From Patescibacteria group bacterium (GTDB taxonomy: Bacteria > Patescibacteriota > Minisyncoccia > UBA6257 > 02-FULL-45-10c), in assembly GCA_028865335.1 (NCBI GenBank), contig JAGWKK010000003.1, forward strand, positions 1-37,321: a stretch of DNA of 37,321 nucleotides. The letters are read 5' to 3'. The notes under the pieces were generated by a model. It was given only the letters and a program-made list of their open reading frames with translations. It had not been told where the DNA came from and did no database searches. Each line of letters starts with the position of its first letter. Position 1 is the stretch's first letter. Of the stretch, positions 1 through 37,321 are shown one piece after another. The translations under genes were made by a program, and so were the position numbers.

Positions 1-84
1 ATATGAACCTACTCTGATCCGAAAATGTATTATAGAGTTTCATATGCATACTCATGGTCAATCATTCACAGTTATCTCACGGGG

Positions 85-142
85 TTAAGGTTTGCTTCCT
101 GCCCTTCACTCGCTTCGCTCGGAAATGCAGAGCAAGCCCTTA
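85..142. repeat. REP-like fold-back element overlapping the ftsA-like stop codon
   Basis: TAAGGTTTGCTTCCTGC...GCAGAGCAAGCCCTTA is an imperfect inverted repeat around a CTCGCTTCGCTC core. TTA occurs at 85-87 and 140-142; the second is the stop codon. Confidence 0.5.
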
Positions 143-1345
143 GGTCACCAGCCAGCGCACCCGGCGGTTTGCCAGATGGCTCAGCGTATCTTCCTGCGGC
201 AGCAGCGCCAGCTCCAAAAGAGAGCTCACGCAGATGAGCGGATTATCCATTTCGCCCGCTTTCATATAGTGTATCCCATATCCGAGCTTTTCGGTAATAA
301 ATTGTGTGGATAACGAGAGCAGTTTCACCGGCTTCCGGAACCGGTTCTGGAAACGGGATGAGAACAGGACCGGCGGCATCTCGGCGATGGTGTTCACATA
401 CACCTCCGACGGATCGTCCCCCACCATGGATTCGATGCCGTTCGCGAATGAGGTCAGTTCGGTCACCAGCATCGGCTCGAATTTCCGGGAGAAGCCTCCG
501 GACATGTTTTCGGTCGCATATAAGCGGATCAGCGCGCGGCTGGTGTCGGGATCCAGATGGAAATACCGGCTCACCGATGACGGCAGATGGTCGCCGCCCC
601 AGTCGAACCAATCCTGATGGCCGAAGCGCTGGCGCAGCGACGCGAACACCGCCGTATGTTTCGGAAACAGATTCGCGACATAGAAATCGCCGTCGCCCCG
701 CACATGCGAAAGGATATGCGCGAGCGCAGTCCCCGCCTCCATCATCAGCACGATATTCTCCTTCGGCAGCAGTTCGCGGATGTCGCGCATGAACTCGCGC
801 GGCACGAAGGTCTGGCTGAAGAAGATTTCCACCGACTTCGCCTTGAAGCCGATCGGATTCACGACGCGATGTCCGTCAATCCTGATGTCGCGGATACGCA
901 CATCGGTCAGCAGCACGTCCACTTCGTCGATATTCATCTTCTGGGACACCTTGAAGCGGTGTTTGTCGAAGAACCGCCAGATCGCCTGCGAAATCAGGTT
1001 GTCCAGGTCGGCTTCGTCGATCACCTCTTTCGCGTTCTGCCGCACCAGGGAGACCGACGCGTACATCGTCGTCGCCAGGCGCGAATCCAAAGCCAGGACG
1101 ATCTTGTGCGTCTTCGCGTTCGGGATCCTTCGTAAGATTTTCTTGACTTCTTTGAGTGCCGCGAGCGGCGTATCATCGGCGGCAGTCGCCTGCCAGGTGC
1201 GCGCTACGGTGATTTGTTTATGAGAAAAGTCGGTTCTAAGAACAGTGACCCTGATATCGCGGCCCAGGATTTCAACCACGATATACTTATCACCTTTCAA
1301 AAGCAATTGTGAAAATATGTGTATGACGTTTGTGTGTAATTTCAC
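140..1345 (-). CDS. Divergent FtsA-like actin-fold protein
   Basis: 401 aa. Segment IDEADLDNLISQA...IRIDGHRVVNPIGFKA resembles FtsA subdomain 1C of CPR homologues; FDWGGDHL resembles the second actin lobe. The canonical DIG phosphate motifs are degenerate. TGnTATAAT lies 8 nt before the GTG. Confidence 0.6.
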   Translation of the reverse strand: MKLHTNVIHIFSQLLLKGDKYIVVEILGRDIRVTVLRTDFSHKQITVARTWQATAADDTPLAALKEVKKILRRIPNAKTHKIVLALDSRLATTMYASVSLVRQNAKEVIDEADLDNLISQAIWRFFDKHRFKVSQKMNIDEVDVLLTDVRIRDIRIDGHRVVNPIGFKAKSVEIFFSQTFVPREFMRDIRELLPKENIVLMMEAGTALAHILSHVRGDGDFYVANLFPKHTAVFASLRQRFGHQDWFDWGGDHLPSSVSRYFHLDPDTSRALIRLYATENMSGGFSRKFEPMLVTELTSFANGIESMVGDDPSEVYVNTIAEMPPVLFSSRFQNRFRKPVKLLSLSTQFITEKLGYGIHYMKAGEMDNPLICVSSLLELALLPQEDTLSHLANRRVRWLVT

Positions 1346-1397
1346 GTATCATTATTATACCATCTTTCGGGCGGCGGGAATAGGCATCAAATGTAGC

Positions 1398-1418
1398 AAA
1401 AACCCCGCTTAGCGGGGC
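1398..1418 (-). terminator. Intrinsic terminator whose loop is the stop codon
   Basis: Minus strand CCCCGC-TAA-GCGGGG-TTTTT. Confidence 0.75.
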
Positions 1419-2014
1419 ATTAAGAGTCGGATCTTTTCGGCAAACAGGGCGCGTGAAGCTTCGTCAAAAAGTCTTCCGCCGGAACCCTTAAAATACATAA
1501 CCGTTCCGGGAACTTCGGAGTGTCCGATTCCGAAGAGATGCGCCTGTTCATGAACGCACGCAAGAGCGATCTGCCAGAGATGTGCGCGCCGAAGCGCGTC
1601 GGTATAAGTGACATCCGGCTCCGGCGCAGTACCGACAACCATCACTCCGCTTCCCAAGCCGGCTTTGAAATCAGAGTCTCCCGTTCCGCCATCCCCCCTG
1701 CTCAACAGGCCGGAAACAAATAAGCACGCGCTCCCGGGAATATCCGGCTGCTTCTCGCGGGCCTCGCGGAGCAGACGATTTCTTACGATGGACGGAATCG
1801 GACTGGCCGAAACCGAATGATGCCATTGCATGATCGGAACCAATCCCGTGTAATACCCGAACGGAAGCTGATTATATTCCTGAAAAATGCGATTGGCACA
1901 ATCCAGGATATGAGTCGGGAAAATACCGAACCGCGCAAGATCAGTGCGCGCCGAATCATCGAGATAGATCACTACGCGCTTCTGCCATATATAAGAAGGA
2001 AGGTCCATCACCAT
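1409..2014 (-). CDS. Metzincin-type zinc metallopeptidase (matrixin/archaemetzincin-like)
   Basis: HEQAHLFGIGH (HExxHxxGxxH) followed by a VMY Met-turn. Start placed at ATG 2014 or 2008 behind GAGAGG rather than at the ORF-track start 2080. Confidence 0.7.
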   Translation of the reverse strand: MVMDLPSYIWQKRVVIYLDDSARTDLARFGIFPTHILDCANRIFQEYNQLPFGYYTGLVPIMQWHHSVSASPIPSIVRNRLLREAREKQPDIPGSACLFVSGLLSRGDGGTGDSDFKAGLGSGVMVVGTAPEPDVTYTDALRRAHLWQIALACVHEQAHLFGIGHSEVPGTVMYFKGSGGRLFDEASRALFAEKIRLLMPR

Positions 2015-2089
2015 CCTCTCTTTCAGAGACCTGCTCAGAGCATACGCAATCAGGAGTCCGAAATCAAGAAAAAGCCCCACACCTACCAG

Positions 2090-2755
2090 TTATGTGCGGG
2101 GCGTAAAAACGTCCAGCTTCTCCTGAAGAATCGTCAGAGATCTTTTGTCGAAATAAGAATTGGCAACCCCCTTCCACCGATACATGAGAGTTCGTGAATC
2201 ATCCTCAATGTGCTCGGTGACTCCGTAGAGATGCGCCTGCTCATGCGCGACAACCCGGGCCATCGCGCGCAACTGCCGAAGTCGAAATGGAGACAGGTCA
2301 TCCGGGATTCCCCAGTCCGCAATCTTTTGCCGAAAACTCTTCCGAGGGCCGGCGACACCGATCAGCATCGGACCGGTTCCGAATCCCGGAATCACGAACT
2401 GATTGGGCACTACGCCGCATCCGAGTTCGACCCGACCCGTAAAAAAGACGGCAATGTCGGGTTGCGCCGACTCCTCTGAGAATTCCTGTTTTATGACCGA
2501 AGCACACCGGTCCAGGAATTCGTCATAACTCTCCAACTCCGGAATATCATAAGCGAAGGAAAGATTGTGAAGCCACAACGATATCGAACACGATTCCAGA
2601 TCATACGGCAGATGCAAATCATTCATGCGGAAAATCCGTACTGCCTCGGCAAGAACCTCGGTCGGCCGGATGCGATAGTACGTCAGCATGTTCATCGCCG
2701 ACAAATCGCAATAGATCCCGATCCGTTTCGTCTTGGCCGTCAGCGCCTTATGCAC
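2090..2755 (-). CDS. Metzincin-type zinc metallopeptidase, paralogue of the neighbouring gene
   Basis: HEQAHLYGVTEH plus LMY Met-turn; shares GxGxG and FD motifs with 1409..2014; GAGGTG upstream. Confidence 0.7.
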   Translation of the reverse strand: MHKALTAKTKRIGIYCDLSAMNMLTYYRIRPTEVLAEAVRIFRMNDLHLPYDLESCSISLWLHNLSFAYDIPELESYDEFLDRCASVIKQEFSEESAQPDIAVFFTGRVELGCGVVPNQFVIPGFGTGPMLIGVAGPRKSFRQKIADWGIPDDLSPFRLRQLRAMARVVAHEQAHLYGVTEHIEDDSRTLMYRWKGVANSYFDKRSLTILQEKLDVFTPRT

Positions 2756-2814
2756 GCAACACCTCGGTTAACGATCTATTCAGAGAGTACAGCTTCCGCA
2801 CCGCAAAATCAAAT

Positions 2815-2840
2815 AAAAAAACGGCTCCTTACGGAGCCGC
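2815..2840 (-). terminator. Repeated terminator, copy 1 (contains the stop codon)
   Basis: AAAAAAACGGCTCCTTACGGAGCCGC; identical core at 5097-5122 and 5698-5721. Confidence 0.85.
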
Positions 2841-3611
2841 GTCCAGCCAGTGCCGGGAATAGTCACTGTCCAGGGATTTCACGAATTTCTGTTCATACTT
2901 CGAGCCCATCGCCCGGAACTCGTCGAGCATCTTTCGCGCGGTACCTTTCAAAAGATCGGGCGGCACTTGGGCAAAATGAGCTAAGAACGCCGTGTGGATG
3001 TCCCAACCATCCACGACCTCCCTCCGCCAGATTCGCTCCAGCAAACCGACTACGCATTCCTTATCTTCGTTCCGGCGCAGATACATCTCAAGCAGTAAGC
3101 GAAAAGCGTACGGAGCCGTCTCCGGGATATCAAGAAGCTGGAAGCAGACCCAGGATTCACCTGAGGCGCGAAGATACGGCATCGCCGCGCGCATCGCCGA
3201 ACTGCGTAGGCACTTGAGACGGAAAGTCGCCAAGGTGATCCCGAGAAAGATCGATGCGGCTTGGCTGAATTCGGGTATCCCGCCGCACACATCAACCACA
3301 TGGGATGCCTGGAATGCGACATAGCGCGAATCAGGACGCCCCCAGTAATTGCGCACGGGAACCTTCACCAGCGGCTTCCGCAGCAGAAGCGCATACACGC
3401 GCAGGCAGGCCTCGATAGCCGCGGGACGCAATGCGGGATATCCCTTCTTGGTGATGATCTCTATGACCACCTCAGGAGGTGCTTCACCCGCACGCCCATC
3501 GGAGGTCACCTGCGGAAGCGTATCCTTCCAGAGAATGCGTTTCTTGAAAAAAGAAACCTGTTCCTTGAACGTTTTTTGGGAAAGTTCCTCAAAGAATTTC
3601 TTATTCATCAC
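2829..3611 (-). CDS. Hypothetical protein, probably helical
   Basis: 260 aa ORF with GGGAG upstream and its own terminator; no motif recognised. Confidence 0.65.
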   Translation of the reverse strand: MMNKKFFEELSQKTFKEQVSFFKKRILWKDTLPQVTSDGRAGEAPPEVVIEIITKKGYPALRPAAIEACLRVYALLLRKPLVKVPVRNYWGRPDSRYVAFQASHVVDVCGGIPEFSQAASIFLGITLATFRLKCLRSSAMRAAMPYLRASGESWVCFQLLDIPETAPYAFRLLLEMYLRRNEDKECVVGLLERIWRREVVDGWDIHTAFLAHFAQVPPDLLKGTARKMLDEFRAMGSKYEQKFVKSLDSDYSRHWLDAAP

Positions 3612-3710
3612 GCCACTCTCCCGGATTTAAGAGGATCTATCCCAAAAGATACTCCGCCGGAAAACAAAAATCAAACCGCGCCGTTCCGAAGCGTTCCGGA
3701 AATGAGAATA

Positions 3711-3738
3711 AAAAAGACGGCTCAACGCTGAGCCGTCT
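3711..3738 (-). terminator. Intrinsic terminator overlapping the stop codon
   Basis: Minus strand AGACGGCTCA-GCGT-TGAGCCGTCT-TTTT. Confidence 0.8.
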
Positions 3739-4231
3739 CTGTCTGCAGTTCCTGCACCTTATTCACCAGATCGTCCACCAGAAGCTTGGCCGCATGCTTC
3801 GCCATCCAGGCCTTGCTGTGCCACCGCGACTCGGTGACCGTCTGGCTGAGAGGCACGATCCTGATCTTGTACCGATCCGGAATGTGCACCGCCAGCGCGG
3901 ACTCGAGCTTCGCGGGACTCCCGTCCGCCGACCGGATGTACGCCATCTTCATGGTGAAGAAGTACAGCATCCGCCGACGGGAGAGCTCGTTCCAGGTCGC
4001 CGCGACCAGGCTGTCCGCCAGCATCTTCTGGTCAGGCGAGAGCCGCTTGATCGCGGACGCCTTCTTCGCGGAGTACCGGGCGATCTTGGACTGAGGAGCG
4101 TCGAGCCGGGCATAGACGTCCACGTAGCTCGACACCGCCCCGACGCCGTCCGCGCCGCAGGTGGCGCTGAATGCCGGCTTGCAGCTGAACAGCATGCATC
4201 CGGCCACGGCCGCGAGAGTGAGTCGCTTCAT
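3722..4231 (-). CDS. Secreted hypothetical protein, paralogue of 5710..6255
   Basis: Start MKRLTLAAVAGCMLFSCKPAFSA (signal peptide-like) after GGAGG at 4236-4240; shares YVDxYA, KMxAxSLxxAT and MKMxY with 5710..6255. Confidence 0.75.
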   Translation of the reverse strand: MKRLTLAAVAGCMLFSCKPAFSATCGADGVGAVSSYVDVYARLDAPQSKIARYSAKKASAIKRLSPDQKMLADSLVAATWNELSRRRMLYFFTMKMAYIRSADGSPAKLESALAVHIPDRYKIRIVPLSQTVTESRWHSKAWMAKHAAKLLVDDLVNKVQELQTETAQR

Positions 4232-4274
4232 GCTTCCTCCTTGGGAATTTAGTTCTGGCACGTACTGAGAACAA

Positions 4275-4303
4275 ATGATACTCCTATTTTTGCAAAAAGT
4301 CAA
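4275..4303 (-). promoter_or_regulatory. Sigma70-type promoter
   Basis: TTGACT-N17-TATCAT on the minus strand. Confidence 0.7.
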
Positions 4304-4368
4304 CCCCGCACCTTTCGAGGAGTGTGGGGCTGCAGAAGGTGCTACTCCTCGAAAGGTGCGGGGTCAAC
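4299..4368. mobile_element. GTCAAC-flanked hairpin element (MITE/REP-like)
   Basis: Perfect 20-bp inverted repeat CCCCGCACCTTTCGAGGAGT (4304-4323 / 4344-4363) with GTCAAC at 4299-4304 and 4363-4368; relatives at 29016-29221. Confidence 0.65.
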
Positions 4369-4377
4369 CCGGTAAAA

Positions 4378-4406
4378 TTGACATCTCCAACATTACCTGA
4401 TACTAT
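4378..4406 (+). promoter_or_regulatory. Sigma70-type promoter
   Basis: TTGACA-N17-TACTAT with TG upstream of the -10. Confidence 0.7.
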
Positions 4407-4444
4407 ATTTCTGGATCGTTAAATACTCAAAAAACGGAGGAAGT

Positions 4445-5029
4445 ATGCAGATCAGGAAAAACTCCTGGCACTACAAGGTCTGGGCTTGGTCCCACCTTGC
4501 AGCATCGGACTGTAAGCATCAGGACGGGGAAACGTCGCTCTGCCGGTATTTCTGGAGAGTAGTGCTCGCTCTGTTCTGGCTTCCGATCACAGCGCTGTAT
4601 CTCTTTGCGGGCAAGATGATCTGGATTTCCATGAACTATCTTTCCCTCTTTGCCATCCCTGAAAGTAATTACTATTGGCACCCTCTTGTACTCGATAGCT
4701 GCTGCGATATGGATTCTTATGGCAAACTTACGTTCTTCTTCAGCACTGGGGGAAATATTGTCTGGGCATCCCTTATCCTGATATCGATCAAGGTGATAGA
4801 GATCATTCGCGTAAACGGCGCACATTGGCTCATCCTCACTTCCTGCTACTGGCTTTCCATGGCAATCGCAGTCATTGCAGGACTCGCCACAGTAATAATG
4901 ATGCCCATGATAGCCAGGCGAGCTTATAAGAAACGGGAGAAGAAAACGGATGACGAACCCTCGCTGATTGCCGCTTATCTCAAGGCGGCGAAAGACAACG
5001 TCTGTCCGGTCATCAACTTTACGGACTGA
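4445..5029 (+). CDS. Hypothetical membrane protein
   Basis: 194 aa with several hydrophobic segments, N-terminal SWHY...SLCRYFW and C-terminal YLKAAKDNVCP; GGAGG SD; terminator at 5036-5070. Confidence 0.75.
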   Translation: MQIRKNSWHYKVWAWSHLAASDCKHQDGETSLCRYFWRVVLALFWLPITALYLFAGKMIWISMNYLSLFAIPESNYYWHPLVLDSCCDMDSYGKLTFFFSTGGNIVWASLILISIKVIEIIRVNGAHWLILTSCYWLSMAIAVIAGLATVIMMPMIARRAYKKREKKTDDEPSLIAAYLKAAKDNVCPVINFTD

Positions 5030-5035
5030 TCCAAC

Positions 5036-5070
5036 AGCCCCGCGAACACAGAGATGTTCCGGGGCTTTTT
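5036..5070 (+). terminator. Intrinsic terminator
   Basis: AGCCCCG...GAACA/TGTTC...CGGGGCT followed by TTTT. Confidence 0.75.
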
Positions 5071-5096
5071 ATATATCTCAACAGAAGTTTTGAAAC

Positions 5097-5122
5097 AAAA
5101 AAACGGCTCCTTACGGAGCCGC
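5097..5122 (-). terminator. Repeated terminator, copy 2
   Basis: 26/26 identical to 2815-2840. Confidence 0.85.
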
Positions 5123-5127
5123 GGCTA

Positions 5128-5628
5128 TCAATTGACGAAATGATCGCTGGGCTGTTCTTGAACCAGCTCATACAGAGCCGGGTGGGCGTAGATCACCTTC
5201 TTTTTTGCAAAGCCGAGCGTCAGAATCTTCCGCAGAAGACTCGGTTTCTTGTACACCATCAGAATGCTTTGCTTGTCCATGGTGTAGGAAGCGGTATATG
5301 AAACGCCCGAAGTCTTCTCGATCAGCAGCTGCGAGGTCACATCGCTCAGTACGCCCTTCATGCAGAACGGGGTATCCAATCTATACTGATACCTCCTCGG
5401 CGGGTGCATCAACCTGACGCTGTTCAGATCACGGTCGATCCGTGCGACATTCAGGAAATACTCCCGCATCGGCATCGCGGGAATCCAATGCGAGTAACAG
5501 ACAGTCACCTTCTGGTTCTTCGCTTCGCGCAATTTGAGCCAACAGGCAGGAGATCCGCTGATACACTCGGCGGAAGAAGTTGCAGAGCAGATAGCCAGCG
5601 CCACCAGCAAAAGCACGATCTTCTTCAT
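5128..5628 (-). CDS. Secreted hypothetical protein
   Basis: MKKIVLLLVALAICSATSSA signal peptide; GGAGG 7 nt before ATG 5628; TTGACA box at 5690-5695. Confidence 0.75.
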   Translation of the reverse strand: MKKIVLLLVALAICSATSSAECISGSPACWLKLREAKNQKVTVCYSHWIPAMPMREYFLNVARIDRDLNSVRLMHPPRRYQYRLDTPFCMKGVLSDVTSQLLIEKTSGVSYTASYTMDKQSILMVYKKPSLLRKILTLGFAKKKVIYAHPALYELVQEQPSDHFVN

Positions 5629-5697
5629 TTCCATTCCTCCATTTTTGTTTTGAAACTACCGCATTTATACTATTAAAAATTCATATTCCTGTCAAAC

Positions 5698-5721
5698 AAA
5701 AACGGCTCCTTACGGAGCCGC
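5698..5721 (-). terminator. Repeated terminator, copy 3 (contains the stop codon)
   Basis: AAAAACGGCTCCTTACGGAGCCGC; abuts the TTGACA box of the next gene. Confidence 0.85.
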
Positions 5722-6255
5722 ACGCTGATCCTGCAAAACCTTTTCCAACTTCTTCGCCAGTCGCTCGGACAACTCCGATGCCATCGCCGCGGGATTGGCA
5801 TTCCCGGATTGCCCGCTCACCATGTCCCGAATGACGAAAGTTTTCATCGTCCCGTTCCGAGCGGGAACGTTGATCATCAGAGAAACGTTCAGAAGGCTAT
5901 CCCCATGGTGTTCCTGAGGAAGGTACGACATCTTCATGCTCAGGAGGTAGGGGGCATTCTCCTTCTTGTCCGACATGTCCCAATCGGCCATCTCGTAGCC
6001 ATCCTTCATCAGCCGGGAGCAGGTAGCCCACATCAGACTGACCGCCATCATCTTCTCCGCGACGTAAGGTTCTTCCCCCGAGGGAGTGTCCCAGTCGAGG
6101 CGAAGGAGTTTGGATCCCCGAAGCTCGGGATAGTTCCATCCGAAGGCATAGATGTCGACGTAGCCGCGCAGCAGGACGGGCTTCGCCATCGGCGCCGCCG
6201 AAGCGATGCCTGATACGACCGCCGACAACGCAAACGCCGCCAGCAACTTCTTCAT
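5710..6255 (-). CDS. Secreted hypothetical protein, paralogue of 3722..4231
   Basis: MKKLLAAFALSAVVSGIASA signal peptide; shared motifs as listed for 3722..4231. Confidence 0.75.
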   Translation of the reverse strand: MKKLLAAFALSAVVSGIASAAPMAKPVLLRGYVDIYAFGWNYPELRGSKLLRLDWDTPSGEEPYVAEKMMAVSLMWATCSRLMKDGYEMADWDMSDKKENAPYLLSMKMSYLPQEHHGDSLLNVSLMINVPARNGTMKTFVIRDMVSGQSGNANPAAMASELSERLAKKLEKVLQDQRAAP

Positions 6256-6322
6256 CTCACCACCTCTCCTGTCCAGATTTGTTTCTCAAACGTCCGGTAG
6301 TATCGTACTAGATTCCGGGAAC

Positions 6323-8128
6323 TTAATCAACCGAAAATCGGATGCGGCGGGCGCCGGCACCGACCGATTCCTGCTTCCCGATCTTGAACTTCCCCACTTC
6401 CAGAGTATGCGTCACGTGCGGACCGCCGCAGAATTCCTTGCTGAACGCCGACGCGAGATCATGCCCCGCAAAATAGACCTTCACGCGGTCTCCGTACTTC
6501 GCCTTGAAGAAATAAAGTGCGCCGGTCTTCTTCGCCTCCTCGATCGGCATTTCCACATACTGCATCGGCAGATCCTGTTGCACCGCGCCGTTGACGAGAT
6601 CTTCCACTTTCTTCACTTCCTCGTCGGTCAGTTTCCGCGGGAACGAGAAATCGAACCGCGCCCGCTGGGCGGTGATATCTGAACCCATCTGATGCACGTC
6701 GTCGCCGAGCACTTTGCGGAGCGCCGCCTGCGCCAAGTGCGTCGCGGTATGCAGCCGCGTCACTTTCTTCAGCTCCTCCTCATCAGCCGCCTTCAGCTCG
6801 CCGGTGTCCAGCAGCAAACCATGACCGCCGAATTTCTTCTCGGCTCCCGCGCGGGAGATTTCCTGATGCTTTTTGAACTCAGCCTCAATATCCTCCGCAC
6901 GCACGCCTTTCACCTTTGCCGGAACCAGCTCCTGCAGCAATTCGAACGGCAAGCCGAAGGTTTCGTAGATCATGAACGCTTCCTGCGCGGAGATCGTGCC
7001 GTATTTCTCGATTTCCTTCACGCCCAGCGCCAGCGCTTTTTCAAACTTCGTCTTCTCCGCGACCCAGACATCGGAAATCTCATTCGTCTTCGTGATTTCC
7101 GGATAGGTATTGCCGAACACCTGCTGGACCGCGGTCAGCACCAGCGGGAACAGATCCGCATGGATATCCCGTATGATTCCGTACACCAGTACGCGTCGCA
7201 GCAGGCGGCGCAGGACATATCCCGCCTCCTTGTTGGACGGACGCACGCCGTCGGCGATCAGAAAGATGGACGAGCGCAAGTGGTCAGCCAATACCCGCAC
7301 CGTCTTATCGTCCAATCCCGGATGCGCGTCGCGGATCGTCGCCACTACCGGCAGGAACAGATCCGTATCAAAAACCGTATCCGCTCCCTGCAGCATCACC
7401 GCCAGCCGCTCCAACCCCATACCCGTATCAATGCCCGGTGACTCCAGTTTCTCCAATGTCTTGTCCGGCTTCGCATAATACTCATTGAATACCACGTTCC
7501 AGATTTCCACGCCGTTACCCGCCAGCGCATCCTCGGCATTCGCGGCGATATAGATCTCCGTCGTCGGTCCGCACGGCCCTTCATTGCCCGTCGGTCCCCA
7601 GAAATTATCCGCTCTACCATGCTTGAATATCCGCTCCTTCGGCAGACCGATCTCTTCATGCCAGATCCTGAACGATTCCTTGTCTTCGGGAACCCCGTGC
7701 TCGCCCGCGAAAATCGTGACATACATCCGCTCGCGGTCGATACCGAGGGTATTCACCACGAAATCATAGGCGTAGTGGATCGCTTCTTTTTTGAAATATC
7801 CGCCCCGCCCGCCATCGCTACACTCCTGCGTTGCGGGCGCGGCAAATGAAAAATTGCCGAGCATTTCAAAGAATGTCAGATGTGTCCGGTCACCCACCTC
7901 TTCAATATCCGATGTCCGGAAACACTTCTGGACTGATGTCGCATTCCGCGAACCGAAATCGCGCATCGGATCCGCCTTGCCGACGTAATACGGCTTGAAC
8001 TGCTGCATCCCGGCGGTAGTCAAAAGAACCGACGGATCGTCGGGCACGAGCGACGAAGACGGCACGACCGCATGGCCGTGCTGTTTGAAATATTCCAAAA
8101 ACTTCTTCCGGATTTCACTCGCTTTCAT
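6323..8128 (-). CDS. alaS: Alanine--tRNA ligase, short form
   Basis: AGMQQFKPY, TFFEMLGNFS, GPCGP, IDTGMGLERL, editing motifs HTATH and CGGPH; 601 aa, no C-Ala domain. Confidence 0.97.
   Translation of the reverse strand: MKASEIRKKFLEYFKQHGHAVVPSSSLVPDDPSVLLTTAGMQQFKPYYVGKADPMRDFGSRNATSVQKCFRTSDIEEVGDRTHLTFFEMLGNFSFAAPATQECSDGGRGGYFKKEAIHYAYDFVVNTLGIDRERMYVTIFAGEHGVPEDKESFRIWHEEIGLPKERIFKHGRADNFWGPTGNEGPCGPTTEIYIAANAEDALAGNGVEIWNVVFNEYYAKPDKTLEKLESPGIDTGMGLERLAVMLQGADTVFDTDLFLPVVATIRDAHPGLDDKTVRVLADHLRSSIFLIADGVRPSNKEAGYVLRRLLRRVLVYGIIRDIHADLFPLVLTAVQQVFGNTYPEITKTNEISDVWVAEKTKFEKALALGVKEIEKYGTISAQEAFMIYETFGLPFELLQELVPAKVKGVRAEDIEAEFKKHQEISRAGAEKKFGGHGLLLDTGELKAADEEELKKVTRLHTATHLAQAALRKVLGDDVHQMGSDITAQRARFDFSFPRKLTDEEVKKVEDLVNGAVQQDLPMQYVEMPIEEAKKTGALYFFKAKYGDRVKVYFAGHDLASAFSKEFCGGPHVTHTLEVGKFKIGKQESVGAGARRIRFSVD
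7802..7843. repeat. In-frame palindromic insertion in alaS
   Basis: GCCCCGCCCGC...GCGGGCGCGGC hairpin adds AAPATQECSDGGR inside the normally contiguous GNFSFG-x-YFK. Confidence 0.7.
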
Positions 8129-8190
8129 AAAAGTTGTCTTTTGATAATATCACGAAAAAATGAAACAAAAAAGCGCCTCCCGGCGCCGTA

Positions 8191-8225
8191 TTTGCTATCT
8201 GCTATTAGCTATTGGCTATATGCCA
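8191..8225. repeat. Degenerate 7-bp tandem repeat
   Basis: TTTGCTA TCTGCTA TTAGCTA TTGGCTA TATGCCA. Confidence 0.7.
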
Positions 8226-8228
8226 TTT

Positions 8229-9713
8229 TTACTGATTGAACGGCAACACGCGGTTGATCAGCGGTTCGGAAGCGAGTTTCGCCGCCGCCGCATCGGTCGC
8301 CTGCTGAATCAATCCCGCAATAGTCACATCCGCCTGCTCCAAAAGCAAGTCAGCATTTCGGAATGCCGGCGTGACCTTATCCGTATTGATCTTGCCGCTC
8401 GCCAGATCAGAAAGCTTCGCGATCGACTGCGCCGCCTGATCCAACTGATCAGCCGTGGTCGACGCTGTGTCCTGATTCAGATTATTGTCAGCCGCGCGCT
8501 GCGCAAGAGCGTCGTACGAAGATTTCAATCCTCCGATTTCGCCGTGCAACGTATCATAATCGGCGCGCGCGTAATACACCAAAGCATCCTGCAACGACGC
8601 CAGCACCAGACTCGCCTGTCCCGCCGCATCGGTATATTGCCCCGCATCAAACGAGACACTGACTTGCGTCGCATTGAACTTCGCGTGGCTGACCAACGAG
8701 GACGCCGTGGCGCTTTTCACGCCCGATCCGGCAGCAGCTGCGCGCTGGATCAGTTGATCCGATTCGTCCATCATGCGCTGCACTTCCGGCTTACTGGCGG
8801 ATTTCGCATCAGCCATTGAATCCAACAGATGCTGACGCACGATCGCCAACGTATTCTTGAGATCGGAATTGTCCAACTGTTCGCGGATCTCATCCAAAAG
8901 AACCAGCGTGCGCACCTGATCGCCAGGAACCTGATCGAACAGATTCGGTACCGAAGACGGGTCCTGTTCCATTTTCGCGATGACGCGCATCATCAGCCGG
9001 TCATGCGCCAAAAGAACCGTCGTACCCGAGGGCGCATCACCGAGTTTATCCTGCAAACGATCCAAAACGCGCGCAGCCATCATATCATCTTCCAGATTCG
9101 TCTGATCGCCGAGAAGCGTATCGAGACGGGCATGCAGCGCTTCCGGAGTATCCAGTTTCGTTATCGCATCCGCCGTCATGCCGGCCAACCGGTCGCTTAA
9201 CGATTCCAAACGGTCGCGCAAACCCGCGTCCGCGGATGCTTCCGATTCATCGAATAGAACCGTATGTTCCAATTCGGCCTTCACAATGCGCGTCATCAGG
9301 TCGCTCACTGCCGGCGTCGCCGTCGTGTCGTTGATCGCCGCCACATCCTGGCTCAAGCGGTCGATGCTCTCACCATACAGATCGGTCGCCGACTTCACAT
9401 TCTCATCGGAACCATCCAGCACCTGCTGCAGCTTGTTCAGTTCGCCTGCTTTCTGATTGAGGATATCTAACTCCAGATTCGCCTGATTGACCGGATCGGT
9501 CGTCATCGCCCGCTGCACGGTGCGGGTAATGTTTTTCAGGAAATAGAACGGATTGGTCGGCAACAAGCCCGGATTCTCAACCGACGGGTCGGCATTGAAA
9601 AAACTGAATCCGAAAGCCGCATGTGCCGCCGGCGCCACGCCAAAAGCCCCTACTATTGCCAGTAAGGCGGCCCGAGCAGCCCAAAAACGTATACCGCCGT
9701 TAGATTTGCCCAT
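8229..9713 (-). CDS. Secreted helical DUF5667-like protein
   Basis: Signal peptide ending AHA; NPGLLPTNPFYFLK motif typical of DUF5667; acidic helical remainder. Confidence 0.75.
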   Translation of the reverse strand: MGKSNGGIRFWAARAALLAIVGAFGVAPAAHAAFGFSFFNADPSVENPGLLPTNPFYFLKNITRTVQRAMTTDPVNQANLELDILNQKAGELNKLQQVLDGSDENVKSATDLYGESIDRLSQDVAAINDTTATPAVSDLMTRIVKAELEHTVLFDESEASADAGLRDRLESLSDRLAGMTADAITKLDTPEALHARLDTLLGDQTNLEDDMMAARVLDRLQDKLGDAPSGTTVLLAHDRLMMRVIAKMEQDPSSVPNLFDQVPGDQVRTLVLLDEIREQLDNSDLKNTLAIVRQHLLDSMADAKSASKPEVQRMMDESDQLIQRAAAAGSGVKSATASSLVSHAKFNATQVSVSFDAGQYTDAAGQASLVLASLQDALVYYARADYDTLHGEIGGLKSSYDALAQRAADNNLNQDTASTTADQLDQAAQSIAKLSDLASGKINTDKVTPAFRNADLLLEQADVTIAGLIQQATDAAAAKLASEPLINRVLPFNQ

Positions 9714-9856
9714 AAATTGTCCTTCAAATGAAAGGATCTATGGAGAATAGACCCTGTTGTTTGCGTATTGAATTATTACCCACCCTCACTTCCTCACCCC
9801 CTGAGTATAGCATATCGGCCCTGAAATTGCCAGACCCCGGTCAAGTCGGCCTGCAT

Positions 9857-10080
9857 AAAAAAGGCCCCGAACTTTCGCTCGGGGCCCGGCTGCGACTGCG
9901 GGTTTCTCCTCAGGTCGTATGCATTGGACATGGCCGCTGCATAGCTAGTCGGCGCCTGGGAAATGACGAGGTTGGAGGGCCGTATCCTCGTCACGACTCT
10001 GTCGCTCCGCTATCGCTAAGATCAAGGTGCTGCGTCTCACCGGGGGCTCCCTTTGCAGGGATCCTCCACCGGCTTTGATT
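9857..10080 (-). ncRNA. Candidate structured non-coding RNA, unidentified
   Basis: Promoter at 10086-10114, several stems including a GCAA tetraloop, terminator GGCCCCGA/TCGGGGCC plus U-tract at 9857-9886; no credible ORF. Confidence 0.65.
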
Positions 10081-10085
10081 TACTT

Positions 10086-10114
10086 AATATAGCATATCCA
10101 AATTATATTGTCAA
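10086..10114 (-). promoter_or_regulatory. Strong sigma70-type promoter
   Basis: TTGACA-N17-TATATT with an extended -10 TG. Confidence 0.85.
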
Positions 10115-10152
10115 TAGCCTCAGTAGTCATTAGTGATTAGATATTAGAAATT

Positions 10153-10179
10153 AAAAATCCCGCACTCGCGGGATTTTTT
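10153..10179. terminator. Bidirectional-type terminator after rpoD
   Basis: AAAAATCCCGC-ACTC-GCGGGATTTTT. Confidence 0.75.
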
Positions 10180-10196
10180 CATTCTCATCACTCAAG

Positions 10197-10323
10197 CGAG
10201 GCTATCCTTTTGGAAAGAAACTGCCGGAGCCGGGCATATCATTTTTCCTTATGGCCCGGCGAGGCGTAGGCGGATCCGGCAAAAAGCCGGAAAACGCCGG
10301 TTCTTTCAAAAGCGATAGTCGAG
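10197..10323. repeat. Multi-stem fold-back element just after the rpoD stop
   Basis: Outer arms GCTATCCTTTTGGAAAGAA / TTCTTTCAAAAGCGATAGT; inner TGCCGGA/TCCGGCA and GCCGGGC/GCCCGGC; CGAG on both flanks. Confidence 0.55.
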
Positions 10324-10325
10324 CA

Positions 10326-11693
10326 CTAGTAGCCTTCCAGCATATGCGACTTCCCGTGGGACTTGATCCGGTTCAGCGCTTTCGCCTCAATCTGGCGGAT
10401 GCGTTCGCGGGTGACCGCGAATTCCTTCCCCACTTCTTCCAGGGTGTGCGTGATGCCGTCTTCCAATCCGAAGCGCATCTGCAGGATCTTCTGCTCGCGC
10501 GGGGTCAGGTCAACCATGATGCTCCTGATGCGCTCGCGCAACAGGGTCTGCGATGCGATCTGCGCCGGCGTCAGGCTGTGCTGGTCTTCGATGAATTCAG
10601 CCAGAGACGACTCGCCTTCGTCATCTTCGCCCACCGGCGCCTCCAACGATACGACTTCCTGTGAAATCTTCTGGATGTGATGCACCTTCTCCACCGGAAG
10701 ATTCATTTCAATCGCAATCTCCTCCGGCAGCGGATCGCGGCCGAGTTCCTGGACCAGATGGCGTTTCGCCTGGGTGTATTTCGAAATCGTTTCCACCATG
10801 TGCACCGGAATGCGGATGGTGCGGGACTGGTCGGCGAGCGCGCGGGTGATCGCCTGGCGGATCCACCACGTCGCGTAGGTTGAAAACTTGAAACCGCGGC
10901 GGTAATCGAACTTCGCCACCGCGCGGGACAGACCGATGTTCCCTTCCTGGATCAGATCCAGAATGCTCAGATGCGGACTGCGGTTCACATAGCGCTTCGC
11001 GATGGACACCACGAGACGGAGGTTCGCTTCGATGAATTTCCGGCGCGCCTCCTTATCACCCTTTTCCACGCGTTTGGCGAGGTCTTTCTCTTCCTGTCCG
11101 GTCAGCAGCTTGATCTTGCCGATCTCTTTCAGATAGGTCTGCACGGAATCGGGAATTTCGCCCTCGATGCGGTCGGCGCGCTCCAATTCCTCCTTGGATA
11201 CTTCGTCCTCTTTCGGAAGCTGGATCAGCTGGCTGGTTTCCACCACTTTGATGTTCGCCTCCTCGAGTTTCTGGTAGATGCCTTCCAGCAGCGAGACGTT
11301 GTCCTCGATCTGGGGGAATGCCTGGAGCACTTCGTTGTCCGTCACGAAGCCACGGCTGCGGCCGCGGGCGATCAATTCATCCAGACTGTCCGCCGCCACC
11401 TGTTCCTTCTTGCTCAGCTTGGGTTCCTTGCCGGTCTTCTTCTTTACGGAAAAATCAGGCGGAACTGCCGGACGGGCGGACTCTCCCGTTTTCTTCGCCG
11501 CTTTGGCGGGACGCTTTTTCAGCGCTTTCTTTTTGGTCGTTTTCTTTTTTGCCGTCTTCTTCCTGGCGGCTTTCTTCGCCTTCTTTTTCGGTGCGCGCTT
11601 TTTCGCCGGCTTCCGCTTCGCCGCGGGTTTCTTCTTTTTCTTCAACGGCTTGCGGGCCGCCTTCTTCATCTTTTTGAGTTTCTTTTTCTTCAT
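10326..11693 (-). CDS. rpoD: RNA polymerase primary sigma factor with Lys/Ala-rich N-terminus
   Basis: [44 protein letters not shown]...[14 protein letters not shown]; lies downstream of dnaG. Confidence 0.96.
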
Positions 11694-11780
11694 AGTATAT
11701 AAATGGTCGCGAATGCGTGTTCATACGTTACCACACGCTCGCGCCTTATTCAAACTCCCGTCCGTCCGGAGAAGTCACGC

Positions 11781-13550
11781 CTATGCGCCCTGCAATTCCC
11801 GGGACACCGCGGCGAACTCCTGCATCGCCTGCTGCAGCTTCTGGTCGTCACCGCTGCGCTCCAATGTCCGGATGGACTCGCTGAGTTCCTTGCGCCGGTC
11901 TTCGAGATAGGTGATTTTCAGGCGGCGGAGCAGGACGCCGATCTCCTTCTCCAGGGACTCCACGTCCATGTCCTGATTCTCAAAACTGAATTTCATGCTG
12001 ATCGCGCTCATCAGATCCTCGATATCCTTGCGCCGGAGATCGTCGGGCCGGGTGAAGTCGCGATACACATCGGCATACGCCGGCGGGAAATACTGGACAT
12101 AGTCATTGAGCATCTGCAGATCGCTCTTCAGGTGCAGCATGATGCCGAGCAGGCGGCGCAGGATGATATCCCGTCGCGTCGCCTCGCGGTCCGCCGGAAG
12201 CGCGGCCTTCGGTGCGGCCGCCGCGGCAGGCGCGGGAGCGGCCGAAATGGCAGTCATCTCGTCCACCAGCACGTCTTCGTTCATCTTCACGCGGTAGGAC
12301 AGCTCGCGGATCCAGTAACTCCGGTCGATCGGACTGGAAAGTCCGCGGATCTTGGCGAGGATGAGCCGGATCGCCTGTTTCTTCAGCTTCAGATCGTCGG
12401 ACACTTTCTCCATATACTTCTGGAAGTAGTATTCCATCGCGGGCTTCGCACTCTTCACCAGTTCCGCGAGGTGGCCCGGCTGTTTCCGCGCGACATCCGC
12501 GGGATCTTTCAGCTTCGCATCGTCGATCACCAGCAGCTTCACCGTGAAGTCGTGCGCATTCGCCATATCGATCGCCCGTTCCGCAGCCGCCTGTCCCGCC
12601 TCATCGGCGTCAAAACTCAGCACCAGCTCGTCCGCCACGCGGCGCAGCATCGTCAGATGGTCGTTGGTCAGCGCGGTTCCGGATGTCGCCACGATATTCT
12701 TCACGCCGTCCTGCCACGCCATGATCAGGTCCATCTGGCCTTCCACGATCACCGCCACATGCGCATCGCGGATATCGCCTTTCGTCTTATGGAAACCGTA
12801 CAGGATCCGTGATTTCTGGAACACCGGGGACTCCGGGCTGTTCACATACTTCGGCGCCACGAATCCTGAGCTCGTCGAAGGATTGCCCACATGTTCATTT
12901 TCACTGCCGGGCATGATCCGGCCCGTGAACCCGACCACCTTACCCGTGTGGTTGTGGATCGGAAACATGATGCGCGCGCGGAAGCGGTCCCGGTACATTC
13001 CCCGGTCCGTCTTGATCGCGAGCCCCACCTGCTCGATGTCGGCGACCGGAAAGCCCTGTTTGATCAGATGCTTCATCAGCTGATCCGATCCGTCGGGCGC
13101 CACGCCGATTTCAAACTCCTTGACCGTCTCCGGCTTCAGGCCGCGCTCCGCGAGATATTCGTTGACCTTGGACGCCATGCCCAGCTGCGAAACGAAAAAG
13201 TCCTTCGCCGATTCCAGGATGCGGTATGACTTCTGCGACGCCTGGAAATCGCGGTCTCCGCCCGGCCGCATTTCAATCCCCGCCTTGTCCGCCAGAATCT
13301 TCAGCGCGTCGTAAAACTCGATGTTCTCATATTTCATCAGGAACTTGATGATGTCGCCGCCTTCGCCGCAGGTTCCGAAACAATGCCAGGTCTGCCGCTC
13401 CGGCGACACCATGAACGACGGCGTCTTTTCCTTGTGGAACGGGCAGAGGGCTTTGAAATTCTTCCCCGCCGGTTTGAGCTCGATATAATTCCGAAGAAAC
13501 TCGACGATGTCGAGTTTTTCTTTTACCTGCTGGGCGATATCGGAAGACAT
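11781..13550 (-). CDS. dnaG: DNA primase
   Basis: CPFHKEKTPSF zinc finger, DRFRARIMFPI, KYVNSPES, TOPRIM motifs VEGQMD and FDADEAG. Confidence 0.97.
   Translation of the reverse strand: MSSDIAQQVKEKLDIVEFLRNYIELKPAGKNFKALCPFHKEKTPSFMVSPERQTWHCFGTCGEGGDIIKFLMKYENIEFYDALKILADKAGIEMRPGGDRDFQASQKSYRILESAKDFFVSQLGMASKVNEYLAERGLKPETVKEFEIGVAPDGSDQLMKHLIKQGFPVADIEQVGLAIKTDRGMYRDRFRARIMFPIHNHTGKVVGFTGRIMPGSENEHVGNPSTSSGFVAPKYVNSPESPVFQKSRILYGFHKTKGDIRDAHVAVIVEGQMDLIMAWQDGVKNIVATSGTALTNDHLTMLRRVADELVLSFDADEAGQAAAERAIDMANAHDFTVKLLVIDDAKLKDPADVARKQPGHLAELVKSAKPAMEYYFQKYMEKVSDDLKLKKQAIRLILAKIRGLSSPIDRSYWIRELSYRVKMNEDVLVDEMTAISAAPAPAAAAAPKAALPADREATRRDIILRRLLGIMLHLKSDLQMLNDYVQYFPPAYADVYRDFTRPDDLRRKDIEDLMSAISMKFSFENQDMDVESLEKEIGVLLRRLKITYLEDRRKELSESIRTLERSGDDQKLQQAMQEFAAVSRELQGA
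12862..12884. repeat. In-frame REP-like palindrome in dnaG
   Basis: AATCCTGAGCTCGTCGAAGGATT, encoding NPSTSSGF just before KYVNS. Confidence 0.55.
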
Positions 13551-13614
13551 ATATTAAAAGTATAAAGTGGAAAGGTAAAAGTTAAAAGTCAGGAAACCGA
13601 TAAAATAAAACCCC

Positions 13615-13944
13615 TTATCGGGGTTTGTGTTTTTTAAGAATCTTGATGATTTCCTTTCTTGCTTTCGCTTTCCGCTTCTTGAGGTCCGGAGACTTCGCCA
13701 CCTCAGCCCGATAGATGTCCATCTTGAGCCGATTGATCTGCTCATGCCATGCCTCCTGGTAATGAGGGCACATGAACGAATCATGCAGGCGCTTCGCGCC
13801 GCCCATCGCCATGGCCCAGCTGGTTGGACCCAGCACATTTCTCTTCACTCTCATCGGCGAATTGCACACTCCGCAAACTGCCGATTGCACCGCACCAGGG
13901 TCAGGAAACCAGTAACCGACGTTCCCGTGCCAATCGATCTTCAT
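13615..13944 (-). CDS. Small hypothetical protein, possibly zinc-binding
   Basis: CGVC...HDSFMCPH and a basic C-terminus; stop lies in the terminator loop AAACCCC-GATAA-GGGGTTT. Confidence 0.7.
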   Translation of the reverse strand: MKIDWHGNVGYWFPDPGAVQSAVCGVCNSPMRVKRNVLGPTSWAMAMGGAKRLHDSFMCPHYQEAWHEQINRLKMDIYRAEVAKSPDLKKRKAKARKEIIKILKKHKPR

Positions 13945-14029
13945 TGCTCTACTCCCATTTCCTGAGCTCCCTATCGGAGCATACAGGGCTTGATTTTTCT
14001 TTTCAAGTGATATATGCTATATTCTATCT

Positions 14030-14178
14030 TATGTCGGGTAGTAGAACTGCGATGAGTATATAACCCCTCTTCGCCGACGACTATCTTGCATAGGCCGTTT
14101 ACAATTCATTCACGTTCCGACTATAATTAAGACGTGTTATATACTGCGAAGAGTATCGCAGTTTCACTACCCGATATG
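14030..14178 (+). mobile_element. TATG-flanked structured element at the rpmB start codon
   Basis: TATG|TCGGGTAGTAGAACTGCGAT...ATCGCAGTTTCACTACCCGA|TATG, 141 bp between the repeats; the second ATG starts rpmB. Confidence 0.7.
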
Positions 14179-14364
14179 AAACAGTGCGCATTCTGTGGCA
14201 AGGGACACTTTATGGGAGGTACCCGTAAACTGCTCCGCGGCCACTACAACCCGACGAATTGGTCACGAAAGCAGGCAAACCTGCAGTGGTTTTCCGAACC
14301 CGGAAAGCCCGGCAGAGTGAAGGCGTGCGTGAAGTGCATCAAGCTCCGCAAAAAGAAAGCATAA
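14176..14364 (+). CDS. rpmB: 50S ribosomal protein L28, zinc-binding type
   Basis: MKQCAFCGKG...RKQANLQ...ACVKCIK, 62 aa. Confidence 0.88.
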   Translation: MKQCAFCGKGHFMGGTRKLLRGHYNPTNWSRKQANLQWFSEPGKPGRVKACVKCIKLRKKKA

Positions 14365-14422
14365 CGAAAAACAGCCGCAGGGCTGTTTTTTCGCGGCCTT
14401 GCCGGTATGCTATAGTCACAAC

Positions 14423-16111
14423 ATGAAAAGATTTCCCAGACTGCTGTGGGCCATACTCGTCTTCGCATTCATCATCCGGGCGTGGAATCTTGCCGCGCCG
14501 GACATGGCCGGCGACGATGCGACGTACGCATTCCGATCGGTCGGCTACGTGGATTTCATCGCAGCCGCCAATCGCCAGTCGACGCCGGTGACCTGGTTCG
14601 ATGAACCGCAATGGTGGCAGTCGCTTTCGTTCCACGACGCGCCGCCGCTCGTCTTCGCGCTGGAACACGCCTCGTTCGCGTTCTTCGGCGACAATGCCGT
14701 CGCCGCGCGCGTACCGTTCGTTCTCGCCGGGACGCTCTCCGTTTTCGCTATCTATCTGCTCGGCGAATTCATCGGCGGAGAATCACTCGGCCTCGCCGCA
14801 GCCGCGATCATGACGTTGCTGAATTATCCGGTATGGCTTTCCCGTATCGGCTACCTGGATGGCATGCTCATCCCCTCCATCCTGTTCTCGCTCTATTTCT
14901 TTTTCAAGGCACAGAAACAGCCGCGCAATTATTGGTACTGGGGGCTTGCCTGCGGCGCGGGACTGCTGACAAAATATACTTTTCTTTTTCTCGGTCCGGT
15001 ATTTCTCGGCGCGCTGCTGATCCGGCGCCGGCAGGCATTCAAATCCCGGGCGTTCCTCCAGGGATGCGCGATTGCGGTCCTGCTGCTCATGCCGGTGATT
15101 CTGTACAACGTCGGAATGTTCCGGGCCCGAGGACATCTTGATGCGGCGCTTTCAACGCTCATCGGCCAACACCCCGCCGACTTCGCCGGACTGGTGCGCA
15201 CCGGCGGATTCAACGCACTGGGCGTCCTCACTCAGTTCATGTCCGGCGGCGCATTCTCGCCGACTGTTCTCCTCTTCGCCGCAGTAGGCGTCGGAATACT
15301 CTACGCCACCCAATCGCTGGAGGTTTTCACAGTACTGATCGGCGGATTTCTGATGGCTCTCGCAGAGCTGTCCGTCATCGGCGGAATCGAATGGTACGGC
15401 GCGATCCTCGTCCCCTTCGTCGTTCTCTTCACCGCGCTTGGTGCCGTAACTCTGTTCCGCTATCTCAAAAATAAAATCGGCAATATCGCGACAATCGCCA
15501 TCATCGTTCTGCTTGCGGGAATGGAATTGACCGCGACCATCCAGAACCAGCTCTTGGCGCATCCGTTGGTCGCCTCCCCGCTTCTTCCGACTGCGTTCTC
15601 CTCACCGCATAACGGCTATGCCGAACTGGAAAATTACATCGGGCGATTCTATGCCGACCACGCCGCTTCGTCGGCCATCATCACCTATCAGGAAGACGGA
15701 AAACAGCTTGCCGATTATCAGAAATCAGCGATCCTGGCGCGTTTCGGCGGAACCGTCACCGGTCCGACCCAGGATCAGCTTGTCCTCTACGATGAGCGCA
15801 TGAATTGGTTTGCATCGTTATGGACCTTCGAGCGCCGGCGGCTGTATGACGCGGAGCCGATCCAGTCATTGTGGCAATTTCTGGAAAAGACGGACGGCGC
15901 GCATGATTTTTCATTCTACCGGAACTTCGGCATGAAAACCGCGACGATCATTCTCACCGCCGAAAATACGCAGGACAATACTCAAGTGGATCATGCCGCA
16001 GACGTCAGCGCATTCGCACAGAAAGTGGAAAGCGTCCTGACGCCGATCGCCGAAATCCGGAACGCGGACGGCCGGGTGGCATTCCGGGTATATACGCTTT
16101 CGCTACAATAA
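14423..16111 (+). CDS. GT-C fold membrane glycosyltransferase (ArnT/PMT_2, family 39-like)
   Basis: N-terminal TM then DDATY, HDAPPL, ARVP, SRIGYLD, GLLTKY; many TM segments; TGnTATAGT 6 nt before the ATG. Confidence 0.85.
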   Translation: MKRFPRLLWAILVFAFIIRAWNLAAPDMAGDDATYAFRSVGYVDFIAAANRQSTPVTWFDEPQWWQSLSFHDAPPLVFALEHASFAFFGDNAVAARVPFVLAGTLSVFAIYLLGEFIGGESLGLAAAAIMTLLNYPVWLSRIGYLDGMLIPSILFSLYFFFKAQKQPRNYWYWGLACGAGLLTKYTFLFLGPVFLGALLIRRRQAFKSRAFLQGCAIAVLLLMPVILYNVGMFRARGHLDAALSTLIGQHPADFAGLVRTGGFNALGVLTQFMSGGAFSPTVLLFAAVGVGILYATQSLEVFTVLIGGFLMALAELSVIGGIEWYGAILVPFVVLFTALGAVTLFRYLKNKIGNIATIAIIVLLAGMELTATIQNQLLAHPLVASPLLPTAFSSPHNGYAELENYIGRFYADHAASSAIITYQEDGKQLADYQKSAILARFGGTVTGPTQDQLVLYDERMNWFASLWTFERRRLYDAEPIQSLWQFLEKTDGAHDFSFYRNFGMKTATIILTAENTQDNTQVDHAADVSAFAQKVESVLTPIAEIRNADGRVAFRVYTLSLQ

Positions 16112-16115
16112 AAAT

Positions 16116-16199
16116 CGGGCTCGATTCCCGGCACAGAAATAAAATATTCCGCACATGCGGAATATTTTATTTCTGTCGGGCCGCCGGGAATCGGACCCG
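16116..16199. repeat. Long inverted repeat pairing the tRNA-Pro T-arm with its trailer
   Basis: Perfect 20-bp IR 16133-16152 / 16157-16176, extended by CGGGCTCGATTCCCGGC (16116-16132) against 16183-16199. Confidence 0.75.
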
Positions 16200-16246
16200 G
16201 GCTGCAAGACCCCCAGCCTCGCGTACTACCATTATACTACGGCCCG
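16176..16246 (-). tRNA. tRNA-Pro(GGG)
   Basis: CGGGCCG acceptor stem, anticodon loop CT-GGG-GG, T-loop TCCGATT (non-canonical C at 55); CCA not encoded. Confidence 0.9.
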
Positions 16247-16308
16247 CTTCTCCGCCAGGATACCGCAAATATTTTCTCCGCGCAAACAAAAAACCCCGCG
16301 GTGCGGGG

Positions 16309-17316
16309 TTACTTCATCAGCGGAAGGACTACGTCGAACATCCGTTGGACGTCGGCCTCCTCGCCGGTCATCGTGACCACCTTATGCGGAACATGGGAAG
16401 GCAGGACGAAACGCTTCGCCTCGGCGATCTTCTTCGCCACCTTCTGGGGATCCATTTCTTTGCGGCGCAATAGATTGCGGGCCAGCACCTCGTCCGAAGC
16501 GGGCTTCAGAACGATGAAGGAAATGTCCAGCTCTTCGCGCGCGGCGTAATACGCCATCGCGCCTTCGGGCGTTAACGCGAACATGCCGTTGAACGACTGA
16601 AGCGTCTCCTTCACCGCATCGAGCGATGAGCCATAGGCAACACCGAGATAATCGCTATATTCGAAAAAGGCCTGATGACGAAGTCCGTGATCGAATTGGG
16701 CGCGGCTCACATGATGATAGTAATCTGCGTCTCCCGGATCGCGCATCGGGCGCGTGGTGACATTTCGAATAGGGCGTATCAAAGCGCCGCAATACGACCA
16801 GAGCCTATTCATGCAATAGTTCTTTCCCACCGCGCTCGGACCGACGAAAACAATCAATCGGTGATAGCGCGAGCGGACATCCGCAAACACATCGCCGTAC
16901 TCGGGCAGTAGGCTCAAGCGCGCATATTCAGGATCCCACCTCTCAAAAAAGGCTTTTCCGGAATCATCGTAGCGGAAGATCCGGATGCGGGGATATTTCT
17001 CCCATGTCACCCGATCTCTCACCTCTCCCATGACGCCCTCGGAAATGCCAAGAACTCCGGTACCGCCGGGACACTTCGTTTGAACCCCGAGCCCGAGTTC
17101 CAAGATCACCTCTCTGCCGACATAGCCGTCTTCGATATTCGTCTCCCTGAATTTCCCGTCAGGGCCGCGCTCAAACGCAAACGGATTGATCGGTTCATAA
17201 CCCTTCGATCGTATGAAGTCCTCATAGACGTCGCCAAAACGCTTCATGACGTGAGGATGCGCAACGTACAGGACGCGCGAACCGCCAGTCCGTGGACCGA
17301 GCCAGGAAGGAACCAT
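16309..17316 (-). CDS. Fusion of an NDT-like N-terminal domain and guanylate kinase
   Basis: C-terminal half GPSAVGK, TTRPMR, FFEY...YGS, FIVLKP (guanylate kinase). N-terminal half LYVAHP...GYEPINP...KC...GISEGVMGE matches the nucleoside 2-deoxyribosyltransferase-like pattern. Confidence 0.75.
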   Translation of the reverse strand: MVPSWLGPRTGGSRVLYVAHPHVMKRFGDVYEDFIRSKGYEPINPFAFERGPDGKFRETNIEDGYVGREVILELGLGVQTKCPGGTGVLGISEGVMGEVRDRVTWEKYPRIRIFRYDDSGKAFFERWDPEYARLSLLPEYGDVFADVRSRYHRLIVFVGPSAVGKNYCMNRLWSYCGALIRPIRNVTTRPMRDPGDADYYHHVSRAQFDHGLRHQAFFEYSDYLGVAYGSSLDAVKETLQSFNGMFALTPEGAMAYYAAREELDISFIVLKPASDEVLARNLLRRKEMDPQKVAKKIAEAKRFVLPSHVPHKVVTMTGEEADVQRMFDVVLPLMK

Positions 17317-17397
17317 TCTTTGCTCCGCTGTAAGAGAACTATCTCTAACTTAAAGCACCGCGACTCATTTTGCAAGAAAAAACTGTTCTTCGCCAAA

Positions 17398-17417
17398 CCT
17401 GCCTGCCGGCAGGCAGG
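17398..17417. repeat. 20-bp perfect palindrome CCTGCCTGCCGGCAGGCAGG
   Basis: Second copy (19/20) lies inside mnmA at 22009-22028. Confidence 0.8.
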
Positions 17418-17509
17418 GCTTCGAAAAGTTATTCTCGTACATTGATCTCGTAAATAAAATCGTACACGAGAATAAAAACGGCCCCCTCAAACGCGAGGGG
17501 GCCAGGGAC

Positions 17510-17758
17510 CTACCAGCACCGACGGGCCAGGAATTGCTCCATGGGCACCGTTGCGAGGTCGTAGTGCTTTGTCGTATGCAGATTGACGAACTTCTTCGGC
17601 ACGACAACGACAGTCGTCCGCGGCGCGACCAGAGAGATCGGCTGCTTCATCCGGTCCGCGAGATCGCGCTTGGCGCTCATCGGATCCGGAAAGTCCATCA
17701 CTGCGTGAAAGACCTTCCCTCCTTCCGGCTCAACGAATCTGAGGTAGTAGCTGGGCAT
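17510..17758 (-). CDS. Small hypothetical protein
   Basis: 82 aa from MPSYYLRF; GGAG SD; promoter TTGACA-N17-TATTAT at 17816-17844; terminator near 17475-17505. Confidence 0.65.
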   Translation of the reverse strand: MPSYYLRFVEPEGGKVFHAVMDFPDPMSAKRDLADRMKQPISLVAPRTTVVVVPKKFVNLHTTKHYDLATVPMEQFLARRCW

Positions 17759-17859
17759 TGCTTGCTCCGTGGTGGGATGCGGGGTGACCTTCGGTTCTGA
17801 AGAACTACAGATAACATAATACACTATTCGTAATCATCTGTCAATATGATCTGGGCAAA

Positions 17860-18049
17860 GAAAAATCCCGCTCAACCGTTTCCTGAGAAATCAGGCGGGT
17901 CAGCTCATCATGGCGCCACGGCGCTATGAAATTCGCCATCCCTAATAAAACGATTTGTAGGAAAATGAGCGGGATCTCTATGATCCCCCACATAAATTGA
18001 ACCCTTCTTACACTTCTGTTTTTTACCGTTCAACTTATGTGGGGGATCA
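17860..18049 (-). ncRNA. Candidate two-hairpin non-coding RNA
   Basis: TGnTATACT at 18055-18063; 22-bp stem 17981-18002 / 18028-18049; second long stem closed by ATCCCGCTCA/TGAGCGGGAT and followed by a U-tract. Confidence 0.5.
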
Positions 18050-18158
18050 CTTTCAGTATAGCATATCCACTTTTCCGCAGCACGATGATGGTCGAATAAA
18101 TTGACAACCACTCCTTCAAAACGCTACACTCTGAGCAGAACTTCATACCGGAGCAATA

Positions 18159-18572
18159 ATGAAAAAGAAGGACGAGGAAAAGAGCAAGAAAGATCCGCGA
18201 GTCGACTGCGAAATGTGCGCATGGATGTACAGCGATGAGGAATCTTCGCCGAAGCCGATTCTGGGATCGAAGAGGGTCCTCGCATTTCCGGGTAGCATGC
18301 ACGGAGGCCGGATGGAAAGTATCCTCCTGGTTCCCAAAAAGCATTTCGAGTCGGCGGAGAAGCTCTCCGGCTCGCCTGAATACGTGCAGGAAATCCACGT
18401 TCTGCGCCTGCGCCTGGCAAGACTTCCCGGCCTGCAGCGGAAAGTCCGCGTGGCACACCTGGTCTGGAACAATCCTTGTCGCTATCCCCGATCCGCACCC
18501 ATGCTGAAGAACCATGCCCACGCCGAACTCATCCTTGAGCGAAAGAGTTCCTATTCCTCCAACCGCAGATAG
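18159..18572 (+). CDS. HIT-family nucleotide-binding protein, variant triad
   Basis: DCEMC, LLVPKKH, and HAHAELI in place of HxHxHxx; TTGACA-N18-TACACT promoter and GGAG SD. Confidence 0.7.
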   Translation: MKKKDEEKSKKDPRVDCEMCAWMYSDEESSPKPILGSKRVLAFPGSMHGGRMESILLVPKKHFESAEKLSGSPEYVQEIHVLRLRLARLPGLQRKVRVAHLVWNNPCRYPRSAPMLKNHAHAELILERKSSYSSNRR

Positions 18573-18600
18573 ACGCAAAAGCTCCGACACGATCGGAGCT

Positions 18601-19212
18601 TTATGATTTTACCGGAAGGCCGTACAGCTTTTTATATACCTCGTATGCCAGTTTGGCGCCGTTCACCGCCCGGTGCGGATGCTCTTCGCCATGCAGTCCA
18701 AGAAACTCGGCGACCCGGCTCAGGCCGATTTTTTCCAGCGAGTATCCTTTCGCTTCAGCGATCGCCTTGGCGATGCTGAGCAGATCCAACCGGTGATAAT
18801 CAAGCAGCGACTGGATGCCGGTCATCGCGTACGCCGCATCCAGAAACGCGCCGTCAAAAGTCACGTTATGCGCGATAAGCACCGCGCCCGCCGCCTTGTG
18901 ATTGAACAGCGTCAACGCGTCGTACAAACTCTTCGCATCACGCCATTCTTTCTCGTCATAGCCGTTCACTGCAAGCGCTTTCGGATCCGCCAGAGCCATG
19001 CGGTCGGGACGAACCTTGATGTCCAGCGTATCCAGGATGTCCAGCGTATGCGGATCTGCGAGTACCAGGCCGATTTCACAGATCTCATGCCACGGCTGAA
19101 ACGTACCGCTCGCGTAGTGCGTCGGCTGCAGGCCGGTCATTTCCAGGTCGGTAAATGCAAGCGGCCGATCCAGAAATTTCATCGGCTCGCCGGAAGGAAT
19201 CTGCGTATCCAT
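18601..19212 (-). CDS. DEDDh-family 3'-5' exonuclease
   Basis: FTDLEMTGL, AHNVTFD and HRAVNG (the last Asp appears replaced by Gly). Confidence 0.85.
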   Translation of the reverse strand: MDTQIPSGEPMKFLDRPLAFTDLEMTGLQPTHYASGTFQPWHEICEIGLVLADPHTLDILDTLDIKVRPDRMALADPKALAVNGYDEKEWRDAKSLYDALTLFNHKAAGAVLIAHNVTFDGAFLDAAYAMTGIQSLLDYHRLDLLSIAKAIAEAKGYSLEKIGLSRVAEFLGLHGEEHPHRAVNGAKLAYEVYKKLYGLPVKS

Positions 19213-19217
19213 GGTAT

Positions 19218-19739
19218 CTATTCCAGGATGCTGTCCAGGTTTACGTCGTAGAGAATCTGCTCGCGGACGCTCTTGTAGTCCACCAGTTCCTTCTTATCGA
19301 ACCAGATCTTCGTTTCCGCTTCGGCGTCTTCGATGCTGGAAGAGGCGTGCACGAGATTGCGGACCGCGCGGCCGTCCTTGTCGGCCAGGTCGTAGGAATC
19401 CAGCGTGAAATCACCGCGGATCGTCCCCGGTGCGGACTGCAACGGCTCGGTCGAGCCGACCAGCTTGCGCACCACCGGAATCGCCTTGTTCCCCTCCAGC
19501 ACCATCGCCACCACCGGACTCGCCGAAAGGAAAGCGACCAGATGCTGCAGAATTTTTTCCGGCAGATTCGGGTTGGTCTTGTAATGCGTATACGCCTGGT
19601 CCTTCGTCGGAAGCACGAGCTTCATCGCGACGATCTTCAATCCCGCGTTCTCAAACCGGCTGATGATCTCCCCCGCCAGATTCCGCTGCACCGCGTCCGG
19701 CTTCAATAATACTAATGTCCGTTCTTTGGTATTTGCCAT
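19218..19739 (-). CDS. ndk: Nucleoside-diphosphate kinase
   Basis: ERTLVLLKPDAVQR, APGTIRGDF, RNLVHAS. Confidence 0.96.
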   Translation of the reverse strand: MANTKERTLVLLKPDAVQRNLAGEIISRFENAGLKIVAMKLVLPTKDQAYTHYKTNPNLPEKILQHLVAFLSASPVVAMVLEGNKAIPVVRKLVGSTEPLQSAPGTIRGDFTLDSYDLADKDGRAVRNLVHASSSIEDAEAETKIWFDKKELVDYKSVREQILYDVNLDSILE

Positions 19740-19740
19740 A

Positions 19741-19775
19741 TGGATAGCGTATAGCTAATAGCAGATAGCTTATAG
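19741..19775. repeat. Degenerate 7-bp tandem repeat in the ndk leader
   Basis: TGGATAG CGTATAG CTAATAG CAGATAG CTTATAG. Confidence 0.7.
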
Positions 19776-19854
19776 TGAATAATAATGTGTATTGAGTTAT
19801 TTATACTACACAATCTCAAATAAAAAAAGCCCCCGACCCCGCCGGGGTATTTCT

Positions 19855-21249
19855 TTATTTCTTCTTTTTGAATTCAATGCCCAGTTCTTTCAGCTGATCC
19901 GCGCTCACATCGCTCGGCGCCTCCATCATAAGGTCGCGGCCGTCGCCGGTTTTCGGAAACGCCATGACTTCGCGGATGTTCGGCTCGTTCTGCAGAATCA
20001 TGATCAGCCGATCCACGCCCGGCGCGATGCCGCCATGCGGCGGAGCGCCGCTGCCCAGCGCCTCCAGCATGTGTCCGAAGTTCCGGTAGATGCGTTCTTC
20101 CGCAAAGCCCATGATCTCGAACACCCGCTTCAGCGCCTCCGGCTGATGGTTACGGATGCTGCCGCCGCCAACTTCAAAACCGTTCAGCACGATATCGTAC
20201 TGCGTCGTCAGAATCTCGCCGATATTCTTCTTCTCCATCAGCCACTCGCGATGCTCCGGTTTCGGCGACGAGAAAGGATTGTGCGTGAAGGTCCATCCGG
20301 CGTTGTCCGTCTTTTCAAAAAACGGAAAATCAACCACCCAGCAGAATGCGAGCAGGTCCGGATCGTCTTTGTTTTCGCGGATGTCCGGCCGGTCATTGCC
20401 GTATTTCTCCATCGCATCCTTGTAGGTGATGCGCGGAAACGGGATCTGCTGGATCTTCTTGTGCGGATAGAGCGTCTTCACCATATCGATCAGCATCTCC
20501 TCCACGACGCCCATGACATCATTCTCGTCCACGAAACTCATTTCCATATCGAGCTGGGTGAATTCCGGCTGACGGTCGCCGCGTGTATCTTCATCGCGGA
20601 AACAGCGTGCCACCTGGAAATACCGCTCCATGCCCGCGGCCATCAGCAGCTGCTTGTACTGCTGCGGCGACTGCGGGAGCGCGTAGAACTTGCCCGGATA
20701 CAAACGGGACGGTACGAGATAGTCGCGGGCGCCTTCCGGCGTGGACTTGCTCAGCACCGGCGTCTCCACTTCGATGAATTCCTTGCCGCGCAGGAAATCA
20801 CGCATATGCGCGATGACCTTGTCACGGTTGCGGATATTGTTCTGCATCCGTTCGCGGCGCAGATCGACATAGCGGTACTTCATGCGGATCTCCTCGCCCA
20901 CTTCCTTGCCGTCGGTGCTGAGATCGAACGGGGGCGTCGTCGCTTCATTCAGAATCTCCAGCCCTTCAGCGAGCACTTCAAAAGCGCCGGTCGCGAGGTT
21001 CGGGTTCACCAGCTTTTCCGGACGCGCGTTCACCTGGCCGGTGATTTTCACCACCCATTCGGAGCGCAGTTTGCTCGCCTTTTCGTAGAGTTCTTTGTCC
21101 TTGCCGATAAAGACGACCTGGCAGATGCCGCTCCGGTCGCGGAGGTCGATGAAAATAAGCTTGCCGTGATCGCGGCGGACCGCAACCCAGCCGAACAGCT
21201 CGACTTTCTCGCCTGACTTCTTGGTGATGTCTGCAATAAGCGTCCTCAT
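19855..21249 (-). CDS. aspS: Aspartate--tRNA ligase, short form lacking the GAD insert
   Basis: RRDHG...FIDLRDRSG, TPEGARDYLVP, LPQSPQQYKQ, CFRDED, GAPPHGGIAPGVDR; 464 aa. Confidence 0.96.
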   Translation of the reverse strand: MRTLIADITKKSGEKVELFGWVAVRRDHGKLIFIDLRDRSGICQVVFIGKDKELYEKASKLRSEWVVKITGQVNARPEKLVNPNLATGAFEVLAEGLEILNEATTPPFDLSTDGKEVGEEIRMKYRYVDLRRERMQNNIRNRDKVIAHMRDFLRGKEFIEVETPVLSKSTPEGARDYLVPSRLYPGKFYALPQSPQQYKQLLMAAGMERYFQVARCFRDEDTRGDRQPEFTQLDMEMSFVDENDVMGVVEEMLIDMVKTLYPHKKIQQIPFPRITYKDAMEKYGNDRPDIRENKDDPDLLAFCWVVDFPFFEKTDNAGWTFTHNPFSSPKPEHREWLMEKKNIGEILTTQYDIVLNGFEVGGGSIRNHQPEALKRVFEIMGFAEERIYRNFGHMLEALGSGAPPHGGIAPGVDRLIMILQNEPNIREVMAFPKTGDGRDLMMEAPSDVSADQLKELGIEFKKKK

Positions 21250-21319
21250 AAAATTACTTCCCTAATATACACTGTTTTCAGGAAAAGAAAAAGCTCCCGT
21301 TTCGAGAGCTGAAAAATCC

Positions 21320-21475
21320 TTACTTTTTGGAAGTGATGACGACGCCGAGAGTCGCAATCAAAGCCATAACCGCAACGCAGCAAACCGCATTGCCATCGCC
21401 GCCAGGATTCGCATACGCAGTCAGCGCCACCGCGCCCCAGATCGCCACTACCGCAATTCCTGATCCGATCGTCAT
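21320..21475 (-). CDS. Small two-TM membrane protein
   Basis: 51 aa from MTIGSGIAVVAIWG; GGAGG SD; hairpin downstream. Confidence 0.6.
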   Translation of the reverse strand: MTIGSGIAVVAIWGAVALTAYANPGGDGNAVCCVAVMALIATLGVVITSKK

Positions 21476-21584
21476 TGTCGCCTCCGATTCGCCATGTCTT
21501 TGAACCTCTCTCAGGTTAAACAAACAAATACTGTTAGTCAAGAAAAAAGCCCCTGCCGGTTTCCCGGCAGGGGCATGATGAAGG

Positions 21585-21887
21585 TCACATCTCGTGGATC
21601 CGCTTCTTGAGCTCGTCGAACCCCTGGTTGCGCTGCTGCACCCGCTCGCAGAGATCAGCCACAACCTCCTCCCGCTCGCGCGCCCATTCCTTCTCGATAT
21701 CCTCCCGGATCTTCTGACGCTGCTTCGCGGTGACCTCGTCCGCTTCCTGGAGCATCTTCTGATACTGACGCGCTTCCCTGATCGTGATGTCGAGAGCTTC
21801 CGCGACATAGAAAGGGCTCTTCCCTTTACTGAGAAGGGTGAACGCGTGGTCCTGCACGTTATGTCTTATCCACGGCCGTTTCCGCAT
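21585..21887 (-). CDS. Small HTH plus coiled-coil protein
   Basis: LLSKGKSPFYVAEALDITIREARQY resembles an HTH; GGAGG SD; terminator at about 21543-21574. Confidence 0.65.
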   Translation of the reverse strand: MRKRPWIRHNVQDHAFTLLSKGKSPFYVAEALDITIREARQYQKMLQEADEVTAKQRQKIREDIEKEWAREREEVVADLCERVQQRNQGFDELKKRIHEM

Positions 21888-21982
21888 GATTCCTCCCCCG
21901 ATCCGAAATTCCAAGGTACTTGTACTTGGAAATACTATACCACGATATTATATAATTTGCAACACCCACTTAAAAGACCGGA

Positions 21983-23269
21983 TTACACGATCACGCCGCC
22001 GCCAAGCACCTGCCTGCCGGCAGGCGGGTTTGTCCGTTCGGCCGAATAGAATACCGCCGACTGGCCTACCGCCACGAACTTCTGCGGTTTATCAAATACC
22101 AGACGATATGCTACAGATGATCCATCGCTTCGCTTGTTCAATCGCCGCGCTTGTTCCTTTTTATGCTGTCCATCATTTTGAAAAGTGATTAGCGTCGCCT
22201 TGAAAAGCGGTTGCCGATATCTGACCCTCGCAAGCACTGGTATTCGCCTATTCGCGCGAATTAGAGAAGGTAACGGACTGATGAAATTGACATCGGTCAG
22301 CGCGACTTCGGAACGCGCCAATGCCGGATCGCCATCCTCAGCGACCAGCAGCGCATTCTCCTTCACGTCCTTTTCCGCGATATAGTACGGTTTCGGATTT
22401 CCGCCGATACCGAGTCCGCCGCGCTGGCCGATCGTATAGAACGAAACCCCCTGATGTTCCCCGACGATTTTCCCCGCCGTATTCACCACGATTCCCTTCT
22501 TCTCCGGAATATACGCGCTCAGAAAATCCTTCAGCGACACCTGGCCGAGGAAACAGATCCCCTGCGAGTCCTTCTTCTCCGCGTTCGGCAAGCCGAATTT
22601 CTTCGCGAGTTTCCGCACTTCCGGCTTCGGATAGTCGCCGATCGGAAACAGGCAATGCTTCAACTGCTTCTGCGTCAGCGTCCAGAGGAAATAGGATTGG
22701 TCCTTATTCGTATCGCGCGCGATACGAAGTTCAAATGTTGTATCACTTCGCGTGTTCGATCGTTTCGGGCGTTCTAATTGTTCTATCGCTCTGCTTGTTC
22801 CAGTTGTTCTACCGCTCGCCCTCGCTTGCTTGCCTTTAACATCTGGAACGGCTAGAACATCTCCATCATTTAGAACGCTCTCCGTCCGCCGAAGGCGGAC
22901 ATAATGTCCCGTCGCCACATAATCGGCTCCGAGCGCAAGCGCCTTTTCCAGGAACAGCCCGAATTTGATCTCCTTATTGCACATCACGTCCGGATTCGGC
23001 GTGATGCCGTTCCGGTACCCCTCCACCATATACGCGACCACCCGGTCCTTGTATTCCTGTTCCATATCAAAAACGTAGAACGGCACTCCGAGTGTTTCCG
23101 CTGCCCGGCGCGCATCCTCCGCATCCTGCTCGGCACAGCCGTCGACGTTGTAACATTTCAGATGAACGCCGACCACATCAAAACCCCGCTGCTTCAGCAG
23201 CGCCGCCGCGACCGACGAATCAACTCCGCCGGACATGCCCACAAATACTTTTCCGCGTCCTTTTTTCAT
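21983..23269 (-). CDS. mnmA: tRNA-specific 2-thiouridylase with several in-frame insertions
   Basis: MSGGVDSS, TPNPDVMCN, ATGHY, KDQSYFL, KKDSQGICF, YTIGQR, RVRYRQ, GQSAVFY, LGGGVI. Confidence 0.96.
   Translation of the reverse strand: MKKGRGKVFVGMSGGVDSSVAAALLKQRGFDVVGVHLKCYNVDGCAEQDAEDARRAAETLGVPFYVFDMEQEYKDRVVAYMVEGYRNGITPNPDVMCNKEIKFGLFLEKALALGADYVATGHYVRLRRTESVLNDGDVLAVPDVKGKQARASGRTTGTSRAIEQLERPKRSNTRSDTTFELRIARDTNKDQSYFLWTLTQKQLKHCLFPIGDYPKPEVRKLAKKFGLPNAEKKDSQGICFLGQVSLKDFLSAYIPEKKGIVVNTAGKIVGEHQGVSFYTIGQRGGLGIGGNPKPYYIAEKDVKENALLVAEDGDPALARSEVALTDVNFISPLPSLIRANRRIPVLARVRYRQPLFKATLITFQNDGQHKKEQARRLNKRSDGSSVAYRLVFDKPQKFVAVGQSAVFYSAERTNPPAGRQVLGGGVIV
22009..22028. repeat. In-frame copy of the CCTGCCTGCCGGCAGGC palindrome in mnmA
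   Basis: Encodes PPAGRQV; matches 17398-17417. Confidence 0.75.
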
Positions 23270-23338
23270 AACCTCAATACTGTACAATTTTAATTTTGAA
23301 TTGGCAACTGAAGCAAGTAAAAACGGCCTGAGGCCGTT

Positions 23339-23767
23339 TTAAAGATCGTTCTTTCCGCAGTCCCGACAAGAGGTCGTGGAAACCTCTTCCGTCCAGACGG
23401 CATAATTGCAGTCGCTTTTCGAGACAAGCGCTTTCCGCCTTTTCACATTCTTATGACCGCATTTTCTCCGGAGTTCCGCGAGCTCGCTTTGGAGATCCTC
23501 AATCGGGATCAGCCGCTGATTATCGGAGATTTTGCCCGCCAAGATCAGCTCCGCCATCCTGATGTCCAACAGTCGGAATGCTCTGAGAAACTCAACTTGA
23601 TCGGAACCGATCGCGTTGGAATATTTCGAGCGGAGGCGCATCTTTTCCATCTCGATCGCTTCGCGTTTCCGCCGATGCTCTTTCCTCGATTCTTCATCCG
23701 CTTTTCTCAGTTTCGCGACTTCCCTTTCCAGAAACCGGCACCTCCGGACTTCCTTCAGCGTAAGCAT
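23339..23767 (-). CDS. Coiled-coil protein with a C-terminal Cys/His motif
   Basis: Charged helical N-terminus then CGH...CRDCG; GAGGAG SD; terminator AAAACGGCC-TGA-GGCCGTTTT. Confidence 0.65.
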   Translation of the reverse strand: MLTLKEVRRCRFLEREVAKLRKADEESRKEHRRKREAIEMEKMRLRSKYSNAIGSDQVEFLRAFRLLDIRMAELILAGKISDNQRLIPIEDLQSELAELRRKCGHKNVKRRKALVSKSDCNYAVWTEEVSTTSCRDCGKNDL

Positions 23768-23861
23768 TTCCCGCTCCTCTCAAGAGTTCAAATAACCACT
23801 TCTATGCTATCAGAAACAAAACGGTATTGCAAAACTGGAAAAAATAGGTATACTAAAGTAC

Positions 23862-24437
23862 ATGTTAAGCTATAACGAATTAAAAATCGGTACGATGTTC
23901 GAGTTCGAGGGAACGCCGTACGAAGTGCTTGAGTACGAATTCCTCCGGATGCAGCAGCGTAAGCCGGTGGCGAAGACCCGTATCAAGAACCTCCTGACCG
24001 GGCAGGTGACGGAACGCAACTTCCACCAGAACGAAGCGCTGACGGAAATCGAAGTGGAGAAAGTCCCCGTCATCTTCCTGTACTCGCACCGCGGCGAGCA
24101 TTGGTTCTGCGAAAAAGGGAAACCTGCGAACCGGTTCAAGGTGGAGGAAAGCAAAATCGGAAACGCGATCAACTTCCTGAAACAGAATACCGAAGTGACC
24201 GCCGTGAAGCTGGAGGATGGACGGATCATCGCGGTTCAGACGCCGATCAAGGCAGATCTGACGGTCAAAGAAACGCCGCCGGGCGAACGCGGGAACACCG
24301 CGCAGGGCGGAACGAAGGCCGCGACGCTGGAAACCGGCGCCGTCGTTCAGGTTCCCCTCTTCGTCAATAACGGCGACATCGTCCGCGTCAACACCGATAC
24401 CGGCATGTACGTGGAACGGATGGAGAAAGCGAAGTAG
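23862..24437 (+). CDS. efp: Elongation factor P
   Basis: TPPGERGNTA, KAATLETG, VPLFV, RVNTDTGMYVER; loop RMQQR; TATACT 7 nt before the ATG. Confidence 0.93.
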   Translation: MLSYNELKIGTMFEFEGTPYEVLEYEFLRMQQRKPVAKTRIKNLLTGQVTERNFHQNEALTEIEVEKVPVIFLYSHRGEHWFCEKGKPANRFKVEESKIGNAINFLKQNTEVTAVKLEDGRIIAVQTPIKADLTVKETPPGERGNTAQGGTKAATLETGAVVQVPLFVNNGDIVRVNTDTGMYVERMEKAK

Positions 24438-24461
24438 CCGCTCATCTCCGGATATGTAATG

Positions 24462-24492
24462 AAAACACCCCGCACATCAGCGGGGTGTTTTT
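24462..24492. terminator. Bidirectional terminator between convergent genes
   Basis: AAAACACCCCGC-ACATCA-GCGGGGTGTTTT. Confidence 0.8.
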
Positions 24493-24502
24493 CAGAATCA
24501 TC

Positions 24503-26293
24503 TTATTCCTCATCGGAGCCGTCATCCGGTCCATTCTCTTCAGCCTGCGCACTGAGCGATTTCTCAAGCGCCGCGCGGAGATCGTTGATGTCCACTTTCT
24601 TTTTGACGGGCGGAGCGGGTTTCGCGGGAGCCGGCTTGGGCTCCTCGGGTTTCAATGCACTGCGCAGATCGACTTCTACTGCCGGTCGAGGAGCGCGGAC
24701 TTCCTGCACGCGCGGAGATTCGGTGACGCGGGGAGACGCGGGGCGCGGAGCGGATGGAGCCTGCTGCGGAGGTGTCTGCGGACGCAGCGGCCGGAATCCG
24801 TCGGAAACCGGAGGCTGGTCCTGGCGTTCGCCGTGCCGGTATTCAATTTTCTGCTCGCGTCGCGGCTCACGGCGAAAATCACGGCGCATGTCTTTTACGC
24901 CGTCTCGCGAAGCGGAATCCACTTTCGGCTTCAAGACCGCCGCCAGCGGCTGCTCAGCTCTCCGGGGAGGCCTGTCGTTCGCCGCCGGTTCCGCGCCGGT
25001 GGAAAGCCACTCGGTCGCGATCTTCTCCTCTACCGCCTCTTTCGGAGTCCCGAAAACCCGGCGGCTGTTTTCAATGATCACGTCCGTATACAGATGCTCG
25101 CCGCGCAGATACGGCGGAATGCTCGAAGCCGAAAACGGCCGCGAAGAAATGCCGTCAATCAGCAGCTTGGTATAGAAATTGTACTTCGGGAGATTGACGA
25201 AGTCATTCGCCATGAAATCGGGCTGGAATTCCTTTTCCAGGAATTCGGCGTCTTCCGCGCCGACACGGAACACCACCATCGTGCCGACGTTGCCGAAAAT
25301 GGCATCGCGCACCCGGGTATTGGTGTCGTGCGTGAGCTGGCCGATATACTGATGCGCGACGATCAGGCAGAGGTGGTATTTGCGCGCCTCGGAAAGGATG
25401 TTCGCGAACGAATCGGTGGCGAAGTTCTGGAACTCGTCGACATACAGATAGAAATCGCGCCGGTCCTTTTCGGGCATGTCCACGCGCGACATCGCGGCGA
25501 GCTGCAGCTTGGTGATCATCATCGCGCCGAGCAGCGCCGAATTGTCTTCGCCGATCTTTCCTTTGGACAGGTTCACGATCAGGATCTTCCCCTCATCCAT
25601 AACCTTGCGCGGATCGATGGACGAATGCGCCTGGCCGAGAATGTTGCGGATCAGCGGATTCGTGACGAATTGGCCGACTTTGTTCTGGATGGCGGCCGTC
25701 GCTTCGGTCTGGAATTTCTCGTTCCACTTCCCGAATTCGTTGATCCAGAATCCTTTCACCACCGGATCGTTCAGGTTGGAGACGACGATTTTGCGGTACT
25801 TGGCGTCATTCAGCATGCGCATGATGCCGAGCAGCGTGGAATCCGGGGACTCCAGCAGCGCGAGCAGCGTGTTGTTCAGGATGTATTCCATACGGCCGGA
25901 CCATGCGTCCACCCAGATCTTCTTGAACACGCCCATGATACCCGAAGCGACCAGGTGCCGGAACTCCGGATTGACCTGTTCCAACGGATTGAACGCCACC
26001 GGGAATTTGGTATCGGACGGATTGAAATAGATCACGTCATTGATGCGCTCCTCGGGGACGTAGTCCAGGATTTTTTCGGCGAATTCACCGTGCGGATCGA
26101 TGACCGCAACGCCGTTGCCGGCGCGCACGTCGGCGATCACCATGTTCTCCAGCAGGTTTGATTTACCCATACCCGTCTTTCCGACCACGTACATGTGGCG
26201 GCGGCGGTCATCCACCTTGATGCCGAACTCCTTCCGCTGATTGCGGAAATTGATGATGCCAAACGGCGTAATGTCCTGATTTTCAAGTCCCAT
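24503..26293 (-). CDS. VirD4/TraD/HerA-like P-loop ATPase with a disordered C-terminal tail
   Basis: DRRRHMYVVGKTGMGKS (Walker A), IDPHGE, YLYVDEFQNF (Walker B), LSEARKY, AHQYIGQL. Confidence 0.88.
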   Translation of the reverse strand: MGLENQDITPFGIINFRNQRKEFGIKVDDRRRHMYVVGKTGMGKSNLLENMVIADVRAGNGVAVIDPHGEFAEKILDYVPEERINDVIYFNPSDTKFPVAFNPLEQVNPEFRHLVASGIMGVFKKIWVDAWSGRMEYILNNTLLALLESPDSTLLGIMRMLNDAKYRKIVVSNLNDPVVKGFWINEFGKWNEKFQTEATAAIQNKVGQFVTNPLIRNILGQAHSSIDPRKVMDEGKILIVNLSKGKIGEDNSALLGAMMITKLQLAAMSRVDMPEKDRRDFYLYVDEFQNFATDSFANILSEARKYHLCLIVAHQYIGQLTHDTNTRVRDAIFGNVGTMVVFRVGAEDAEFLEKEFQPDFMANDFVNLPKYNFYTKLLIDGISSRPFSASSIPPYLRGEHLYTDVIIENSRRVFGTPKEAVEEKIATEWLSTGAEPAANDRPPRRAEQPLAAVLKPKVDSASRDGVKDMRRDFRREPRREQKIEYRHGERQDQPPVSDGFRPLRPQTPPQQAPSAPRPASPRVTESPRVQEVRAPRPAVEVDLRSALKPEEPKPAPAKPAPPVKKKVDINDLRAALEKSLSAQAEENGPDDGSDEE

Positions 26294-26344
26294 AGGAAAA
26301 AGCTAGGAAGTTAAAGTTAAAAGGCTAAATCGAAAATATGCCGG

Positions 26345-27634
26345 CTATACCAACGGAATATTGGACGGCGGTTCGCCCTTGCGCGTTTCCAAGCGGCGCA
26401 GCAGCGGAGACTCCACCGTGACCAACGGGAAGTGGAAGATCGTCGCGAGTTCTTCGGTATTCAAAATTGACGCGCTCGGCGGGAACCAGCGCAGCCGGTA
26501 CCGGTCGTAGATCGCGCGCTTGCGGACATGGATCTTCTGCTTGCGGAACCAGCTCTTCGTCGTCAGCTTTTTGGACGTCACCAGCGTCATCGTATCCCCC
26601 AGCGGACGGAAGCTGTTCATGTCCTGCGTGTTGAACTGCTTGAACGCTCCGTTGACCGCGGCGACGTTTGCCGGCGTAAAACTTTCCGCATGATCGATAT
26701 AGACGAACCGGACCGCGGACTCGAAGCCCAGCTTGGAAATCTTGCGTTCCACCGCTTCCAGAATATTCTTTTCGCCCGGCGAAAGATTGACCATCTTGAG
26801 GCCCTCTTCCTTTTTCGGAGCACCGCCCCATGCCGGATATTGGCGCGGCGCGGAAACCAGGTTCAGCACAAACTCCCGCAGGCCGCTGACCAGCGCCTCC
26901 AGTCCTTTTTTCTCGGCGACCTTCTTGCGCTGCATGATCTTGTCGCGGAGCGCTTCGCCCTCGGCCTTCCACTTATCGGAAACCGGCTTGATCAGGTACT
27001 GCAGCCAGATCGCCTCGCCTTCTTTCAGGCGGGACATGACTTCGGTGATCGCCGCGATCGGATCCAGGCGCTGTTCATCCACGTTCGCCTCGAAGAATTC
27101 ATAGGTCTTGATCGGATACGCGTTCGGCTTCGCCAGCACGAAATCGCTCCCCCAGAGATCATAGGATTGGTTCGGCAGGACTTCGGGCATCAGATCCGTA
27201 TAATCCTCGGCTTCGGAGATTTCGGCGTCCGGATATTCGGAATAGATCGCCGATTCGATGAGATTGCGGTGCGGCTTCGCGCAGCGGACGAAAAAATGCA
27301 CTCCGCCGCCGTAACCGATCAGCTCGAAGGTGAACCACAGCAGATCCGATCCCTTGAAATACTTGTCTTCAAAGCCGGGGTCGGACGCGTACACCGCGTG
27401 CAGCGTGGAAAAGATATTCTCCATCGCTTTCGGCGTCTTCAGGATGTTCCGCGGGATCTTGATTTCGAGCAGAACCCACGGAATGCTCAGCTTCCACAGG
27501 CGGTTTTTCCCCCATACCCAAAAATCCCTCCAAATGAAAAAGAGGGCTGCGGGAACGACGATCCACCAGCTCACACTGAACACCCGCGCAATCGATTGCG
27601 CAATGCCCAACGCGACGCTATTCCAGTCCACCAT
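26345..27634 (-). CDS. Membrane-anchored partner of the adjacent ATPase
   Basis: N-terminal TM, LLEIKIPR...PKAME, SEYPDAEI, YPIKTY, LNTEELATIFHFP; recalled as a recurrent CPR family. Confidence 0.8.
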   Translation of the reverse strand: MVDWNSVALGIAQSIARVFSVSWWIVVPAALFFIWRDFWVWGKNRLWKLSIPWVLLEIKIPRNILKTPKAMENIFSTLHAVYASDPGFEDKYFKGSDLLWFTFELIGYGGGVHFFVRCAKPHRNLIESAIYSEYPDAEISEAEDYTDLMPEVLPNQSYDLWGSDFVLAKPNAYPIKTYEFFEANVDEQRLDPIAAITEVMSRLKEGEAIWLQYLIKPVSDKWKAEGEALRDKIMQRKKVAEKKGLEALVSGLREFVLNLVSAPRQYPAWGGAPKKEEGLKMVNLSPGEKNILEAVERKISKLGFESAVRFVYIDHAESFTPANVAAVNGAFKQFNTQDMNSFRPLGDTMTLVTSKKLTTKSWFRKQKIHVRKRAIYDRYRLRWFPPSASILNTEELATIFHFPLVTVESPLLRRLETRKGEPPSNIPLV

Positions 27635-27772
27635 ATCAGGTAGTAGAAATTCGAGCGCTACGCGTTTCGAATTTGGCGATTAATAGTAGTCATCATGTTC
27701 AGGACATATGTCAGCCGAAGCAACGTTAATGAATACCGGCGGAAACCACTCGAATTTTCACTACCTGACATA
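27632..27772 (-). mobile_element. TATG-flanked structured element at the start codon of 26345..27634
   Basis: Minus strand TATG|TCAGGTAGTGAAAATTCGAGTG...CGCTCGAATTTCTACTACCTGA|TATG, 133 bp. Confidence 0.65.
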
Positions 27773-27839
27773 TATGTTTATTCTAGAACAATTAGTTAAA
27801 AGAACAAAAAAGGACCTACCCGAAAACGCACCCGAGAAA

Positions 27840-28886
27840 CTAGGCAAGATTCACCGTGTAGCGACCGTCATCCATGCGGGTGAAGTGCTTCCGATTGCGG
27901 AGATTGATCAGAACCGTGTTCCGCTTGAGCAGGCGCTCATTGGAAACAAGCTTCAAAAGCTCCTCCGGATTGAGCGGCCCGTGATCTTTCAGGATGCGCG
28001 CCATGACTTCGCGCGCCGTTCCCGGCATCGCGCCGGATTCACGGAGAGAATACAGCCCGCGGCCTACGAGCACGAAGCGCTCGTCTTTGATCAGTTCGTT
28101 GTGCACGGTCTGCATGTGCGCCGCCTTCTTGGAATCCTTGCGGACTTTGTTGATCATATCCGCGATATCCGCGAAATGGATCGGCTGGGTGTTCTTCTTG
28201 AGCACCAGATACGCCCAGTCACGGACGGTCTTCGGATTGACTTCCGGCCAATGCGCAAGGCCGAAATCGCCGAACGTGTTGACGTGGAAATGCTTGGAAG
28301 CGGAAATATAGTTGAGGGCGATGAGATCCTTCAGATTGTGCGGCTTCGCCACTTCGGCGAACACCTCGTCGATGTTCTGATGGGAAACGATCTTGTCGCG
28401 CTTGCCCTCCATCGTCTTCACGAGGCGGGAAAGGAATGCCTGGGCTTTCTTGCGGTCCTCTTCGGCCAGATACCAGATCGCGAACAGATTCGTATCCTCC
28501 GGCAGGAACTTCATCTCGCCCGAAACATCGAGCAGGAAATGGACTTTGTTGCCGAAATTCGCGACATTCGCGTCAGTGACCATCAGCTTCAGATCAGCGA
28601 GAAGCAGGTCTTCCCGGCGAAGTCCGCCCATGTTCTTGAGGTGCGTTTTCACCATGTCCACCAGCTGCGCCGCCTCCCCTTTCTTCATGAGGGGCTTCAG
28701 GGACTGCAAAGCACCCGCCTCAATCTGGCGGATACGCTCACGCGTGACATCCATGGACTCCCCGATTTCGGCGAGGGTCTTCGGACTGCCGTCCTTGATG
28801 CCGTAGCGACCTTCAATAACGGTCCGCTGGCGGGCATCGAGATTAGTGAGTAATTGGCTGACAAGCTTTCCGACGCTGATATTCAT
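27840..28886 (-). CDS. Sigma70 region-4 HTH fused to a HARE-HTH/winged-helix region
   Basis: RYG...TLAEIG...[10 protein letters not shown] at the N-terminus; DWAYLVLK...IHFADI...TVHNELIKDERFVLVGRGLYSL later; no sigma region 2. Confidence 0.8.
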   Translation of the reverse strand: MNISVGKLVSQLLTNLDARQRTVIEGRYGIKDGSPKTLAEIGESMDVTRERIRQIEAGALQSLKPLMKKGEAAQLVDMVKTHLKNMGGLRREDLLLADLKLMVTDANVANFGNKVHFLLDVSGEMKFLPEDTNLFAIWYLAEEDRKKAQAFLSRLVKTMEGKRDKIVSHQNIDEVFAEVAKPHNLKDLIALNYISASKHFHVNTFGDFGLAHWPEVNPKTVRDWAYLVLKKNTQPIHFADIADMINKVRKDSKKAAHMQTVHNELIKDERFVLVGRGLYSLRESGAMPGTAREVMARILKDHGPLNPEELLKLVSNERLLKRNTVLINLRNRKHFTRMDDGRYTVNLA

Positions 28887-28904
28887 AATATTTATTATAG
28901 GGAT

Positions 28905-28933
28905 AGTATATCACTTTCTGTTCTTTGGGTCAA
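28905..28933 (-). promoter_or_regulatory. Sigma70-type promoter, proximal
   Basis: TTGACC-N17-TATACT with extended TG. Confidence 0.75.
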
Positions 28934-28991
28934 CCCCCCTCCACTACGGAGGCCGTTTCCTGCGATACACTGCTCTTTTTTAATTGTTTAT

Positions 28992-29020
28992 ATAATATCA
29001 CAGTTCGATTTTAAGGTCAA
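28992..29020 (-). promoter_or_regulatory. Sigma70-type promoter, distal
   Basis: TTGACC-N17-TATTAT with extended TG. Confidence 0.7.
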
Positions 29021-29221
29021 CCCCACACATACTGAAGACCATATGGGTTACGAAATCTATAGATTTCGCAGTCTTCGGTATGTGTGGGGGTCAACCCCGC
29101 ACCTTTTGTGGAGTGATTATCTAATCTGAGGAATTTCAAATGGAGGAACTTCCTTCAATGTATGTCAATATAGGCCGCGTAATAGGATTCGGCCCTGCTC
29201 CACAAAAGGTGCGGGGTCAAC
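29016..29221. mobile_element. Tandem pair of GTCAAC-flanked hairpin elements
   Basis: GTCAAC at 29016, 29090 and 29216; 19-bp IRs at 29021-29039/29071-29089 and 29095-29113/29198-29216. Confidence 0.65.
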
Positions 29222-29241
29222 TCCCCCGGGGACTCTGGAGC

Positions 29242-29284
29242 AAAAAAACAGCCCCACACTTACGTATAAGTGTGGGGCTGTTTT
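29242..29284 (-). terminator. Terminator after secF
   Basis: AAAACAGCCCCACACTTA-CGTA-TAAGTGTGGGGCTGTTTT. Confidence 0.8.
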
Positions 29285-29287
29285 CCG

Positions 29288-30178
29288 CTATTTGCTCTTG
29301 GATCGGTGGAAGAATGTCAGCATCGGACTCGCTACGAAGATGGACGAGTACGTACCTACGATGGTTCCCACCAGGATCATCAGCGTGAACCAGCTCAGGG
29401 AGGTGGCACCGAAGAGATACATGGCGATCAATACGAGAAAGAGCGTCAAGGAGGTGTTCACCGAGCGGGCGAAGGTCTGCCTCACGCTGGCGTTGATGAT
29501 CGGGCCGAGGTTCTCCTTATTCTTGGAAAGCAGCAGGTTCTCGCGGATGCGGTCGAAGACGACGATCGTATCATGGACCGAGAATCCCATGACCACCAGC
29601 AGCGCGACGATGAAGTTCGTATCGATCTCCACGCCGAATTTCCAGCCCCAGAACGCGAAGGCGCCGGCCGGAATCAAAGCGTCATGGAACAGGGTGATCA
29701 GGGTCGCCACGCCGTATTTCCAGGAACTGACCGGATAGGAAACTTTGCGGAACGCGAACGCCACATATAATGAAATGCCGAGCAGCACCAGCACGAACGC
29801 GATCAATGCGTTATTGCGCAGCTCGGATCCGATCGCCGGACCGATGCTCGCAAAGCTCATTTCCTGGAAGGAGCCGAACTGCTGATTCATCTGCGTCGCG
29901 ATGCTGGTGTGCAGGTCTTCGGTCATTTCCTTCGCGCGGATGGAAACCTCATTCGCTGTCGCGCCGGTGCGGACTGTGACATCCTGGGCGCCCTGGCTGG
30001 CCAGAAAACTCTGCAGGGAGTTCATATCCACCGGTTGCGTAAACTGAACCTGCCAGAGCGTGCCGCCGGCGAAATCGATCCCCTGTTTGTAACCGAAGCC
30101 GATCATGGAAGCGACTGCCGCGACCGTCAGGACCGTGGAGAGGCCGATGAAAACGAATTTGTATTTGATGACGTCCAT
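29288..30178 (-). CDS. secF: Protein translocase subunit SecF
   Basis: GIDFAGG, IGPAIGSEL, LFHD, GFSVHDTIVVFDRIREN, RSVNTS, GTYSSIFVA. Confidence 0.96.
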   Translation of the reverse strand: MDVIKYKFVFIGLSTVLTVAAVASMIGFGYKQGIDFAGGTLWQVQFTQPVDMNSLQSFLASQGAQDVTVRTGATANEVSIRAKEMTEDLHTSIATQMNQQFGSFQEMSFASIGPAIGSELRNNALIAFVLVLLGISLYVAFAFRKVSYPVSSWKYGVATLITLFHDALIPAGAFAFWGWKFGVEIDTNFIVALLVVMGFSVHDTIVVFDRIRENLLLSKNKENLGPIINASVRQTFARSVNTSLTLFLVLIAMYLFGATSLSWFTLMILVGTIVGTYSSIFVASPMLTFFHRSKSK

Positions 30179-30182
30179 AATG

Positions 30183-31460
30183 TTATTTGTCCTCTTTAGG
30201 TTTCGGATTCCTCATAAAGACCTTCAACAGCGTCCGGGTCACCGTGATGGCGCTGAACATACTGATCACGACACCCATCAACAGGGTCAGAGCGAAACCT
30301 TTGACGAAGCTGGAGGTGAAGTAGAACAGGATGATGGAAGTCAGGATGGTCGTGAAGTTCGAATCGCGGATGGATGTCCAGGCGCGTTCAAAGCCCGCGT
30401 CGATAGCCGCCATCTTCGGCAATCCCCGCTTCAATTCCTCCTTCGTACGCTCAAAGATAAGCACGTTCGCGTCCACAGCCATGCCGATGGAAAGGATGAA
30501 ACCGGCGATACCGGCAAGTGACATCGTCACCGAGAACAGCTTGAACGCCGCCATCGCGAACACGATATACATCGCCAACGCGATCACCGCGAAGATGCCG
30601 AGTACATGATAGTAGAGAACCATGAAAAGCATGACCGCGAGCGTTCCCCAGAGGCCCGCCTGCAGCATCTTATTGAAAGAGTCCTGGCCGAGCGCCGCGC
30701 CGATGGTCTGCTGGTTCACCAGCGTGATCGGAGCCGGCAACGCGCCTGCGTTGAACCGCTGTACGAGCTGCTGCGCTTCCTGCAACGTGAAGTTGCCGGT
30801 GATCTGCGCCTTACCGCTTGTGATCGCCTCCCGGACCGTCGGGGCGGTCAACAGGTTACCGTCCAGAAAGATGGCAAGCGGCTTGCCCACGTTGCGCTGG
30901 GTGATGTCGCTGAAAAGTTTGGCGCCGTCGCCCGTGAATTCAAGCGCGATCTGCGGCGCATTGGTCACGCTGTCGAACGTCAGCTGTGCGTCCTTCACGT
31001 AGCGGCCGTTCAATTCGGTCGGCTTGAAGCGGACTCCTATATCGGTTGTCGTCGCCTGTGCTGACGGCGCGGCGGAATCATCCACTTCGCCGAACATCAG
31101 GAACGGCGTTTCGCCGATCAGCTGGATCGCCTGATGCACATCTTTCACGCCGGCAAGTTCCACCAATAAGCGATAGGAATCGCCCGTGCGCAGCGTCACC
31201 ACATTCGGTTCGCTGACGCCGAAAAGGTTCACGCGTTTTTCAATGACATCGCGCAATCCTGCCATGACCGAATCACGATCCGTGACCGCGACGTTGGTCA
31301 TATCCACCTGATAGATCAGCTGAGTGCCGCCCACCAGATCGAGGCCCAATTTCCACGGCAGATAGGTCTTCGCGAAGTTCCCCTGCGGATAGACAAAAAC
31401 CCCGCACACTACCGCGAGAAGGACTGTTGCCGCCAAAAGCATTGCATATTTCGCACGCAT
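30183..31460 (-). CDS. secD: Protein translocase subunit SecD
   Basis: LGLDLVGG, RVNLFGVSEP, GALPAP, IGMAVDANVLIFER, IRDSN, VKGFA. Confidence 0.96.
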   Translation of the reverse strand: MRAKYAMLLAATVLLAVVCGVFVYPQGNFAKTYLPWKLGLDLVGGTQLIYQVDMTNVAVTDRDSVMAGLRDVIEKRVNLFGVSEPNVVTLRTGDSYRLLVELAGVKDVHQAIQLIGETPFLMFGEVDDSAAPSAQATTTDIGVRFKPTELNGRYVKDAQLTFDSVTNAPQIALEFTGDGAKLFSDITQRNVGKPLAIFLDGNLLTAPTVREAITSGKAQITGNFTLQEAQQLVQRFNAGALPAPITLVNQQTIGAALGQDSFNKMLQAGLWGTLAVMLFMVLYYHVLGIFAVIALAMYIVFAMAAFKLFSVTMSLAGIAGFILSIGMAVDANVLIFERTKEELKRGLPKMAAIDAGFERAWTSIRDSNFTTILTSIILFYFTSSFVKGFALTLLMGVVISMFSAITVTRTLLKVFMRNPKPKEDK

Positions 31461-31488
31461 GAAATCTATACTACTCTTTCTTTAAAAA

Positions 31489-32127
31489 TTATTCAACCGT
31501 CACGCTCCGGATAACCGCATCCACCGTCGGATGGTCGTTCTGGTTGCGCGGCAAGTTCACGATCTGATCGACGACATCCATGCCGCTCAGCACGTGTCCG
31601 AAGATCGTATAATTGTGCGGCAGCGCCTGATCAGCCTGCATGATGAAGAACTGGCTGCCGTTCGTGTTCGGACCGGCGTTCGCCATCGCGAGCGTCCCGC
31701 GGGTATAGCCCTGCTGATACGACGGCGTCTGCGGATTCAGTTCATCGGCGAATGTATAGCCGGGCCCGCCCATGCCGTCATTGGACCAATCGTTGTCTTT
31801 GCTGTTCGGATCGCCGCCCTGGATCATGAATCCCGGAATCACCCGATGGAACTTGGTACCGTCATAGAATCCTTTCTGCGTCAGCGTCAGGAAATTCTGC
31901 ACCGTCTTCGGCGCATCCTTCGGATAGAGTTCCAACTGAATATTACCGAAGCTGGTCTTCATCAGTATCACCGGATCGCCCGCAATCTGCGGCGTCGCGG
32001 TCGCCACAACTTCCTGCGCCGCCACCGTCGGTGTCGCAGCCGCATGACGCGTCAGATAATACGCTCCGGCGAAAAAGCCGACCAATACCACCGCCACCAC
32101 CAGCCCCCGAATAATGTCTGTAGTCAT
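31489..32127 (-). CDS. Membrane-anchored cyclophilin-type peptidyl-prolyl isomerase
   Basis: APKTVQNF, FHRVIPGFMIQGGDP, LAMANAGPNTNGSQFFI; N-terminal TM; start placed at MTTDII. Confidence 0.92.
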   Translation of the reverse strand: MTTDIIRGLVVAVVLVGFFAGAYYLTRHAAATPTVAAQEVVATATPQIAGDPVILMKTSFGNIQLELYPKDAPKTVQNFLTLTQKGFYDGTKFHRVIPGFMIQGGDPNSKDNDWSNDGMGGPGYTFADELNPQTPSYQQGYTRGTLAMANAGPNTNGSQFFIMQADQALPHNYTIFGHVLSGMDVVDQIVNLPRNQNDHPTVDAVIRSVTVE

Positions 32128-32277
32128 ACCACGTAGTGAATCTGCGGGGTGTATCCGCAGCATTTAATGTTTATATTTAAATTTCTTAAACTTCTTCGTT
32201 ATAGCCAAACTTGGCATCGCCTGATAGTTTCACTGCGGATACATTAAATGCCAACCGCAGATCTACTACATGGCATA
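32125..32277 (-). mobile_element. TATG-flanked structured element at the cyclophilin start codon
   Basis: Minus strand TATG|CCATGTAGTAGATCTGCGG...CCGCAGATTCACTACGTGG|TATG, 145 bp; ends alignable with the rpmB element. Confidence 0.7.
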
Positions 32278-32320
32278 TAAAAATAAAAATAACTCCTCGG
32301 CGGAGTTATTGCAAGTGCGA

Positions 32321-32731
32321 TTATTCTTTGGGCGGCTCTTCTGATCTCTTGCCGATATCATTGATGAGGCTGTTGCCCGATATCTGCGCGAGAAGGTAAC
32401 CCTTGATTGCGACAACAACCCTCCTTTCCACGCCATCCTTGCCGTCCCAGTCAAATGCGGTCCCGATAGTCACATACACCTGATATCTGTCCGATTCAAT
32501 GAACTGGACGCCCTCGACTGCATACAGAATCCGCACAAGATCGAATCCGTTAACGACAAGATCGTGTCGTACCGTCATTTCACCTTCGAAGTCTTCCACG
32601 AAAGGCGTTCCCGTGTAATCGTATTTCACAAACCACTTGGAAACGAGCGTGCGGATGCCGAACTCTCTGGTATCAGAGTTCGTACTTGCGGAAACCACAA
32701 TTCGCAATCGGGGATCTCTTTTCTTCGCCAT
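32321..32731 (-). CDS. Nfu/NifU N-terminal-like domain protein
   Basis: STNSDTREF...LVRILYAVEGV...VYVT...FDWD pattern; GAGGTG SD. Confidence 0.55.
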   Translation of the reverse strand: MAKKRDPRLRIVVSASTNSDTREFGIRTLVSKWFVKYDYTGTPFVEDFEGEMTVRHDLVVNGFDLVRILYAVEGVQFIESDRYQVYVTIGTAFDWDGKDGVERRVVVAIKGYLLAQISGNSLINDIGKRSEEPPKE

Positions 32732-32796
32732 GCGGACACCTCATGTGCGATGTTCTATCATCACTATAAGCTTCTCCTCGCCGCAAATGCAATGGC

Positions 32797-33309
32797 CTAT
32801 GCCGCAACTGCGGATTCCATTCCGCGCTCCGCCCGCTGGATATAGCGGTATTCATGCCATACGAGTCCGATCAGAATCACGTCAAAAACGGTCAGCACCA
32901 CCAGGCCGAGCGAGTAGCCGTACGTGAGCCGGTACAACTGATATATAATGAAGCCTGCCAAAAACGCGATGGATGCCGGATACGCCCACATGCGCTTCTG
33001 CAGCAATCCCACCACCAGAAGAATCTTGACCACGCCGTGGGAAAGCAGGTACAGCGACGCGAAGAAATCCAGCTGAGCCGAAGAATGCGCAAGCGCGTCA
33101 TGGATCGCGTTCGCGATCACGTCATGGGGATCCCCCACCAGCTCGTGCTGGGTCAGCACTCCCAGAAGCGTGTTCCCCGACGATCCGAACGACCACAACA
33201 AAACTCCGCCGAGCGTTTCCAAAAAACCGTCGATCCCCTTGATCCATACACCGACATCAAAAACGAGATGGATATATTTCTCCGGAACCCAATCCTCCAG
33301 ATGGCGCAT
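32797..33309 (-). CDS. DUF2127-like membrane protein
   Basis: IKGIDGFLETLGG, QHELVGDPHD, YLLSHGVVK, WAYP, YQLYR. Confidence 0.8.
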   Translation of the reverse strand: MRHLEDWVPEKYIHLVFDVGVWIKGIDGFLETLGGVLLWSFGSSGNTLLGVLTQHELVGDPHDVIANAIHDALAHSSAQLDFFASLYLLSHGVVKILLVVGLLQKRMWAYPASIAFLAGFIIYQLYRLTYGYSLGLVVLTVFDVILIGLVWHEYRYIQRAERGMESAVAA

Positions 33310-33372
33310 ATGTCTTCATAATATCAGAAAAATCTTGCCAATGTGGTAATGTTATAGTATTATCTCAAGATT

Positions 33373-33443
33373 GCCTCCATAGCTTAATGGTAAAGCAGTT
33401 GCCTTTTAAGCAATTGACCTTGGTTCGATTCCAAGTGGAGGCA
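33373..33443 (+). tRNA. tRNA-Lys(TTT)
   Basis: GCCTCCA/TGGAGGC acceptor stem, anticodon loop CT-TTT-AA, GGTTCGATTCC; CCA not encoded; TTGCCA-N17-TATTAT upstream. Confidence 0.93.
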
Positions 33444-33469
33444 CATAAGGCACCTACTAAATAGGAAGG

Positions 33470-35233
33470 ATGAATCTCTCGGCTCGTAACAAACTCCTGA
33501 TCGGAACGCTGATCATACTGGTATCTGTCGGCGGATTTTTGCGCCTCAAGGACCTCGCCCGCCAGGATATGCAGACCGATGATGCGACCTATTCCTTCCG
33601 GGCCATCGGTTATTTCGATTACATAGCGTCGGAAAACAAGCAGTCCACGCCGGTCACCTGGTTCGCGGAACCGCAATGGTGGCAGTCGCTTTCATTCCAT
33701 GACGCTCCGCCGTTGGTATTCGCAACGCAGTGGGCCTTTTTCCATATCGGCGGCGATTCCGCATTCATGGCGCGCCTCCCCTTCGCTCTCACGGGCATCG
33801 CTTCCATTATAAGCATGTTCCTGCTCGGCCAGGCATTCGGAGATACCGCTGTCGGCCTCGTAGCCGCCGGCGCACTGGCGATCATGAATTACCACGTGTG
33901 GATTTCGCGGATCGGCTATCTGGAATCCTTCCTGGTTCTCTGGATCATCCTCGCGCTCTATTTTTTCCTGCGGGCGCGGGATAAGGAAAACAATTATTTC
34001 GGCTGGGCGGCGATGCTGGCATGCGGCATGCTCACCAAATACTCATTCCTGTTTCTGTTCCCGGTATTCGCAGTGCCGCTTTTCTGGTGGCGGCGGAAGG
34101 CATGGAAGCGGAGTAAATTCGTCGGCGCACTCGCCGTCTTCTTCGTCCTCATTTCTCCGATACTCATCTATAATGTCATGATGTTCCAAACGCGCGGCCA
34201 TTTTGACGCGGCGCTTTCCACGCTCGTCGGCATGCATCCCGCCGACTTCGTCGGACTTACCCGCACCGCCGGCAGCGTGACGAATGCATTCGCGGCGCTT
34301 CCCGCCATCGCGGGTACGATCGCCGAAAATACGAGCCTGGGATTTCTGGCGCTCATCCTGCTGTGTATGATCATTGTGGCTGTCCGGGATTATCGGGACT
34401 ACCGAGAGAAAAAAGATCTGGAACGTCCGTATCTCCTCTGGAGCGGACTGCTCTGGGCCGTGCTTGCGCTTACGGTGATGGGTATGTCGGACAGATTCGG
34501 AACCATCATCATCCCCTTCCTCGCCCTCGTAACGGGTATCGGAGTCATGACGGCGTGGAACGGACTTGCGGGGTGGCGGAGAAAGATATTCATCATCCTG
34601 GTCGCGCTTGCGGCGGCGGGAGAGCTGTTCTACACCGTCCAGACACAACTGATGCTCTATCCGATTGTGACCAACAGCTTCTTCCTTTCGGCAAACCGTC
34701 CGTCATTCCAGGGATATGCCGAACTGGAAAACTACGTGCAGGATTTCTATGCCCGGTTCCCGGATCCGTCGTACGTGGTCTTCACCAAGACACCACAGAT
34801 CTTCGCCTACCAGGCGAAAATCATAAACGACATCTACGACAGCGGCGTTGATAAGCCGCAGCAGACCCACTTGCTGATATTTGATGACCGGATGGATTGG
34901 TTCGCAACACTGTGGACTTTTGAAAAGCGGCGGCTCTACGACGTCGCGACCATCCCGTCCATCGGCCAGTTCATCAGCGGCGTCAGTACCGGCGGCGCAC
35001 AGCAATTCGCACACTACGGCTTCACGGACGTCACCATTATCGCAGGTGAAAATGACGCCTACCCCGCGACCGACTCCTTCCGGCCGATTCACGACTTTGT
35101 GGCAAATCTCGCCGCAACGCAGGCACCGGTAGACAAAATCACAAATCCTTACGGCAAGACCGTCTTCAACGTGTACACCCTCCCCCTCACCGATGCCGCG
35201 CTGAAACCGCTTCTTGCCGAACCGGCAAAATAA
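33470..35233 (+). CDS. GT-C fold membrane glycosyltransferase, paralogue of 14423..16111
   Basis: DDATYSFR...QSTPVTWFAEPQWWQSLSFHDAPPLVF; many TM segments. Confidence 0.85.
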   Translation: MNLSARNKLLIGTLIILVSVGGFLRLKDLARQDMQTDDATYSFRAIGYFDYIASENKQSTPVTWFAEPQWWQSLSFHDAPPLVFATQWAFFHIGGDSAFMARLPFALTGIASIISMFLLGQAFGDTAVGLVAAGALAIMNYHVWISRIGYLESFLVLWIILALYFFLRARDKENNYFGWAAMLACGMLTKYSFLFLFPVFAVPLFWWRRKAWKRSKFVGALAVFFVLISPILIYNVMMFQTRGHFDAALSTLVGMHPADFVGLTRTAGSVTNAFAALPAIAGTIAENTSLGFLALILLCMIIVAVRDYRDYREKKDLERPYLLWSGLLWAVLALTVMGMSDRFGTIIIPFLALVTGIGVMTAWNGLAGWRRKIFIILVALAAAGELFYTVQTQLMLYPIVTNSFFLSANRPSFQGYAELENYVQDFYARFPDPSYVVFTKTPQIFAYQAKIINDIYDSGVDKPQQTHLLIFDDRMDWFATLWTFEKRRLYDVATIPSIGQFISGVSTGGAQQFAHYGFTDVTIIAGENDAYPATDSFRPIHDFVANLAATQAPVDKITNPYGKTVFNVYTLPLTDAALKPLLAEPAK

Positions 35234-35280
35234 GGCGGAAAATGAAAGACCCGATCCGGAGCTTGTGGTAAACTGAACAT

Positions 35281-36888
35281 ATGGCTGGCATTTTGGCATC
35301 GGTCGGAGCGCTCTTCGGCGGCGGAAGGATATCCCGCAAGGATTTTTTCGCGCACGCATTCAAGACACTCCGGAAATCGCTCAACGACAGCTCGACCAAC
35401 CAGGACTACCTCGCTGCCGAAAAAGTCATCGCTCAGCCGCTGACCAGCGAATCCGAAACCGAGCAATTGCTGATCCAGCTGTATCTCAAACTGGAAAAAT
35501 ACATCAGCGAGACCCAGGAGGGACGCCGCGTTCCCAAAGAAACGCTCCGCGAAAACATCCGCCGCTCCTGCAATCCCGAACTGGCCGCGGGCGACTTCCC
35601 GCTCCTTTTCCTGCCGCCGACCCACGCCGCCGTCCGTCTTTTTGAAAGCTACACCCAGGAAATCCTTGACCGACTCGGCCACACCTGGCAGCCGGCGGAG
35701 ATGCTCCGCTATTTCGAGCAGCTGAATCCCGCGCTTGCCACGCTGAAGGCGAAAGATCTCGACCACATCGATTGGCTTGATTTTGAACAGCAGGTCGCCC
35801 GCTCCCAGCCAAAACCTGACGAGAATTTCCGTACAATGAAGCAGATCTTCAGCGGAGCGATCGCCCAGCTCCTGGAGCTGAGCAAGAGCAACTTTGAAGC
35901 GCTGCGTGCCGAACGCGTCTTCAGCGACGCCTACGATCTCATGAAACGCCGCTTCGGATTTCTGGACAATGTCGCGGCGATTCTGGACATCATCCCGGCG
36001 TCCATCATGAAGCAGGAACACATGGAAAGCCTGCCGAAAGAAACGCTCATCAATGAATTGCGCAAACGGAACGAGGACCTGGAGTTCGCACTGACCCAGC
36101 TGAAAGAAGAAAAAGGAAATCTGGAAACCGAACATGCGAAGCTCGCCGAGGCGCTGCAGAATCTTCAGGCATTGGACAAGGCGAAGGGAGATTTCATCAA
36201 CGTCATATCGCACCAGTTCCGCACGCCGCTCTCCGCGATCCGCTGGAACAACGACTTGCTGATGGAGACCAGCGCCGATATCAAACCGCCGGAAACCAGC
36301 GAGCAGATGCTTACCGCCGAAAAAGCGATCTTCGTGAAAGCCGTCTTCCTCATCAACATCCTGGACGACATCTATGACGTGCTCGCCATCGAAGGCAAGC
36401 AGGTCGCACTGGAATACCGTCCGTCACTGGTCTGGGAGCTCGTGGATGACGCTGTCGGCTCGATCAAAGACGAAGCGAAGGTCAAGAATATCCAGATCGC
36501 ATTCAATCGTGACCAGTCGCAGATCAAAACCATCCAGCTCGATCCGCAGAAGATCAAGCGCGTCTTCCTCATTCTCCTCCGCAACGCGGTCAACTACTCC
36601 TCTGCGGGAAATACGGTGACCATTTCCATCACGCCGACCACGCTCAATAACGAACCGGCAGTCGCCTGCTCCATCCGGGACACCGGCATCGGCATCTCGC
36701 CGGAAGACCAGGCGAAACTGTTCACCAAATTCTTCCGCGCGAAAAACGCCATCGCCGCCGTTGCGGACGGCGCAGGCCTGGGATTGTATCTCGTCAAGAA
36801 TTTCGTGGAAGCCCACCGCGGCACCGTTACCGTAGCCTCCGAACTCGGCAAAGGCAGCACCTTCACCGTCACCATCCCGGAAAAATAA
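35281..36888 (+). CDS. Soluble sensor histidine kinase (HisKA plus HATPase_c)
   Basis: SHQFRTPL, NAVNYS, DTGIGI, FTKFFR, GAGLGL; no TM segment; TGnTAAACT 6 nt before the ATG. Confidence 0.92.
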   Translation: MAGILASVGALFGGGRISRKDFFAHAFKTLRKSLNDSSTNQDYLAAEKVIAQPLTSESETEQLLIQLYLKLEKYISETQEGRRVPKETLRENIRRSCNPELAAGDFPLLFLPPTHAAVRLFESYTQEILDRLGHTWQPAEMLRYFEQLNPALATLKAKDLDHIDWLDFEQQVARSQPKPDENFRTMKQIFSGAIAQLLELSKSNFEALRAERVFSDAYDLMKRRFGFLDNVAAILDIIPASIMKQEHMESLPKETLINELRKRNEDLEFALTQLKEEKGNLETEHAKLAEALQNLQALDKAKGDFINVISHQFRTPLSAIRWNNDLLMETSADIKPPETSEQMLTAEKAIFVKAVFLINILDDIYDVLAIEGKQVALEYRPSLVWELVDDAVGSIKDEAKVKNIQIAFNRDQSQIKTIQLDPQKIKRVFLILLRNAVNYSSAGNTVTISITPTTLNNEPAVACSIRDTGIGISPEDQAKLFTKFFRAKNAIAAVADGAGLGLYLVKNFVEAHRGTVTVASELGKGSTFTVTIPEK

Positions 36889-36910
36889 AAATCCCGATAA
36901 GGGATTTTTT
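36887..36910. terminator. Bidirectional terminator
   Basis: AAAAATCCC-GATAA-GGGATTTTTT. Confidence 0.8.
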
Positions 36911-36914
36911 GAAA

Positions 36915-37232
36915 CTACTGCGGCTTGTTGTAGTCCCGGAACTCTTGATACATCCAAAGACTGTCGTCCTTCACCGGAAACCAGTAATCTTTCTCAGTCG
37001 GACTCATGGACACGAAGGTATCGACCAGTCGCTCCCTGTCGCAGCACAGCGCCTTCTGATGACCGAATCGGAATCGTCGACTGCTCCGCCAGATCTTTGC
37101 CATCGCCGTCACCGCCTCTTCCTCGACAGGCCGATCCCAGAAATGGAAACCATGGCGGCACAGGAATTTCACCTCTTTGTCCTCGACGGTCAATTCCCCG
37201 GACCTCAAAAGAAGATGCCGATCTTCACTCAT
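36915..37232 (-). CDS. Hypothetical protein
   Basis: About 105 aa ORF ending at the shared terminator; start uncertain. Confidence 0.5.
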   Translation of the reverse strand: MSEDRHLLLRSGELTVEDKEVKFLCRHGFHFWDRPVEEEAVTAMAKIWRSSRRFRFGHQKALCCDRERLVDTFVSMSPTEKDYWFPVKDDSLWMYQEFRDYNKPQ

Positions 37233-37321
37233 TCCGATAAAATGCAGGATAAGCAACACATAAACTAATCCCCAGAAAATCAGGATTCCTTTTATTCCCC
37301 ATGCCAGAGCGACAAGGCCAA

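What the first reader, a model, noticed from the sequence alone, without database searches (positions are those of the whole stretch)
14030..32277. Family of ~140-bp structured elements inserted exactly at start codons, duplicating TATG
Seen: three elements (14034-14174 before rpmB, 27636-27768 before the ATPase-partner gene, 32129-32273 before the cyclophilin) each lie between two TATG direct repeats, and the second TATG contains the gene's ATG. All have ~20-bp terminal inverted repeats with consensus YCRNGTAGTRRA and the same AG/GA asymmetry (GTAGTAGA opposite TTCACTAC). Arm differences between copies are compensated in the partner arm. At rpmB and 27634 the upstream TATG copy sits 7-8 nt after a -10 box (TATATT 14018-14023; TAGAAT 27780-27785), which is where leaderless genes in this window have their ATG. 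Inference: a non-autonomous mobile element targets initiation codons, regenerates the ATG and gives the gene a folded 5' leader whose stem ends on the AUG. I do not recognise this as a described family.
Basis: partly seen in the sequence, partly recalled or inferred. Interest (0 to 1): 0.88.

Follow-up and report, generated by a model that had tools for sequence, protein, structure and literature searches.

The report
Start-codon-seeking mini transposons in tiny bacteria
These ~140-bp hairpin elements are real mobile DNA that lands right on the start codon of promoter-adjacent (leaderless) genes in ultra-small bacteria and rebuilds that start codon, and they share their ends with a ~300-bp element whose only gene is a tiny nuclease read from the captured host start codon.

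Summary
Confirmed and extended. The three window elements are real. The genome (860 kb, 61 contigs) holds 14 full copies: 12 lie between perfect TATG repeats, and 13 abut the ATG of an ORF of 62-689 aa (one is cut by a contig end at 68 aa). Eleven of 14 sit 4-9 nt downstream of a TANNNT box. Congeneric genomes have empty alleles with a single start ATG at all three window loci. A covariance model finds the family in 16 of 41 related genomes, in Patescibacteria-labelled MAGs, and in 2 of 150 genomes sampled across the phylum. Of 76 copies in relatives, 59 have identical 4-bp flanks covering 13 different 4-mers, so this is a true target duplication. Fifty-six of the 76 abut a start codon.

New: a 309-bp member of this genome (contig C28) has the same arms and the same TATG duplication but encodes an 87-aa GIY-YIG (UPF0213-type) nuclease. 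In 4 of 6 such units the nuclease ORF is in frame with the captured host ATG. Twenty-nine of 32 sampled public homologues contain the arm-encoded peptide, 28 at their first residue.

Best reading: these are MITEs derived from tiny GIY-YIG elements that exploit leaderless promoters. That the nuclease is the transposase is inferred, not shown. I found no Rfam match and no description in nine literature searches.

The parts
14018..14023 (+). -10-like box TATATT of the leaderless promoter upstream of copy 1
   Evidence: Read. It lies 7 nt before the A of the upstream ATG. The promoter region is homologous in congeners with empty alleles.
14030..14033 (+). Upstream copy of the TATG target duplication (the original +1/start position)
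   Evidence: In the empty alleles of G002, G003, G004 and G005 the single start ATG sits at this position relative to the -10 box.
14034..14174 (+). MITE copy 1 (141 bp), GTAGTAGA arm nearest the promoter ('F' orientation), GCG-arm subfamily
   Evidence: R1 E 4.8e-24. Fold -52.2 kcal/mol, z -6.8.
14175..14364 (+). Downstream TATG copy (14175-14178) and the 62-aa L28-like ORF that starts at ATG 14176
   Evidence: Weak collinear hit to TIGR00009, residues 2-56 on profile positions 3-57. Orthologues of 66-93% identity in 5 of 5 relatives searched.
27780..27785 (-). -10-like box TAGAAT upstream of copy 2
   Evidence: It lies 8 nt before the upstream ATG. Relatives have TAAAAT/TACAAT-type boxes 6 nt before their single ATG.
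27769..27772 (-). Upstream TATG copy for copy 2
27636..27768 (-). MITE copy 2 (133 bp), GTAGTGAA arm nearest the promoter ('R' orientation), TCG-arm subfamily
   Evidence: E 3.8e-16. Fold -48.1 kcal/mol, z -5.6.
26345..27635 (-). Downstream TATG copy (27632-27635) and the 429-aa ORF that starts at ATG 27634 (no family hit)
   Evidence: Orthologues of 72-78% identity in 5 of 5 relatives, all without the element. No Pfam or NCBIfam hit.
32274..32277 (-). Upstream TATG copy for copy 3
   Evidence: It is preceded by a terminator-like hairpin and an A/T-rich stretch that is also present in the empty allele of G004.
32129..32273 (-). MITE copy 3 (145 bp), F orientation, GCG-arm subfamily
   Evidence: E 8.3e-26. 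Fold -55.9 kcal/mol, z -7.2.
31489..32128 (-). Downstream TATG copy (32125-32128) and the 212-aa membrane-anchored cyclophilin ORF that starts at ATG 32127
   Evidence: PF00160, E 7.6e-48. G004 has an empty allele with a single TATG.

Best explanation

They share their ends and their target with a ~290-325-bp element found in the same group of ultra-small bacteria (Patescibacteria/Parcubacteria). That element's only gene is an 87-102-aa GIY-YIG nuclease of the UPF0213 type, distantly related to SLX1.

Insertion occurs right after the ATG that lies at or near +1 of a leaderless gene (-10 box, about 6-8 nt, then TATG). Duplication of TATG leaves one ATG at the promoter and rebuilds a second one in front of the host gene.

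For the coding element this supplies a promoter and, in most copies, the start codon. The nuclease ORF reads from the captured ATG through the inverted repeat, and it stops 8-21 nt before the host ATG.

The MITEs have lost the gene but keep the ends, so they follow the same target choice.

Shown here: mobility, the duplication, the start-codon and -10-box association, the shared ends, and the in-frame capture.

Inferred: the GIY-YIG nuclease is the enzyme that moves both forms (my odds about 0.55). It would act on arms that must pair with each other and make a 4-nt staggered cut. The host gene would then be translated from the hairpin-led transcript by reinitiation or after RNase III trimming.
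For: **Copies in this genome.** There are 14 full copies (nhmmer; model R1).
- 12 have TATG on both sides; one has CATG/TATG; one has TTTG/TTTG.
- 13 abut an ORF of 62-689 aa, one of them cut by a contig end at 68 aa.
- Family models begin near residue 1: FtsZ at 15, Ddl at 6, HisRS at 14.

**Background.** The genome has 4493 TATG sites. Of these, 280 are exact crude ORF starts (407 as an upper bound), 613 are other intergenic sites and 3473 are inside coding sequence.
- P(13 of 13 at starts) is 2.8e-14 over all sites.
- It is 6.5e-6 even if only non-coding and start sites are allowed.
- A TANNNT box 4-9 nt upstream occurs at 11 of 14 insertion sites against 85 of 280 TATG-start ORFs (p 3e-4).

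**Empty alleles.**
- L28-like gene: G002, G003, G004 and G005 are empty.
- 429-aa gene: all 5 relatives are empty. Cyclophilin: G004 is empty.
- Locus of the coding element: G001, G003 and G004 are empty.

**Independent hits at the same start codon.**
- L28-like gene: G000 in F orientation, G001 in R orientation with different arms.
- S12-like gene (N-terminus MPTIRQ): G001 in F, G008 in R.

**Relatives.** R1 matches 16 of 41 genomes, including G000.
- Of 76 fetched copies, 59 have identical 4-bp flanks: 41 TATG/CATA and 18 spread over 11 other 4-mers.
- 56 abut an ATG followed by an ORF of at least 50 aa.

**Coding partner.** G000:C28:19252-19560 has the same arm type, TATG on both sides, a TATAAT-N6-ATG promoter upstream and a 328-aa ORF downstream. 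It encodes an 87-aa protein with PF01541 at E 8.9e-17.
- The protein is similar to UPF0213 structures 1zg2 and 1ywl and weakly to SLX1.
- Five further arm-flanked units lie at different host genes in G008, G001, G011, G016 and G040.
- MITEs match these units collinearly over only the terminal ~15-27 nt at each end.

**Start-codon capture.**
- The nuclease ORF is in frame with the captured ATG in 4 of 6 units, with its stop 8-21 nt before the host ATG.
- 29 of 32 sampled public homologues contain the arm-encoded peptide MP(G/V/L/S)S(E/R), 28 at residue 1 and one internally. Five lack a Met at the canonical start.

**Co-occurrence.** 7 of 8 genomes with a close homologue (E <= 1e-22) have R1 hits, against 9 of the other 33 (p 0.003; related genomes are not independent).

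**Arm co-variation.**

**Orientation follows subfamily.** GCG arms: 29 F, 0 R. TCG arms: 3 F, 35 R.
Against: - No biochemical or genetic evidence links the nuclease to movement.
- GIY-YIG nucleases are not known transposases, and an 87-102-aa protein has no separate DNA-binding domain.
- In 2 of 6 coding units, including the one in this genome, the nuclease ORF is out of frame with the captured ATG and would need its own ATG.
- MITEs and coding units share only their ends, so common descent of the interiors is not shown.
- Some MITE-bearing genomes (G015, G017, G019) showed no coding unit with these arms among the loci I examined.
- GCG-arm MITEs are oriented opposite to the coding units I found. 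Only one public protein (P0059) suggests a coding unit in that orientation.
- 20 of 76 copies in relatives, and 1 of 14 here, are not at start codons.
- The crude ORF-based gene calls used for the background are imprecise.
- Post-insertion selection could explain part of the start-codon bias.
- There are no RNA data, and no strand bias in fold energy, so the expression model is untested.
Confidence: 0.75

Rival explanations
1. Ordinary MITEs of an unidentified DDE transposon (for example an IS1380/piggyBac-like or IS5/IS701-like element with 4-bp duplications). Under this reading the GIY-YIG gene is merely cargo or a nested selfish gene between the same ends.
For: Terminal inverted repeats plus a fixed-length 4-bp duplication are the classical DDE signature. 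DDE_Tnp_1 transposases occur in 15 of 151 genomes of the order. One rve-type gene is present in G019.
Against: - PF01609 was found in 0 of 7 sampled genomes of the family and not in G000.
- None of the 8 fetched transposase loci carries the arm motif.
- PF13358 and PF07282 gave 0 of 5, and PF00665 gave 1 of 5, in the MITE-rich genomes.
- The only gene seen between these arms, in 6 units from 6 genomes, is the GIY-YIG gene. Its reading frame runs through the arm from the target ATG, which is hard to reconcile with passive cargo.
- Orientation is fixed per subfamily, which is not expected for symmetric DDE ends.
- Not all transposase families were searched.
Confidence: 0.17
2. Insertion is random among TATG (or A/T-rich) sites. 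The start-codon pattern is a survivorship effect in very compact genomes, because only insertions that rebuild a start codon are tolerated.
For: The genome is about 91% coding by crude ORF calls, so most insertions would be lethal. 21 of 90 copies are at other sites with other 4-mers.
Against: - Even when restricted to non-coding and start TATG sites, 13 of 13 has P 6.5e-6.
- Sites are further enriched for a -10 box (11 of 14 against 85 of 280).
- The same start codons were hit independently in different species.
- Placing a 140-nt hairpin between a leaderless promoter and its ATG is not obviously neutral.
Confidence: 0.1
3. REPIN/REP-type or IS200/IS605-type (PATE) hairpin elements moved by the Y1 (HUH) tyrosine transposases present in these genomes.
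For: Each end carries a local hairpin and a GTAG motif, and the two ends pair into a long hairpin. Y1_Tnp genes are present in 4 of the 5 genomes searched, including G000.
Against: The six Y1 loci are flanked by their own, unrelated palindromes, and 0 of 6 contain the arm motif. Variable-sequence 4-bp duplications (13 different 4-mers) are not produced by HUH single-strand transposition.
Confidence: 0.03
4. A host-encoded structured 5' leader (cis-regulatory RNA) that is not mobile.
For: Strong predicted folds. The position lies between promoter and start codon. Pairs co-vary.
Against: Empty alleles exist in congeners. The elements carry flanking duplications. They occur in both orientations and at non-genic sites. 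There is no sense-strand advantage in fold energy. There is no Rfam match.
Confidence: 0.02

Closest known systems
Bacterial MITEs such as the Neisseria Correia elements (properties recalled, not tested here)
   Same: Size of 100-160 bp, terminal inverted repeats, a short target duplication, many copies next to genes, and co-transcription as long hairpins. Correia elements are RNase III substrates. Their mobilising enzyme has also never been identified.
   Different: Correia elements duplicate TA and are not tied to start codons. The elements here duplicate 4 bp, mostly TATG, sit on the ATG of leaderless genes, and have a coding relative.
piggyBac / IS1380-type DDE transposons (recalled)
   Same: A 4-bp duplication of a preferred tetranucleotide, ends beginning with CC, and empty sites that look precisely restored.
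   Different: No DDE gene was found between these arms. The gene found is a GIY-YIG nuclease. The target is TATG at a promoter, not TTAA.
Free-standing and intron-borne GIY-YIG homing endonuclease genes (I-TevI, T4 Seg; properties recalled)
   Same: A selfish element whose only gene is a GIY-YIG nuclease, inserted so that host gene function is preserved.
   Different: Homing endonucleases carry a separate DNA-binding domain. They copy themselves into the cognate allele by recombination, without inverted repeats or target duplication. Here the protein is the bare 87-102-aa domain, the element has inverted repeats and duplications, and it occupies many unrelated genes.
REPIN/REP elements with RAYT transposases (recalled)
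   Same: Two inverted hairpin-forming halves that pair into a ~100-140-nt hairpin, a GTAG motif, and residence in extragenic space.
   Different: REPINs make no target duplication and share their sequence with the flanks of the RAYT gene. The RAYT-like genes here are flanked by a different palindrome.
Neisseria REP2 and Borrelia IR repeats (passages read in PMC3184786)
   Same: Repeats that sit immediately upstream of ORFs and are tied to promoter and start-codon function.
   Different: Those repeats carry their own promoter, ribosome-binding site and ATG and have no terminal inverted repeats. The elements here carry none of these and instead duplicate the host's ATG.
GIY-YIG-encoding insertion sequences in rRNA genes of CPR bacteria (passages read in PMC11270868)
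   Same: The same bacterial group. [quoted passage not shown]
   Different: They are described in rRNA genes. The passages I read mention no inverted repeats, duplications or start-codon targeting. Whether they are the same elements was not tested. The paper's supplementary tables were not available to me.

Membership tests
MITE (non-autonomous TIR element) | Short (under about 300 bp) with no coding capacity | tested here: met
   G000 copies are 129-163 bp. Copies in relatives are 58-165 bp. Only short uORFs of 6-38 codons are present.
MITE (non-autonomous TIR element) | Terminal inverted repeats | tested here: met
   Arms of ~20 nt. Helices 1-2 pair in 98.5-100% of cells.
MITE (non-autonomous TIR element) | Target-site duplication of fixed length, confirmed by empty sites | tested here: met
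   59 of 76 copies in relatives have identical 4-bp flanks covering 13 different 4-mers. Empty alleles carry a single copy.
MITE (non-autonomous TIR element) | Ends shared with a longer, coding element | tested here: met
   Collinear matches to the terminal ~15-27 nt of the arm-flanked GIY-YIG units. The AG/GA end asymmetry is the same.
REPIN / REP-RAYT | The same repeat flanks the RAYT (Y1) gene | tested here: not met
   0 of 6 Y1 loci contain the arm motif. They are flanked by a different palindrome.
IS200/IS605-derived PATE | Insertion 3' of a fixed tetranucleotide without target duplication | tested here: not met
   Matching flanks of 13 different sequences, for example TTTT/TTTT, AAAA/AAAA, TTGA/TTGA.
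IS1380/piggyBac-like or other DDE transposon | A DDE transposase gene between the same ends | tested here: inconclusive
   PF01609: 0 of 7 sampled family genomes plus G000, and no arm motif in 8 loci from the order. PF13358: 0 of 5. PF00665: 1 of 5. Other DDE families were not searched.
GIY-YIG homing endonuclease (I-TevI/Seg type) | GIY-YIG catalytic domain | tested here: met
   PF01541, E 8.9e-17. Conserved residues across 6 units.
GIY-YIG homing endonuclease (I-TevI/Seg type) | Separate DNA-binding domain, and homing into the cognate allele without duplication | tested here: not met
   The protein is 87-102 aa with a single domain. The group I intron endonuclease model scores 16.8 bits against a 56-bit cut-off. 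The units sit at six different host genes with duplications.
UPF0213 (YhbQ/BH0048-type) small GIY-YIG proteins | Sequence similarity over the whole domain | tested here: met
   1zg2, E 1.8e-7; 1ywl, E 8.3e-7; SLX1 (7wme), E 0.004.
Any Rfam RNA family | Covariance-model match | tested here: not met
   Gathering-threshold scan of the whole window found only two tRNAs. An E<=1 scan of 13950-14250 found nothing.

The most novel reading that the evidence does not exclude
These elements would be a previously unrecognised class of prokaryotic transposon. The autonomous form is a ~300-bp unit bounded by inverted repeats. Its single gene, a 90-100-aa UPF0213/SLX1-like GIY-YIG nuclease, would itself be the transposase. 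The unit carries neither a promoter nor, usually, a start codon. It acquires both by inserting directly after the ATG at +1 of leaderless genes. The 4-bp duplication restores the host start codon, turning the gene into a nuclease-host bicistron. The 140-bp hairpin MITEs of this window would be its non-autonomous riders. The need for the two arms to pair (co-variation) would reflect recognition of a folded DNA form by a structure-specific nuclease.
Probability: 0.45. Interest if true: 0.93.

Novelty: new variant of a known kind. Interest (0 to 1): 0.86.

Why it matters
If this reading holds, three things follow.

1. These would be among the smallest autonomous mobile elements known, and they would add a nuclease family (GIY-YIG) to the short list of enzymes that move DNA transposons in prokaryotes.
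2. They show a new parasitic strategy: taking over the promoter and start codon of leaderless genes while repairing the damage with the target duplication.
3. The elements mark transcription and translation start sites of leaderless genes in uncultivated Patescibacteria. They place long hairpins in the 5' ends of essential mRNAs (FtsZ, Ddl, HisRS, an L28-like protein). That makes the question of how ribosomes in these organisms find a start codon behind such a structure directly testable.

A practical point: gene callers already annotate the inverted repeat as the N-terminus of 'GIY-YIG nuclease family proteins'.

Tried and rejected
**Selection on the sense-strand RNA.** I folded each of 89 copies on both strands. 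F copies (n=32) gave a mean difference of +0.95 kcal/mol (p 0.29). R copies (n=34) gave -0.20 (p 0.60). There is no strand bias, so I do not claim an RNA-level function.

**Conserved leader peptide.** A 10-codon uORF (MPGSRSA.GI-stop, with TAA, TGA or TAG) occurs in 18 of 32 F copies. R copies have uORFs of 6-37 codons. I read the uORF as a subfamily trait and a remnant of the arm-encoded N-terminus, not a general requirement.

**Outward promoter or Shine-Dalgarno at the gene-proximal end.** Reading by eye, I saw no TANNNT box at suitable spacing and no GGAGG-like motif. This was not a formal scan.

**RNA evidence.** No RNA holder was listed for window:13000-22900.

**Autonomous DDE partner.** The PF01609 loci carry no matching arms.

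**Poorly designed searches.**
- The IUPAC pattern missed most copies and told me nothing.
Only 7 of the 80 listed loci were confirmed by the model, all labelled Patescibacteria-type.

**Phage vector.** No relative of the 102-aa nuclease was found in viral contigs with this narrow search.

**Literature.** Searches returned no description of start-codon-targeting MITEs or of arm-flanked GIY-YIG elements. I read only search listings, plus passages of PMC1564403, PMC12455944, PMC11270868 and PMC3184786. Subscription literature and ISfinder were not searchable. Supplements were closed, and those of PMC11270868 may list related GIY-YIG insertions.

**Other.** FtsZ empty alleles were not examined after one search failed.

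Full report
**1.

Each sits between two TATG repeats, and the second TATG holds the ATG of a long ORF. The arms are ~20 nt long and differ by the same AG/GA swap in every copy.

On an alignment of 13 copies from this genome, 12 of 28 consensus pairs change on both sides. 95.1% of cells pair, against 85.3 +/- 1.0% in shuffles (0 of 500 shuffles reach the observed value). When the partner is slid by 1-3 columns, only 31-46% pair.

Predicted folds from the first to the second ATG are -48 to -56 kcal/mol, with z-scores of -5.6 to -7.2.

Three details to adjust:
- The 27636 copy is inverted relative to its gene compared with the other two window copies.
- The cyclophilin is confirmed.
- The 'rpmB' label rests only on a weak, collinear L28 hit below the family cut-off.

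**2. The family in this genome.**

The assembly has 859,786 bp in 61 contigs at 54.8% G+C, and the window is contig C8. nhmmer and a covariance model (R1) find 14 full copies and one half copy.

- Twelve copies have TATG on both sides. One has CATG/TATG and one has TTTG/TTTG.
- Thirteen abut an ORF of 62-689 aa, one of them cut by a contig end at 68 aa.
- These ORFs include FtsZ, D-Ala-D-Ala ligase, a class-V aminotransferase, HisRS, a solute-binding protein and the cyclophilin. Their family models begin within 6-15 residues of the N-terminus.
- The TTTG copy precedes only a 37-codon frame.

For the background I removed the elements and used crude ORF calls. The genome then has 4493 TATG sites: 280 are exact ORF starts (407 at most), 613 are other intergenic sites and 3473 are inside coding sequence.

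- Thirteen of 13 at starts has P 2.8e-14 over all sites.
- It is 6.5e-6 even if only non-coding and start sites are allowed.
- Eleven of 14 sites have a TANNNT box 4-9 nt upstream of the ATG, against 85 of 280 TATG-start ORFs (p 3e-4).
- A logo of 67 reconstructed target sites shows only a -10 box and TATG.

**3. The elements are mobile.**

Four congeneric genomes (G001-G004) and one from a neighbouring genus (G005) carry the orthologous genes.

- At the L28-like gene, G002, G003, G004 and G005 have a single start ATG behind a homologous promoter. G001 has a copy in the opposite orientation with different arms.
- At the 429-aa gene, all five relatives are empty.
- At the cyclophilin, G004 shows a clean empty site.

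The same start codon has therefore been hit independently. The S12-like gene is another example (G001 in F orientation, G008 in R).

**4. Distribution and target duplication.**

R1 matches 16 of 41 related genomes, including 12 of the 22 other genomes in the same family. It matches 2 of 150 genomes sampled across the phylum at E <= 1e-6.

A pattern scan of 185,579 species' genomes was mostly noise. All 7 model-confirmed loci carry Patescibacteria-type labels: Portnoybacteria, Yanofskybacteria, Parcubacteria, and one labelled Saccharibacteria.

I fetched 76 copies from relatives.
- 59 have identical 4-bp flanks. Of these, 41 are TATG/CATA and 18 are spread over 11 other 4-mers. A further 8 differ by one base. 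This is a true 4-bp target duplication, which argues against HUH-type single-strand transposition.
- 56 of the 76 abut an ATG followed by an ORF of at least 50 aa. Three of these are counted only after correcting 1-nt boundary shifts.
- The rest lie at TTTT or AAAA, at TTGA next to TTGAC(A/T), or a few nt upstream of a start.
- Short forms of 58-81 nt exist.

**5. The coding relative.**

While looking for stray arms I found G000:C28:19252-19560. It is a 309-bp unit with the same arm type. TATG lies on both sides, a TATAAT-N6-ATG promoter lies upstream, and a 328-aa ORF lies downstream.

The unit contains an 87-aa ORF that runs in the same direction as the host gene. This ORF is a GIY-YIG domain (PF01541, E 8.9e-17). 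It resembles the UPF0213 structures 1zg2 and 1ywl, and weakly SLX1. G001, G003 and G004 lack the unit at this locus.

Homologues occur in 38 of 41 related genomes, often in several copies. The closest homologues, in G008, G001, G011, G016 and G040, are likewise flanked by inverted repeats and by duplicated (T)ATG, at different host genes.

MITEs match these units collinearly over only the terminal ~15-27 nt at each end, including the AG/GA difference.

Seven of 8 genomes with a close homologue have R1 hits, against 9 of the other 33 (p 0.003; related genomes are not independent).

**6. Start-codon capture.**

- In 4 of 6 units the nuclease ORF is in frame with the promoter-proximal ATG of the duplication. 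It reads through the arm, giving 95-102-aa proteins. It stops 8-21 nt before the host ATG.
- In G011 there is no ATG at the canonical start.
- In 2 of 6 units, including the one in this genome, the frame is broken, and the ORF would need its own ATG 27 nt into the element.
- A database search gave 408 clusters at E <= 1e-10, named 'GIY-YIG nuclease family protein [Patescibacteria group bacterium]' or 'putative endonuclease'.
- Of 32 sequences I read, 29 contain the arm-encoded peptide MP(G/V/L/S)S(E/R). In 28 it is at residue 1; in one it is internal. Five lack a Met at the canonical start, and one begins with the other arm (MPGSR).
- The uORFs of R-type MITEs (MPGSENS.., MPLSETSV..) are the same arm-encoded peptide.

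**7. Orientation.**

Among the 69 start-associated copies, GCG-arm copies are 29 F and 0 R. TCG-arm copies are 3 F and 35 R, once two copies whose arms read CTTCGGCG are reassigned to the TCG type.

The coding units I found have the R polarity. Orientation is therefore fixed per subfamily. That is not what symmetric DDE ends would give. It points either to directional insertion relative to the asymmetric TATG or to orientation-dependent tolerance by the host gene.

**8. Mechanism: what is shown and what is inferred.**

Shown:
- mobility;
- the 4-bp duplication;
- preference for TATG at -10-box-proximal start codons;
- ends shared with a nuclease-only unit;
- translation frames that start at the captured ATG.

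Inferred:
- The GIY-YIG nuclease moves both forms (my odds about 0.55).
- Arm co-variation reflects recognition of a folded DNA form by this SLX1-like nuclease.
- Cleavage is staggered by 4 nt.
- The host gene is translated by reinitiation after the upstream ORF, or after RNase III trimming of the stem. An RNase III gene is present.

MITEs do not need to be expressed, so their location suggests that target choice lies in the insertion machinery or in host-level selection, not in selection for nuclease expression.

**9. Rivals.**

- **Unidentified DDE transposase.** This remains possible. However, PF01609 is absent from the 7 sampled family genomes and from G000, and the 8 loci fetched from the order lack the arms. 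PF13358 and PF07282 gave 0 of 5 and PF00665 gave 1 of 5 in the MITE-rich genomes.
- **Y1 transposases.** They are present in 4 of 5 genomes but are flanked by their own palindromes.
- **Pure survivorship.** This is disfavoured by the statistics and by the recurrent independent hits.
- **A non-mobile leader RNA.** This is excluded by the empty alleles.

**10. Novelty.**

I found no Rfam match. I found no description in nine full-text searches or in the passages I read.

The nearest published remark is that GIY-YIG proteins in CPR rRNA insertions are not in introns and seem not to spread by homing (PMC11270868, passages only).

As a MITE the finding is a new variant of a known kind. The whole system, if the nuclease is the transposase, would be a new class.

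Noticed in passing
G000:C28:18311-18399 (L251:1060-1148); G000:C55:36075-36311: A second, unrelated MITE family (89 bp, arms TCCCACACATAAC...) also sits on a leaderless start codon. The arrangement is TAGAAT-N6-ATGA, then the element, then TGAAG..., in front of a 269-aa ORF that starts MCGMKIYSW (family not checked). TGA/ATGA is duplicated. A GIY-YIG ORF flanked by the same arm type lies on contig C55 and in G020. Start-codon parasitism may be a general habit of several arm families.
   Followed up: partly
G000:C36:3502-3664 (L010:3001-3163); L272 (G005:C13); L279 (G004:C14): A 20-nt palindrome (CCTGCCTGCCGGCAGGCAGG) is nested inside one MITE copy. It recurs inside duplicated 5' parts of tRNA genes beside small GIY-YIG genes. 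It looks like a further tiny mobile hairpin.
   Followed up: no
G000:C61 ~14988-15224; G000:C30:21601-21813; G000:C33:15411-15632: Other small GIY-YIG genes lie inside or against tRNA genes, with 15-17 nt of the tRNA repeated on both sides of the gene. This suggests a different insertion mode for related nucleases.
   Followed up: no
G000:C14:8-184 (L292); G001:C13, G008:C33, G019:C20 (L289-L291): RAYT-like Y1 tyrosine transposase ORFs (~230 aa) are flanked on both sides by a palindrome (TTAAGGACTTGCGATGTCCTTAA type). This is a separate REP-like system in these small genomes.
   Followed up: partly
G039:C1:194624-194681, G039:C1:208731-208788, G039:C2:9417-9486, G014:C4:11751-11828: Short 58-78-nt hairpin forms of the family carry duplications of TTGA or TTTG that abut TTGAC(A/T). 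In other words they sit inside -35-like boxes, so that an intact box is rebuilt downstream.
   Followed up: no
G025:C2:11473-11809 (L255): A 75-nt short form (TGGA duplication) lies 6 nt upstream of the ATG of a GIY-YIG gene that has no arm at its 3' end. This may be a decayed or rearranged coding unit.
   Followed up: no
whole genome G000: By crude ORF calls, 280 of 882 ORFs start with TATG. T is the commonest base before ATG (280 T, 143 C, 104 A, 64 G). 169 of 867 ORFs have a TANNNT box 4-9 nt upstream. This is consistent with widespread leaderless expression in this organism.
   Followed up: partly
window 16176-16246 (-) and 33373-33443 (+): Two tRNA genes are the only Rfam matches in the window.
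   Followed up: no

Follow-up and report, generated by a model that had tools for sequence, protein, structure and literature searches.

The window, by which we mean the whole stretch of 37,321 nucleotides that was analysed, is contig C8 of genome G000, an assembly of 859,786 bases in 61 contigs which is 97.7% complete. Three copies of a short repeated element were found in it (Table 1). The first abuts a gene for a 62-aa protein with a weak L28 match (TIGR00009, E 0.006, below cut-off), here called L28-like, the second lies on a cyclophilin gene and the third, of a divergent subfamily, is flipped relative to a 429-aa gene which starts at 27634 on the minus strand. On rereading of the window sequence, every box coordinate which a first-pass annotation of this DNA had given for the first two copies proved to be right.

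Table 1. Positions of the element copies and their parts in the window
Feature	Position	Strand	Remark
Copy 1, left target duplication, TATG	14030..14033	+	its ATG served as start codon or transcription start before the insertion and is now parted from the gene
Copy 1, left terminal inverted repeat, TCGGGTAGTAGAACTGCGAT	14034..14053	+	GTAGTAGA-type arm
Copy 1, box X, GTATATAAC	14056..14064	+	complementary to 14136-14144
Copy 1, box Y, CTCTTCGC	14067..14074	+	complementary to 14146-14153
Copy 1, variable A+T-rich interior	14075..14135	+	hardly alignable among copies
Copy 1, box X', GTTATATAC	14136..14144	+	
Copy 1, box Y', GCGAAGAG	14146..14153	+	
Copy 1, right terminal inverted repeat, ATCGCAGTTTCACTACCCGA	14155..14174	+	its reverse complement is the GTAGTGAA-type arm
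Copy 1, right target duplication, TATG	14175..14178	+	ATG at 14176-14178 is the start of the 62-aa L28-like gene
Copy 2, full copy (TATG, arms, X,Y...X',Y', TATG)	32125..32277	-	on the start codon of the cyclophilin gene
Copy 2, box GTATCCGC	32151..32158	+ strand coordinates	partner of GCGGATAC
Copy 2, box GCATTTAAT	32160..32168	+ strand coordinates	partner of ATTAAATGC
Copy 2, box GCGGATAC	32235..32242	+ strand coordinates	
Copy 2, box ATTAAATGC	32243..32251	+ strand coordinates	
Copy 3, divergent subfamily	27632..27772	+	without clear crossed boxes; duplication reads CATA on the + strand

The element is 121-171 bp long and non-coding; with the duplications counted, copies measured 137-171 nt. 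Its layout is TATG, an arm of 19-23 nt (CCNGGTAGTAGAnnTGCGR...), boxes X and Y, an A+T-rich interior of ~60 nt which barely aligns among copies, boxes X' and Y', a second arm (...YCGCAnnTTCACTACCNGG) and TATG again, the termini being CCNG...CNGG. The arms form an outer stem, the halves of which were 90.7% and 96.2% paired in 14 copies. One arm was always of the GTAGTAGA type and the other, on the opposite strand, of the GTAGTGAA type, and this held for all pairs listed in five further genomes. The asymmetry puts a fixed A.C plus G.T pair in the middle of the stem. As an alternative for this spot RNAalifold gave two Watson-Crick pairs between single bulges, one on each strand.

Boxes X and Y of the first copy are complementary to X' and Y' in an interleaved order with linkers of 0-2 nt, and the second copy, when read on the minus strand, has the same X,Y...X',Y' order. 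This is the S1, S2, S1', S2' strand order of an H-type pseudoknot, and it was also found in most of the elements collected from other loci. Between the two copies there are three substitutions in X and another three in Y, and at each of the six the partner base has changed to match. The first-pass annotation had described the interleaved order, the short linkers and the six compensatory changes, together with a mere weak echo of the boxes in the third copy, and each of these observations was confirmed; a best-helix search of the third copy gave 10 bp crossed and 11 bp nested.

Several other features were considered and rejected. A possible internal copy of the terminus (CTATCYGGCA after Y) gave 8-9/13 matches, with a shuffle 95th percentile of 9, and is a subfamily motif at most. 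A four-way CTGCGR/YCGCAG repeat (arm, Y, Y', arm), noticed by eye in G000 copies, was by eye absent from other subfamilies. An ATAAT-like box ~10 nt before X' in G000-type copies suggested an outward promoter inside the element, which is no general feature; across 29 elements with crossed boxes TANNNT had no preferred distance from X' or Y. A tRNA-like fold was likewise dropped, ARAGORN giving just the two known tRNAs in the window. At gathering score Rfam also returned the two tRNAs and no other match in the window, and at E <=10 there was nothing on the first copy and two chance-level plant miRNA matches on the second.

Mobility and insertion targets

A covariance model, R1, was built from 14 copies, its structure comprising the outer stem and Y. 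With nhmmer and R1, 14 loci were found in G000, the 28 matches over both strands corresponding to these 14 loci. Among 61 genomes of this order, counting G000, 25 had R1 matches in a patchy distribution, as had three of the four other genomes of the same genus. When public contigs were scanned with a 14-mer, four of ten loci tested were real copies, in MAGs labelled Patescibacteria group, Candidatus Portnoybacteria, Saccharibacteria and Doudnabacteria; the remaining stretches listed were mostly chance matches in unrelated taxa. The pattern with an ATG flank was found in 0 viral contigs and a looser pattern in 75, none of which matched R1. A full-text literature search found no description of such an element.

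For comparison among loci we used 44 distinct elements, taken from the window and from loci of several genomes, a set which omits copies with arms off the simple pattern such as the C36 copy of G000 and several loci of G001 and G008. The flanking 4-mers were the same on both sides in 37 of the 44 elements, being TATG in 31 and another word in six (TTTG, TCAA, GATG, CATG and, twice, TTTT). Since both flanks change together at the non-TATG sites, the 4-bp repeat is a duplication made from the target. By eye, two more elements had a repeat which was 5 nt long or shifted by one base (CAATG at L052, TTATA at L023).

Empty sites were identified in related genomes. The L28-like gene reads ...cTATG-aag in G004, G002 and G003, with TATG directly at the gene, and this site is also empty in a contig of a related strain from the same metagenomes. 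At the cyclophilin gene of G004 the upstream sequence is as in G000 and is followed by a single TATG. Metagenome DNA contigs yielded no within-strain presence/absence joint; only the empty site in the related strain and one more member of the family were seen. There were 22 gene-start sites in the relatives, 18 with a counterpart in G000, and one of these 18 was occupied in G000. The single shared site is the L28-like gene, where the G001 copy belongs to a different subfamily and has the opposite orientation. A further gene, with its counterpart at C41:3469 of G000, was occupied in both G001 and G051. As this gene and the L28-like gene are each occupied in two lineages, the same starts have been struck repeatedly. 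Compensatory evolution in place was rejected, because the insertions presumed to be orthologous were not, their sites being genes that are empty in G000.

The object is therefore a MITE-like non-autonomous mobile element of Patescibacteria-type small genomes: it is short and non-coding, ends in terminal inverted repeats, has a target duplication and is missing from empty sites. The first-pass annotation had set it against a passive MITE, a contrast which does not stand given the inverted repeats at the termini, the site-dependent duplication, the empty sites in relatives and the lineage-specific positions. An autonomous partner with these ends was not found in the genomes searched: there were no arm pairs more than 300 nt apart in five copy-rich genomes, and arms which seemed unpaired were either variants or interrupted by a 20-nt palindrome. 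This palindrome was also seen in tRNA-like contexts, but as in silico removal of the 20-mers left the ARAGORN count at 40, a simple insertion of it into live tRNA genes is not shown.

Of the 44 elements, 33 lie directly against the ATG of a frame which runs open for 50 codons or more, or as far as the locus extends; one further element does so on both sides and ten on neither. Relative to the gene, 21 of the 33 were forward and 12 flipped. Genes downstream of elements in G000 encode cyclophilin (Pro_isomerase, E 7.6e-48), Ddl (E 1.1e-25), FtsZ (E 2.4e-20), HisRS (E 2e-13) and a class-V aminotransferase. The sequence upstream of the left TATG was A+T-rich, with T at -1 in 29/33 sites and, by eye, TANNNT ending 5-9 nt before the ATG in 23/33. 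Throughout G000, TANNNT peaked 6 nt before the first ATGs of long frames (6.5% vs 0.5% at internal ATGs) and Shine-Dalgarno-like words were barely enriched (3.3% vs 1.5%), both being crude, frame-based counts with spurious frames included. From these upstream motifs the target starts would be of leaderless type, with the element entering at about +4 of the transcript.

Insertion on the ATG duplicates the start codon and the gene thus keeps an ATG. The duplication also puts an ATG on both flanks of the stem. Programmed translational bypass, known from T4 gene 60 and the mitochondrial byps, in which take-off and landing codons match on either side of a structured gap, would here require ribosomes to skip 140-150 nt.

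Maintenance of the crossed boxes

All 14 copies of G000, the host genome of the window, were aligned (alignment A1). With the outer stem, X and Y taken together 90.1% of cells were paired, as against 25.6-40.6% when the partners were slid by 1-3 columns. The covariation score was 0.288 vs 0.125 for shuffled alignments and 0 of 500 shuffles reached 0.288, although the copies are related, so that this count overstates the support and is not a probability. Changes on both sides of a pair were present in five of nine X pairs and three of eight Y pairs. The box words of these copies were GTATATAAC, GCATTTAAT or GAATTTAAC for X and CTCTTCGC, GTATCCGC or TTATTCGC for Y, and each fits its own partner alone.

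A second, independent test was carried out on the 44 distinct elements, of which 42 with at least 56 nt between the arms were kept. The 28 nt beside each arm were searched for the best pair of ungapped helices, each 5 bp or longer, in crossed and in nested order. A crossed total of 14 bp or more was reached by 29 of the 42 elements, compared with 2.3% for shuffled 3' windows and 12% for windows from different elements. The same total in nested helices was reached by 7/42 (2.4% for shuffled 3' windows, 6% for windows from different elements), and the mean helix total was 14.2 bp crossed and 9.6 bp nested. Box words were unrelated among subfamilies, as in TTACGCAA with CACTATT, CAATTTAT with CTTTAGCT, AACATAAATAA with TGTTGC, GATTAACC with CAAGTTAT and ATTAAATTC with TTTTTTTTG. 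As the words are unrelated and the crossed order is kept, it is the arrangement and not the sequence which is conserved.

These results support active maintenance of the complementarity of X and Y, as opposed to accidental inheritance. The proposal of the first-pass annotation that selection keeps the boxes complementary is upheld by the persistence of the crossed order across subfamilies with unrelated box sequences. The other 13 of the 42 full-length elements had no clear crossed boxes, indicating that the feature is not indispensable to every subfamily. Several boxless elements were seen by eye to have a G+C-rich local hairpin beside the GTAGTGAA-type arm (L053, L070, L071, L023 and the C14 copy).

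Folding and competing explanations

In the 29 elements with crossed boxes the pairs of X and Y were 477 Watson-Crick, five G.T and three A.C. Read on the sense strand of the gene, X and Y contained six G.T vs one A.C, and the arms, leaving aside the two fixed positions, contained five G.T vs nine A.C. The pairing shows neither wobble tolerance nor strand bias, both of which would be expected if the structure were selected in mRNA alone. Together with the occurrence in either orientation to the gene, this points less to an mRNA riboswitch than to a folded single strand of which the element itself has need. Folded as single-stranded DNA, the two strands of the first copy gave -26.5 and -27.9 kcal/mol (z -5.45 and -5.35). 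In the sense-strand RNA folds Y:Y' extended the outer stem and X lay within a bulge of 12 nt (-56.5 and -57.4 kcal/mol, z -4.8 and -5.9). Unlike these single-sequence folds, RNAalifold on the 14 copies chose the outer stem plus X:X'. When the stem was forced to continue into either the first or the second box the energies differed on average by 1.2 +/- 4.5 kcal/mol over the 29 elements, and by 3 kcal/mol or less in 11 of them; the folding tools used predict no pseudoknots.

The first-pass annotation had offered two forms for the crossed boxes, a compact pseudoknot or two mutually exclusive folds. Two exclusive folds are plausible on the forced-fold energies. Linkers as short as 0-2 nt seem to exclude, on steric grounds, a classical pseudoknot with coaxial helices of 9 and 8 bp, a judgement reached by reasoning and not by computation. 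It had also spoken of an RNA or single-stranded DNA switch. Nothing that we found favours RNA over single-stranded DNA: pairs are Watson-Crick almost throughout, both strands fold equally well, the elements occur in both orientations and there is no Rfam match.

With roughly even confidence we favour the explanation that this is a start-codon-targeting mobile element which is read by shape and whose need to fold as a single strand for its propagation keeps the crossed boxes complementary. The strand in question could be one or the other of the two DNA strands, or RNA transcribed in either direction, and by analogy with integron attC sites its fold would be recognised by shape and not by sequence. 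The likeliest fold would be a bistable hairpin whose terminal stem continues into one box pair or the other: with X:X' formed, Y' would bulge out on the 3' strand, and with Y:Y' formed, X would do so on the 5' strand. In either state the bulge would measure ~10 nt. Alternatively, a compact pseudoknot might place the two helices side by side atop the stem. Since the target duplications are nearly intact the copies look young, and young copies with very different interiors suggest that compensation took place in the source lineages, with selection acting on the ability to spread and to be tolerated. The duplication itself argues against the need for a folded strand, as it points to a staggered double-strand cut of the kind made by DDE-type transposases, enzymes which are not known to depend on a folded single strand.

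Elements in the 5' leaders of essential genes make selection through the host mRNA possible, and the crossed helices might instead act there, an explanation to which we give some weight but which we regard as unlikely. A transcript from the old ATG would carry the element, and the fold would let the downstream gene be expressed through stem processing that restores a short or leaderless 5' end, through 5' stabilisation or through coupling to a short upstream frame. The elements do lie between the promoter and the ATG of supposedly indispensable genes (FtsZ, HisRS, Ddl, L28-like), the expression of which must therefore survive the insertion, and in the RNA fold the stem begins right after the 5' ATG and ends one base short of the real ATG. 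The frame from the first ATG stops within the element in all 33 cases and at codons 9-16 in 22/33, vs 10/33 in a control frame, and a purely Watson-Crick fold can form whichever way the element is turned, in keeping with the 21:12 split. A conserved upstream peptide was rejected, as the codon-11 stop is common to 14 related forward copies but the stop position varies elsewhere. Against a role in the leader are the near absence of G.U pairs and of a sense-strand bias, and the boxes of L055 and L056, two elements which lie away from gene starts, at T runs, and have 18 bp of crossed pairing each. The youth of the copies, with compensation in source lineages and not in place, also speaks against it, as do the lack of an outward -10 box at a fixed distance and of an Rfam family match.

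A more speculative proposal, which we think quite unlikely to be right, is that of a parasite of leaderless genes which is harmless by design: the very start of transcription and translation is its target, the ATG is duplicated, the folded transcript, with its crossed helices and its stem with a fixed mismatch at the centre, would be removed or bypassed, and essential genes (ftsZ, hisS) would still be translated from a 5'-terminal ATG. If this were true the element would be the functional counterpart of self-removing introns for leaderless mRNAs, in either orientation.

We give little credence to X and Y as double-stranded transposase sites, ordered A-X-Y on the left and A-Y-X on the right, whose complementarity would reflect the same protein binding at both ends. 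The ends are fixed and asymmetric (GTAGTAGA vs GTAGTGAA in all pairs listed, five genomes), and the CC...GG termini, as well as the favoured word in the 4-bp duplication, resemble piggyBac and IS1380. However, the words of X and Y differ widely within G000, each fitting its own partner alone, so one protein could not read them all by sequence. Nor was such a transposase found, PF13701 (IS1380-type) being over cut-off in 0/61 genomes and PF01609 (DDE_Tnp_1) and PF00665 (rve) having no match in G000, in genomes which are metagenome assemblies and may therefore lack repeats. G000 contained one Phage_integrase match.

Very little can be said for a REPIN-like doublet moved by a REP-associated tyrosine transposase (RAYT) through the single-strand HUH mechanism, in which TATG would be a cleavage-site word and not a duplication. 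A RAYT-like gene, cut by a contig end, is present in G000 (PF01797 E 1.2e-9; NF047646 E 8.8e-7, below cut-off), both arms start with GTAG like REPs, and PF01797 was found, in a post hoc comparison, in all five genomes richest in R1 matches (G000, G001, G008, G019, G048). Across the 61 genomes, however, there was no association, with both present in 10, the element only in 15, PF01797 only in 11 and neither in 25. At 13 loci around PF01797 genes the arm motif was absent save for two chance-like matches in L078, and the RAYT-like gene of G000 is flanked by a different hairpin of its own, TAAGGAC...GTCCTTA, present in five copies. The flanks also co-vary at non-TATG sites, which an element-borne cleavage word would not do. 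On these grounds the RAYT link was rejected. That the crossed pattern is a functionless accident of one founder sequence, inherited by descent, has a close to negligible chance of being correct, for although the 11 core G000 copies are related and the shuffles overstate the support, the interior has diverged past alignment while X and Y still pair, and the crossed order recurs with unrelated boxes in 29/42 elements vs ~2% of shuffles.

If confirmed, the start-codon-targeting element that is read by shape would stand for a family of mobile elements which is spread widely among Patescibacteria-type genomes and has two properties out of the ordinary, the targeting of start codons of leaderless and essential genes and a shape-only conservation of crossed helices. 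Precise start-codon integration at leaderless genes would imply recognition of the promoter or start and a way for essential genes to work, and interleaved complementarity compensated across deep divergence would imply that the element is read by shape. Either property would open a question to direct test: by what means such small genomes, lacking resident transposases, put up with repeats and mobilise them, and how a structured insert of 150 nt is accommodated in leaderless translation.

Comparison with known systems

REPINs with their RAYTs and the palindromes derived from IS200/IS605 resemble the element in arms starting with GTAG, hairpin ends and a size of ~100-150 bp. The element differs from them in its target duplication, in the lack of RAYT association in 61 genomes and in a RAYT-like gene which stands beside other hairpins. 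The fixed word and undoubled target of the IS200/IS605 (HUH) group were not found, as the flanks co-vary at GATG, CATG, TTTG, TCAA and TTTT.

PiggyBac and IS1380 have the same kind of ends (CC...GG), likewise duplicate a favoured word of 4 bp and share with it asymmetric subterminal repeats, which are also known from Tn7 and Mu. Here, in contrast, no IS1380-type transposase was found in 61 genomes and the subterminal boxes vary among copies.

H-type pseudoknots and bistable RNA switches are alike in the S1, S2, S1', S2' order and in near-isoenergetic alternative folds. By our reasoning, helices of 9 and 8 bp could not stack coaxially in the classical way over linkers as short as those of the element, and unlike RNA switches it has next to no G.U pairs and matches no Rfam family.

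Integron attC sites also vary widely in sequence within a genome, keep their single-strand fold by compensating changes and have fixed irregularities in the stem, possibly marking the strand or site, as is likewise the case in the element. The attC pairing is nested (R''-L''...L'-R'), whereas that of the element is crossed (29/42 vs 7/42 nested). Cassettes with attC sites are moved by a tyrosine integrase and make no target duplication, while the element makes one.

Correia elements of Neisseria and ERIC elements of enterobacteria are likewise gene-free units of ~100-170 bp with long terminal inverted repeats and a short duplication, and occur in many dispersed copies, in transcribed regions beside genes and in either orientation, forming hairpins. 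Unlike these, the element has a 4-bp duplication which is mostly TATG and not TA, and sits exactly on the start codon of leaderless-type genes; a cognate IS was not found for it in the genomes searched. It also differs from them in its interleaved subterminal complementarity, conserved in arrangement and not in sequence, and in the fixed A.C/G.T pair in the middle of its stem.

A nearly invariant palindrome and its apparent landing place

Besides the start-codon element, a second and nearly invariant repeat was found, the perfect 20-nt palindrome CCTGCCTGCCGGCAGGCAGG, which has 34 copies in the source genome (≤2 mismatches) and is present in 37 of the 61 genomes of the order when at most one mismatch is allowed. 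A full-text search of the literature for this word found no occurrence. Several copies are surrounded by tRNA-like sequence contexts; after in silico deletion of the palindromes the ARAGORN tRNA count was unchanged at 40.

The palindrome was also observed within the arms (terminal inverted repeats) of start-codon elements, precisely at the A.C/G.T spot, the fixed mid-stem mismatch pair, with junctions reading either GTAGTA-palindrome-GATC or TTTTC-palindrome-ACTAC. As members of three separate families within the order show this arrangement, the mid-stem irregularity seems to be favoured as an insertion site by a second, very small element. The source genome contains, in about six copies, a further repeated unit of the form ...ctcgaaccacatctgggcacc-palindrome-ttcggtttccc..., often with two 20-nt palindromes 25 nt apart.

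Locations of the repeats and genes described (G, genome, G000 being the source genome; C, contig; L, locus; R1, covariance model built from 14 G000 copies of the start-codon element)
Feature	Location	Remark
20-nt palindrome	window 17398-17417 and 22009-22028	1 mismatch in the second copy
Start-codon element arms holding the palindrome	G000:C36:3635-3654; L098 (G048); L101, L102, L103 (G051)	
ctcgaaccacatctgggcacc-containing unit	G000 C28:25/70, C33:13808/13853, C38:3259/3304, C34:18388, C61:14773, C42:8480	
Short variants, 60-85 nt	L023 (G057), L032 (G039), many R1 matches in G015 and G022	
Divergent gene pair at the third element	window 27632-27776	429-aa gene (-); frame starting at 27774 (+)
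RAYT-like HUH transposase gene	L012 = G000:C14:1-1684, gene at 2-409 (-)	PF01797, NF047646 matches

Unusual copies and affected genes

Short variants of the start-codon element comprise hardly more than both arms plus either a small loop or a local hairpin; they are flanked by, for example, TTATA or TCAA and are not located at gene starts. In one genome (L066, G051:C34) two different elements lie in tandem (209-347 and 360-481) with one TATG common to both.

A decayed copy, with its left arm intact and its right arm unrecognisable by eye, precedes ftsZ of G048 (L097, G048:C3), so this gene was apparently targeted in both the source genome and G048. When the third element is subtracted from its divergent gene pair, the two start codons would stand just 2 nt apart (CAT-AT-ATG), and the promoter of each gene would then lie inside the other.

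A RAYT-like gene and its hairpin

The source genome carries a RAYT-like HUH transposase gene (PF01797, E 1.2e-9), truncated by the contig end, which matched NF047646 below the cut-off (E 8.8e-7). The hairpin TAAGGAC-7nt-GTCCTTA, of which there are five copies in this genome, lies directly upstream of the gene and a second one lies within its reading frame. Across the genome table, overall presence or absence of PF01797 matches showed no association with R1 matches. A post hoc observation was that all five genomes richest in R1 matches (G000, G001, G008, G019 and G048) contain a PF01797 match.
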